In this document: in pieces, positions 1 to 64,000 of the stretch | How positions within the stretch are numbered: the first letter of the stretch is position 1 | How the letters are laid out: the number at the start of each line of letters is the position of its first letter | Assembly: GCA_024137785.1 (NCBI GenBank) | Contig: JAHRHZ010000002.1 | Span: 19,240,685-19,304,684 of the forward strand | From: Ginglymostoma cirratum | Lineage: Eukaryota | Direction of reading: 5' to 3' | Length of the DNA: 64,000 bases | Notes under the pieces: generated by a model | What the model was told of the DNA's origin: nothing | The model's input: the letters and a program-made list of their open reading frames with translations, nothing else | Database searches by the model: none | Program-made: the position numbers and the translations under genes

Positions 1-729
1 CACGTAGAATAAGCATCAATCAATTTACTGGGTGTGAACAGGTTACTGAGACCTTGGGGGCCCGAATGTGAACACGCCGATCCAGCGGGCCAAGTTTGAA
101 AAGCTTCTGAGTGCGAAACTGTGGTGCGCAGGAGCATTAATAGTCCAGCCAAAGCTCATCTCCTCCTTGGTCTTCAGTAATCGCGTGATATATGTGTTTT
201 GCTAATCCTTCTGGTTCAATTTTGCAAAACATTATGATTTTGTAACCCCTAGTATTCGAATATTCGTCCTATTGTACAGCAACACTGCATGTTGAAACGA
301 TTTGACAAACAGAAGAACTTTTGTTGTTGTTATGTTGCATTACGCTACTAAAAAGCCCGGACCATGCGAATGGTTAATGACGTCAATGGTGAACAATGTT
401 AGGCTCTTCGGGGAAGCATTTTAGATGCATTTTGAACCCAGTCCGCCCGACGGAAAAACAATGCAGCGGGTGCACACTTGTTCTGTACCTGCCAGATATT
501 TTCATCCCTTTAAGGTATTGCAGATTTATCTCAGACATAGTAAGAACTGCCGATGCTGGAGTCAGAGATAACACAGCGTGGAGCTGGAGGAACACAACAG
601 GCCAGGCAGCATCAGAGGAACAGGAAAGCTGACGTTTCGGGTCGAGACCATTCTTCAGGTCCCGACCTGAAACAGCAGATTTATCTTCCGCGTGATGAAT
701 TGAATTCAACACACCTGCTGCGGAAAATC
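1..729 (-). pseudogene. Possible decayed V-J-(C1) gene running off the window start
   Basis: Acceptor tttacag|GFSAAGVLN, KIS(G)RY, (G)FK, SNRF, KIEPE, SFG, VFTFGPP. Interrupted by a 143-bp PLE fragment and longer than a canonical V. Confidence 0.3.
532..674 (-). mobile_element. Short Penelope-derived terminal-repeat fragment with 12-bp TSD
   Basis: TSD gcagatttatct at 520-531 and 675-686. Hammerhead-like CTGAAGA..GAAACGTC on the minus strand. Confidence 0.7.
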
Positions 730-883
730 CTGTAAACATTTAATCGTCTTTACAAAGTGTTCTAATTTAGAGCTAAAACTCCTTTCCGATCCTTTTCTTT
801 CCGTGCTGTCATGAACCCATACTATGGGCAGAGTTTTCCATCATGTTTCTATAATATACATCAGGAAATCACGTAGAATCACA

Positions 884-2090
884 GAATATAGGAGCAAGAG
901 TAGGTCATTTGTCTCTTCAAATCTGCTATTCATTATAATGGCTCATTATTCAACACAGGTGCCTGTTCCCGCTTTTCCCTAGAACTTATGATCGCTTTAG
1001 CCCCAAGTGCTATATTCAACTCCTTGAAATCATGCAATGTTTTGCCTCGACCGTGCTTTCTGTGGCAGAAAATTCCACCTCATCTAAGTCTAAAATGGTA
1101 TACTATGTATCCTCTGTCTGTGACGCCTGATTATGGGCTCACTGCTATCGGGAATGCCCTTACTGCCTCGATCCTGTCTAGCCCCGTTAGAATGTTATAG
1201 CTTTTAATGACATCCCTTCACATTCTTCTAAACTCCATCGAATGTAATCCTAACCGATTCAATTTCTCCTAACATATCAGACCCCTCATCCAAGGAATTA
1301 TTCTGGTAAATAGATAGAATCCCTACAGTGTGGAAACAGGCCCTTCGGCCCAACAAGTCCACACCGAACCTCAGAGCATCCCACCCAGACTCATCCCCCT
1401 ACAACCCACTTTATCTACGCATCCCTGGACACTACAGGCAATTTAGCATGGCCAATCCACGTAACCTGCACATCTTTGGAAACCGTAGGAAACCCACGCA
1501 GACACGGGGAGAATGCGAAAACGCCATACAGTTACCTGAGGGTCGAATTGAACCTGGGTCCCTGGTGCTGTGAGGCAGCCGTGCTAACCACTGTGCCACC
1601 GTGCCGCCCTGGTAAACCGCTGCACTCGCTGTACAGTGTAGAACATAGAACATTACAGAGCAGTACATGCCCTTCTGCCCTCGATGTTGCGCCGACCTGT
1701 GAAACCAATCTGAAGCCCATCTAACCTACACTATTCCCTTATCATCCATATGTTTATCCAATGACCATTTAAATGCCCTTAAAGTTGGCGAGTCTACTAC
1801 TGTTGCAGGCAGGGCATTCCACGCCTTTACTACTCTCTGAGTAAAGAACCGACCTCTGACATCTGTCCTATATCTGTCAACCCTCAAGTTAAAGCTATAT
1901 CCCCTTCGTGCTAGCCGTCACCATCCGAGGAAAAAGGCTCTCAAGAATATCCTTCCTCAGATAAAGAGACCAAAACTGCACACAATATTACAGATGTGAT
2001 GTAATGAAAATCCTGTATAATTGTGGTAAGCCTCCCCTGCACATGCACTCGAATCCTTACGTTATGAAGGCCGACGTACCATTTGCCTCA
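884..2090 (-). mobile_element. Old CR1 LINE 3' fragment containing a nested SINE and a younger CR1 tail (1638-1945)
   Basis: Reverse-complement CR1 3' UTR/RT C-terminal sequence with short tandem tails (tagaacatagaac). Confidence 0.75.
1311..1608 (-). mobile_element. HE1/V-SINE-type tRNA-derived SINE, full length
   Basis: Head GGGCGGCACGGTGGCACAGTGG (A box), GGTTCAATTC (B box), V-type core, CR1-like tail. TSD ctggtaaa at 1303-1310 and 1609-1616. Confidence 0.88.
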
Positions 2091-2322
2091 GGAACAAAGA
2101 CAGAAGTTGCTGGCGAAGCTCAACAGGTCTGACAGCTTCTGTGAAGAAATCACCAGAGTTAACGTTTCAGGTCCGGTGACCTTTCCTCAGAACAGTTCTC
2201 AGGAAGGATCACTGGATCCGAAACGTTAACTATGATTTTTTCTTCGCAGATGTTGCTAGGCCTGCTGAGCTTTTCCAGCAACTTCAGTTTTTGATCCTGA
2301 TTTACAGCATCCGCAGTTCTTT
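2091..2322. mobile_element. Palindromic Penelope-derived element (~100-bp arms, centre 2194)
   Basis: Imperfect inverted repeat with a hammerhead-like core in each arm. Confidence 0.75.
2157..2194 (-). ncRNA. Minimal hammerhead ribozyme motif
   Basis: GUU-CUGAGGA-A-AGGUC(accg)GACCU-GAAAC-GUU-AAC: intact core, stem II and a short stem I. Confidence 0.5.
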
Positions 2323-2609
2323 TAGTACCAGTTGCCTCCTATACCACAGTTGTATTTCTCCTCTTTAAATTGAATTCTTGAAATGTTCCACATCAAATCG
2401 CTAACTTAAAAAAAAATCCTTAGTAATGTCCTTGACAGGTCTATTTGTCCTTGACACTTTCGTTTGTCTTTGACACGTTCATTTATTTATTTACATCCAA
2501 AGCAATTACGTCCTCCCCCAACACAAGGATGTGGTGTTTGCGCTCAGGACTACCTCATCACCACTTTTCTTAAGTATTACACGATTTCTAAATTGTCTGA
2601 CTTTGAGTA

Positions 2610-2965
2610 CTGAATTTGAGCTACGGGCTCAATAGGTTGGGACTATTTTTCCCTGAAGCGTCGGAGTCTGAGGGTTGACCTTATAGAGGTCTATAAGATC
2701 ATGGGGACCACGGATAGAATGAATAGCCGAGGTCTTTTTTGCCTTGGGTAGGGGAGTCCAAAACTAAAGGGACATGTTTAAAGTGAGAGGGGAAAGGTTT
2801 AAAAGAGAACTAAGGGGCAAATGGTACATGCAGATGATGTACAGAACAAGCTTCCAGAGGAAGTAGTTGAGGCGGGTAAATTACAACATTTAAAAGGTAT
2901 CTGGATGGTACATGAACAGGAAGGGTTTCGAGCTGTATAACTCTATGGGTCTATGACTCTATGAA
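2610..2965 (+). mobile_element. CR1 LINE 3' fragment
   Basis: LGLFSL.RR.LR.DLIEVYKIM-type sequence and a ctctatga tail. Confidence 0.8.
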
Positions 2966-3205
2966 TGAATGAACACCCACCTCCGCTATTCTGTAAAGTA
3001 ATAGCTTATCTTTGATCTCAAATATTCTCCCACCTGATCCCCATATCGTTGCATTCCCCTGGATTGCAGGAATCTGTCAAATTTATATAGTCAACAGCTG
3101 ACCACCTGCAGCTTTCTGTGAGTGATAATTCCATGAAATGCAACAGTTTGAGTGACTAAATTTATCCTTAACACAATCATGAAAGACTGACGCATGATCA
3201 TGAAC

Positions 3206-4731
3206 TGTAAGGGACAGATATGAAAGAGGAGTCTATGTTCTATGTTCAGCAGTACAATTGATCGTTATTCAAGCTCTTTTACCACATGTACCGGAAAGGC
3301 CAGAGACCGCTCCAAAACTGGGTCGGTCGCCCTCTTAGACACCACTCAGATTGAAGGAACAGTCAACGAGTCTCTGATTTCCCCAGCGAGATATAACATT
3401 TTTTATACATTTCGCATTAAAATAATTATATGCACCACTGTCATTGTTCCTTCCCCCTTAATCCATACATCGAATCCTGTGAAGCACTTGATCAATGCTG
3501 GACATGCTTATAGGCAGCTTGTGGTTCCCCACGATCTTGCGATGTCTACCAGATGTCGTTATCATCAGTCCTTGGGATCTTACAATGTACCACAGAAATT
3601 TACATTTCAAAGTTAATAGTTATACTCTTTTTGAGACATTTCCCAGATTTGCTTATCTTTAAGGACTGCACGAATTCAGTTATTCATTTCCATCCCTATC
3701 AAACTCTGTTACTCATTTTATATTTCCTACTAACCTAATACAGGAGATACAAAAGGATTTTAATTCCTACTAATTGCTGTAAGATTGGTAATATTGGTTC
3801 TAATATAAGTTTAGTTGCATATAAAATTGCATGGTTATACCTACTGTTAGAATTGTTTGGTTAGCGAGTTGTGAGTGTTTTCTTTCTCCCCGTGTTATAT
3901 TCGCCTATCACTTACAGACCTTTCAAATTTTGTTACACAGTTTACTAACCTCATTATTGGATGTACAAAAGGATATTAATTTTTACTAATTGTTAAAACA
4001 TTTGTAACATCGGTTCCAATAAAGTTACATGGTTAGACCTAATGTTAGAATTCTTTAGCCAGTAGATTACGAGCAGCTTCCGTCCCACCTGACATCGGAA
4101 GATTTGATAAACACTGTCCCTCTATCTCCCAAATATACTGTAACTTATTCTAGTCACATGTTGTTTCCTAAGATGAAATTTACTGACCCTACTCTAAATA
4201 TTTCTACACCAACTCTTTAACCTATAAAACAACATCTATTTTATTAATAAGGCTAAAACTCAATCACTTTCACAGTTTAATGAATTTATCTGATCTAAGA
4301 TTGTTCAAGAGATAATCTCGTCCTTATTTAATGTTATCGTGGAATCATAGTTTACTATTTAATGCTTGTTACAAACTTCAGGCTGTGTGTTCCCAGATTT
4401 CTCTTGTCAGGCTGTCTCTTAGAGCCATCTGCAGCTGTTATTATTGCAGAACTGTTTTGAAGTAAGCTGGCTGTTTTTTTAAGTAAGATTATCTGTTATC
4501 TAAGTAACTGTTATCTAAGACAAGAACATTTCACATTAATTAGTTGTTTTTCTTCAGTTCAATCAGTCTTAGTATCACAACTGGTTTTAGTTAAGATTCC
4601 TCAAAAAAATCATTGATATAGATTCCATCGTAATTATAGATTTAACACACACATATAAAAATCATCAAACGCATTAACGGGTTTAAAACAATTTCAAGCA
4701 AGAAAGAAGGGGCATCTCTCATCTCTTAACA
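3206..4731. mobile_element. Possible solo LTR-like element containing a diverged ~215-bp-period duplication (3727-4075)
   Basis: TG...CA ends (tgtaag...ttaaca) and AT-rich. No TSD confirmed. Confidence 0.25.
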
Positions 4732-4739
4732 AGTACAGC

Positions 4740-5352
4740 AGCTAGGAGAATTGGAATGCATATTGAACGGCACTGCATTCCCTTTGATGGGAAAACTCAG
4801 TAGCCTTTGTCTATGTTGCAGCTTTGTTCAAGGTATCAGGTATAGTCGTCATAGTCGAGAGACAAGGGCCGCGGGTAACCATGCAAAGTTAAACTTCTTA
4901 CATACTAAAATGGGCCAATCAGATCACAGCAACGAGCAAATTGTTAATATAGAGTGGTGTGCCAGCTACCCAATCATGGTTGCACAATCCAGCCTTGTTG
5001 TTCAATAGTATACGCGGAGGGGTGGAGGGGCGGTGGTGGAGGTGGGGGAGAAGAGGGAAGGAATGTATCAGGGATACGAGAAAAACAATAAAACAAGAAA
5101 TTGTATTGTATTGAGCCAAAGCGCATTAGACTGCCCTGCGTGGTATGTCCTGAATACCTCTCCTTGCAAGCGACCAGTAAATGCTCGAATAAGCTACCCC
5201 GTGCCAGAACTTGCTGTCTCTTGAAAGTTATTCCAACTGAGCCTTCGCTCCCAAAATATATGAATGTCCTTTCATGTCAGGAAGGAAGCTACTTGACGTT
5301 GAAAGCTACTAAATTCTTCACTTATGTTAGTGTCTGGCAGCTGGATACAGAG
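4740..5352 (-). pseudogene. Decayed intronless V-J-C1 Ig-superfamily gene (possible leader relic ~5600-5671)
   Basis: One frame reads IQLPDTNISEEFSSFQ(R)QVASFLT*KDIHIFWERR...FTGRLQGE, then FYC (5093-5085), WVAGTPLYI (from 4972), LCMVT, T*YL. C-W and C-C spacings are near canonical. Confidence 0.5.
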
Positions 5353-5839
5353 CTTTGACATTACAACAAAAAGTTCCAAGGGGAAAAAAAAAACTGTTCT
5401 TTCTTAATATGCTCTGTAGACGACCCAGACTTCCGGAAATATGTTACTTTGTTCATGAAATTTATCCTACGATGAACAATTTCTTCAGTTCCTAGTAATA
5501 GCATTTTCCGCTCCCCGCATCTTGACAAGTTTTGAAAATCAACAACATGCGCAGGGAAAGAGTGCTCAACCAACTTTGGCAATGAAACACATGCAGCGAG
5601 TAATCTACTGACTCTTAGCAATAACAGTACAGGGATAATGACACTGTATGTTCTTTTTTTAAAGCGGCCATTGATCTTGCGCAGGGTGTAACTGTCAGAG
5701 ACTGTCTCTAAAAGCTTGAAACCAAGACTAATTGTAATTCTGGTGTGATGTTTCATCAGCATTAAAAGATGGAGTTCAGTTTACCTTCCCGCAATGATTT
5801 GAGGGGAAGCATTTGCTCTCATAAATATTTTAACTCCAG

Positions 5840-6950
5840 GTTATTCAGAAGTGTTCTGTACATATACTTGTTTGCAGTTCAGAACTTCAGTATCCCTTTT
5901 ATCTCGACTCACTGAGGCAAATTGCAAGGACGCAGATTTAGTTAGAAAATCAACATTACCACTGCGGGACAGGAGATTGTTTAGCAAGTGGACTCTGGAT
6001 GGTAGAGGCTTTGCCATGGAGAATGTAACAACTAATTACAATTGACGGTTGACTGCAAGGCTTTGTTTAAATTTTAATCCTGACAGGTTTATTCATAGAA
6101 TCATAGAATCCCTACAGTGTGGAAACAGGTCCTTCGGCCCAACAAGTCCACACCGAACCTCAGAGTATCCGACCCAGACCCAGACCCAGACCCATCCCCT
6201 TGTAACCCACCAAATCTACACATCCCTGAACACTACGGGCAATTTAGCACGGCCAATCCACCTAGCCTACACATCTTTGGACTGTGGAAGGAAACTGGAG
6301 CACCCGGAGGAAACCCACACAGACACAGGGAGAATGTACAAACTCCATACAGACAGTTGCCCGAGGCTGGAATCGAACCCTGGTCCCTGGTGCAGTGAGG
6401 CTTCTGATTGGTCAAAGCATTGCGTGATAAATAGACCAATGAATGGTTGTCACTTTTCTTTGAGTTGAACTGATGCAGCCCCGATGCAATACTTTTACCA
6501 ATTAGAGACATGATGCGCACATTGGACTGGGGTGGACAAAGTCAGATGTCGCATGACACCAGGTTATAGTCCAACGGCTTATTTGAAATCACAAGCTTTC
6601 AGAGCATAGCCCCTTCGTCAGGTGAAGTCTTCATAGGATTATTGGAATTGGAATTGGAATTGCACTACTTGCCATCAACGTCTCTTTCCACCAGAAGGAT
6701 CGATTGCAATTGGCACTGCAGTGTAATTAGAAGATTGCATATTGGTCATTGAAAGGGAGGAGCGTAAACGGCTGTATTACCAGCAAAGTACCAGCATGTA
6801 GCGCTGCTTCCTACAGAAAATGGTAGCCTGTAAAATTATTGCTGGTGATGTTAGCATGTCAGAATATCCATTCCGTCTATTTTATATTCATCTGAATGAA
6901 AATGTTAATTGACAAACATCATGCCATTCAAATTCTGATGTGAATGAAGA
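5840..6950 (+). pseudogene. Possible decayed tandem C1-C1 Ig exon(s), interrupted by SINE/PLE
   Basis: TSVSLLS..KWTLDG..NVTT..[SINE]..ASDWSKH..HFSLS, then PDAILLP..C..FPP..WSLKG..LPTENGS..SSE*K. Confidence 0.35.
6094..6402 (-). mobile_element. HE1/V-SINE, head slightly truncated
   Basis: Closely similar to 1311-1608, with an internal (gaccca)n expansion. Confidence 0.85.
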
Positions 6951-7573
6951 AATGCCAGTTTGTGCATATGCCAATGCTAATAAACTCAACGGTGGATAAG
7001 AGAATATCACGAAGGAAAAAAGCAACGACTTTATATGCATAACCAGCAATAACTGAGCACAAAATACATTTGGAAAGTTGTTTGTTGCAGCTCCACAGAC
7101 AAATTGTGAAGGTATAAGGTGATGAATAAGACAAGGGTCAAAATATATTTTTATGTATGTTCCACCACACCACCTCCTAAACAAAAATGGAACTGAATTC
7201 TTAAGAGATCTTTTCATTTTCTATTAATACATTACACCTAATCAGGTTTCCATAGTGTGTCAAAAGTATTCTTATATTTACATAAATTATATATTGATTT
7301 TCGATATGGACATATCCTGCACAAGTCCCTTTATGCCTTGAGTATTTAATACTTTTGGAATGGTGTTAGTGTCTTCTAATGAAGAGTGATGGAAAATATT
7401 TATTTAGCAACTCTGCCTGCTCGAGAAATTCGTCCTTTACAGCTCCCTATACGTTGAATATCTTTAAATATTCAATTTCATGTTCTGACCAGTATGCAGC
7501 CATGTTTGCACATTGGCATGCATTAAAAAATGTGATAATGTAGTTATGTAATACCGGCCAAATGAATTATTTT

Positions 7574-7913
7574 CATAGAGTTCATACAGTGTGGAAGGAG
7601 GCCATTCAGCTCATCGAGTCCACATCAACCCTCCAAAGAGCATCACAGCCAAACCCACCCCCGAATTCTACCTCTGCATTTCCCGTGGCTAATCGACCTA
7701 GCCCGCACTTCCCTGAACACTATGCATAATTTTTCATGGTCAATCTATCTAACCCACACATATTTGTACCGTAGGAGGAAACGGTACCACTCGTAGGAAC
7801 GCACAGGGAGAATCTGTAAACTCTACACAGCCAGTCACCCAAGGCTGGAAATGAACACAGGTCCCTCGTGTGGTGGGAGCACGGTCAACCACGAAGCTAC
7901 TGTGCTTCCCGTG
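7574..7913 (-). mobile_element. HE1/V-SINE, diverged
   Basis: Same architecture as 1311-1608. Confidence 0.75.
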
Positions 7914-8253
7914 CTATAACCTGCATTTTCCTAATAGGTACACGATCTGTCACTGGAATTTCTGGAACCACTCTGAGAAATTTATAACCATACTCAGATG
8001 GTTCTACTACCTCATAGGTCACTGCAAATTCTCCATTGGATCTATTTGAGGTGGTCTCTATTTACTCAGCAACTTAAATAAAATATTCAGGTGTTGGTTC
8101 TAAATCATTTTCTGAATTGTTAGATATAATTCTCTCAATTCAAGATACATTTGTTGACTTTCCATCATAGAATATAGACTGCTCATGTTACCCTCATTCT
8201 CTTTGCCTCCATACTCTTTGTTTATCGTGCTTTGTAACTGAATTTGACAATTA

Positions 8254-10090
8254 TAACTCAGGCTCTTGAGTACTGGCAACATGCTTGTAAATTTCTTCTG
8301 TACTCTTTCCAGTTTAATATCATCAATCCTATAGCAAGGTGACCAAAACGGAGCACAATACTCCAAATGCGGCCTCACCAATGTCTTGTACAACTGCAAC
8401 GTAGCTTCTCAACGTCTATACTCAATGCCCTGACTGATGAAAGCCAATGTGTCAAAAGACTTCTTCACTGTCCTGTCTATCTGTGTTTCCACTTTCAGAG
8501 AACTGTGCACCTGAACTCCATGGTCCCCCGTTCTACTTTTTAAGGCCCTACCATTCACAATGAAACTCCTACCTTGATATGGTCACCCCATTACAGGAAG
8601 GATGTGGAATCATTGGAAAAGGTGCAGAGGAGATTTACCAGGATGTTGCCTGGTCTGGAGTGAAGGTCTTATGAGGAAAGACTGAGGGACTTGGGTCTGT
8701 TCTCATTGGAGAGAAGAAGGCTAAGAGGGGATTTAATAGAGACCCACAAAATGATCAGAGGATTAGATCGGGTGGACAGTGAGAGTCTTTTTCCTAGGAT
8801 GATGACGTCAGCTAGTACGAGGGGGCATAGCTGCAAATTGAGGGGTGATAGATTTAAGGCAGATGTCAGAGGCAGGTTCTTTACTCAGAGAGTGGTAAGG
8901 GCGTGGAATGCCCTGCCTGCCAATGTAGTTAACTCAGCCACATTAGGGGCATTTAAACAGTCCTTGGATAAGCATATGGATGATGATGGGATAGTGTAGG
9001 GGGATGGGCTTAGATTAGTTCACAGGTCGGCGCAACATCAAGGGCCGAAGGGCCTGTTCTGCGTTGTATTGTTCTATGTTCTATATGACTTTCCAAAATG
9101 CAACACCTCACACTTATCTATATTATACTCCATTTGCCATTTCTCGGCCCACTTTCTTAGCTGATTAAGATCCTGCTGCAATTTCTGGTAACCTTCCCAA
9201 CTGCCCACAAAACCGCCTATTTTAATGTCATCTGCTAACTTACTAATCATGCCTTGTACATTCTCATCCAAATCATTGATACAAATAACAAACAGTGATG
9301 GGCCCAGCACTGACCCCTGAGGCAAGCCACTAATCATAGGCCTCCAAACCAACAAGCATCCTTTCTCTGTTACTCTTTGCTCCCTACCATCAAGCCACTT
9401 TTGTAATAAATTTACCAGCTCTTGCTGGATTCCATGCAATCTAACTTTCCAGAGCAGCCTACAATGTAGAACTTTGTCAAAAGCCTTACTGAAATCCATA
9501 TATACTACATCTTTCGCTCTGCCCTTATCAACCCTCCTGTTCACTTAATCAAAGAACCCTAACAAATTTGTGAGGCATGATCTCCCACGTATGAAGCTAC
9601 ACTGATTACTTCTAATCAAACCCTGTCTTTCCAAATGCATGTATATTTTACCCCTCAAAATCTTCTCAAGTAATTTGCCTATCACAGATGTTAGGATTAC
9701 TGGTGTATAATTCCCAGGTTTCTCCTTCCAGCCCTTCTCGAATAAGGGCGCAACATTCACTACCCCCAAGTATTCCGGGACCTCACCCATGGATAACGAT
9801 GATGCAATATATCAGCCAGGGCCCCTGCAATTTCTCCTTTAGGCCGTTGCAGGGTTCTTGGATATATCTGGTCAGGACCAGGAGATTTATCCACATTCAT
9901 GCATTTTAATACTTCCCACACCTCCTCTACTGTGATATGCACTGTCCCCAAGCTATTGCCACTAACTTCCACCACCCCGCTCCCCCCACCACCGTTCCCA
10001 AGTCTTCACGTCTCTCTCCACAGTAAACACAGAGGACAAAATACGCATTGAGGACCTCGCCCGTCTCCTGCGGTTCCACACATGCATGTC
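8254..10090 (-). mobile_element. CR1 LINE RT region, disrupted
   Basis: ORF fragments PGPDQIYPR, PGNYTPV.LTS, YMDFSKAFDKV, PQGSVLGP.LF, LADD, LVRPHLEYC. Confidence 0.92.
8582..9082 (+). mobile_element. Young CR1 3' fragment nested in opposite orientation in the older CR1
   Basis: GLFSLERRRLRGDL...FFTQRVVRAWNALP, ttctatg tail, short direct repeat atatg at the flanks. Confidence 0.9.
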
Positions 10091-10459
10091 CAATACAAAA
10101 TTCAACAATGACTTTAAAGATGGACTACATTTTCAATTGAAAAACAAGCTGCATGCAGGACTACGGGTGAAGGGGTTGAGACGGTGGAACATTGTTAATT
10201 AGGATGTCTTTTCAAAGAAGCAGAAATTACACGTTTTATTGACTGCTGTACTGTTACATGACGCTCTAGTAGTTAATTTCTAGTAGTTAAGTTCGCTTAA
10301 TAATAATCCTGCTCATAATTTGGCTTGTGTTATGTTTAAAATTGTAGACTACGTAACTCAGCTGCCATCAGTAGTGATGCAAAACAGAACAGTTAAGTCC
10401 AGTGTTTTCGATCAAGAATCCGGTCATAACTTAATGCGTGAATTAACCACTTCCTACCT

Positions 10460-10987
10460 GCCACAACAATGTATGTTTATTTAGTCAAGTGCTGACTATA
10501 CGAAAGATAAAATATAGAATGTAAGACATACAAGATATGAAGGAGATTTTTTTCTTGCCCCGCGGTGCAGTTATTCTATTCAATGCAATGCAGCTTATCT
10601 ACACGGCAATGTAAGAAGAAAAGGAAATTCCACGAATTGCTCATTTTGCACACATACCTTCACATGATAATCAATCACTCTTCGTTTAGACATTCACCAA
10701 AGCGAACTCTGTCGGCTATAGCTTTAGTGAAATATGTGTGTTGCTTTAATTACATTTAATCCTACATTACAAAAATACATGAGAAGTAGCTTTGAGTATC
10801 TTTATCGTCCTGCATTTTATGCTGTTAAAAGTCTGCCGTTATATGACTTTCAGTTTAAAACCTGACCGCATTTTATACATTTTTACTTCAGAGTACAGAA
10901 CCCGCAATGTGTTTCTTCCCTCTTGAGTGTTGCAACATGTCCTTCCATCGCTAAAATCCACAGTAGTGAGACCTGTAGACTCTCACC
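10460..10987 (-). pseudogene. NCR3/NKp30-like pseudogene (V + TM relics)
   Basis: Across frameshifts: VRVY../LWILAMEGHVATLK../HIAGSVL*SK../SYNGRLLTA../MYFCNV (10987-10760). TM relic YLVCLTFYILSFV* around 10500-10540 with flanking splice-like sites. Confidence 0.6.
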
Positions 10988-11245
10988 CTATATAAATGAT
11001 GAATTAGGTAATACCAAGTGTGCACTTTTAAGTCAGATATTGTACGAATTGAATTTCTTAGGTATTAATGCATTTCCAAGGATTTTCTAAGCAACCTGTC
11101 TCTGTACAGGATGTTATAAAGTAGACTTTCACGTTTTAAAATTGTTTGCCTCAGGTATCAGTATGTGTACTGGGGTTCAAGTATATCTTGCCATCTGACA
11201 ACGTCGTTTCCCTTCTTGCCAAGCTCGTTAATTTCGTTGACGCCT

Positions 11246-11255
11246 CACTTCCTGT
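11246..11255. promoter_or_regulatory. ETS-family motif (CACTTCCTGT) in the putative gene 1 promoter
   Basis: ETS core 200 bp upstream of the gene 1 ATG in a relatively CpG-retaining stretch. Motif match only. Confidence 0.3.
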
Positions 11256-11445
11256 CAGATGTAAGCCGATCAGTTCAGCAGTAATTTACAAAACCACGTT
11301 GCAAATTTACCAGCAACTCGGGGTTCAATCTGCACCATTACGTGCTGTAAAGCTCGATATTGTATCACTCTAAAGGCTGATCTTATCTTGTGCTGCAATT
11401 CGGACTAACGACATTCATTTTCCTGTTTAAACTCAGTTCATTACA

Positions 11446-11506
11446 ATGGTGACAGAACGGTGGTCAACAGCTGCTCTCTTCGTTCTCATTTCAATTTCTC
11501 TATCAG
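11446..11506 (+). CDS. NCR3-like: Gene 1 exon 1: signal peptide MVTERWSTAALFVLISISLS(G)
   Basis: ATG at 11446, hydrophobic 20-aa leader, phase-1 donor CAG|gtaagt at 11507, matching the phase-1 acceptor of the V exon at 15095. Confidence 0.8.
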
Positions 11507-12289
11507 GTAAGTGCATAGTGACGCTCTAATTGTTGCTAATTATAAGAAAGGAATGTATCATTAATTATACCAAGGGGGCGATTACATGTATTTCTGAAAC
11601 CATAGCTTAATAAGTTGCTATATTGCATCAAGCAGACGCAGACTAAATATTATTTCCAAAATTAGATGAAGCATTTGTTCAATTACTCAAAACATTCAAT
11701 TATTGCATTTAGCTTCAAGACATGTTTAAACTCCAGCACTGAAAATCACTCGAGTAAAAGCGCCTCTGTCCTAAGCGCATTATAACCAAATACAAACGCC
11801 TTCTGGTAACAATTTATATTAACATCATTCTGTGAATGCGCTACTACATTAACACAGCTGCACATTTTCATGTAAGCAGTGATTAAATACCCGTAAACAT
11901 CTTATCTCCATCTCACTGATACCTTTCCTATTTGTTTTGCTAAATAGCTGCTTCGCTGAGTTACCAAGCTTCACCTACCAAACAGAATTTCAGTAAACAG
12001 GTTATTAGATCGGTGGTGTCCGAAAATCAAAGGTTACCTTCAACTTAATAACTGCAGATCATTTAGCTAAGCTACCCACAATATTCCCACTGTGGATTTC
12101 TGGGAGTCGTGAATCCTAACCCTTGATAAGAAGCTTTTTATACTTTTTTTGAAACCTATTGTACATCCTTTTTATGCTACTTGTGCTAGAAACATATCAA
12201 TAACATTTAATGAGTGCCAATGAAGACTTAGTTAGCCCTATGTTTCATTATTTCCTTGCTGTTTCTGATTAGCGAGACTTCAGCTGGAG

Positions 12290-13030
12290 AACGAATTTAT
12301 TTCTGGGCAAAACACTTTAGGGAGGATGTGAATGCATTAGATAGAGTGCAAAAGAGGTTTACGAAAGTAGTTCCCTGGATAAGTAGCTTGAATTATTTAG
12401 ATAGAAAGTAGAAATTGGAACTGTTTACTTTGTAGTTGAAAAGGCTGACTGGAGATTTGATAGAAGCTTTTTGATCACAGTAGATAGGGTGAAACTATTC
12501 TTCCTAAGAGTGACCAGAATGTAAGGACGTAGATGTAAATACATTTTCAAAAGGAACAAATGTGGGAGGAGAAATGAACTTTTCCACGCAGTGTATAAAA
12601 ACAAATTAATGCAAAAGGTAAATATCTGAAATAAAAGAAGAGAATGCCAGAGAAATCGACTAGTCTAGCAGCGGATTCCTTTTACTGACACTGAAAAAGG
12701 AAAGCTTAGTGCTCTGAAGAAAAGTCACATAGGACTGGAAATGAAGTCTATTTCTCTATCCATTGATGCTGCCAGACCTGCTGAGTTTCTGCAGCAATTG
12801 CTGTTTTACTTTCACGCAGTGAATGCATAGATCTGGAAAGTGCAGCCTGAGCTCGTGGTGTAAGAACGTTCAACCGAGACATTGGAACAGATACTATATG
12901 ATTATTTGAATAGAAACAATGAGCAAGGTTACCGGAAAACTGCAAAATGACAATTCATACTGCTCATTCAAGGAGACAGTGCGCACGTGGTAGGCCGAAT
13001 CGCCTTCTTCTGCACTGTAGTAATTCTGTG
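12290..13030 (+). mobile_element. Degenerate CR1 3' fragment with a nested Penelope-derived palindrome (~12600-12812)
   Basis: F..DV.AL.RVQKRFT-type sequence; gatgctgccagacctgctgagtt motif. Confidence 0.65.
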
Positions 13031-14123
13031 ATTTCATGTTGTGTTAATCCCCTGTAACCAATAGACACCAAATCAGTCAATTGTTTTACTATTTGGAATT
13101 GATCTAGCAAATCATTCTTCAGATCTTCTTGTTAAAAATGCACCATAGTTAGCAATATTAGCACTTACATATCATTGCCCTTAAATGAGGGATGAACCTT
13201 GCTGCCGTTCCCCATAGCAATGCTGAGTACTGGATATTCAGCTCGATCCAGTGACAAAAGACCACATGCAGCACTGCAGAAATAGACTAACCAGGATCAA
13301 ATACAATCTGAAAATGATCAAGCTGTATTCATTCATTTTTCCATCTGATATGCAGCAAATGGGGAGATATAACTTACACAAATGATTGTTGCAAAGTATT
13401 CTAGAAATTGAAAGGTACAGCGTAATATTTACTAACAATCTTTTAATCCAACTTAGCTTTTAGAAGTGGCGCAATTGTCTGTGTATATTTCTGCTATTAT
13501 AATTACAAATTTGATTAAAAACATTAATATGGATATTGAGGACTAATTTCAAAATATCAGACCATTTGAAGTTGATCTGAACCTTTACAGTAACAAGTCA
13601 GGTATCAGAAATAACGTGATTATATCACTGGTGATGTTCTGCAAATACTGATTTTTTTAAAATCCATTTATAATAATACTAATGCTCAGAAACTTTTCCC
13701 AGGGATGTTTATATTCTCTGGAGTCAGATACCTTATTTGTTTCGGGTAGTGATCAGAGTAAGATCTATTGTTCATTAGTTGAACACTACAGCATGCAGCT
13801 GAAACTCCACAGTTTTCAGACGCTATCTCTATGGATTTTGAAACTCATAGATCAATCCATGAAATTCAGTAAAAACTGAAAGGAAGCTTTTAAAGTGCAC
13901 AATCATTCAAATGACTGTACTTGAGTATGCCTCATCTAATATATTTGTAAACAGTTATAGCTTTCTTTGAGGTGAACAGCCGAAGGAAACATCCATGACA
14001 CAAGATAAAGAGCTCAAGATTACATTTTTTTTAATCCAGATAGGAAATGGCATTGCTTAATTTAATGACACGACGTAGAAAAATCTTGGGGGTGGGGGGG
14101 GGGGCCGGGGTTCCGCTCAGTAT

Positions 14124-14150
14124 ACACACACACACACACACACACACACA
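14124..14150. repeat. (CA)n microsatellite, preceded by a G-rich tract (14087-14110)
   Basis: Direct observation. Confidence 0.95.
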
Positions 14151-15094
14151 AGCATTAATTCACTTTACATGAAAAGATGCAGCTTATGTTACAAGAGAGA
14201 ACGTTGCTTGACTTCATTGCCTTAACAGAGGCTTGAAGAGGTTCAAGAGTTCATCAAAATGACGATCTCTCCCTTCACTGAATTAGTTTCTTATGGTAAC
14301 TTGTAACATAAGACTTGATAAGAACTGACGGTAGCTGGGAAAACGTCGGTTTGTACGCAACAAATAGGAAGGGGGATGAGATAGGGAGTAAACAATAGGA
14401 TAGTGCCTGAAGAAAGCGAAGAGCAAAAACAAAGTGCATTGAGCTGCTTTGGGACTTATTGGTAATGAAGTAATTAAAAAATCAGCATTTACTCCCTTAT
14501 CTTCTTTCTTTTAATTCTTTGAATTTCTTTAATTTTTTTTTCTCTCATTCTTTCTCTCCTGTCTTTCATCGTTCATTCTAATAATTTATTTTGCAATTAA
14601 TAACAAGACACTTTTGGATTTGGGCAAAGTATACCCTGAAGTTGCATGACGAAATATTGGACTTGAAATTTTAGAATTGCATATCTTTCAACCCAAAACA
14701 CCTCACGGTGCCTATTCACTGCCAATGAATGACGACTGAACTGTCATCCTGTGTGCTTGCGATGTCAACATACCAAAGAATTTACTCGCAGCAATGACCA
14801 GCAATCACAATGACATAAATCGCTCTTAAGTTTTTTTCTTGCTTTCTTTTGAACAGTAACATTTGGTTACCGCGCTAGCTGTACTTTATACACTTAAGAC
14901 AATTTGGGCAAAAATGTTCACGTAGTTACTGCTTTCAAATGATCTTAGAATAGCACTTTCAAACCTTGATTAATAACATTTCAGTCAAAAGTCATATTGA
15001 GACCATTAAACCAATTTGGCATGGGTACATGGTGCATAATATAATAAATTAGCCAATTATAATGGTTTTTTTTTCTGTTTCTGTGCACAACTAG

Positions 15095-15418
15095 GTATGG
15101 AGGCTGGTGATGTAGTTCAAACTCCCACTTCAATTCATATAATGGAAGGCGAGAGTGTGATTTTGAACTGCTCCTTTCATTTGCAAGGACTGGGTGCCTA
15201 CAGTTGGAGAAGAGACGACAGTCCCATAAACTTTGAATCACCGAGATACAAACAAAGAATTATAAAAGCTGACTATAATGCTTTCAATTTGGGGAAAGAC
15301 GCATCTATTCAAATTACGAATATGACAGAGTGCGACTCCGGCACATATTACTGTGAGGTTGAAATAATGGCGAAACAGAAGACTACAGGCAATGGAACCG
15401 TGGTTACTGTAGAACGGC
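15095..15418 (+). CDS. NCR3-like: Gene 1 exon 2: VJ-type Ig V domain, NKp30/NCR3-like
   Basis: Polypyrimidine-ag acceptor at 15094, C|gtaagg donor at 15419. DVVQTP..EGESVILNCSF..GAYSWRRD..DSGTYYCEVEIMAKQKTTGNGTVVTVE has the canonical C/W/C and GxGT, and parallels NKp30 (CSF..GSVTWFRD..YVCRVEVLGLGVGTGNGTRLVVE). Confidence 0.92.
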
Positions 15419-15735
15419 GTAAGGAACCGAACCGTAAGGAATTTTGAAGTTGTTTTTGGAATTAAAACGATACCTAATTGTTTCCCCACGCTATTATCAT
15501 TCCATTTCTCTGCAACTTTCCTCTGCCTTCGCCTCTGCGTTGCTCACTCTTGCTGCCCATGAGAATTACACATCTTTACCTCTCTTTTCCTCGCTCCAAA
15601 AGTCCATCTCGACTGCATGCTTTTGTGTTTGTCCCCGTGTTCCTGTCTCATCCTTCTCAATCGCTGTGTTATTTGCCTTTAGACTTTGCATGTACATTTA
15701 TAAATAAATGAATGATTTTTCATTCCTTTCAACAG

Positions 15736-15870
15736 ATGCTTGTGATAAAGCAAAACCTCTAAAAACCATGTCATTTGAATGGATATGGATTGCAGTGGCA
15801 GGAGGAGTCACGTTGCTGGTCACTCTGTCGCTGCTTGTGGTAATCATAATTCTTGCTCGACGAAACAAAG
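15736..15870 (+). CDS. NCR3-like: Gene 1 exon 3: stalk + transmembrane (H)ACDKAKPLKTMSFEWIWIAVAGGVTLLVTLSLLVVIIILARRNK
   Basis: tttcaacag| acceptor, AAG|gtact donor, 135 nt, phase 1-1. Long uncharged hydrophobic helix followed by RRNK. Confidence 0.88.
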
Positions 15871-16864
15871 GTACTTGATATATTGGAAATGGCAAGAATG
15901 TCATGGATTCATAACGCTTTCTATCCCTTGACTCATAGTACCAAAATATTGTAATAATATGATAGCTCTTTTGAAATTTTGGAGTAAATTGTTAACATAT
16001 TTTCCATTTTGCAATGAATCAAGCTTAGATAGTGCTAATGTTTTTCATGGGTTATCTGAACAGCTCTGGTATCCAGGTTACGCAAAGGTATTTTGCCCGT
16101 GGAGAAGCTGCAGAAAAAAATGATTTATTCGAATTATACCAGGACTTAGAATCTATGCCTATCAGGAATGAATATACTGGCAAAGTAAGCATAAAACAGG
16201 GATATCTTCAAGATTGTGACAACGTTTGATAAGTATAGATTCACAAAAGATACATCTGTTAAATGATAATAGATGGGCCTTTAATGTGAAATTATTACTG
16301 ATGATGTCAGTATTTAATTGTGGAAAAACAATTTTATCCAGAGAGTGTTTAGAATGTGTAACTCGCCACAACAAAGTGTAACTGAGGTGACTAGGATAAA
16401 TACATTTTAGGAGAACTTGGACAATCGTAAGAGACAAGGAATTGGTATATCGAACATATAATGGCGTTAGATGAGGAAGGGTTTGAATAATCTGATAACA
16501 AACAACGATAGGATGATGTTAGTTTGAATGACCAACTTTTGTGTTCTAATTATAACAAAACTTTCAGACGTCTGTTGTGCTGGGGCACGTTTTGCTTTTC
16601 AGGCAACGTAAGGTAATATGTCTTAATAAAAATACTTGTAACCTGATCCTGCTTACGTGGAAAAATAACGGGGAGGAAATGAAATTAAGCAGTAAAAGAG
16701 AATGAATTAGTGCTAGCAGACATTGCAGTTCAGACCTTAATGTCAACCAACAGATTATAACAAGATCAGCAGAGATACATGAATGTTTAACAAATAGATA
16801 CAGTTTGTCATTGTGCTGTCGTATTAATAAATAACCATTATTCTGCTCTACCATTTTCTTACAG

Positions 16865-16883
16865 CATACGCTTTGCTTGTCAG
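16865..16883 (+). CDS. Gene 1 candidate cytoplasmic micro-exon (A)YALLV(R)
   Basis: ttttcttacag| ... AG|gttagt, 19 nt, phase 1-2, frame-compatible with exon 3 and the next exon. Confidence 0.55.
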
Positions 16884-16969
16884 GTTAGTCACTCAACAAC
16901 TTGCTTGTCGGTATATTTTGGTGCTCTGCTTTTCTCTGAATGTTTGTTAAGTATCTTCTTATTCTGCAG

Positions 16970-17004
16970 AGAATGTTCCTCCTTCGACTCTGCAAAAGAG
17001 CTGG
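16970..17004 (+). CDS. Gene 1 candidate cytoplasmic exon (R)ECSSFDSAKEL
   Basis: tcttcttattctgcag| ... G|gtgagt, 35 nt, phase 2-1, open. Confidence 0.55.
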
Positions 17005-17085
17005 GTGAGTGATGTCCATCTTTATTCGGTTCGCTCAAAACTCTGTCAAGGATTGCATGAAAATAATGATTCCGCACGCGCATGC

Positions 17086-17087
17086 GT

Positions 17088-17126
<39 letters not shown>

Positions 17127-17134
17127 TGTGTGTG
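17086..17134. repeat. Compound (TG)n(AG)n microsatellite
   Basis: Direct observation. Confidence 0.95.
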
Positions 17135-19129
17135 ATTGCTTCAAATCAATGATTTCTACTACGCTTGGGTTGGAAAATAGAACCTTAATCAGAGCATACA
17201 AACACGTTGTTATTTGTAAAGAAAAGTTTTTATATTCATCGTTGCGTCTGACAAATATAAACCCGACATGGACAATCAATTGGCATTAGTAAGAGAAGTA
17301 TTAGATCCTACAGGATTCTCTTTGCTCAGAGCAGTAACGAGCATCTACATATCACTTTTATTTGGAGACCAAGCGACTTTCCATGAAGGTTCGAATTTGA
17401 TCACATTTCATCTACATTTTGAGACTTCAAAGAAGGTGAAATGTCAATGGGCGGAGCCCCTGAACAGATTGAACAGAAATTGTTTCAGGATAGGATTCAC
17501 TGAAGGAACTTAAGAGGTGCTTCAGCTGCATTATTTCATGACGTGCTAAAGCCTCGGATTACAACTTTGGCAAGGTTGGCCAAACATAGTCCTCCTAATT
17601 GCTATCAGCATTCGAGGTATTGTAAGATGATAGTTTCACTTAGACTCATTTATAAACGTCCACAATGCCTTTGCAAGAACTTGGAATTATTCAAATCAAT
17701 AGCAGTTTCAGAGATGCTGATAAGCAGGCTATGCTTTTAAGAAGAAGTAGAGGGTAAGGTGCTGGGAAAATATTTGTAAAATTCGTTTTAACGTGAAACG
17801 AATACATTCATATACTTAACATAAAAGGACAAAGACTTTGTTAAATCTCAATTTCTTTGGAATGCAATTTTAAATCAAAATGAGTGCACACTATTTTAAC
17901 AACAATATTTACCTTCTTAGAATATCCTAGGCATTTTAAGAATATTTAATCTCAAGTCTTAATTGCTCTAAACATCTTGAAGATATATATTCCTTGCTGC
18001 ACCCCCATCAGCTTAAATTTGCCAATTACTCAAGAGGCATAGTCAAGGATATCAACGTTGCTTAAACAAGAGCATAATAACATAAAAATTACTATACAAA
18101 TGTACAAATTTCACACAGGAGTAAGCCACTTGGTATCTCGAATCTGCAAGGCCACTCAGATACTTCACGTTCCTGTCTAATGTATAATCTTTGGCAATGT
18201 ATAATCTTTGTTTATCAAGAACCTGTTCATCTGTATTTTTTTTTAAAAAAAATGTTTTCCCTTCCATTGAAGACGAGATTTCCAATGATTCCAGACACTT
18301 TATGAGAAAAAAAATCTTCCCACGTCTGTTTTAAATGAGCGACCCCTTAAATAGTGATCCTAGTTCTAGATCCACCAGCATGTAGAAGCATCTAGTCCAT
18401 GTCTACCCCGTCAAGACTTCTCAGCACCTTAAATATTTGAATCAAGCCAGCTCTTACTCAACAATTGGTACAAGTCTATAGACTTCTGAACTTATTCTCA
18501 TAAGAAAAGGAATCCATTTCAGGAGTAGAACTAAGTCATGCGAAACCGTAAGCTGTTCTACAATTCAATGCCATCATGAATTATCAGCTATATTAACCAC
18601 ATTTTACCCTTTAGTAGCCAGCCAACATGTTCAGAATGTGCTGATTTATTGAGAAATTTGGTCAGTTAATTTTAGTTTCAAAAACAAAGGCAGAAGAACT
18701 CAGTAAACAGTTGACTAATTTTTGTGTATCAAAAGCCTACAATTAATATAGAGAGAATATACTCATCAAAAAAATTCAATCAAAGGTCTTGGATTGCTTT
18801 TAATCGGCATAAGGAGGCTCTAAAAGTTTAAGTGCTATGCATTATGTTAAATAGTTCTGAATACAATGACAGTGTGGAGATATACATTGTCACAAAAAAA
18901 ATCATTTATTATTTTATTCTATTTTCTTGGAATAAGTTCAATCTCCAATATAGGCTGTGATCTTGCACTTTATTGAGCTTCCTAAATCTATTCTTTTTTT
19001 CATAGCTAGTAAAGGAATTCCCAAAGAATCCCTTTTCAGCCGTTTTCTGGAAAATGGTTAAACAAGCTGGGTCATGCTCACTTTCCACAGAGATATTAAC
19101 AAATAAATTAAAGAGTAACATTAAACGCT

Positions 19130-20110
19130 ACATTTTTTAGGCTGGCAGGTTGTGTTAGTGAAGTGACAGAAATGTCAATGCTTTGGCCCAGCTGTACAAA
19201 GGCTATTTAAATGATTTGGACGTGGGGACCAAATGCAATGTTTCAAAGTTTGCAGAGGATATAAAATGTGGTGATTTTGCGAATTTTGCGGAGATTTCAA
19301 AAATGCTTCAACAGAGGTCATATGGATAGAGTCAATGATTGGGCAAATTGTACAGCAGATAGGAAGTAAGAGGATAAGATATTGTTTTTGGTAGGCAGAA
19401 CACAGGTGCAGATTTTACTTAATGGTCAGACATTCTAAAAGGTTGAATTCCCAAGGGACTTAAATGTCTTTTTTTGTAAGTCGCTGAATGCTAACATGCA
19501 GATACAGCAAGCAATTCGGAGAGCAAACGATATGCTCGACTTCATAGCAAGTACATTTGCGAACAGCAGGAATGAACGTTTGCTTTAACTTCATAGGGCA
19601 GTGGTGACACCACGTTTGGATTATTGTACGCAGTATGGTCCGTTTGCCTAAGGGACACACTTTCTGTAGGTGGAATGTTTGCGAGGTTCATCAGACTGAT
19701 TCATTGGATGGTGGAACATGCCTGCGTGTACTGGACCTTAGAAGAATAGAGGCAATCTCAGAGAATGTGACAAAATTTCAAAGAGATTGACTAGGTCGAA
19801 GCAGAAAATATTTTTCTCGGATTATTAGATCTAGAACCAAGGGTCACAGTCTCAACGTAAAAGGGAAGTCGTTTAGAACTCAGGTGAGGAGAAATACTCA
19901 GGGATTGGTGAATCTTTGCAACTTCATGCCTCAGACAGAGTGGTAAAGTAGTTGATAAGTATGTTCAAGATAGTGATTGATAGATTTCTAGATATTAATG
20001 GCAGCAAGAGAAATGGAAATGCATGGGAATATGGGGTTGAGCGTCATGATATAAAATGGGAGGACATTCTATGGCTGAATGGCTTACTCCTTCCCCTATG
20101 CTCCTATCTT
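19130..20110 (+). mobile_element. Degenerate CR1 RT/3' fragment
   Basis: SKFAED.K and V.PRLDYC.Q.GP-like remnants, CR1 3' UTR. Confidence 0.75.
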
Positions 20111-20162
20111 TTAAATACAGTCAATCAAGTCCTGCCACATGCAATTTCTTTAAGCAGTATGC

Positions 20163-23100
20163 ATATAGGATATAGGACATAGGACAGTAAAGCCTTCAGC
20201 CCATCGTGCGCGTGCTGACCATGAATCCATTTTAAATTAGTCCCATCTGCCTGCCTGATCCCTCTATATTCTAGCTGTTCACATGTCTGCATAAATGCCC
20301 CTTAAACATTGTTATGGTATCAATATATGCTATCTCACCTGAGTGTGCATTCCTTGCACGTATCACGCTCGTGAAAAAGAAACTCACCTTGTACATCTCC
20401 TTCAATCTTTAACCATCTCAGTTTAAACTTATGGCTTCTAAGTATTTGACATTTCCACTTGAGGGAAAAAAACTCAGACTGTCTGCCTAATCCATGCCTC
20501 TTACAATTTTATATATTTCTATCAGGTTGCCCTTCAACCTCCGATGCGTAGCAAAATCAATCCAAGTTTGTCCAAATTCTCCTTAAAGCTAATAACCTCC
20601 AATCCAGGTAATATCCTTACAATCTTTCTTGCACTGTCTCCAACGCCTTTGCATCTTTTCTATAATATGGTGACGAGAACTGTGCAGAGTACAAGGGTGG
20701 ATTAACTAAAGTTTTATACAACTGAAAAATGACTTGCCAACTTTTATACTCAATGCCCCAACTGATGAAGGCAGCATGCCATATGCCATCATTACCACAT
20801 TATCGACTTGCATTGCCACTTTGAGGGAACTATAGACTTGCATCACAAGATCCCTCTGTATATCAATGCTCTAAGGGTCTTGCCATTTATATATACTTCC
20901 CACACGTGTTTGTCCTTCCAAATGCATTGCTTCACGCTTGCCCAGATAAAACTCCATCTGACATTCCTCTACCAAGCTTTCTAACTGATCTATATCCCTC
21001 GACAACCTTCCACATTATTCACAACTCCACCAATTTTCGTGTCATCTGTAAACTGACTAGTTAGACTACTCACATTTTCATTCAAATCATTTATATATAT
21101 TACAAACAGCAGAGATCTCAGCTCTGATCATTGCACTGGTAACAGATCTCCAGTCTGAAATACACCTCTCTACAACTACACTTAGTTTTCTATGACAAAG
21201 CCAATTTTGTATCCAACTTACCAACTCATCGTGGATTCGAAGTGACTAGCTTACCAAGAAGGACTTTAAGTGCTTTTGTAAAGTCCATGGAGACAACATC
21301 CACTTCCCTCCCCTCATCATTCATCTTCATCACTTCCTGAAAAAAATCAAGCAAATTTGTGAGACAAGACCGCTGCCCCCACACACAAAGTCATGCTGAC
21401 TATCTCTGATAAATGCATTCTTTTCCAAATGCATGTAAATCCTGTCCCTAAGAATCTTTTCCAATAATGTCTCTACTTCTGATGTAAGAGTCACCAGTCT
21501 ATAATTTCCCAGATTATCCCTGTTGTCCTTCTTAAACAATGAATCAACAATTGCTATTCTTCAGTCTTCTGGGACCTCACCAGAGAGTAAAAAGGATATA
21601 TTAATGTCTCTGTCAACGCCACAGCAATCTCTTTCTTTGCCTCTCTCAGTCTCATGGGATAGATACCATCAGGCCCCAGGGAATTATCTATCTCAATGTC
21701 TTTCAAGCCAAGCAACAGCTCCACCTTCTTAATATCGTCATGCCCTAGAAATCAACATACTGGTCCCTCATGCTGCCAATTTCAATTTCCTTCTCCCTGG
21801 TGAATACTGAATGAAGTACTTATTAAGAACTTCGCCCACTTTCTCTGGCTCAGTGCATAAATTGTTCCTTTGTCCTGGGCTGGACCTATACTTCCCTCAA
21901 GTGCACTCTTGCTCCTCATATACGTGTAAAATACCTTGGAATTCTTATTAATCCTACATATCAAGGACATTTCATTGCCCCTTTTAACCTTCCTAATTCC
22001 TTGCTTAATTTCTTCCCTGTTGCCTTCAAATACCTCCAGGGAATTGTCTGATTTCAGTTTCCTAAACTTTACTTTCATTTCTTTTTCATTTTTGAGTAAA
22101 CTTTCAATATCTTTTGTCACCCAGGGTTTCCAAATCAAGCCACCCTCACCTTTCATCCTCACATAAACATGCTGGTCCTGAACTTTGATCAACTGGCCTT
22201 CATAAAAACTTCCGCACGTCAGATGTAGATTTACCCTCAAACAGCACTCCTAATCTAATTTCTCCACTTCCTGCTTAACTATGTTGCAATTAGTCTTCTG
22301 TTAATTTAGCAGCTTCAACAAGCACCAGCCTTATTCTTATCCATAACTATCTTAATGCTTATGGAATTATGAACACTGTTTCCAAAATGCCCCACTGTTG
22401 AATCTTTGATTACCTGGCCAGGTTCATTTTCCAGGATATGATCTAGTACGGCCCCTTCTCTCGTTGGACTATTGACCTATTTACAAGAAACCCTCCTGGA
22501 TGAGCCCAACAAATACTGCCCCATAGAAGTCCCTGGTACGAAGGGAGACCCAGTCAATACTGTGAAAGTTAAAATCTCCAACTATGACAAGACTGTTGTT
22601 TTACACATTTCCACACATGCATACATATCTATTCCTCTATTTTCCACCAGCTGTGTGGAGGTCTACTTATAATACCCATCATAGTGATTGCACATTTCTT
22701 ATTCTGGAGTTCTACCCATATGACTTTCCGGGATTGTCACTCCAAGATGTTTTCTCTTGGCGCAGATTTTTAAATCTCCTTAATCAATAATGCAATTCCC
22801 CTACCCCTTTTAAATTACTCGCTAAAATGCCTGAAACATTTAAACTTTGGATTGCTGAACTGCCAGTCCTTCCCCTCTCTCTGTGATGGCTACAAAATCG
22901 TTGTTCTATGTATTAATCCAGGCACTAAGGTAATCTACCTTACCTGTTATACTCCTTGATTTGATTTGATTTGATTTATTATTGTCACATGTACCAAAAT
23001 ATGGGAAAAAGTATTGTTTTGCGTGCTAACTGGAAAAAAATCATAGCTTACATAAGTACCTCAGGATAATAGAGCAGAAATTAACATAAATGCACTTCAG

Positions 23101-23260
23101 ACTGCCACTTCCACGTGTTGATTAACCTGGCCCTATCTGTTCTTCCTGTTAGACTTATGTAACTTCTACATTCTCCTCAATCACTCCACATGCTAACTGC
23201 TTGCTTTGTTTCCCTTGCCCCAGTAGTTTACACTCTCCCAAATGACATTAGCATATGGAG
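20163..23260 (-). mobile_element. Long (~3.1 kb) degenerate CR1 LINE (EN-RT) in a gene 1 intron
   Basis: ORF fragments FKK..RDN.GNYR.VTLTS, PWVTKDI, KVFYTYMRSK; atagga tail at 20163. Confidence 0.88.
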
Positions 23261-23507
23261 TACTAAATAATATTACATAGGCTTCCTCCGATTAGAGTCA
23301 CAGACTTAATTGATGCTTTCAACGTAAAACTTGTTATGAAGCATTTTACATCCTTTAACATTATGAACTCTTGGTGAAAATTAATGGTCATGGTAGTGGG
23401 TATGTTCGTCGACAGTAAAGCCAATGGTGAGTCTGTTAACTGACATTTATAGGAGTGCCATCGAAATGAAATCTCAATTATGCAATAAGATTTGGGGTTC
23501 AGGCCTA

Positions 23508-23858
23508 ATCATCGAATCCCTGCAATGCAGACAGATGCCATTCGTCCCACTGAGTCTGCACCAACCCTCCAAAAAGCACCAACCCAGACCTCACCCCCTT
23601 ACCACACCCACATCGATCCCCATAACCGCACATTTGCCATAGATAATCCACCTAGGCAACATGCCCTTGGAAGTTACAGGGCAATTTAGCATGGCCAATC
23701 CACCTCAACTGTACTTCTTTGGACTGTGTGAGTTGAAACCCACAACAGATAAGGGAAGAACATGTAAACGCCACTCAAGCAGTCACACCTGGTTGGGATC
23801 AATCGCAGGTCCCTGGTGTTGTGAGACAGATGTGCTAACCACTATGCCACCGTGCTGC
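23508..23858 (-). mobile_element. HE1/V-SINE, diverged
   Basis: tRNA-like head and V-type core. Confidence 0.75.
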
Positions 23859-24949
23859 TCGTACCTAGACAAGCTTCACCAAGACAAGTATCCCACATTT
23901 TCTCAATCGGAGGAAACACCATCAGGTGTCAGCAAATCAGCAGTTCAAGCTGCGTCACAGTTGCAGGTTGTCTCTGGTACTGAATGAGGCTTAGTGATAA
24001 AAATTTTCAAGCTTCCAGATGAAATTTTATTGAGCACATCAACCAGGACTAGTCATGGTGACACAGAAAAATGGTTAGAGCTTTATTTTGGAGGCTAGGT
24101 TCGCATGGAACCTGTGCATCCACCTCATGACCCCTCAATTGGTTAAGTGTCATGATTAGACTGTGTCCCCCAACCTCTCCACAGACTTATCTGTCAGAAT
24201 TCACCTTGCAGTTTACTTAAATGTTATTGCATATGCTTACTAATAGATGAATAGTTGCCCTGGTGCGATCAAGCCTTTAAATTGTCATTAAGTGGTCTTA
24301 TAACAGTCCAACTATTTGCCAAATAAGGAAGGTCCTCTACTTTCCATTTTGCTGTTACATTGTGCACCTCTTTGCCTCCCAGACCATCCCTGGGATAGCA
24401 TTAAATTACATTCACTGTATTTGTTGAATTTTTTCAGAAAACAAGTGCAATTGTGACAAAGACCTTCAGAAATTAGTCATCACAAAAGACAAATAACTTG
24501 TTTACTAAGTGATTCTAGTTTTCCTTGGCAATCACATTTTACAATGTTATGATAAAAATTAAGTTAACAGACGCACACGGACATTCTGATCCACATCCTA
24601 CTGACCTACTATACACAGCTAGAACATTTCACAGCTTCAGATACGCTTTGTTGATTTTAACACCTTGTAGAAATTTCTAAGATTGTGCAATACTTTCCTT
24701 CTTCTTTAAAGTTTATTGTAAATGACGATAAGTTCAATTGGTCATGGCTGTAAGCATTTGTGCGCATTGCTGTTAACAGGCAGTAAGAACATACAGCATG
24801 ACTGAAAAGCTCATAGCCAAAATCTTGGTTAAAAGCACTTACAAAAATATGCTTTATAAATAGAAGGTTTATTCAATCCAAAATATCCAATATATGTCAA
24901 AACACATTCCATAAATAATTCATTAACTTTAATTCTCTTTTGTCTAAAG

Positions 24950-24996
24950 CAGAATTGCCACAAAGGAAGAAAATGCGAAATCCTGTCCAGCATCAG
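24950..24996 (+). CDS. Gene 1 candidate cytoplasmic exon (A)ELPQRKKMRNPVQHQ
   Basis: ctcttttgtctaaag|cag NAGNAG acceptor, CAG|gtaaat donor, phase 1-0, open. The terminal exon is not resolved. Confidence 0.45.
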
Positions 24997-25778
24997 GTAA
25001 ATTGATATTTGCCTATTTTGTTACATGTGTTCTCACGGATGATATAGGTCAAAACTTCACAGATATTTATGTGCAATTGAGTTAATTTAATCAATTTACT
25101 TAGTAGAAATTCATCAGTTAACACCACTGGAAAAACTATGATACATTGTGTAGAAATATCTGAGCATACAGTGATCAAAGCAAAATGCACAGATGCAGAT
25201 TGAAACAGTAAGTAGTTTCAGGTAGTTCATCTCTCATGTTCTTCCAAATGTATAGCAGTAAGGACTGCCATTTGAACAGCTTTTATTTTTTAAAATTCTC
25301 AGTTTTAAGGATGGCTTGACACTTTCATAGGAAGAGGGAAATATTACATTTGAAAAGAGATAGAGAATTTGTTATTTGTTTTACCCTTCCCAATTTGATT
25401 TTTCCGCTTGAAATAACACTTCAAATACTTCAAAATTTATAAGTCAAGAATTTTAAAGCTCCTCAGAGCAATGTAGGTTCTGCTCGTGGAATTTGTCAAT
25501 AGAAAGCATCTCAGCCACTGTTTCCGTTTGCAGAAGGTGTTAAGGTCAATGAGAAATTATGTGGTTATTTCTTAGTGTAGGCATTTACCCTAAGTGGGAC
25601 ACTGCAACCTATATACCTTTGCAGCAGCAGAAGCTTCAGAAGCTATTTCATCACCAGAATCTAACCACAGCATGCAACGATACAATTCCAATCATGCAAA
25701 CATGATATAGCGTTGCAAAATGTCAAATGGGAATAAATTTACCCACTTAATGTACTACTTTATTTTGTTACTCTGCAG

Positions 25779-25835
25779 AGACTGTTCAAAAATCAAACTA
25801 GGATTAAAGTTCCATATTGGCCTTACAACCCCTGA
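25779..25835 (+). CDS. Gene 1 possible terminal coding exon RLFKNQTRIKVPYWPYNP*
   Basis: Strong acceptor tttattttgttactctgcag| and open in phase 0, but competing acceptors exist near 25624 and 26645-26675. Confidence 0.2.
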   Translation, partial: RLFKNQTRIKVPYWPYNP

Positions 25836-28800
25836 ACCTCTACTGGGGACTTTGCAATATGTTGTAACATACAAATTTGTGCTTAATTAGGCAACCTCAG
25901 CTGGAACGTTTGAAGGGATTGTTTGGATGGAGCTGTTTATTTTCTACGCAGCGCCATGTCTGCCACCTACTCACCTGTTCCTCCCACTGCCAAAATTGTA
26001 GGAGAGTTAGTGTAGGAAATTTGAGGGGAGTCTTGCTTGTTTTTGGGCCCATTGAGGCAGTGAGATGGCCACGACCAAGTGGACGGAGCAACATCAATCG
26101 GGAAGCATGGTAGCCCACTCCCCTCCTTGTCTGTGAATTGCCAATCTGGCCCTGGCAACCCTAGATATTCCTGCGTTCCTTCGAGTGGGGTGATTGCCTG
26201 GAAGTGGCAATCGTTGCTGGGACTGCAGGTCTACCAGTGAATTTTGTTGGACTGCAACTCTCTACTCATGTTGTGCACCCATATCTATGGGTAAATGCTA
26301 TGTAAAATCAGGGGAAAATTGAATATGAAACTCTCCTTCACCAATCCATGTATACGGTAGAGTATGGTCGACTTCACTAACATGAAATTTCTTTTGTAAA
26401 AGGCTCAAGAAGCTGATTAGGTTTTGTTTTTTGCAATTTATTCCCAAATTGAAAGGGCTACATCTATAATGTTTATAAAGTGAGGATTGCCCTTTAGGAG
26501 GTCTCCAACTAACAATACTCTATGTATGAATGTCACTGAGTTCCATTTCTGCTGTATAGTCACACATACAATATAGCATTCGGTCAACATGAATTACATT
26601 CCTGATGTTTACTCCTTTATTTCCTCATTTTTTATTCCAATCAGCCCTGAGACTGTTTCAATAATCTTCTTTCAGTTCATACAATGCCCCACATCTCCTC
26701 TTTCTATCCTCACTGTATAAACGTAAACATACTGGACATCAGCTCAACCGTCAACTGTGACTTTGAGGAATTGTTAACTTCGATACTTGTTTCACATTGG
26801 ATTGATTTTGTGCGCCACAATTGGAGGTGGATACAAATGTTAAGTTTATTACTGAAGGGAAGGATGAAAATGGAGTGTCACGTATGCTTTCTACACAAAT
26901 TAAATGAGTGAAAGAATACCTTACTTTGATAATGATACTAACATAATTTTCCTGTACTTTGTTCAAAGCATGATGATGCTTACCTTCACTGCCATGGTAT
27001 CGAAGCCACGCCAAAGAAACAGCGTCCACAACCTCCAAAGAGAAACATGGAGTAGATTTCCCTGTAGTTCGTTTAGTATCAGATATTTATATCAAACATC
27101 CAACCTTATCAAAAGAAAGTTTAAGAGAAAAAGAAATGTACTACTTTCAACTTTTGAGTTGTGTACGTGAATTAGTTGTTGACTATATACAGTATATGTT
27201 GTATGAAAACTTAAATATGCGAAATCCCTTCTTTTACAATTAATTCTTCTTCAATCCTTCATGTGCTGTTGCCAATGAACAATCTATTGTCAGCAATAAT
27301 TGAAACAATTAATAATCAATGCAAAGCTGCATTCCACAGAAATTCTTCATAAGACCTATATATTTGAAGAAATTACACATATACATGCTTTATTTATTCC
27401 ATTTACTGCTTGCATTTTCTCGATGCCATATGAGTTTTTCTTATTAATCTCATCCTACAAATACTTCTTTCTTAGACTTTTATCTCCTCCATGTGCCGTC
27501 ATATTTTCAAATCTGGCCAGGTCCGTGTCCTAATCAGTAGTTTAAAATCATTCTTCTAAGTACATTAGAATCGTAAGGATTCTCTCAGTTCACTCAATCT
27601 GCTACAAGACAAAGGCCTTTAAAACCTAAGTTTGCCACCAACTAAACACTTTACTGAAGTTGCTTAACCACTTTGATATTGTGAACTTTGGGTTTTAAGC
27701 ATATATTTCAGCTTCCACACTGTAAAAATAGTTTCTGTCTATATATGTTTTGCTGTGTGTTTGCATAAAAGCATAGCAGATAACATTCAGCACTGGTGTC
27801 CAGAAAGACACTATGGGTTATCTGCAGATTTTCACTCCCGACAGTTGTTAAATGGAGAAAGCATTTCATGGGCCAAGCATTTACTAGTTAATCTAAAAGA
27901 TGAGGCCTTGGTAATGCCATACTAAACTGGGAAAAAGATTACAATAGAATGTGTTTGTCAATAAGTTGCCTCTGACGAACAACTGAAAATATGAAGTATA
28001 ATAAGATGTAGAGTCGAAATGATGTATATCGAAATATCCCCCCTTGTATTAGGTTTGAATTTTTAGAATTTCCAGAAACACGTATATAATCTACAAGTAA
28101 AGCAATAAATTAAAAATAACTGGAATTTGACTAATAACCATGCGTTTTGGTAGATATGTATACATGCCCTGAAAAGCAAAACATACCAGATTGCTATTGC
28201 AGGCCCTGTTATTCTAAAATTATTTCTTGTACAAAACAGGGCATGAAAGAGCTTATAGAAATTTTCTTTCCATGTTTCAGTGCATGTGTTTATGGAGATC
28301 AAACGCCACAGGAGATATATTAATAATCTCTGACTCATGCATAAATGTCTTATTCTGCAACAAATATGTGCACAAAAATAAATATGAGACTGAAATGCAA
28401 GTCTAACTATACAAAGTAAATATGTACTTCCACAATATATAAAATTTCAGCTTGTTCAATAGAAGTGCAAATCAGGCCATTCTTCATGTACTTTTTCTTT
28501 ATGTCCTTATTGCATTTACTGCTATACAGTTGAATCATTGCAGCAGATGCATCATTAATTATATTATATTAATTAATTTTTGCAGTGCTGCTCATCGAAT
28601 GGTCAGCATCTCAGAGAAAGTCTCAAGTTGAGTGGGAATGAAAGTAAACACCGAGAGTTAGGTATCAGTGATGGAGGGATGGGCAAAAGAGTCAAAAGTA
28701 GGTTTACTGAGTTATCTCAGGAAATAGCACTCCATGCTATTGAATATAAAGACATTATTAATTTCCTAATTTCATTAGTGGAGGCAAATAACACCCCATG

Positions 28801-30439
28801 CGGCTGAATATTTAATGGTCCTTTATGTCCATCAGTTGAGGTCAAAACAATGGTGTAATTCGAAAAACGTGGATTATTGCAAGACAGGAGTAGTTTTTAT
28901 ATAATATTTTTGTGGTGTGGCTATATGACTCCTTCATATCAAATATTCTCTTGGGAAAATAATTGGAATTGACATCTTTTAAAAGGAAGAGGAAGCAAAA
29001 TGTTTATAATTATGTAATGACTACCTTAGGATCGGGACATTATCATTGAATAAATAGCCATCTGTGACTGTTCTCGAACAGTTCAGTATTGTACTGAACA
29101 TGAAGGGGATCATTTCATCTGCGAGGGCTAATGGGAATGCAGTATCATTTTGATGAGGTGACATGAGCTTTTCTTTGTCACTTATTCAAAGGGAAAAAAT
29201 TAAGCCAGTGCTGGAAAAGCAATGTTTGCCATATGTGTTACCTAAAAAATTATCTCTCACCAGGGGTGTGGGCTGGCCTCTGTTACACTATGTTTATAGG
29301 GTTGACATCTGTTTTGGAACTTCTGAAACCACGTCTGGCAATGAGATGAACTTCTGCCTACAACTGGGGTGTCGCCATTTTATCAATCAACATATTTTGT
29401 AATTGATGCAAAGGGTTTTCAAGTCTCTTTGATCACATCTCAAGTCAGAGCTCTGGAAGTCCTGAAGATATCTTGAAAAGGTTTAGATCTACTTATAGCA
29501 TATCCCCGAGGATGTGGCATTCTTCTGTCCTGCAGAAATTCCCAAATGAGCTAAGTTTTATTTGCTTAATTAAAACTAGCATATTTTGCCAAGAAATGAC
29601 TGCTGCATTTGGTGACATGGGTTTTCCTTATGATCCTAAAATCACAGAGTTGGAAATTGTTGGGATGTGTAAGTTGTCCAGGCCTCATTGCCACAAACCA
29701 TACACTGAAGATGCAGATGATAAATCAAATCGATATATTTCTGTGATTGTACAGTTAGCAAGGCAAATTGTGACTGTCTTTATAATTTGATTGTTTGCCT
29801 CTGTAGATCCAAGATATCATAATTTTCAGACTACTTCTGTGGTGTTGCTCAGACTGATCACAAGCAAATGCATGCAACGCTGTCACCATCGTTTTCTTCA
29901 CAATAGTAGTGAAGGGAAATATGACACAAGCAGGGGACAATTCGTCCATTAGGCTTTCACTCTGGTCTTCCACTTTGGGCAGTGAGTTTTGCATAATCAG
30001 CAGACAAAAAATCTTTGATCAGGTATATCACACCTCTGTCCTAGTTTTCAGTTTTGATACGTTTAGGAATTTTGCGTCTGATCATTTGTGCAGGTGCACA
30101 TTTTCATGACCACAGATAACTAATAGGGAAGTGTAACAGAAAGAAAATATACAAAAAATAGTGCAGGGCCCAAACTACAGAACTGTTTCTCTTCATTTTC
30201 TGCCTGAACAGTCAAATGTGTCGTGAAGTTGAATGGTACCTATGATTAAGGAGCAGGAATATGAATTCAATCAGATCCTGAGTGATATGACCAATATTTG
30301 AAGGCTATTGGCTTTGTGAGTACCTGCAGTGTATGTTATCACAAAAGGAGCATAAAACTCTTCAAAGCTTTGTAGCATAGCTGATCTTTTTCTCTAATAT
30401 CATCACTAGAGGCTGAATACCTATTTTGCCTGTCCTAAT

Positions 30440-30680
30440 TACGGTGACAAATCTTATTGTGAAATCCACAAAAAGGAAGGTAGAGTTTTGTTATTGCTCT
30501 CTGCACTTCTCTTGAAACTGAGTTAGTAAGAACTTCATGTCTCCCTTCTACTTCCGCTGAAGTCACATTGTGCCTCCGAATATATTTCCCCACCTAGTTG
30601 ATGCAGCCTCGCTGGTATGACTGTGGCAAAAGCCTCATCAGTGTTGCTCCCCAGTCATTGTGGAATTTCTTTGATGCTCG
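30440..30680 (-). mobile_element. RTE-clade LINE RT remnant
   Basis: EAFATVIPARLHQLGGEIYSEAQCDFS../QFQEKCREQ*QNSTFLFVDFT resembles RTE ESQCGFR...QEKCREQ...FVDFTKAFD. Confidence 0.7.
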
Positions 30681-32777
30681 GATGTAGGCTTCCCCGTTGT
30701 GTCACCTTAATTATCGTGTATTTCTTCAGTAAAATGTTGTCCGAACCTAAGTTCAGTTTGATCATAATTTGGGCCCAGAGAAAAGAAAAATTGATTCTGC
30801 AAAATATCAACATGGATCTGATTTATTTTTAAATTGCTATGAAGCACATCATGATTTGGACTTATTTTATGGTCACCTTGTTATGCATCCAGTTCATTCA
30901 TTTGTATAAATGGTGATTGACAATCTATTGATTTATTTTTGGCCGTTCGGTGCAGATTATTTAATTAATTTCTACCCATCACTATCATATTCAATCGAGA
31001 ACTGCGTCTGAAACAAAACTTAGATCAAATACTATCCTACCAATCTCCAAATTCATCCATTTTGAGCTTCATATTGTTGGAAATGTTGCATATATACATT
31101 ACTATATTTGTATAAAGGCATTGATTCTGACACCTGTCAATAAATCTTCTTTTGATAGTTAATGCCTATATTCGCAATTGTCCTTCCCCAGCTATCTGGC
31201 CATTCTTGCATATAATTTCTTTTCTCCCCTCTATCATGTGAAATTCTCAATGTTTTATAGGTTAGAATGTTGAAGCCAAAAACAGTAAATTCACATCATA
31301 ACAAAGAATGCTGATAGGGTAATGCAAAAAGCTGAGAAAAAGAAATGGAACATCCTGAAGAGTAAAGCTGAAATGTTGGGGCCTTTTGTTTTTTGTAAAC
31401 TTTATAATGCTTCTGTAAACTTCCTTTGCATGTGCTGTTAGGTCAAAGGCTCCATTCAACTGCAAGTTCTTGTCTTTGATGAAATGTACTTCGTTGCATT
31501 CTTTAGCCGAATAGAACTATGATATAAGCAAAATGCTAATTCTAAAATGTTACGTTTCAAATGTCTCTTCATGCTTGAAAACTACAGGATCAAAATATAA
31601 ATGTTTTATTTTAATTTCACGTCAAATTGTCTCAAAAATATGTAAAGCATCAGTTCAATACTTAGAAATGATATTTCTCAATCCGTCTTGGAGATTGCTG
31701 CTGTCTGCAATAAGCGGTGGAAAACATTACTTGAATAACAGTCTTATATGTAATGTTGTGGTTTCTATTTGTTCTGAGTCAATGACACCCACATGCATTG
31801 CAGCATATGTTGAACATTTGGTTTTTATTTAACTGCCTTGCAAAATATATTGTTGCAGTGTACATGACAATTGACCATAGTTTTTAATCAATCATATGCA
31901 TAAACATGGTCTGTGTGATGGTTAAATCTTTCAGCGTTAGAGTCTCATCTGTACTTTTGCAACAAAAAAAGGCAGTGTGCAAAAATGCTGGTTGGTTTAA
32001 TTCCCTTTAAACTCAAAACCACAAAGATGCTTAAACCTTTCAGTTTAACTTAATCTACTGGTCTGAAATGATACTTTAAAGGTCGTAGAACTTTGATGGT
32101 CCGGATGTGTATTGGAAGCTGTGATGTCTCTATCTGGAGCAGAGATGAATCAGGGTACGTTTCCTGATAATCTGTTTTTTTAAAAGATCACCCTCAATTC
32201 ACTTAAACAGCACGTTCGATATTTCACTTATTGGCCTTATGGAGAAATAAGACCTCATAGCTGTCAGGAAGGGAGGAAAGAGAGAAATGAAAGAATGATA
32301 TGCGTTCATAGCTGATGTTGATGGGATTTGATTTGAACTCAGTCAGATTGGCTACTGAAAGAAGTGACTCAGCATAGGCAGTTGTCCCAATCTTAGTAAT
32401 AAGGTAGCTATGGAATTCTCACACTTGTTGGAGGCAAGCATGGAGGACACAGGGGAAAAAAGTCTTCAGTGCAATAGTTAAAAAAGGTTATTGCCTGGAA
32501 CAAACAAGCGCATGACACGACATAACGAAACCACTTATCCAACACATGTTTTCAGTTCTGTATGCCTTAGATTTAAGGAAGCTGAGGTTAAGGCCAAAGC
32601 AAGGGAACAGAATGGCTGAAAGAAAGTAGTGTTTTATTCAGTGCCACAACTTCAATGGTGTAAGTAAGAGTATGGTTGATAAAATCAGTCACTCAGTTGC
32701 TGAAAAAATGTTATGGCAATGGAGGTGCAATGGTGTAGGGAGATCATGGACTTCGTTGTCACTATGACTGGAGCAGC

Positions 32778-33085
32778 ACGGGTTGCTACAAAGGCTCAGT
32801 AGTCAGCACGGTTGTCTCGCAGTGCCAGGGGCCTGGGTTTTATTCTAAATCTGGGTGACTGTCTTTGTGGAGTTTGCATGTTCTCCCAGTTTCTGTTGGG
32901 TGCTCTGGTTTCCTCCCACAGTCCAAAGATTCACATTTAGGTGGATTGGTCTGCTAAATTACCCCGTAGTGTCCAGGGATGTGTGGGGCTAGATTAGCCA
33001 TGGTAAATGCGGAATATCAGGGTTTGGGTGAGATGTTCTTCAGCCGGTTGGTGCAGAGACGATTGGCCAAAAGGGATTTTGTGAC
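32778..33085 (+). mobile_element. HE1/V-SINE
   Basis: tRNA head, core tgtggagtttgcatgttctccc...cctcccacagtccaaagat. Confidence 0.8.
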
Positions 33086-34408
33086 AATCCGATCAACTAC
33101 CTCTGCTGAGCCACTTCCTTCAATAGCCAATCTACTTGAAGCTCCTTCAATACTCCTTCTGATCCTCTGCTCTATTATATCTGCACAACTAATCATACAG
33201 ATTCCCCTCGTGACCCATGTGTTAACCAATTTGTAAATGGTTTTTATCACATTTTGATTTGGCCTGCTCTGATTTAAATGCTATGTCATTAATCTTATCC
33301 TAAAAGAAACAAACCTTGACAATCAATCATTCTCCAATGTTCACTACAGTTCTGAGTTTTGTGTCACCTGAAAAAACATTATTTTCATGCATGAAACAGA
33401 GCACAGATCCGAACAGAGAAACTTTACTTCCTTCATGTCTAAACGAAAGTTTGCCACTATTGACTTCCTCAGATAAATTCCTGTCTATACAGTTGCTAGT
33501 TTGCTAAACCTATGATGTTTGTTTTTGGTGGCATCTGAAATGAGTGACCCCACACCACAGCGCCCCCGCCATGCACACACCCTCGCCAACTCCCATATCT
33601 ACCCTTTGACACTTTTCATTGCTTCCCTACATGATTCTTTTTGGCTGCCTCACTAAGCCATTTTCCACATGAACAATGGTGATACCCAGCTGCAATTTAC
33701 CGTTATCTTACCTTTTCTAAGCAGCAAAACTGCTTTTCTCATGTTGAGAACACTGCAGCCCCTTCAGAAATCATATTCCTAAATCATAACGGATTAAGGG
33801 CGGACCCAAATGCTCACAGTCTTGGTATCATATTTGACCCAAGAGGTGCGCTTCCAAATGCCTGGCTGCAATATTAAAGTAAAGGGTATATCCTCGTTTG
33901 TGTATTGCCCAACTTTGTAACATTGGCATCTAATTAATCAAGTCATGGCGGACATCTTATATTCCCCGTTCCTTTTTAAATGTTTCCTTTGGGGTGTGGG
34001 CATCTTAAGAAAAAGCTTTGTTGCAGTTTTTCTATTGATCTTTGACTGAATCACATGTTCAACCATTTCCGAGCGTAGCTAAGAATTAACTGCATTGTTA
34101 TATATTGGAGTCACATGTATGCCACACCAGGTAAGGGTGACGAATTTCATTCCCTAAAGGACATTAGTAAACCAAATTGTTGTTAACAACAATTAATAAT
34201 GGTTTTGTGGTTGCCGTTACTGAGAATAACTCTGTACTAATCCTCCACGCTGGAAGAAGAGATACTGGCAATATTGATGAAATTACCTGAATAATATTTT
34301 GGGTATTTTTTGACTGGTTGAACCTTTGTTCAACTTATGGAATCATACATTACAGGAGAGGCCCTTCAGTGCATCGAGTTAGCAAAAGCATGCTAATACT
34401 GGCACTAG

Positions 34409-35489
34409 AGATAAAAGGTACTGCAGATGCTGGAGAATCCGAGATAACAAGGTGTGGGGCTGGATGAACACAGCAGGCCAAGCAGCATCATAGAAGCAGG
34501 AAAGCTTGATGTTTCGGGCCTAGACCCTTCATCAGAAATGGGGGAGGGGAAGAGGGTTCTGAAATAAATAGGGAGAGAGGGGGAGGCGGATAGAGGATGG
34601 ATAGAGGAGAGAATAGGTGGAGAGGAGGCAGACAAGTCGAAGAGGCAGGGATGGAGCCAGTAAAGGTGAGTGTAGGTGGGGGGTGAGGGTAGGGAGGAGA
34701 TAGGTCAGTCCAGGGAGGACGGACAGGTCAAGGGGGCAGGATGATGTTAGTAGATGGGAGATGGGGGTGGGGCTTGAGGTGGGAGGAGGGGATAGGTGAG
34801 AGGAAGGACAGGTTAGGGAGGCAGAGATGAGCTGGGTTGGTTTTGGGATGCGGTTGGGGGAGGGGAGCAGGTACTACAGCCACATCACCTTTCTTAGTAC
34901 CTGCCTACGGAACCAGATCATCCCCAATGGACTACAATCCACATTCAAGCCTTCCCAATTTGGCCCCAACCATGACAATTTCTACATGTCCATCCTGGGC
35001 TTCCTGCAATGCCACAGTGATGCCACCCGAAGGCTGCAGGAACAGCAAATCATATTCAGCCTGGGAACCCTGCAACCCAATGGTATCAATGTGGATTTCA
35101 CAAGCTTCAAAATCTCCCCTCCCCCAACCGCATCCCAAAACCAACCCAGCTCATCTCCGCCTCCCTAACCTGTCCTTCCTCTCACCTATCCCCTCCTCCC
35201 ACCTCAAGCCCCACCCCCATCTCCTATCTACTAACATCATCCTGCCCCCTTGACCTGTCCGTCCTCCATGGACTGACCTATCTCCTCCCTACCCCCCCAA
35301 CCTTCACTCACCTTTACTGGGTCTATCCCCGCCTCTTCAACTTGTCTGCCTTCTCTCCACCTATCCTCTCCTCTATCCATCTTCTATCTGCATCCCCCTC
35401 TCTCCCTATTTATATCAGAACCCTCTTCCCCTCTCCCATTTCTGATGAAGGGTCTAGGCCCGAAACGTCAAGCTTTCCTGCTCCTATGA
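34409..35489. mobile_element. Internally deleted Penelope-like (Neptune-type) element with inverted terminal repeats
   Basis: Arms 34486-34867 and 35113-35489. The spacer encodes SHITFLSTCLRNQIIPNGL fused to the GIY-YIG C-terminus EQQIIFSLGTLQPNGINVDF. TSD taatact(g/t)gcactag at 34394-34408 and 35490-35504. Confidence 0.85.
35438..35473 (+). ncRNA. Minimal hammerhead ribozyme motif in the PLE repeat
   Basis: CUGAUGA-A-GGG(ucuagg)CCC-GAAAC-GUC; mirrored on the minus strand at ~34505-34538. Confidence 0.5.
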
Positions 35490-37329
35490 TAATACTTGCA
35501 CTAGTTCCACTTTCCTGCCTCAAATACTCTCCCAAACGATGCATTCTAGAACTCCATCATGAAAAGGATGAAAAGGCTTTTCTCAAATACGTTTAAACCT
35601 CTTGCCTTTCACGTTAAAATTATGTCTCTTGTTACTGACCCTTCAACTAAGGTGAACTGCTGCTTTCTACTCAGACTGTCAATGCCCCTCATAATCTTTC
35701 CCCCTCTACTGTAACCCGAAAGAGGACTTCAACCTTCTCCCATAAGTTCTTCATTTGTGTGACAGACAAATGACTGGGAATCGATTTGGAATTTAATTAA
35801 ACTGTTTGAGTAATAATATAAAACATATATTCATTGCAACATTTACTTTTTACTTCATCTAACTTAACGTCGGCATTGATTCACTTCAGTTGACTTCACT
35901 ATGCTCTACTTTAACATGATTCACATTTAACTGTAACACCAAATTTAACTGTATGAGTTTGGCTTTAAACATATACCACACCGATTTGAGCGAAGGGGCC
36001 AACTTTTGCTCTCGGTGTAGATATTAACTTCAGGGCACATATGTTGTGAATGTGGGTTTTGAGTGTTTTCTCTGGAAATATCTATCTACTGCTAGCTTTA
36101 TCCCAAAGCATGATCACTCTTCCAGAAACTTCTCTGCTACTGGGCCAATGAATTGACCAAAACCTGATCACAATGTTCAATGATAGCCAATGAGGCTAAC
36201 TGATAAACAACTCCCAACTGTTTATACCAAGATGCAAACAGCCATGATGCTCTACATAAGGTAACAGTTGTGTCGGTATGTTTATCAAACAGCTATGACA
36301 CATCCCTTATCTGGTCAACACAGGAAACAGGTGTCAGCTTACAGGACACGCCACAACATGTCTTGGCTGCAGTTTTAAACCAAGTCAGAGCTTAAACTAA
36401 CTTGATCACAGTATGTATCATGCTGGATTGTAGCTCTTGCAGTCTCATAGCCATTTCTGTTGCTGGCCCTCTGACCACACAACTTTCTCTGTTCCAAAGA
36501 AAATGACCTGAGCTTCCCTCCAGCCTCTTCATAGATGTACTGCTTCCAGTGCAATGACTTCCTGTAGAGTGGTAACCAGAATTGCACACAAGTACGCCAG
36601 CTTTTGTATAACCAAAGTTCTGTATATTTCCAACTTGACATGCATACTTTTTCATTGCACACAATCCACCCACCTTTATGGACGCGTGCACAAGTATCCA
36701 ACTTCACTCTGTTACTCTCCTGCAGTGGCTGGGTCAGCAGTGTTTGGCTCCTTAGTGCAGGGCCTGGCTGCTGATGGCATATAAGGCAGATTCTGCTGCA
36801 TCTATACAGCTTCATCATTGTCTTTTCAGCTCAGTAACTTTTTTTTGCTTTTATTGTCCTGTGGCTTCCTCCCAATGCCATCCTGAGGGACACTGGGGCA
36901 CCGAGGATCTCCATCCCCACTCCATCTTGGTTGGCGGCAGTCAAGCCAGGACCCCATTGGTCGACCAAGAGCCAGGAGTCAATGTTCAGCCTCAGAAGAT
37001 ACACGGGACACACGCAGTGAGACTGTCCCCAGTTCAGAGGCAGCAGACACGGAAGTGACAGTGATGGTTTTGGCAGGAAAGGAACACATTGCCAGTACCC
37101 TGGGGATGATGTCAGATAGCAGCAACTGGAGAAGCAGAGAAAGTAAGTCTACAGAGAGAGAGAGAGAGAGAGACAGATGAACTTTTGAAGGTGTTTCAGT
37201 TTTAGTAATATTAATTTATTCAGTGTTTTACCATTTATATATCTTATTCGGCCATTTATTCTGGAATCCAAGATGGCACCAGAATGTGGTGACATTATCC
37301 ACTTTTCCCTGTGCCTAGGCTCAAGTGAC

Positions 37330-37920
37330 AATATTAAATAAATCTTAAGCCCAACCAGTGTCTAGCCACTCATTGAATTCTCCCTTGTTTTGTTTCTTCT
37401 TCCAAAGTGCACCAGCTCACATTTATCAGGGTTAAATCCCATCTGCCACTGATCTCACCAATCCTTTTATTTCCTCCTGTAACCTAACAACTTCCTCTTC
37501 ACTGTCAACCACCTAACCAATCTTTGTGTCATTGCAAACGTACTTATCATGCCCTCTGTATTCTCATCTACTTCATTTATGAATATTGCAAACAATACAA
37601 TACCCAACACTGATCCTGTGATATACAGTGGTGCACAGAGCTCCAATCACATAAACAGCTCCCTACCAGCTTCTACAGTCTTCTGTCACTAAACCAATTT
37701 TGGATCTAACTTGCCAAGTTATCTGGATTCCATGAACTTATAACTTCCTTATCAGTTTTCCATATGAGAACTTTTCAAGGGCCTTGCCTAAATCCATGTA
37801 AATGACGTTAACTGCCTTAACATCATCCAAACACTTGTTCACCTCCTCGAAAAATACCACTAGATTTTTCAGGTATGACCTCCCTCTGAGAAAACCATCT
37901 TGACTGTGCCTGATCTAACC
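37330..37920 (-). mobile_element. Degenerate CR1 RT fragment
   Basis: Reverse complement of YMDL.KA.EKV and KY..DTK-type sequence. Confidence 0.7.
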
Positions 37921-38261
37921 ATACCACCTTCCTGGGGTGTTCATCTGGAGACTACTTTCTGCATTCTTATACTAGATATTTGCTGTGCTTGCCTTGTCTA
38001 TTTGCTGGCTCAAAAACTCCTTTCCAAAACAACATCAAACTTGTTTTAAGTCTGAACAAATCTCCTAATTTTTGTTGTGACCATAAGGATTGGAAATAGG
38101 AGTCGGGTCCTCAGTCCCTCAAACCTGCTCCTCCATTCAATAAGACAATGGATGACCTGATTTCTCCACGTGAATACGTACCACCAAATAAGCTTTCATG
38201 GCATTATTATCTATAATCAAATGAACTCATCTTTGAATACATTAATCCATAAACTCAACTA

Positions 38262-38563
38262 AAGCTCTGAGCACCCGGGTTCAGATCCTGGCGCAGCAGA
38301 TGGAGGAATTTGAATTCAATAAAGAATCTGGAGTTATGGTCCAAATGATGACCATGAAACCATTGCCAATTGTCAGAGAAATCCCATTTGGTTCACTAAT
38401 GTCCTTTTTCGAAGGAAATCTGTCATCCTTACCTGGCCTGACCTACATCTGACTCCAGGCTCACTGAAATGTGGTTGATTCTTAACTGCCCTCGGGCAAT
38501 TAGGAACAGACAATTAATATTGGCCCAAACAGAGACGCCCACATCCTTTGAGTGAATAATAAA
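38262..38563 (+). mobile_element. Second SINE family (further copies at ~33975-34220 -, 42630-42830 -, 45520-45800 +, 46878-47175 +, 62195-62535 +)
   Basis: B-box-like gggttcagatcc, shared core tggttcactaatgtcct...ccttacctgg.ctg.cctaca..tgactccag and a tgaata tail. Confidence 0.75.
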
Positions 38564-38901
38564 AGTCCTTTCACTATCTTTTGAGGAAGAAAATTCCAAA
38601 GATCCTCTAGAATAAAAAAAATTCTCATCTCTCTCTCTTTAATGGGAGATCCCTTATTTCAAACAGTTATCGATATTTTTAGATTCTCCAAGAATACAAA
38701 ACATCCTTTCAGCATGCATTTTGACAAGATCCTTTGAAATGTTATGTGTTAGAAAAGTCACCTCTTACTCTTCAAAACTCTGCTGTGTACAAGCTTGGCC
38801 TGGCCAAAATTCCCTCAAAAAAAAAATCGGTCTATTCCAAGTATTGGCCTAGAAAACTTTAAACCACTTCCAGTACATTTACGTCAGATCACTGCGAAGT
38901 G

Positions 38902-40496
38902 ATGATGCATCTTTCTGAGTTACTGCTGTCAACGATGTTACAATATGTAAGCTATTTAATATTTTCTATCATAAGCTTAGATTTTGCTTGGGCTGTCAGA
39001 TGGTCTTCTTTGTAATTCACTTCTCTGTCAATTGTGGTCATACGATTTGATTTTACTGATTTCAACTTGCGGTAACATTTACCATCACATTGCTTTATAT
39101 TTAATTAACTGTGAAAAATCTGTGCCATCCTTGTGAAGAGTGATAATTCTTCGACTTATTAGGTCAGTTCCAATACTAGCCAACGTTCCATTCCTATGGA
39201 TTGTTCATGGATACTTGGATGGAAGTTTGGCTGAGTTTCCATTCATACTCTATCCTGATTTTCTGATTATCTGCTGCCAATCATGGTATCAAATCTAAAC
39301 ACACCTCTAAGAAATTAACGCTGAAATGTGAACAGAATGGCACTTTTACTTTTTGAAAATCTATTGAATATTTATTTCCAAGCACTAGCAGCTCTCAGCA
39401 TAGTTATCATTATACCTAATGGTGCAAAGTAAGACCAGGGCTTTATGTTGATATTCCATACCAAAGATATTTGTGAGGCTACTAATTAGTAAGTGGGTAA
39501 GCCCACTTACTCTGTATCTACAGCGTACCAGTGCAATAAGTCAATGGTGTATCTGTCTGGTGTAAAGACAACAAGAATGGGACCATTTTTAACAGTTCAA
39601 CTGTCATCTACAAGATCCCCTGCAGGGACTGCGAGAAACAATACATCGGACAAACTTAAGGAAACTAACAACAAGAGTACATGAACACCAACTGGCTACA
39701 AAAGGACACAACCAATACTCACTCATATCAATCCACATAGACAAGGAGAACCACCACTTCGACTGGGACAACACCAAGATCCTGGGACAAGCTACGCAGA
39801 GACAGGCATGAGAATTCCTAGAAGCGTGGCACTCCACGAAGCATGCTATTAATAAACACATTGAACTCGACCTCATATACCTTCCACTAAGAGGAAACCC
39901 GGAAGTGAGACAATCCATCTCAACAGACCCTGGAGTTTAAAAACTAGGTGGGAAAACACACCGACACTTCATCGGATGCTGCACTGAGGATGTTACCAAG
40001 CAGAGTAATGAAACGTCTGTGAAACAAGAAACCAGCTGGGCCAGCCAACCAACCTCCACAACCTCAGATCAACTAAATACACCGGTCGAATTGCTGCAAC
40101 AAATAGACAATTCGAGATTGAAACCAGATTGTGTCTATTACCAACCTCCACAATAAACAGATTGATTCAGGAACATACTACTGCCAAATAGAAAGATTTG
40201 CCTTTGGAACGACAACCAGGCCAGGTGCAATACCAACTGTGAAAGGTAGGGTTACTCAAGATTTGTCCATTGTACAGTGCTGTCCATTGATTGCTTTGCT
40301 TTAACGTAAAATGAAGTTGACATAGTGCACTATTTTCAAGGATTGAAATACTATCAGGCGCATTTAGGCAAATGCTGTGTTCAGATATAATTCACTGCCA
40401 GTAAGATGTTTTTATTTAATGAAATATAATTTATGTCATTTTTCTATGTTTTATTTAGCAATAGTGATTATTACATTAATGTGTTTATTGGTATAA
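38902..40496 (+). pseudogene. Gene-2-like NCR3 pseudogene: leader (38902-38946), V exon (~39440-40245) split by a Penelope insertion, TM relic (~40367-40496)
   Basis: AHLLCIYSVPVQ*VNGVSVWCKDNKNGT...[PLE]...KYTGRI../SITNLHNKQIDSGTYYCQIERFAFGTTTRPGAIPTVK|gtaggg. The pre-ATG sequence agatcactgcgaagtgATG resembles gene 2 agatcgctgagaagcaATG. Confidence 0.75.
39603..40064 (+). mobile_element. 5'-truncated Penelope-like (Poseidon-type) element, GIY-YIG end
   Basis: VIYKIPCRDCEKQYIGQT/RKLTTRVHEH...HHFDWDNTKIL...EFLEAWHS...INKHIELD. Hammerhead motif at 39981-40020. TSD cag(t/a)tcaact at 39593-39602 and 40065-40074. Confidence 0.9.
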
Positions 40497-40759
40497 AATC
40501 TGGAAACATTCACAATTGTACGTATCCATTTAGAAATACTCCAATCTCCAATTAACAATGTGGATTGTGGTCAATGCCTCTACAATTGTACGTGCTTGGA
40601 TAATGCTACGTATGTCAGAAGTATATCATGGCAGAGAGTCAAAAATACAAAATATACCACACATAAAGTAATCATTTATAATGCAATTTCCCAAATGAAT
40701 AGATCTAAATTGAACATGTTCATATTGTAAACATATACAAATGTTAATGGAAACTGAAG

Positions 40760-41408
40760 CCAATAAAAACAGAAATTGCTGGAGAAGTTCTGGCAGCATC
40801 TGAGGAGAGAAAACAGAGTTAACATTTTGAGTCCTGTGACCCTTCTGTTTTCGTTCGTTTTAGTTCTCCAGCATCCAGTTTTTCTTTTGTCAGATTGTCG
40901 TGCTGCTTACTCTAAAATGTTTTCTAGTCGTTGAGGGACAGGACTCTTTCTTTCCACCGTTTTGGTTGTGTTTAGATGCATTAATTTCAAAGTATCTGAG
41001 AAAACAGAAACTAGTTCAAAAGTGCATTTTTGTTTCTTGTTTTCTCCATGATGTCTTATTTGGTTTTGTGTTTTTCTTTCAGCTAGAGCTGACCTGCATT
41101 CTGCCATTAACACCCACTCTGGATGGTTTCTCCATTATCATTACCACTCTCTTTCCTTTCTTCCCATAACACCTTTAATGGTTAATTACCTTTGCCTTCT
41201 TCCTTGGCCTTCTCTTTTTCACCATCCCTCTCCTTTTCAACAGCAGAAATCATTTCCACTTCTCTTCAGTTCTGAAGGAGACCCATATTTGTCTCTGAAT
41301 GTTAAACCAGTTTCTCTCACTTCACATGCTGATGGATCTGTTAAGTTGCTACAGTACTTTTTGTGTCTACATATCGGTTTGCTAGCATCTCCAATATTTT
41401 GCTTTTCC
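40760..41408. mobile_element. Degenerate Penelope-derived terminal-repeat fragments
   Basis: aaaacagaaattgctggaga... and inverted counterparts; degenerate hammerhead at ~41268-41308. Confidence 0.6.
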
Positions 41409-41458
41409 ACTACTTTGAGAGTATTGAAATGAAACTCTTCTGGGCAGCTACTTTACAG

Positions 41459-41791
41459 CAGTAAAGGTCAAAGCATTTCAATCACCGCCTTCCAACTGAG
41501 ACTATGGAAGGAGAGATGGCCTTTCTGCTTTGCACTTACAGCACATCCAAAGCACACCTCATTGGAGCATTTTCATAGTACAAAAGTGTAAAATGTGCAA
41601 AGGAAGAGTCTAAGGTTTCCAAAACACCTGCAAAATATTCAGGCCAAAGTATTGAAGTGAATGGTACATCTTTTGACTTTTCCATCATATTTATTAAGCT
41701 GAATGGCAATGACTCAGGAACATATTACTACCAGATGTAGTTTACATTTTTGGCAAAAACACTGGATAAGGAACAATATTAACAGTTAAAC
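41459..41791 (+). pseudogene. Gene-2-like NCR3 V-exon pseudogene
   Basis: MEGEMAFLLCTYSTSKAHLIGAFS*YKS...KYSGQ...NDSGTYYYQM*.../TG*GTILTVK. Core Trp to TAG, Cys to Tyr, frameshifts, and donor GT mutated to AT. Confidence 0.8.
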
Positions 41792-42039
41792 ATAAACTGA
41801 TAAGGGATGGGGGAGAAGGACGAGCGGGAAAGAGTAAGGAACATTTAAATGTGTATGGGAGCCCCAAAATCTGAAAGAAATGGTAACAGAACCTCTTTTG
41901 TCAGAGATACTTCACTCTTCTTTGGCATTAGAAAACGTGCAATGATTTAAATTCTTCAAATTAATACCATATGAAGGGCACCAATGAATCTTACAAGCTA
42001 CAGACGGAGAGAGCAAATGCAGCTTACAACTGGGTAGGG

Positions 42040-42420
42040 ACGGAGGAAATGACAGCTGGAAATGCCGTCGGCCAAAAGTTGAGTTTTAACAGGAATGATT
42101 ATGTTATAAGTGCAGAAAGCTTTTGAAAGGAAATTAGTAAGACACTGGCGAGGGCAACAGAAAGGTGACTTAATACTGTGTCGAACGTGGGTTGTGCGTT
42201 GGGTGTGGTAGGTGTAGAGAAAGGGAGATTCTGGGTAATGGTAGGATGACTATGTGGAGCAAGAGGGTGAAAATGTAGTATTGAATAATAAACAGATTTG
42301 AAGATGGATGAGGGGTGGTGAAGTTTATATTTGGGTCTTTGGCAAAGTGAGAGACAAAGCAAGACAATAGAAAGCTTTCCCAAACAGTGACGGTTAAAAT
42401 TGGAATGTAGCAATGCGGTA
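42040..42420 (-). mobile_element. L2-like LINE 3' remnant (another at ~47200-47560)
   Basis: Reverse complement resembles the L2 C-terminal LDYSN../HITP../QR..F pattern. Confidence 0.45.
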
Positions 42421-43409
42421 ATATACTTGATTAAAAATTTGCTGTTACGCTTAATTCTCCGATTCGAATCACTGTTGAGTTACAATTCATGTTAATATTC
42501 CAACAAAAGACATTGCAATTTGCATTAATAATCAGTGTTAACGTCACTGGTTTAGCAATCGGGAGACCGCGTCTTACGCTGTAGAGTCATAGGTCAAGTT
42601 TATATTCACGTTATTATAAAGAATCTGAAATTAAAAGCTGGTTTCATTTGTAGTAATTATAGATTGTGGTGAGAACTCATCTAGTTCACAAATCTTGTAT
42701 GGGCAACGAAACTTAGTGTCTATAGTCAATATGTCTAGATACACAGCAAGTTGTTGACTCTTGACTGCCTTCTCAAATATTCCATTAAGCCATTCAAAGG
42801 CAATAAGGGACAAGCTTTACTGATTAAAAAAAAGTTTTGAGCTTCCATTAGGTTGTTTTTTCCTATTTAACGAATAAAAGAATTTGAAGCTGATCTATGG
42901 AAATTTTGAACGAGTGCTGCTTTACTAAATAACATACAAAATATAAAACTCCGATTTTTTTAGACGCCAGCGAAGTCCTCTTTTGTAATAGGATCTTTGC
43001 GGGTTTCCTTTCCCACGCCTTAGCAAGTTTATTTGTGAAACTTAAGGGAAAAGAACGTAAGTGATGTTTTGCATAATTTAAGGTGACCGGTCAGTATTTC
43101 TCTGAAGAACAAGGAAAGAGTTTCTGAACCTTAAATTCGAAACCTATGCGAGTAAGACAGCAGGTTATCTCAATGCACAGAATCCCCGAACATATTTAAG
43201 TGGGGACTTGGTCCCGTATGTTTACGTTTTAAAAATTCTTTCACAGATGCGTCTGTCATCGGCAGGGCCAACTTTTTTTTTTGCCTATGCATAGTTGGGG
43301 TAGTGACGGTGTGAATGTGAGGAGCAACTTTCTTGAACCGCTACAGTGTTTGTGATGCAATTGTACCCACGGTGTTTCTAAGACGTTGATACAGCGACAG
43401 TGAAGGAAT

Positions 43410-43575
43410 GACGATAACACAGTGTAGAACTGGTGGAACACGGCAGGCCAGACAGCATCAGAGGACCAGGAAAGCTGACGTTTCGGGTCGGGACCCTTCT
43501 TCAGAAATGGGGGAAGGGAAGGGGATCTTTCCGGAGGGAGGAGGGTAACTTCTTCAAGTTTGGCAACCTTAGAAG
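43410..43575 (-). mobile_element. Penelope-derived fragment nested in a degenerate SINE/LINE tail (43235-43669)
   Basis: gataacacagtgtagaactgg...gacgtttcgggtcgggacccttcttcag with a hammerhead core on the minus strand. Confidence 0.7.
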
Positions 43576-43669
43576 GTGAAGGAACGACGATGTATTTCCA
43601 AGTCAAGATCCTGTGTGACTTGGAAAGGGAACCTACAGAAGACGGTTTTCCCTTTCTCATGCATCCGCT

Positions 43670-44345
43670 AAGAGTTGTTAAGATTATTGAAAGCGATACA
43701 TGACGCTTGTTTCGGGTCAATATGCGATCGGTCGCTTCGTTCTTGCTGTTTAGGGTACAGGCCTGCGTACCTACTGAAACGTAGAACAACAAACCATAAT
43801 GCCAGTCCAATCGAAATTGCAATCTCATATTATTTGCTAGATAGCTTCAGTAGATCAAGGAGTTTCAAAATACTGGTGAAATGCTCAATTTAGACGGCTA
43901 CTGAATCCGCAAGACGCCATGACAAGCGGAGATTGCAATCAATAGTGTTTCTATTGCAGTAAAAGTTGTGTAGTGATTCTTCAGTAAAGCATCCAAAATT
44001 GGTAATTAGGTTCAGAAGGTTTGCTTCTGCTGCCCACGTAATGTTACTGTGAGGCCCTTGGAACATCCAATCCCAACTCTCATTCCCAGGCGGGCTCTTG
44101 GCCCAAGAGCAGTCGAGTGCAAAATTGCTGACAAACGTTCTGATAGTTACTTTCTTCTGTTAGTCTTGGGTGGTACGTGAACAGTCAAGAGATCACTTGG
44201 CAACGTCGGTGCACAGTTCTTTCAAACTGTGATAAGATTTCCATTGCAAACGTATGTGCTACACGGATAGTTCCAGTTTGAAATATGTTTGCACAAAGTT
44301 GATGCAAATGTGTGCCGGCACCCATATCCAACGATTTTCTCTCTG
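43670..44345 (+). pseudogene. Decayed intronless V-J-C1 Ig-superfamily gene
   Basis: VKIIESDT, (G)YR, DSFSRSR, FYC (43955), FSKASK/LVIR, then in the same frame AAHVMLL*GP..SAKLL, WYVNSQEIT, VLSNCD, *N, C..RHP. Confidence 0.45.
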
Positions 44346-46529
44346 TCCCAACCTACCCCGACTTTTCCCAATTAGAATACTAATAAGCATTCCGTCCAGT
44401 CCTATTTGAATCTTGTAAATAAATTAGCAACGCTACATGTCACTTTTATGAGCTGTACTGAGAGAGCAGACTGCAGAAGTGGAGCTGTGGAAGTCCTTCT
44501 CTGAATCGTTTTATGTTAAATGTAGATGATGTGGCATACATGATTCTGTATGAATATTGTCATAGGTGGAGCTTTGTCTTCCACCAGCTGCATAGCCCGG
44601 AAGTTGAGATGGGAAGGCACTCAATGTCGCAGAGGAGGTTGCAATAGCCATGCTTCCAATTTAAGATTTCATATATGTAAGCGAAGATGTGAACCTTTCA
44701 CTCAACTAGCCTTTTTACTGGTATGTTGCTGCAAAGATTTGTAGACAGAGGGAAGAGAGAACGTCTTACCTCACATCCTGTAACACCAAGTGACATGGCT
44801 TCCTTTCCCTCCTCCTTTGGACCTCCTGTCAGCCCGTTCTGAATAAAGCTTTGACCTCTGCGAAGAGTTTTAACTCCTTTGTTACCAGTTCTGATATTTT
44901 GCGTTTCCAATAAATTTCTAACGTCCAGATAAACATTAAGGAAGAACAGATAAGATGATAGTTTGTATATTCTCGCTTTTATTCAATTATCCAAGGTCCT
45001 TCAATCCACTTCATTGAAGCTGTAAATTTGCCAACCCTATTTTCCCTTTTTATCACAAAGTCGTTAAACTCAAAAGAATTAAATAATGAGGACCTGCATC
45101 TTCTTAGAACCATTAGGTCCACGAGGAGACATCCTCATCGTAATACCTTTTCAATTTAGAGTCATTTCTTTTCAATTTATGAAATTGCATTTTGGGATTA
45201 AATGTATTTTCTACGGTATGTTTAAAAATCTTTAAATTTGTGTTATAAATAAATACAAATTATTACATTTTTGTTCATTTATTTTGTTATTAAACTTCTG
45301 TTTTATTGTTACTGAAAAGCCTGCAGCATTGCCTCCTTGCGTTTCAGATGTGACTTGACCAATAGTAACTTCGAATGGAATCATAACAAGAGGTTCTTAA
45401 ATTTTTGCCTTTCGGTCAATTTATAATGCAGTTACAGCAATTTCAAATGACAGCTTATGTGTCAGTAGTTTCTCAGAACTTGCATCATGTTACACTTCCT
45501 GCGGGACAGGACCAGACCATTTGGCCAAACTGAGAAATGGTGGAATTTGAATTCAATAAGAATCTGGAATTAAAAGTTTGATAATGACCATGAATCCATT
45601 GTTGGTGGTTGGCAAACCCCAAGTGGTTCACTAACATCCTTTAGGGAAGGAAACTGCCATCCTAACCTGGTCTGGCCTACATGTGAATTCAGACCCACAG
45701 AAATATGGTTGACTTTTAACTGCCCTCTCGGCAATTAGGGATGGTAAATAAATGCTGGCTGAGCCAGACACTCCCACATCCCATGAATGAATAAAGAAAA
45801 GAAAACTGCTCCAAGTTGGTAGATTTCTTTCGGTTCCAAAGTCTTTGGAGTATAACTCTGCTTTTACTCTCCACAAATGCTACAATACCTGCAGAATTTT
45901 TCTAGCATCTTCAGTTTTCATTTTTTTAAAAATTCCAGACTTCGTGGTATTTTGCTTTTATATGATCCACATTAATGTTTATCCTCCAGAGCAGCCTCCT
46001 CCCAGACCCTAGCATGTCACCCTATCAGCCTTATTTCCTTTCTCATGTTCTTTCCAGCTTCCTCTTGAATGCATTTATGTTATTTGTCGCAGCTATTTCA
46101 TGTGTTAACTAGTTCCTCTGGTTAATGACCACTCTGCAGAAAACATTTTTCCCGAATTCTTGACGGAATTAATTATTGACGTAAATTTATGTCCTTTATC
46201 CAGCTAAGGGTGTCTAATAGTAGAAACAATTACTATACGTCTAACTGTCAACTTCTTTTACTGTTTTAATATCATCTATCAAGTAATATTTCAATACCAG
46301 GCTTATCAGGAAGCATTTATTCAGACAAAGTGTAGTTGAAATCTTGAATGCTCTCCCTCTGCGTTTGGTACCCATCTGAGTGTTTCAACCTGAATATAAT
46401 TGTATTGTCTTACAGCAAAATTAGATAATTATAGTACGAAGATAACAACGAAATGTAGATTTGTATCATGGAAAATGAATTCTTAATTGGTTATATTTTA
46501 TCCACTTTCTCTCATGCCACAGAAATCTT

Positions 46530-46865
46530 TACAACCCATAAAGATCCATGAAAAAGAAATGGAGACATCTGAAACGTAGGTACCCAAGACATCTGATAAC
46601 AATTCCACGCAAAAACCATAAGACAAATGAAACAGTAGCAAAAATAATTCCAAAGAAAATCGTGGAGAAAGAAAGCATCACTTCTGGCATTTGATCAGAG
46701 CTTTAAAAATGACAAGGATCTCCAGAGGGCAAGACAGATGGCAGTAGAAAGAGGCGTCAATCGAAATGCAGCTGAATGATGGCTGTCAAAGAGCCATTGC
46801 TAGGGAGCTACAGAGACGTGTCAGAATGGAGTAAGACAGACAAACATGATGAACTACGGCAAATG
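46530..46865 (+). mobile_element. RTE-like LINE 3' remnant
   Basis: NHKTNETV, HFWHLIR, EGKTDGSRKR resemble RTE C-terminal motifs. Confidence 0.55.
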
Positions 46866-48565
46866 GTCTTCTGGAGCTGGTGACATAGTGACAATGTCCC
46901 TGGATCAGTAATCGAGAAATTCCTGGCAAAAGATGTGGGATGATGAGTTCAAACTCTACCATGGCAGGTAGTCAATTTTGATTTCTAAAAAACAAATCTG
47001 GTTCACTTATGTCCTTTGGAGGAGGAAACCTGACAGCATTGCCAGGTCTGGTCTGCATATGACTCCAGATGCACAGCAATGTGGTGGATTTATAACTGAC
47101 TTCTAAGCAAATACAGGTTAAGCAAGAAATTCTGGCCTAGCAAGCGATGCCAATACTCAATGAACAAAGAAAATCAAAAACAGTAAAACCAAGAATTTTT
47201 TTTTCTATTTGTGGTGTTCAGAAATCGAGGATCAATGGCAGGGAGGCAAGTGTGGGATAGGGTAAGGACAGAAATTACTTGTGGAATACACAAGGAGTTA
47301 GCGCAAGATTTCAAAGAACTGAAATTTGCGTTTAGTGGAAGATAGAAGGCCAGAAATTCAGAAGTGAAAAGTGGAGCACCCGCATGTACAAAGACATTGT
47401 GAGTGTTTGAATAGCCGATGAAGCAAGTCGAGGCAGTGGAAAATGACAGCTCTTGAGGTGGAAGGAAGTGCAATGATAAAGTGAACAGTGGTGTATGGCG
47501 ATGAACGGTTGTCAACATATGATACCTTATGAGGGTTTGGGACCACTGGATGCTGTGAAGAACACTTTTGACTCGCTTTTCCATCTCATGTGACATGAGA
47601 TGCTATGCCAGCTATTATACAAGTGATTGTTATTCAAGACCAGTAAACAGTGCATGTTGACGCTACTACTTAACATTTTAAACTAATCACATAAATAATC
47701 AGTACATTGATTCCTAATAAAGCAGAATATTGGCTCATTTGATAAGACCTATAAATGCAAAACTAAAATACAAATCGCATGGTTCAAAGTGATGTTGGGA
47801 AGTTTACACTTTGGATAACCAGTAAAACATTCAGGAAAAAAAAGAAATTCTCTATTCAAATATTTACAATTTTCGAACTGTGAAATAAGCCTTAATATAC
47901 GCCAAAGAACTTCTTTAGCAACGATTGTTTTTTCATGATTTAATCCTGGATCCTTCAGCGTTTAAATGTTGAATAAATTTCATAAAGTCTTTTTTTCACT
48001 CTTTTACCCTAATTTTCTCTCGATTCCACCGTTTTCCCCTTTCTGTTTTATTTTCTGTACCTGTTTAAGAGATCACAGGTGCAAAAGGAGGCTACTCGGC
48101 CTTTCCACTCTACACTGGCTCATCAAAGGCATATCATGTCTTCGAGACATTCTCACGTTTTCCCACACCTCCACTCTCCTGCACATTGTTTATGTTTAAT
48201 TAATCATTTGTCTTGAAAGCTGCAATTGAATTTGCTCCAACCATACATGCAGGTAGTATGTTCTAGACCAGAACCATTCATATTGTGTCTTTTTCTTCCA
48301 TCATATTTGCTTCTTTCGCAAATGACTGCAAGTGTGTGCCTCTCAGTCTTGATCCATTTGCAAGTAGAAACAATTTTTCTCTATCTACTCCATACAGACA
48401 CCTCATGATTTTGAAAACTTCTGCCAGATCTACTCTCAGTCTTCTTTCTCAGCATCATATCTTTATTCTGGTATTTGTTGCCACTATTAATAAAACCGAA
48501 GATACATGTCGCTTTACCAACTGCTTTCTCCAACTGTTCTGCTACTTTCAATGATCTATGCATAT

Positions 48566-49812
48566 GTTTACTTTAGTGATGGAATGGGATAGGTATATAC
48601 CACAGGGCAAGATTTATAGCTGGGCGAAAGGCAATTATGAGACGATTAGGCAAGATTTAGGATGCATAGCATGGGGAAGGAAACTGCAAGGGCTGGGCAC
48701 AATTGAAATGTGGAGCTTGTTTAAGGAACAGCTACTGCGTGTCCTTGATAAATATGTACCTATCAGGCAGGGAGGAAGTGGTCAAGCGAGGGAACCGTGG
48801 TTTACTAAAGAAGTTGAATCTCTTGTCAAGTGGAAGAAGAAGGCTTATGTAAAGATGAGGCATGAAGGCTCAGTTAGGGCGCTTGAGAGTTACAAGTTAG
48901 CTAGGAAGGACCTAAAGAGAGAGCTAAGAATAGCCAGGAGGGGACATGAGAAGTCTTTGGCAGGTAGGATCAAGGAAAACCCTAAAGCTTTCTATAGCTA
49001 TGTCAGGAATAAAAGAATGACTAGAATAAGATTAGGGCCAGTCGAGGACAGTAATGGGAAATTGTGCATGGAGTCCGAAGAGATAGGAGAGGCGCTAAAT
49101 GAATATTTTTTGTCAGTATTCACACAGGAAAAAGACAATGTTGTCGAGGAGAATGCTGAGATACAGGCTATTAGACTAGACAGAATTGAGGTTCATAAGG
49201 AGGAGGTGTTAGCAATTCTGGAAAGTGTGAAAATAGATAAGTCCCCTGGGCCAGATGGGATTTATCCTAGGATTCTCTGGAAAGATAGGGAGGAGATTGC
49301 AGAGCATTTGGCTTTGATCTTTATGTCGTCATTGTCTACAGGAATAGTGCCAGAAGACTGGAGGATAGCAAATGTTGTTCCCTTGTTCAAGAAGGGGAGT
49401 AGAGACAACCCTGGTAATTATAGACCAGTGAGCCTTACTTCGGTTGTGGGTAAAGTGTTGGAAAGGATTATAAGAGATAGGATTTCTAATTATCCAGAAA
49501 GGAATAATTTGATTAGGGATAATCAACACGGTTTTGTGAAGGGTAGGTCGTGCCTCACAAATCTTATTGAGTTCTTTGAGAAAGTGAACCAAACTGGTGG
49601 ATGAGGGTAAAGCGGTTGATGTGGTGTATATGGATTTCAGTATAGTGTTTGATAAGGTTCCCCATGGTAGGCTATTGCAGAAAATATGGAGGCATGGGAT
49701 TGAGGGTGATTTAGCGGTTTGGATCAGAAATTGGCTAGCTGTAAGAAGACAGAGGGTAGTGGTTGATGGGAAATGTTCATCCTGGAGTTCAGTTACTAGT
49801 GGTGTACCGCAC
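48566..49812 (+). mobile_element. Young CR1 ORF2 internal fragment (tether + RT N-half)
   Basis: 348-aa ORF with PWFTKEV, KENPKAFYSY, KSPGPDGIYPR, PGNYRPVSLTS, QHGFVKGRSCLTNL. Frameshift near 49590, then YMDFS.VFDKVPH and SGVP. Confidence 0.95.
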
Positions 49813-50679
49813 GGATCTGACTGGTCTGCAATTGCTGGACTTATCCTTACAACATTTTTCAATCATCATGACCTCTGCAAATAGAATATACCATCTTGTT
49901 CAAGAAAGATGCAAAGTTTCCATCTACCACCTCAGATATGCCCTGACTTCCTGTGCAAATCCTCCTTTTTGTCCCTGATTGGCCCTACTCCTGCTTTTAC
50001 TATCCCTTTACTAATTATGCACCGATAGAAGATTTTTGCATTCCACACATATAGTTTGCCAATCTTTTCTCATATTTCGCCCTTCTATCTCTTTCGTGCT
50101 TTTCACGCTTCCTAGATGTTCACGCTTCCTAGATGAAATTCCCTGCATTCACTTTATAACAGGCACCATCCAGGAGACAGCTTTCATCCTGGAGTCATTT
50201 CTACGGCCGTGGAAATGTTTGTTCCATTGAGTAGTGGATTGCTCCTCCTTTCTTCTTCCCACCCTCCCAAGTTCCTCCTCTCCCCCACTCCCCTATACAG
50301 GTGACCTGCTGGTAGTTCCACAAACTGCCTCTGACTGCATTCCTTAGTCGAACAAGTGACGTAATCAGCTTCCAAATCGAGGAAAGGAAACAAATTGCAG
50401 ACGTGATTCAAGGGCACTGCTGCATTCCCTGCACGTTTCTCCTGAATTTCTTGTCAGTCATCCATCTCCTTTCTGCCTCTATGTGCTTAATCTTTTAACC
50501 ACTCTTTTAAAAGATTATGAGGAGAAAGCCGAGGCTTCGCTGGGTGTTTCGGGGGTAATTATGAGAATGGAACCTCCAGTCCCTTATACAGACTGGGGGT
50601 TGTGTTTTTGTTTAATTATCAGAGGGGTTCGCCTATTCCCCCTCCGTAACATAGTGATTTGATAGCTGAGCTCCTTTCT

Positions 50680-51880
50680 TAGTGTAAACAATACCTTCTA
50701 CAGGCAAGAGATTTCAGATTATTGAAAGAGAACTGCCACTGTCAGGCAACTGCCTGTTTAACTAAGTTATCTTTACACATCTAGAAGCTGTTATTTTTAG
50801 GTCAGATTCTGGTTTTTACTATAAAATTGAACTGAGAAGGATTTACCATTTCAGTCCCCTCTTAGAGCCAAATTTCTAGATCTACCCTCCGCTGTCTCAT
50901 TCAAGCTAAATCTCACTCGTGGTTGTCATGGACCCTTACTATGTTAAACATGATTGTTTCCTATTCCGATATCTGTACTACTGTGCACAGTTTTAATCTT
51001 TTTTTTAAAGAAGGATGTAAGCACGTTGGAAACTGTTCAGTGAAGAATAATTACCTGAAATAACTGTGTTATCTTATGAGTAAAGTTTCCACTGCCTTGT
51101 CTTTAATCCGATGGAGTTTTGAATACTAAGTAGTGATTTGATTGAAACATCCATGGCCCCAAGGGACCTTGACAGGGCAGACGTGTAGAGAACGCTTCGT
51201 CTTAAGAGAGAAATTGGGACTAGGTATCCCCTGTAAAAATCAGCATTGCTCATTTAAAACATAGTTGAGTGTTTTTTTTCTCTACTGTGAGACTTCCATC
51301 TTCCTCTTCAGAGATCTGTGGAAGAAGAATTCTTGAGCGTTTTCAAGGCAGAGATCGATAGATTTTTGTTAACTAAGAGGTAGAAGGTTATCTGTGGTGG
51401 AAAGGAACGTGGATTTCAGTTATAATGAGATCAGACATGAACCTATTGAATGACAGAGAAATCTCGAGGACCCGAATGCCCTCCACCTGCTCCTAATTCC
51501 TATGTACATGTGTACGTTTTGTCTATGTTTCAGTTCCTTTGAGTCTCAGAAAATGATTGTTCAGTTTCACTGATTAAGCAGATGCACATGTAATTTCCCT
51601 GTTTACAGTGGTCCAGTAATGTGTGTTGCACTGAAAACCACATAATGTGGACTTATTTTAAGGGGTTCTGCTGCATATGATTATTTACACGTTACCAGCA
51701 GAGGCAGTATGGAACATTTCCAACATATCTTGAACAATAAACTGAATTTTAGTCCTTTCGAATTCTATGGTCTGCGAACTCCTGTGCAAAGCTCTAAGAT
51801 GCCTGTGGACGAGGGCAAATGCAATTCTATTTAACAGCGTCGGACTCCACAATCTCTACAGTTTAATTCAAGTTTAAGCA
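50680..51880 (+). pseudogene. Possible decayed V(-C1) gene split by a CR1 fragment
   Basis: QIIERE..NCLFN, FWF, TLTMLNMIVSYSDI/YYCAQ (~50932-50990). Only weak C1-like traces after 51520. Confidence 0.3.
51000..51510 (+). mobile_element. Degenerate CR1 3' fragment
   Basis: LKKDV.TLE.VQ-type sequence and CR1 3' UTR. Confidence 0.7.
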
Positions 51881-51984
51881 GTGACATTCAATATTTTCAA
51901 AAACTTTTTTTAACGAATTATCAACATGGCTGAAGTCTTAAGTATTCAGGTGAAGGCGCAATATTAGTCTAAATCGATTACAAT

Positions 51985-53840
51985 GAGCTTCCCACCCCCC
52001 AGAACTAACAGAGTTGAGGGAATACAATTGACCTTGAAATACTTAATTTCTGATGTTTATATTTTGTACGAGAACTTATTATGCATATTAGATCATTGAG
52101 TCACTGGGATGAAATATATTCAGATGAAAAATATCCAGTCAGTTATGTTCAGAGAACAAACTGATCGATTTGTAAGTAAAAGGGAAAGTCACCATAATCC
52201 CACAGGACTGTTCTCACATTACAGAGAATTGCCTGATGGTAAATTTAACGTGAGGATCTTCACGCCTCAGGCGAGGGGTGAGGTTGAGAAGGCGGGACAT
52301 TCGTGGATACCTTAGCCATTGAACTCACGCAATTAGCATCACTCTGCGCAGTGAACTAGTCGTTCAGTATTCGAGATAACAAGGTGTGGAGTTGGATAAA
52401 CACAGCAGGCCAAGCAGCATCATGGGAGCAGGAAAGCTTGACGTTTCGGGCCTCGACCCTTCATCAGAAATGGGGGAGGGGAAGAGGGTTCTGGAATAAA
52501 TAGGGAGAGAGGGGGAGGCGGATAGAAGATGGATAGAGGAGAGTATAGGTGGCGAAGAGACAGACAAGTCAGAGAGGCGGGGATGGAGCCGGTAAAGGTG
52601 AGTGTAGGTGGGGAGGTAGGGAGGAGATAGGTCAGTCCATGGAGGACGGACAGGACAAGGGGGCGGGATGAGGTTAGTAGATAGGAGATGGGGGTGCGGC
52701 TTGAGGTGGGAGGAGGGGATAGGTGAGAGGAAGAACAGGTTAGGGAGGCGGGGACGAGCTGGGCTGGTTTTGGGATGCGGTTGGGGGAGGGAAGATTTTG
52801 AAGCTTGTGAAATCCACATTCCACCTTTACTGGCTCCATCCCCGCCTCTCTGACTTGTCTGTCTCCTCTCCACCTATCCTCTCCTCTATCCATCTTCTAT
52901 CCGCCTCTTCCTTTCTCCCTATTTATTTCAGAACCCTCTTCTCCTCCCCCATTTCTGATGAAGGGTCTAGGCCCGAAACGTCAGCTTTCCTGCTCCTCTG
53001 ATTGCTGCTTGGCCTGCTGTGTTCATTCAGCTCCACACCTTGTTATCTCGGATTCTCCAGCATCTGTAGTACTTATTATCTCTCATTCAGTATTCTGCTG
53101 GTTCAGTTGGCTGGATGGCGGATTTCCGAGGCAGACTGACTTCACAGAGTCGTGCAATTCTCATACAGGCTGAGGTCACCATAATGGTCCGGGCTTCTCG
53201 ACCATACCCGTTGTCTGAGCCGTGATTACCGTCAAGTTAAACTCACCACTGATCATCTCTCTCTAATTCAGGAGTGGGACTTTGGTGGCGACTGTATTGC
53301 AATGGTTAAAAAACCACACTCAAATATACAGTGAAATCTGTTTCTATAACCGACCTGAAAGTCCAACATGAAATGATTATTCATTTTGCACTGACCAGAC
53401 TTCCCTAGAAACTAGTTTTACAACCCTTTTAACATCTATTTGAAGCTAATTCAAGTAAAGCAAAACTGCTGAGGGGATCTTTCATTTGTGCAGGGCAAAA
53501 TAGACATTGCAAAACGCCATCTGTAATAATGATTTGCTCTTAAGTATTTAAGGACTTTACATGGCAAGTCATAGGATATGGTGTACTGGGTACTGCAATA
53601 TTTTTGTGTTGCCACATAACATGATTTACAAATAAGTCTCTGGTGCTGTATTTTGAAATACTCCATGTCTTGGTAGAAAAACAAGTTCAATGAGCCATGC
53701 TAACAACCGGAAGGATAATAGCAGGATAGTAATTTTGGTTTATAATTGCCGTACTTCTGTCTACTTCTTCATCGAGAATTTGCACAATAAATGCTAAAGA
53801 GGGGTGCTAAAGTATTTTTATTTTTTCAATTGGCTAAGCT
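51985..53840 (+). pseudogene. Possible decayed V-J-C1 gene split by SINE/PLE insertions (52178-53295)
   Basis: RVEGIQLTLK(Y), TDRFVSKR, SITDLKVQ..FC, SKAKLL, PSVIMI, GTAIFLC.HIT*F, SW*KN. Confidence 0.28.
52373..53082. mobile_element. Penelope-like fold-back insertion (inverted terminal repeats only)
   Basis: 52372-52600 pairs with 52822-53050. TSD tc(g/a)ttcagtattc at 52360-52372 and 53083-53095. Hammerhead cores at ~52440-52467 (-) and 52955-52982 (+). Confidence 0.85.
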
Positions 53841-55059
53841 GGTTGACAAATGTATTGTTTGTCCAATTTGTCATTTGGCCTAACGTGAGAAAATTATCAT
53901 TCACAGACACAGAGGCATGGCTTAAGATATGCCGAGGAAGGATCTGCTTCGAAGGATTAATTTAATATTATTTCAGCTTTTAATATTTACAGCTGCTAAC
54001 GAAACTAGTTAAAGTGCAAAAAAGTGTTTCTTGTCGATCAAAAAGGAAACGTTCATCAAGCTAATTTAGCAGCATTTTAATTGCAGCCATGACTTGATGA
54101 TCTGCATATTCATAGATAGGGAATTGGTTTAATAAGCGGTCTGAAATGTAATGACTATCATATATTCGCAGGAGATTCATTGTAGTATATCAGACAACCT
54201 TCCTGCTGTCATGAGAAGTAAGGAACAAGGAAGTGCTCATATTGCTGTAAAGATGCACAAATGCAGCCATCAGTCATAGTTACAAAGGAGGTTTAAATAA
54301 GTGAGGAACTTGGTAAACATTTAATCAGTAGGCATGTGTTACTGAGCAAACTGATGTAGTTCCATGTTGATATGTCTCCGGGATCTGATGGAATTCATGC
54401 GAGCATTTTAAAAGAGGTGGACAATGATGTGGTAGATGCGTTGGTTTTAACTTCAAATTCGTTATATTTTGGAAAATTGATGGACTTGGAGTCTTTTAAT
54501 AATTTTAAGTTGGGAGCAGGTAGAATCCTGTTAGGCAAGAGATCAAAAGCTCTCAAGAGTAGTCAGGAATGGGCATGTAGTATTCGGAACAGCAATGATG
54601 TGAATGTCGGAGCAGTCTTGAAAGCTGAATGGCCTACTTCCTATCTTAATTCTTATGTTGTTATGTTCATATTCTAGCCTAGGCATGGCAAAACAATAAT
54701 AAGTGAGGCATTGTATTTTGTACATTAGCTTCGTCTTAATGCATTGCAAAAGAAAGCAAATTCGCAGCATTGTCCACATCCCAGAAGCAAATTCAAACAT
54801 CATTAGAAGATAATGTGCAACTAAGAAGTCACTGGTTCTGCACTTTTTCGCGATCACTTAGCTCTTTTTCTTTCAAATTAATCATCAGAGTATTTTCCTT
54901 TGAAACCGCAGAGTTTGAGCCTTTACAGTAGTATTTACCACAAATACTGATCACTTAAATAACAGTATACTTCATCTAATTCTTTACAAATACAACAGTA
55001 TAATATAGCCTAAGTAAATGTCAGCCATCTATGTTTTGCTGAGTATCAACTTACCTTAC

Positions 55060-55665
55060 CGATTGCGTATATTTTGCACAATGGCCAAAACTGGACGATG
55101 AGAATCCCGTTAAATGTAACGGCTTAGATCATAAAACATAGTGGAAATATATAAAGTAATTACTTTAAAGCATGTAGTTACTTTCGAACGTGCTATTGAG
55201 TCTTAGTACGGGGTAACTAGACAGGGATTTTGTTTTTGTCTTGTTCCTGACATTTGACTCTCTAGTTTTCACAGTGAAGGCACAAAGTGGAGGAACATTT
55301 CAAAGCCCAGCTTCAACAGTCGAGAACGAGCAAAGAACGAAGAGGAACAATAAAAATACAAAAAACTGGAACGTTTCTCACCGAAGCAAGCTCCGTCATT
55401 GCGCTGCACAGTAGAACAGCAATTCGAAATCCAGAGATACATACGTAGCTACTGGTAAGTTACATCAGACAAATTGCTATTAAATGCCCGTGAAGGATAC
55501 AAAGTATTAACCAATCACTAACACCGATAAATGTTTGACTTGTGCGTTCAGGGAGGGTTTTCTGATATTTGTGCCAATGATGTTACATGCCACTTGTCAC
55601 CACCCGTCCAGCTCCTAACTTTCCTTGTCCTAAAACTGGACAAAACTGAACAGCACGTGGTTTTG
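55060..55665 (-). pseudogene. Decayed intronless V-J-C1 Ig-superfamily gene
   Basis: HW-K, GVSD(W)L, LTSSYV, FYCAA (Cys 55410-55408), CFGE, STLCL, VK(C)Q, YPVLRLNSTF, RYI*RDSH, AIVQNI, then a gtaag donor. Correct order, several frameshifts. Confidence 0.55.
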
Positions 55666-56030
55666 TTTTCCCATTAGACAATAGATCAAACTTAAAGTGA
55701 GTATGTGGGGCATGGCAGAATAAACATACCCGCATTTTTCAATGAACTGATTTAAGTATTTCAATAGCACAAAATGCTATATTTTAATGATAACAGATAT
55801 AAAAGTGCACAGAGGAAACGATGGACATATAAATTGTGTTAGTACATACTATATTTTTGTTCCCATTTAACAATTAGAATTGTTTCATTCATAATTTGAT
55901 CTTATAGTACAAATGTCAAAAAACCATATGGTACCCCAATCGATAAAGTTTAACGATTATTCATGGGATACTCGATGGTTGGATCAACTCTTCTCGCTCT
56001 GCAGCAAATCCAATTTGAAATCCTCAAGAC

Positions 56031-56149
56031 TCAAAAATATGCGAGAGAAATTGTGATAATGATGCAGACAGAAAACACAGCAAGTTTCAGTCCAGTCAGA
56101 ATCATTTGCCAAAGCAGAGACCTTCTGCTGCTCATGAGTGGCTGTCTGC
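56031..56149 (-). CDS. NCR3-like: Gene 2 stalk/TM terminal exon (C)RQPLMSSRRSLLWQMILTGLKLAVFSVCIIITISLAYF*
   Basis: tttttgttttccatag| phase-1 acceptor, hydrophobic helix with an internal Lys, TGA at 56033-56031. Confidence 0.85.
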
Positions 56150-56863
56150 CTATGGAAAACAAAAAGAATCAAATTCAGCACTTATTTTCCAAGTTTCATT
56201 GTTACAATTCAATGCAATGCTGACTCGGCTGGATGCCAATTCCCTTACACGTTCCATTATTCATTGGTCTTGGGCCCTCACATTTACTTTCGCTCTTGGT
56301 TATCAATACTGGATACTTTCCCAGCTCCCGCCCCCCAGCGTCCCCTGGCCCCCACTACCACCACTACTAGTCTCTTGTGGTATGTTGATAGTGTTTCTAT
56401 TTCTTGGCTGAAAGGTCTAGATTCAATGCCTACCTGTCTCAGAGGTATGTCATGTCATGTTCAAATAAGTTAATTAAAGTTACTATAATGGCATTAGAAG
56501 GACATTTTTGTTGTAGCTATCATTGAATATGTCGGCTCAGTACCTGTTGCATTTTATATGAAGCAGTTGCGTGCCTCATGACATGCAAGTTTTCATTCAC
56601 CTGTTTGACGTCATGATGTTTAACAGTAAATTATTCAATGAAATACAACAGTTTGCAAGGCAGCCACCCCATATATTAAGATAAACTGCAAGTGTTTTCT
56701 AATGTGAGAATATGGGCCACGACGACAATTAATTCTCTTTATCTATCTATCTGGATATCTAACTCACCCAGCTAGAATTCTCTCATGTCTTCCTAATTTT
56801 AAACCCATAACGCACTCGTCCAACACATTCATTATTGCTCTCATTCCCTTCGTGTAAACTTAC

Positions 56864-57214
56864 ATTTAACTGTTAGCCTTGTTCCTGGTCCAAACTCTTC
56901 CTCAAAGAACAATATTACCTGACAGTAATATATGCCCGAATCATCCTGTTTCAGATTCGTAATCGCGATGGAAGCATTTCCATTGGTTCTGAAAGAGGGT
57001 CTGTCCACCTGGATTATCCTACCCAAGAATTTTGCAGATTTATTGGTTACTTTGGCATCTCCTGTTCCATTTTTAATGTCTTTGTGCCACGAGAAGGCTC
57101 CAACCACTTGATCATGAGATGCATTGTAAGTGCAGAGAAAGTGAGCTGTTTCTCCCTCTGTAGCTTCAATGTAGAGAGGTTCTTGATAGACTTGGAATTT
57201 GCTTGCGTCTGTGG
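56864..57214 (-). CDS. NCR3-like: Gene 2 VJ-type Ig V exon, NKp30/NCR3-like
   Basis: TDASKFQVYQEPLYIEATEGETAHFLCTYNASHDQVVGAFSWHKD...FLGRII...DDSGIYYCQVILFFEEEFGPGTRLTVK. Acceptor at 57215 (in-frame alternative at 57209), T|gtaagt donor, 351 nt, no stops. Confidence 0.92.
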
Positions 57215-57338
57215 CTATAAGGTAAATTCCAATAGCTAAGATGTGGTATTATTTTTTATTTTATCACATGCTTCTGCAGCTACTTAAATTTGCTCTGCCA
57301 TACAGTAACTACATGTAGAAAGAAAATAAACAACTCAC

Positions 57339-57381
57339 TCAACAATAATATTGAAGTCCAGAGCAGGCCAATGGTGTTCAT
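57339..57381 (-). CDS. NCR3-like: Gene 2 leader exon MNTIGLLWTSILLL(T)
   Basis: Minus-strand ATG at 57381, 43 nt, A|gtgagt phase-1 donor. An upstream acceptor at 57396 implies a 5' UTR exon. Confidence 0.85.
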
Positions 57382-57754
57382 TGCTTCTCAGCGATCTAGA
57401 AATCATAAAAGTATTTTGAAAATCCTACATTCAAATCGTGATATTTAATGGGAAAGTCAAAGAACAGTGTTCAAAAAACAAAGTTCTCCAATGATACTGG
57501 CATGCTTCCTATCTCTACACTGACACCTTCTTATGTTCCTACATGCACCTTGATACCCCACCAGTAAGATGCCCTCACGTTCCTAATTCTGAAGAAATTT
57601 GTCAGCACTTTAAGTATCCTACTAGCAGGAATGTTAAAACAGGTTTCTTATGCAGAATACAACCGTGTTTGTTCCTGTGATTGTTTAATTTGAAGGTAAG
57701 GTTTTAGAAGAAATCTCTGAGGAACACGTTCAATAAAACAATCATGATGAACCT

Positions 57755-58056
57755 ATGGCTCCGTGGTTAGCACTGCTGCCTCACCGCATCTGGAACCCAG
57801 GTTTGACTCCACCCCAGGGCGACAGCATGTGTGCAGTTTGAACATTCTCCCCAAGCCTGTGTGGGTTTCCTCCAGGTGCCCTGTTTTCCTCCCACAGTCC
57901 AAAGATCTACAATGCAGGTTAGGTGGATTAGCCATGGGAAATGCAGGATCACAGGGAAGGGTAAAGGGAGGTGCGTCTGGCTGGGGTGCGCTTTGGAGCA
58001 TTGGTGTGTATATGTTGGACTGAATAGCCTGTTTCTACACTATCGGGATTCTGTTC
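57755..58056 (+). mobile_element. HE1/V-SINE upstream of the gene 2 leader exon
   Basis: tggctccgtggttagcactgctgcctca head and V core. Confidence 0.85.
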
Positions 58057-58499
58057 TAAATAATTAAATCACTGCAGTTAATGTTTCATCATTCTAATAA
58101 GTAGGTTTGTAATAATTTGCTGAAGTGGCAAATAACCAATTGAAGTGTACATGTTCAATTGCGTTTAGACGCAGCTCAATGAATCAAGTGTTTTGATTGG
58201 GTACTAGAAAGAAGGTCAACAATGATTTTCTCCCTTAAAGTGCCACAGTGTAGAATCATAGATAACAGAAGGAGGTCAGTTAGCCAATGGTGCATGGCCT
58301 ATTCCTTGCGCCAATTTTACTCCTAAACTACAATGTAAACAATTTTCACAGTTACCTAAACCATGATTTAACCTGAACCGAAATAGCCTTTGACATCATT
58401 TACTACATTTTTGTGTTCAGTGCCATCAAGGGTTGTTTGAGAGACCAGATGAAGACAGAGACCACATCTAGGTTATTTTTAAAAATAATTTTAATATCG

Positions 58500-59500
58500 T
58501 TGTTTAGGAAACAAAAGTTGAGGTTTATTTTGAAGGAGTTCAAAAGATGCTCACTCAATTCATCCCTGGGATGAAGGTATTGTGTTATGACGAGGCATAG
58601 AACTGGCTACGCCTATATCCAACGGAAACTGGAAGAATGGGAAGTCATGTTATCAAAATATGTAAGGTTTGTTGGGACCGAGTAGGATGGATAATTGGGA
58701 GAATATCTCTTGTGGAGGAGTTTAAATCTAGGGCACATGGTTTACAGATAAGGGGTTTCCTTATTCCTTTAAGTAATGAAGACGTTGCTATCTGGGTTCA
58801 TATTTATTTAGCACTCTTAATTGCCATTGAGAAGATGTTTGTGAGCGGCCTTCTTGAACTTCTGCGTTCCTCGGACGTTCACTAGTCTGTTAGAGATCGA
58901 GCTCCCAGATTTTAACCAAGCAACAGTGAAGGAGCGACAATTTAGTTCCAAGTCAAGATAGTGTGTGAATTGGAGAGGAAATAGTAGTTACCCATGCATC
59001 TACTTCCCTTGCCTAACTAGCATAAAGGCATAAGGTTTGAAAGGTGCTATTGAAGGAGCTAGATGAGTGACTACAGTGCATGCTGTAGATGGCAAATACT
59101 TCTGCCACTATGCATTGATAGCGAAGTGTGAGTTCGAATTTCTGAGGAAGGTTAGCCAGACCCGAAACGTTAACTCTGCTTTTTCTTCACAGATGCTGCC
59201 AGACCTGCTGAGCTTTTCCAGCAACTTCTGTTTTTGTACGTTCAAGGTAGTGGATGACTGTGTCAATCAATTGGGCTTTATGTAAAATGCAGGGGAATAT
59301 TTTCTCTCACAAACTTGTTAAGGGTGGAATAATTTTCCCCGGAATGCAATGGGTACTTATATTTATTCAAGGTTGAAGTAGGTAGATTTTTAGTCAAAGG
59401 TTAGAATGTGCACACAGAAAAGTGGAAGTAAGACTGCAACAAGATCAGCCATGATGCTAAAGATGCTTCTGCTCCTAAGACTGCTGCTCCTATGTCCCTA
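58500..59500. mobile_element. Nested CR1 / SINE-tail / Penelope fragments
   Basis: CR1 3' coding remnants (+); hammerhead-like ctgaggaagg...cccgaaacgttaact at 59142-59175. Confidence 0.6.
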
Positions 59501-60229
59501 TAATAGAATTACTCATCAACCTGTTGGTCCCTCCTTTTGCCTCAGATTGTTCAGAAAGTTTGATCAGGCTTGGTATTTCACTTCTGAATCAAAGTTGACT
59601 CTATTAAATAAATAGGTATGCATAACTGATCCTCACACTTGTCACTGATAATTGCTTCTATTATCTTATTTAGAATGAATGTATAGTTGATGTATAATTA
59701 ATGTATAGGTTCCTCCTCTGTGTCCACTACCTCCCTCCTAACGGTTTTCAGTCTTTTGCCGATTTTCTGCTTCGACACATTCAGCACTCATTTACAAAAG
59801 AATACATTTTCTCTCTGTGGATTTGCTAAGTCTACTTAGCCCACCCAGAATGCCTATTGCATATTTAATAAAATTTATTTTTGTGTTTGAGGTAATTTTC
59901 CCTGGAGTGAGTTTGCCACTCTGAAAATAAATGAAATGATATTGAAATATTCGCTGGGATATTGCATAACAATTTTTTCACCTATTGTTTCTGTGGAATA
60001 CGATTTGTTTTAAAATGGACATGTTTCTTATAACGTTCATTTATCATGCAGTTTACTGTTTAAAATATGCATTAACTTAATAATAGGAATTCCAGTCTAA
60101 GCAAACTTTTACCAAACTAAATAAACTGAACATAACTCACCACACTGATACTTACGTTTTGAAAAGTCGGAAGTGGGATAGGTAACTTTCTGCCTCAATT
60201 GTTTTCACTTATACCGACCATATCAGTTG

Positions 60230-60557
60230 AGATTAGAGACATGTGAATAATTACTGAACAATCACTAACAAAATGGAATCCAACGCTGCAAAGGTATTAA
60301 TAACATATAACTCCAACGGATACCTTGTCCGGAATGTTCTGTTTTCACTCCTCCCTTCTCTCTGCGTCCATTCCACCTTTGAACTATTACAGTACAAATT
60401 GTTGCCTTTGGCTCAATTTCAAACCAATCACCTTCAGTGGAGTCAAATCAAAAGCTACAGAAAGTGGATGCAGTAGTCCTACAGGGAAATGCGAATCGCC
60501 TTTGTCAGTTGTTTGTGGAGCTGCAGGTTGTGGAGGCTGGGAGAAGGTTAGAAATGA
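60230..60557 (-). pseudogene. Possible decayed V-set exon (NCR3/CD28H-like, family unresolved)
   Basis: tgttgttctag|SFLTFSQPPQ..TTDKGDS/FPCR..WFE..LDS..CSVII; compare NKp30 LWVSQPPEIRTLEGSSAFLPC. Confidence 0.3.
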
Positions 60558-62659
60558 CTAGAACAACATGAAATTTGGATCTGCATTTCGTCAAAACTAG
60601 CATGCAAATTATTCAACTGACAAATCATTGACGTGAATGTCTGACCTGAGAACATGTATCCGTAAACACGATGAGGAAGTTCTATATTTTGTTAATGTAC
60701 TGTGGTTAACTTTAAAAAGCTGGTTTTATTATTTAAAGAAAGAAGTGTCTCCAGTTACGGGAAATCTGGCGGGCAAAGATGAGTCTAATATTTCCCCACA
60801 CTGACAATGTGTACAAGTGCTAAAGGGAAATTGGTTCAAGTGCTTTTACTTCTTTTGACACTAACTGGTATTAAAGTCTACTGTATTCGCTGTTCACAAT
60901 GTGGTCTCCTCCATACTGGGGGGATGAAGCACAGAATGGATGACCACATTGTAGAGCACATATGTTCTGCCTGCTTCCAGTTGCCTGCCATATCAGCACA
61001 TCACCGTGTTCCCTGGCCATCATCTCTGTCTCGGACTTGTTGCAGTGCTCCAGCAAAGCTCAGCACAGTCTGGAAGAAAAGCACCCCATTTTCAGCTTCT
61101 GCATCAAGTTCAATAATTTTATTGCCTAAGCACCTTCTCCCATGTCCTTATCCCAACCCTACACACCATAACTTATGATCACATGGGCTGCTAACACAAA
61201 CAACCTACTGTCATCTACTAATGGTTCCCATTAGCAACTATTCATTCTCCCAGGTTGACCTTCACCCATTCCTTTGTCTGCCCAACCATTTTCTCTCTTT
61301 ATACCTCTACTTATTGTCTACTCTTTTTCCCCTCGTCCACTCCCTCTTTAGCATATATACCAACCTGCATTCACTGGTGTAATGTAGGCTACATAGCAAC
61401 TAATTCTCTAGTATTAAAATGAGGCATGAGGTGGATAAGCTGCTTTGATAATGTTAGGAGATGTGGTGGTGAAGTATAATCTACTTGACTTGGGTGGGAG
61501 CGTGCGGAGTGGTGGGAGCTGGAGTCAACATTAATAATGAGCTCTTATCCCATGATTGGAGCTGGGGGGTTTAAATTCAGTTTATAAATTTGGAATTGCA
61601 GAAATCTAGTAATTATGTTCATTACATTGCATCAGTTGCATAGCAAAACTGATACGGTCCCCTAACAGTTGCAGCAAGATGTTTAATTCTTCAGTGTCCT
61701 CAGGAAAGGTTCATCAAGTGCAACCAGTGTTGGCCTTTTCCAAATCCCATAAAAGAATAATGAAGGTCAATCTTTGAAATTGTGCTGAATTCTTTTTTGG
61801 TTCATCTGAAAGAACTGATCGTGTTTCATTCCAAACATGGCACATTTAACATTGTGTCATACTGCAGCATGTGCATCAGTCAAGACTATATTCTCCAGTT
61901 GCTGGAGTGGAACTTCGACTCACAAACTTGTGATGCTGTAGGGCGATGACTGTGGACTGAGGCAGCATAATAATTGCAAGCACAATTTGAATATGGGCAT
62001 TTCTGATGTTAGGAATGAGACAAGTGAAAGTGAAGAGTTCCATTGCTGATAACAGGGGTGTTTTCTGAACTGGAAAGCTTGCAACTGCCATTCTTACCAG
62101 ACACATATATTTTAAAACGCAGCAAAACAGCGGTGAAGAATAACACTAAATTTGTAGATTGGCAGAGTTTAAAATTCCAGCATTGTAAGGCAATGACCTA
62201 CTGATATTATCACTGGACGGTCAGTCTAGAGACCCAGGTAATGTTCTGGGAACCCTGATTCGAATCCTTGCAAAGTAGATGGTGGCATTTGAATTCAATA
62301 AAACATTTGGAATTAAGAGTACAATGATGACTATGAAACTGTTGTTGATTGTCTGAAAAGTCCATTTGGTTCACTAATGGCCTTGAGGCAAGGAAACTGC
62401 CGTCCTTACCTGGTCTGGCCTAGATGTGACTCCAGACCCACAGCAATGTGGCTGACTCCTAACTGCCCTCTAGGCAATTAGGAATAGGCAATAAATGTTG
62501 GTGAGGCCAATAACACTCTCATCCCATGAATGAATTTTTTAAAAAATGACAAAGTAGTGAAGGTAGAAATAACAAGAAACGCAAAAATAAGTGTATGTGT
62601 AACGGTCAGAAGTAGAAAAGCAATCTTTGATCCAGTAAAGGCTGAGAAGGGAGGAATGA

Positions 62660-63600
62660 TATAAACATATGAAATAAGAGAAGAAGTAGGTCACTAGGCC
62701 TCTGAAGCCTTTTCCACCAATCAATAAGATCATGACTTTTCTGATTACTCCACATCTCCACATAATCCATAAACATTCATTCCCTTGCTGAGCAATATTT
62801 GCTTTAAAGATAGTCAAAACTGCTGCTCATTGACAATGGAGGGCAAAAGATCGAACGACCCTGTATGACAAAATGAATTTTCCTTATCTTTGTCTTAAGC
62901 GAGCGACCCCTCTTTTCTTTAAACAAAAATTTCCGATTTTAGACCCATAGAATTCCTTTAATGCAAAAGTGGCCATTTGGCCCATCGAGTCAGTACCAAT
63001 CTTCAGAGGTGTATCGCACCTAATCAGATCTAAGCCCCACCCTGTCTTCAAAACATGGCATTTACCATGGCTTTCCCACTTAACCTGCACATTCTTAGAC
63101 ACTATTGGTAATTCGGCATGGCCCATCCACCTAACAAGCACGTTTTTAGACTATAGGAGGAAACTAGAGCAACTGTAGGAAGCTCACGCAGAAATGGGGA
63201 GAAATTTTTTAAAAAAGGTAGCTGATGCTGTGAAGTTAGCAGTGCTAACCGCTCAGCCACCCATTGGTTTTAGATCATGTCAAGGCTGTTTTATATGCAC
63301 CCTGTCAGAATCCATCATTATATGTTTTAATCAAGTTGCCCCTTACTCTTCTAAGCCCATTGGATACAAGCCTTCACTTCCCAAACTTTCCTCGTAAGAC
63401 AACCAGCTCAGTTCAAGTATTAGTATAAGAACCCTTCTCTGCACTGTTTTTACCACGTCTGCATCCATCCTTACAATTCTGTGTACAATATTCCAGATGT
63501 GGTTTCATCAATGTCCTGTGTAACTGAAATATAATCTCCTTTCTTCTGCATTTAACTGCCCTTGTAATAGAAATGTTACGTTCTTCCTGGACTTCCTAAT
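62660..63600 (-). mobile_element. Degenerate CR1 3' fragment with a nested HE1 SINE (62947-63263)
   Basis: ataagagaagaagtaggtc tail, CR1 3' coding remnants, SINE core. Confidence 0.75.
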
Positions 63601-63865
63601 TATGATAATGGGTAACCAGGAAATAGCAGATATCTTTAAAAAAAGTTATGAAATGCTTTTAAGCTAAAACATCTTTTTAAGAAAAGGATTTGTTGACTCA
63701 TGTAAGTAAGGAATGTAATTCATATCAGTAGAGAAAACATAATGGAAAAAGAACCAATAATCTCTTGAAATCTTCGAATTCTGAAAGAGGTCAGAATAAG
63801 AGATAAAATGGTTGTGACCTTCCAAAATTCCATTGTCTCTGTAATGATTATACTGAATAAGAACA

Positions 63866-64000
63866 GAAGAACTAGGAGCAGGAGTAGGCCATCTAGCCCC
63901 CCCACCCCGAGCCTGCCCCGCCATTTAACAAGGTCATGGCTGATCTTTGAGACTCAGCTCCACTTACCTGCCCACTCACCATAACCCTTAATTCCTTTAC
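63866..64000 (-). mobile_element. CR1 3' end (continues beyond the window)
   Basis: agaagaactaggagcaggagtaggccatc... CR1 3' UTR. Confidence 0.75.

What the first reader, a model, noticed from the sequence alone, without database searches (positions are those of the whole stretch)
1..60557. Hidden cluster of non-rearranging antigen-receptor-like genes: two live VJ receptors among about ten V, V-TM, V-J-C1 and C1-C1 relics
Seen: many of the non-repeat islands translate, across stops and frameshifts, into ordered Ig V or C1 motifs, in both orientations, with V and J-like parts germline-contiguous and no RSS. Established (from recall): NKp30/NCR3 has a non-rearranging VJ domain, sharks carry a divergent MHC-linked NCR3 family, and non-rearranging V-C1 genes are discussed as relatives of the Ig/TCR precursor. 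Inference: this is a birth-and-death cluster in or near the shark MHC where NCR3-like and single-exon VJ-C1 genes are interdigitated. Standard annotation would show only two genes.
Basis: partly seen in the sequence, partly recalled or inferred. Interest (0 to 1): 0.85.

Follow-up and report, generated by a model that had tools for sequence, protein, structure and literature searches.

The report
Known shark NCR3 genes, few relics
This nurse-shark stretch holds two already published NKp30-like (NCR3) immune-receptor genes and the decayed remains of one further two-domain copy; the other claimed 'hidden' antibody-like relics, including every constant-domain one, score no better than shuffled sequence.

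Summary
The finding is partly confirmed and much smaller than claimed. The window is nurse shark (Ginglymostoma cirratum). Both "live VJ receptors" are real, and both are already published: their exons are 100% identical to the deposited NCR3 cDNAs QTT61900.1 (gene 1, + strand, 11.4-27 kb) and QTT61904.1 (gene 2, - strand, 57.4-55.8 kb). A transcriptome contig confirms the gene 2 splice joints.

Only two further Ig pieces are real. One is a broken VJ exon at 41.46-41.81 kb. The other is a V exon at 39.44-40.26 kb, split by about 475 bp of inserted sequence. They lie on the same strand, and they best match domain 2 and domain 1 of a sawshark VJ-VJ-TM(Lys) gene model. So they are most likely one dead two-domain paralogue.

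The four other relic sites that the scan's notes locate (4.7-5.7, 10.5-11.5, 43.7-44.3 and 55.1-55.7 kb) give no Ig-family Pfam hit in 135 reading-frame pieces. In a V-family HMM scan they score at the mean of shuffled sequence. No C1-set match, no YxCxVxH motif and no RSS occurs anywhere in the window. Loose "ordered Ig motifs" occur about 57 times per shuffled window, so they are not evidence.

The scan has noted NKp30-like genes elsewhere on this chromosome, one of them with several V exons. Interest is low.

The parts
11446..11508 (+). Gene 1 (NCR3 family, = QTT61900.1) leader exon, ATG at 11446, donor CAG|GTAAGT
   Evidence: 100% tblastn match to P0154 residues 1-21. Splice context.
15094..15418 (+). 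Gene 1 VJ exon (V-set domain with germline-joined J-like strand TGNGTVVTV)
   Evidence: Pfam V-set E 3.3e-14. 100% identical to P0154 and 92% to whale shark P0001. The best full-domain match among solved structures is human NKp30, E 3e-8.
15735..15869 (+). Gene 1 stalk/transmembrane exon (uncharged TM WIWIAVAGGVTLLVTLSLLVVIIIL). The published cDNA reads through the donor and ends RNKGT-stop.
   Evidence: 100% identical to P0154. Translation.
16864..17003 (+). Gene 1 cytoplasmic micro-exons (AYALLVR at 16864-16884; ECSSFDSAKEL at about 16971-17003), inferred from whale-shark isoforms
   Evidence: tblastn with P0001/P0153. Canonical AG/GT contexts. Not verified by nurse-shark RNA here.
17920..17949 (+). 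Gene 1 alternative terminal micro-exon (EYPRHFKNI-stop), as in whale-shark isoform X2
   Evidence: tblastn with P0001, 90% identity.
24952..27055 (+). Gene 1 distal tail exons as in whale-shark isoform X1 (24952-25002 ELPQRKKMRNPVQHQVN; 26972-27055 DDAYLHC...KRNME-stop)
   Evidence: tblastn with the P0153 tail, E 1e-5 and 2e-11. Splice contexts.
39441..39590 (+). psiV-B, 5' half (A-C strands: ...AHLLCIYSVPVQ*VNGVSVWCKDNKNGT), several stops
   Evidence: tblastn E 0.002 to P0002. V-HMM window score 11.5 bits. nhmmer match to the gene 2 V exon, E 0.002-0.009.
39591..40065 (+). About 475 bp of unrelated sequence interrupting psiV-B. It carries a CxxC...YIGQT motif reminiscent of the GIY-YIG domain of Penelope-like retroelements (not confirmed by Pfam).
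   Evidence: Translation. No GIY-YIG Pfam hit. The boundaries are inferred from where homology to P0005 stops and resumes.
40066..40259 (+). psiV-B, 3' half (C''-G strands: STKYTGRIAATNRQ / NQIVSITNLHNKQIDSGTYYCQIERFAFGTTTRPGAIPTVKG), with a frameshift between 40110 and 40122
   Evidence: tblastn E 2.4e-10 to P0005. Pfam V-set E 0.084. V-HMM 23.2 bits. Read through with X, its best hit is sawshark P0005 domain 1, 44% identity, E 8e-21.
41465..41805 (+). psiVJ-A: a complete but dead VJ exon (Trp to stop, second Cys to Tyr, frameshift near 41737, stop inside the J motif FGKNTG*GTILTVK)
   Evidence: tblastn E 6e-18 (P0003) and 7e-20 (P0005). Pfam V-set E 0.014 on one piece. nhmmer E 6e-19 to the gene 2 V exon. 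Best hit is sawshark P0005 domain 2, 50% identity, E 6e-30.
57339..57395 (-). Gene 2 (NCR3 family, = QTT61904.1) 5'UTR/leader exon (ATG at 57381)
   Evidence: Transcript contig piece 57339-57395 with joint 57339|57214. tblastn with P0002 residues 1-15.
56863..57214 (-). Gene 2 VJ exon (FGPGTRLTV J-like strand)
   Evidence: Pfam V-set E 1.1e-16. Mature V is 100% identical to P0002. RNA joints lie at both ends, GT..AG on the - strand.
55770..56148 (-). Gene 2 stalk/TM exon with Lys in the TM (LLWQMILTGLKLAVF...), stop TGA directly after AYF (56031-56033), and a 3'UTR running to about 55770 with ATTAAA at 55788
   Evidence: 100% identical to P0002 residues 133-170. RNA contigs and poly(A) reads cover 55770-56218. 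Stop and poly(A) signal.
4740..5671 (.). Claimed 'decayed intronless V-J-C1' site: not supported
   Evidence: No Ig-family Pfam hit. Best V-HMM window 1.3 bits, against a shuffle mean of 3.0.
10460..11445 (.). Claimed 'dead NKp30-like copy head-to-head with gene 1': not supported. The claimed span ran to 11506 and so also overlapped the real gene 1 leader exon.
   Evidence: No Ig-family Pfam hit. Best V-HMM window 3.8 bits. No tblastn hit from 154 V-set queries.
43670..44345 (.). Claimed 'V-FYC-J reading into C1' site: not supported. It is adjacent to and partly overlaps an interspersed repeat with up to 5 copies in the window (43413-43631).
   Evidence: best V-HMM window 2.9 bits.
55060..55665 (.). 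Claimed 'best-preserved single-exon V-J-C1 relic': not supported. It lies just beyond the gene 2 poly(A) site, and no RNA was laid on it.
   Evidence: (best V-HMM window 2.5 bits).

Best explanation
The window is a segment of the nurse-shark NCR3 (NKp30-like) receptor gene cluster. It holds two functional, already published genes and one dead paralogue, set in LINE/SINE-rich intergenic DNA.

Gene 2 encodes leader, one non-rearranging VJ domain, a short stalk with a Cys, and a TM helix with a Lys, with no cytoplasmic tail. That is the architecture of an activating receptor that signals through an acidic-TM adaptor, as mammalian NKp30 does through CD3zeta/FcRgamma. The signalling mode is an inference from architecture.

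Gene 1 encodes leader, VJ domain and an uncharged TM, followed by either a very short tail (the published cDNA) or a tail built from micro-exons (by homology to whale-shark isoforms).

The two decayed V exons at 39.4-40.3 and 41.5-41.8 kb are the first and second VJ exons of a single former two-domain receptor gene. An intact gene model of that kind exists in a sawshark (VJ-VJ-TM with Lys). The copy here was killed by point mutations, frameshifts and a retroelement-like insertion.

The rest of the 'relic' list is chance motif matching in non-coding DNA.
For: - Both live genes match deposited nurse-shark NCR3 proteins at 100% identity: QTT61900.1 and QTT61904.1.
- A transcript contig shows the gene 2 joints 57339|57214 and 56863|56148 with GT..AG, and RNA coverage runs to about 55770.
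- Human NKp30 is the best full-domain solved match for the gene 1 V domain, and a comparable match for gene 2.
- A V-family HMM scan finds exactly four V loci above the shuffle maxima: 55.0, 53.7, 23.2/11.5 and 20.5 bits, against null maxima of 7.6-12.6.
- tblastn with 154 diverse V-set proteins hits only those loci and the gene 1/gene 2 exons. Four scattered single hits remain at E 0.03-0.09, which is fewer than chance expects.
- Domain-order correspondence holds in both directions. psiB best matches sawshark domain 1 (E 8e-21, against 5e-14 for domain 2). psiA best matches sawshark domain 2 (E 6e-30, against 8e-15 for domain 1). They lie on the same strand, in the same order, about 1.2 kb apart.
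- Sawshark isoform X1 (P0155) adds a TM with Lys that resembles the gene 2 TM.
- Pfam negatives for every other claimed site and for C1-set window-wide.
Against: - No leader or TM exon relic of the dead gene was found. So 'one two-domain gene' rests on domain order and best-hit asymmetry alone. Two separate single-V pseudogenes remain possible.
- The sawshark protein is an automated gene model that could have merged neighbouring genes.
- Piecewise Pfam is only moderately sensitive. It detected 2 of 5 pieces of the true relics, and I had no C1 positive control. Extremely decayed C1 remnants cannot be formally excluded.
- The adaptor pairing of gene 2 and the micro-exon tail of gene 1 in nurse shark were not tested.
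- MHC linkage is taken from the literature, not from this window.
Confidence: 0.88

Rival explanations
1. One reading: a birth-and-death cluster in which NCR3-like genes are interdigitated with about ten relics, including single-exon V-J-C1 and C1-C1 genes related to the Ig/TCR precursor (UrIg-like).
For: - UrIg, a non-rearranging VJ plus C1-domain gene, does exist in the elasmobranch MHC, and NCR3 is MHC-linked (PMC12227049). So the idea is not absurd a priori.
- Two real V relics exist.
- Loose motif chains are slightly more frequent than in shuffles: 76 against 57 +/- 6.5.
Against: - No C1-set Pfam hit in any of 537 pieces tested.
- YxCxVxH is absent from all six frames.
- The named relic sites score at the shuffle mean in the V-HMM scan.
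- They have no tblastn hit from 154 V-set queries.
- Their translations are densely stop-ridden, with no B-strand Cys / C-strand Trp / F-strand YxC in register.
- In UrIg2, the one relative whose gene structure the paper describes, the VJ domain has its own exon and the C domains are encoded by separate exons.
Confidence: 0.04
2. The two decayed V exons are two independent single-V NCR3-like pseudogenes (tandem duplicates of a gene-2-like gene), not one former two-domain gene.
For: - Both are most similar, within the window, to the gene 2 V exon.
- No shared leader or TM relic was found.
- Single-V genes are the form of both live neighbours.
Against: - The best-hit asymmetry matches sawshark domains 1 and 2 in the right order.
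- Multi-VJ NCR3-like gene models are widespread in elasmobranchs. An earlier follow-up in this scan reported spliced multi-V transcripts elsewhere on this chromosome (s1-879659). I did not check that report.
- The 1.2 kb spacing is intron-like.
Confidence: 0.3
3. The decayed V exons are not inert. They serve as gene-conversion donors or as alternatively spliced or non-coding exons for the neighbouring live NCR3 genes.
For: They share an orientation with gene 1 and lie 12 kb downstream of it. V pseudogenes serve as conversion donors in other systems (general knowledge).
Against: - They are only 38-50% identical at protein level to any live V here, and barely alignable at DNA level to gene 1.
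- No tracts of high identity suggest conversion.
- No expression data was obtained, because the single read-laying run went on gene 2.
Confidence: 0.03

Closest known systems
Nurse shark NCR3 family genes (Kinlein et al. 2021, Immunogenetics 73:333; GenBank MT914154-MT914161; proteins QTT61900.1 and QTT61904.1)
   Same: Gene 1 and gene 2 are these very genes: 100% identity over the leader, VJ and TM exons. They share the non-rearranging VJ exon and the type I membrane architecture.
   Different: Nothing differs for the live genes. The adjacent decayed two-VJ copy is, as far as I could check, not in the deposited protein set. The paper itself was not held, so I could not see whether pseudogenes are mentioned.
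Mammalian NKp30 / NCR3 (PDB 3NOI, 3PV6, 6YJP)
   Same: A single VJ-type V domain encoded by one exon. It is the best or co-best full-domain solved match (E about 3e-8). Gene 2 has a basic residue in the TM and a minimal tail, as in activating NKp30.
   Different: Sequence identity is low. Gene 2 uses Lys, whereas human NKp30 uses Arg (from general knowledge). Gene 1 has an uncharged TM. Ligand (B7H6-like) binding is untested.
Multi-VJ 'pIgR-like / SIRP-beta-like / turtle-like' gene models of elasmobranchs (e.g. Pristiophorus japonicus UPI00398F42BF, P0155)
   Same: psiV-B and psiVJ-A match its domains 1 and 2 in order. Its TM with Lys resembles the gene 2 TM.
   Different: The nurse-shark copy is dead and lacks a detectable leader or TM. 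The sawshark entry is an automated prediction.
UrIg / UrIg2 (non-rearranging VJ + C1 domains; PMC12227049)
   Same: Only the non-rearranging VJ exon principle, plus MHC or MHC-paralogue linkage as described in the literature.
   Different: No C1-set domain is present anywhere in this window. Nothing here is a UrIg relative.

Membership tests
Shark NCR3 (NKp30-like) family | Single-exon, non-rearranging VJ-type V-set domain with a J-like GxGT G strand | tested here: met
   Pfam V-set E 3e-14 and 1e-16. The motifs TGNGTVVTV and FGPGTRLTV lie inside the same open exon. No RSS in the window.
Shark NCR3 (NKp30-like) family | Identity with deposited family members | tested here: met
   Gene 1 = QTT61900.1 and gene 2 = QTT61904.1, with 100% identity over the mapped exons.
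Shark NCR3 (NKp30-like) family | Leader / VJ / TM exon organisation, transcribed and spliced | tested here: met
   For gene 2, transcript contig joints have GT..AG ends. For gene 1, this rests only on homology, canonical splice contexts and the identical cDNA-derived protein.
Shark NCR3 (NKp30-like) family | NKp30 is the nearest solved V domain | tested here: inconclusive
   For gene 1, NKp30 is the top full-domain match. For gene 2, NKp30 (E 3e-8) ranks with Ig light-chain V and pIgR domains.
Shark NCR3 (NKp30-like) family | Linkage to the MHC | not testable with these tools
Linkage is stated in PMC12227049.
Activating NK receptors that pair with acidic-TM adaptors | Basic residue in the TM helix and no signalling tail | tested here: met
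   Gene 2 has LTGLKLAVF in its TM, and the stop codon falls directly after the TM. Gene 1 does not meet this: its TM is uncharged. Adaptor binding itself was not tested.
VJ-C1 non-rearranging antigen-receptor relatives (UrIg-like) | At least one C1-set Ig domain (PF07654; YxCxVxH F strand) following the VJ domain | tested here: not met
   C1-set appears among none of the Pfam families listed for 135 + 402 pieces. The YxCxVxH motif count is 0 in six frames.
VJ-C1 non-rearranging antigen-receptor relatives (UrIg-like) | A V-set signal at the claimed relic sites above chance | tested here: not met
   Best HMM window scores are 1.3-3.8 bits, against a shuffle mean of 3.0 and a 99th percentile of 8.6.
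Rearranging Ig/TCR V gene segments | RSS (heptamer, 12/23 spacer, nonamer) flanking V | tested here: not met
   0 matches with a CAC-anchored heptamer (<=1 mismatch) and nonamer (<=2 mismatches). Shuffles gave 0-2.

The most novel reading that the evidence does not exclude
Some of the claimed sites could be remnants of UrIg-like VJ-C1 genes that have decayed below the detection limit of piecewise Pfam and family-HMM scans. That would place Ig/TCR-precursor relatives inside the NCR3 cluster. A more modest alternative is that the nurse shark lineage lost a two-VJ activating NCR3-type receptor that squalomorph sharks retain.
Probability: 0.04. Interest if true: 0.6.

Novelty: already known. Interest (0 to 1): 0.15.

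Why it matters
The finding would have mattered if true, because non-rearranging VJ-C1 relics beside NCR3 genes would bear on the origin of antigen receptors in the proto-MHC. The evidence says they are not there.

What remains is a correct but already published annotation of two nurse-shark NCR3 genes. There is one small addition: a dead two-VJ paralogue, which documents gene loss and turnover in this family.

The result is also a cautionary example. Ordered Ig motifs read across stops and frameshifts occur about once per kilobase in shuffled DNA.

Tried and rejected
No syntenic DNA comparison was therefore possible.
- Kinlein et al. 2021 (PMC8273117) is not held. What I say about it comes from my own knowledge, from the citation in PMC10450919 and from the accession list in PMC12227049.
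- I tried to obtain C1-set sequences for a home-made C1 HMM. None of the 150 representative hits carries a C1-type motif. The C1 test therefore rests on Pfam PF07654 through piecewise scans and on the hallmark motif.
- hmmsearch on whole six-frame translations reports too few domains to build a null. I replaced it with 50-aa sliding windows.
- A search for a TM or leader relic of the dead gene found nothing above noise. The best non-self TM score was 8.5 bits.
- A weak DNA-level hit at 29326-29559 (-) to psiVJ-A (E 0.07) and to V1 (E 0.83) has no Ig features on translation. I rejected it as a relic.
- Rfam at gathering threshold returned nothing. Tandem repeats returned nothing.
- RNA runs X12 and X13 gave almost no reads on the gene 2 region (2 and 0 reads laid). 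Expression level therefore cannot be judged.
- Reads were laid on gene 2. Transcription of the relics and the gene 1 tail exons was not examined.
Exons were searched by reference one at a time.

Full report
**What the window is.**
- The 64 kb contain two intact V-set exons with a germline-joined J-like strand. One lies at 15040-15444 (+) and the other at 56844-57248 (-). Pfam V-set E-values are 3.3e-14 and 1.1e-16.
- The gene 2 V exon, TM exon and leader map at 100% identity (apart from split codons) onto P0002. P0002 is QTT61904.1, 'natural cytotoxicity triggering receptor 3 [Ginglymostoma cirratum]'.
- The gene 1 leader, VJ and TM exons map at 100% identity onto P0154, which is QTT61900.1 and carries the same name and species. 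That match includes the read-through ending RNKGT-stop.
- The window is therefore nurse shark. Both 'live VJ receptors' carry nurse-shark NCR3 protein accessions, and a later paper cites the published nurse-shark NCR3 genes as MT914154-61 (PMC12227049). That these two proteins belong to that series is my inference.
- The primary paper (Kinlein et al. 2021; PMC8273117) is not held.

**Gene models.**
- *Gene 2 (- strand), splicing.* A transcriptome contig joins 57395-57339, 57214-56863 and 56148-56007. The skipped parts read CT..AC on the + strand, which is GT..AG for the gene.
- *Gene 2, 3' end.* A second contig and poly(A) reads extend the 3'UTR to about 55770. An ATTAAA signal sits at 55788, and TGA follows directly after ...LAYF.
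- *Gene 2, protein.* The product is leader, VJ, a stalk with a Cys, and a TM with a Lys (LTGLKLAVF), with no tail.
- *Gene 1 (+ strand), core exons.* The leader is at 11446-11508, the VJ exon at 15094-15418 and the TM exon at 15735-15869.
- *Gene 1, tail exons.* By homology to whale-shark isoforms X1/X2 there are micro-exons at 16864-16884, about 16971-17003 and 17920-17949. Alternatively the tail uses 24952-25002 and 26972-27055. All have canonical splice contexts. These tail exons were not checked against nurse-shark RNA.
- Human NKp30 is the best full-domain solved match for the gene 1 V domain (E 3e-8). For gene 2 it is on a par with Ig light-chain V and pIgR domains.

**Real relics.**
- Two further V loci exist, both on the + strand.
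- psiVJ-A (41465-41805) is a complete VJ exon. Its conserved Trp codon is a stop, the second Cys is replaced by Tyr, there is a frameshift near 41737, and a stop sits inside FGKNTG*GTILTVK.
- psiV-B is split. The A-C strands lie at 39441-39590 and the C''-G strands at 40066-40259. It carries several stops and a frameshift.
- About 475 bp of unrelated sequence lies between the two halves of psiV-B. That insert carries a CxxC...YIGQT motif reminiscent of Penelope-like GIY-YIG domains. This is my reading of the translation; Pfam did not confirm it.
- Read through with X at the breaks, psiV-B best matches domain 1 of a sawshark two-VJ protein: P0005, 44% identity, E 8e-21, against 5e-14 for domain 2.
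- psiVJ-A best matches domain 2 of the same protein: 50% identity, E 6e-30, against 8e-15 for domain 1.
- The longer sawshark isoform (P0155) continues into a TM with Lys that resembles the gene 2 TM.
- The two relics share a strand, lie in the same order and are about 1.2 kb apart. The most economical reading is one dead two-VJ receptor gene.
- No leader or TM remnant was found, so two separate pseudogenes remain possible.
- An earlier follow-up in this scan reported a multi-V-exon NKp30-like gene 8.4 Mb away on the same chromosome piece. That fits this reading, but I did not re-test it.

**The other claimed relics.**
- The scan's notes place four of them at 4740-5671, 10460-11506, 43670-44345 and 55060-55665.
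- *Translation.* Their six-frame translations are dense with stops and show no registered B-Cys / C-Trp / F-YxC pattern.
- *Pfam.* All 135 stop-to-stop pieces of 20 aa or more from these sites were scanned at E<=10. None hit V-set, C1-set, ig, I-set, Ig_2 or Ig_3. The 13 families hit were unrelated singletons with E 0.036-0.2.
- *Sensitivity control.* The same procedure on the true relics gives V-set at E 0.014 and 0.084 for the F-strand pieces and nothing for three other pieces. Sensitivity is moderate, but each true relic is detected.
- *V-family HMM.* I built an HMM from 221 V domains taken from 150 representative homologues. I slid it over all six frames in 50-aa windows with stops as X.
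  - The real V loci score 55.0, 53.7, 23.2, 20.5 and 11.5 bits.
  - Twelve block-wise dinucleotide shuffles give per-window maxima of 7.6-12.6 bits. Best-per-kb in the shuffles has mean 3.0 and 99th percentile 8.6 bits. The reversed sequence gives 9.1 bits.
  - The four claimed sites give 1.3, 3.8, 2.9 and 2.5 bits.
- *tblastn.* With 154 V-set proteins as queries, hits fall only on the four V loci and the known exons. Four isolated hits at E 0.03-0.09 remain, which is below the chance expectation.
- *Position of the 55.1-55.7 kb site.* It lies beyond the gene 2 poly(A) site, and no RNA was laid on it.

**C1 domains.**
- An unbiased Pfam scan covered the remaining 402 pieces of 50 aa or more. 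It found RVT_1 in five pieces and V-set in exactly four: V1, two relic pieces and V2.
- Every other family was a chance-level singleton. C1-set is in no list.
- YxCxVxH occurs 0 times in six frames, against a shuffle mean of 0.3.
- I could not build my own C1 HMM, because no retrieved protein contains a C1 domain. The C1 negative therefore has no matched positive control.

- Allowing frame changes and stops, a C-x(9-17)-W followed 130-260 nt later by [YF]xC occurs 76 times in the window. It occurs 57.4 +/- 6.5 times (range 45-72) in shuffles.
- Such chains carry almost no information.
- The strict F-strand motif [DE]x[AG]xYxC occurs three times: in V1, V2 and psiV-B.

**Other checks.**
- No RSS-like signal occurs in the window, against 0-2 in shuffles.
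- There were no Rfam matches and no tandem arrays.
- Self-similarity shows only about 8 kb of interspersed repeats.
- MHC linkage cannot be tested inside this window. It is stated for shark NCR3 in PMC12227049.
Exons were searched separately by reference.

**Verdict.**
- The real content is already published. The only addition is a probable dead two-VJ paralogue.

Noticed in passing
window 8100-9544 (-), 8664-8996 (+), 48555-49884 (+), 21785-22249 (-): LINE-type retroelement fragments. Five ORF pieces hit Pfam RVT_1, best E 1e-18, but those calls do not say which pieces. The longest open stretch is 348 aa at 48558-49604.
   Followed up: partly
window 6101-6401, 7573-7870, 23631-23858, 38260-38559, 45537-45794, 57756-58052, 62239-62535: Stretches of 228-301 bp, each matching 3-5 other places in the window. 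They look SINE-like, but whether they are one family was not checked. One stretch sits about 360 bp upstream of the gene 2 leader exon. No tRNA/Rfam match at gathering threshold.
   Followed up: partly
window 34407-35498 and 52366-53083: Two copies of a roughly 1 kb element, 91-93% identical. It carries long proline/serine-rich open frames on both strands. A related conserved block (...GPDPKRQLSWSSDAVWPAVF...) recurs at 383-739 and 43256-43828.
   Followed up: no
window 39591-40065: The insert that splits psiV-B translates to ...IPCRDCEKQYIGQT..., which resembles the GIY-YIG endonuclease motif of Penelope-like elements. Pfam gave no hit.
   Followed up: partly
window 15869-15878 and 16864-27055: The published gene 1 cDNA protein ends by reading through the TM-exon splice donor (RNKGT-stop). 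Yet well-conserved downstream micro-exons, with canonical splice sites, match two whale-shark isoforms. This suggests alternative short-tail and long-tail forms.
   Followed up: partly
window 29326-29559 (-): A marginal nhmmer similarity to the V exons (E 0.07 to psiVJ-A, 0.83 to V1). The alignment is gappy and the translation has no Ig features. Probably chance.
   Followed up: yes
window about 17090-17140: A TG/CA dinucleotide microsatellite, read as CVCVCVCVCV in an ORF. The tandem-repeat tool leaves it out by design.
   Followed up: no
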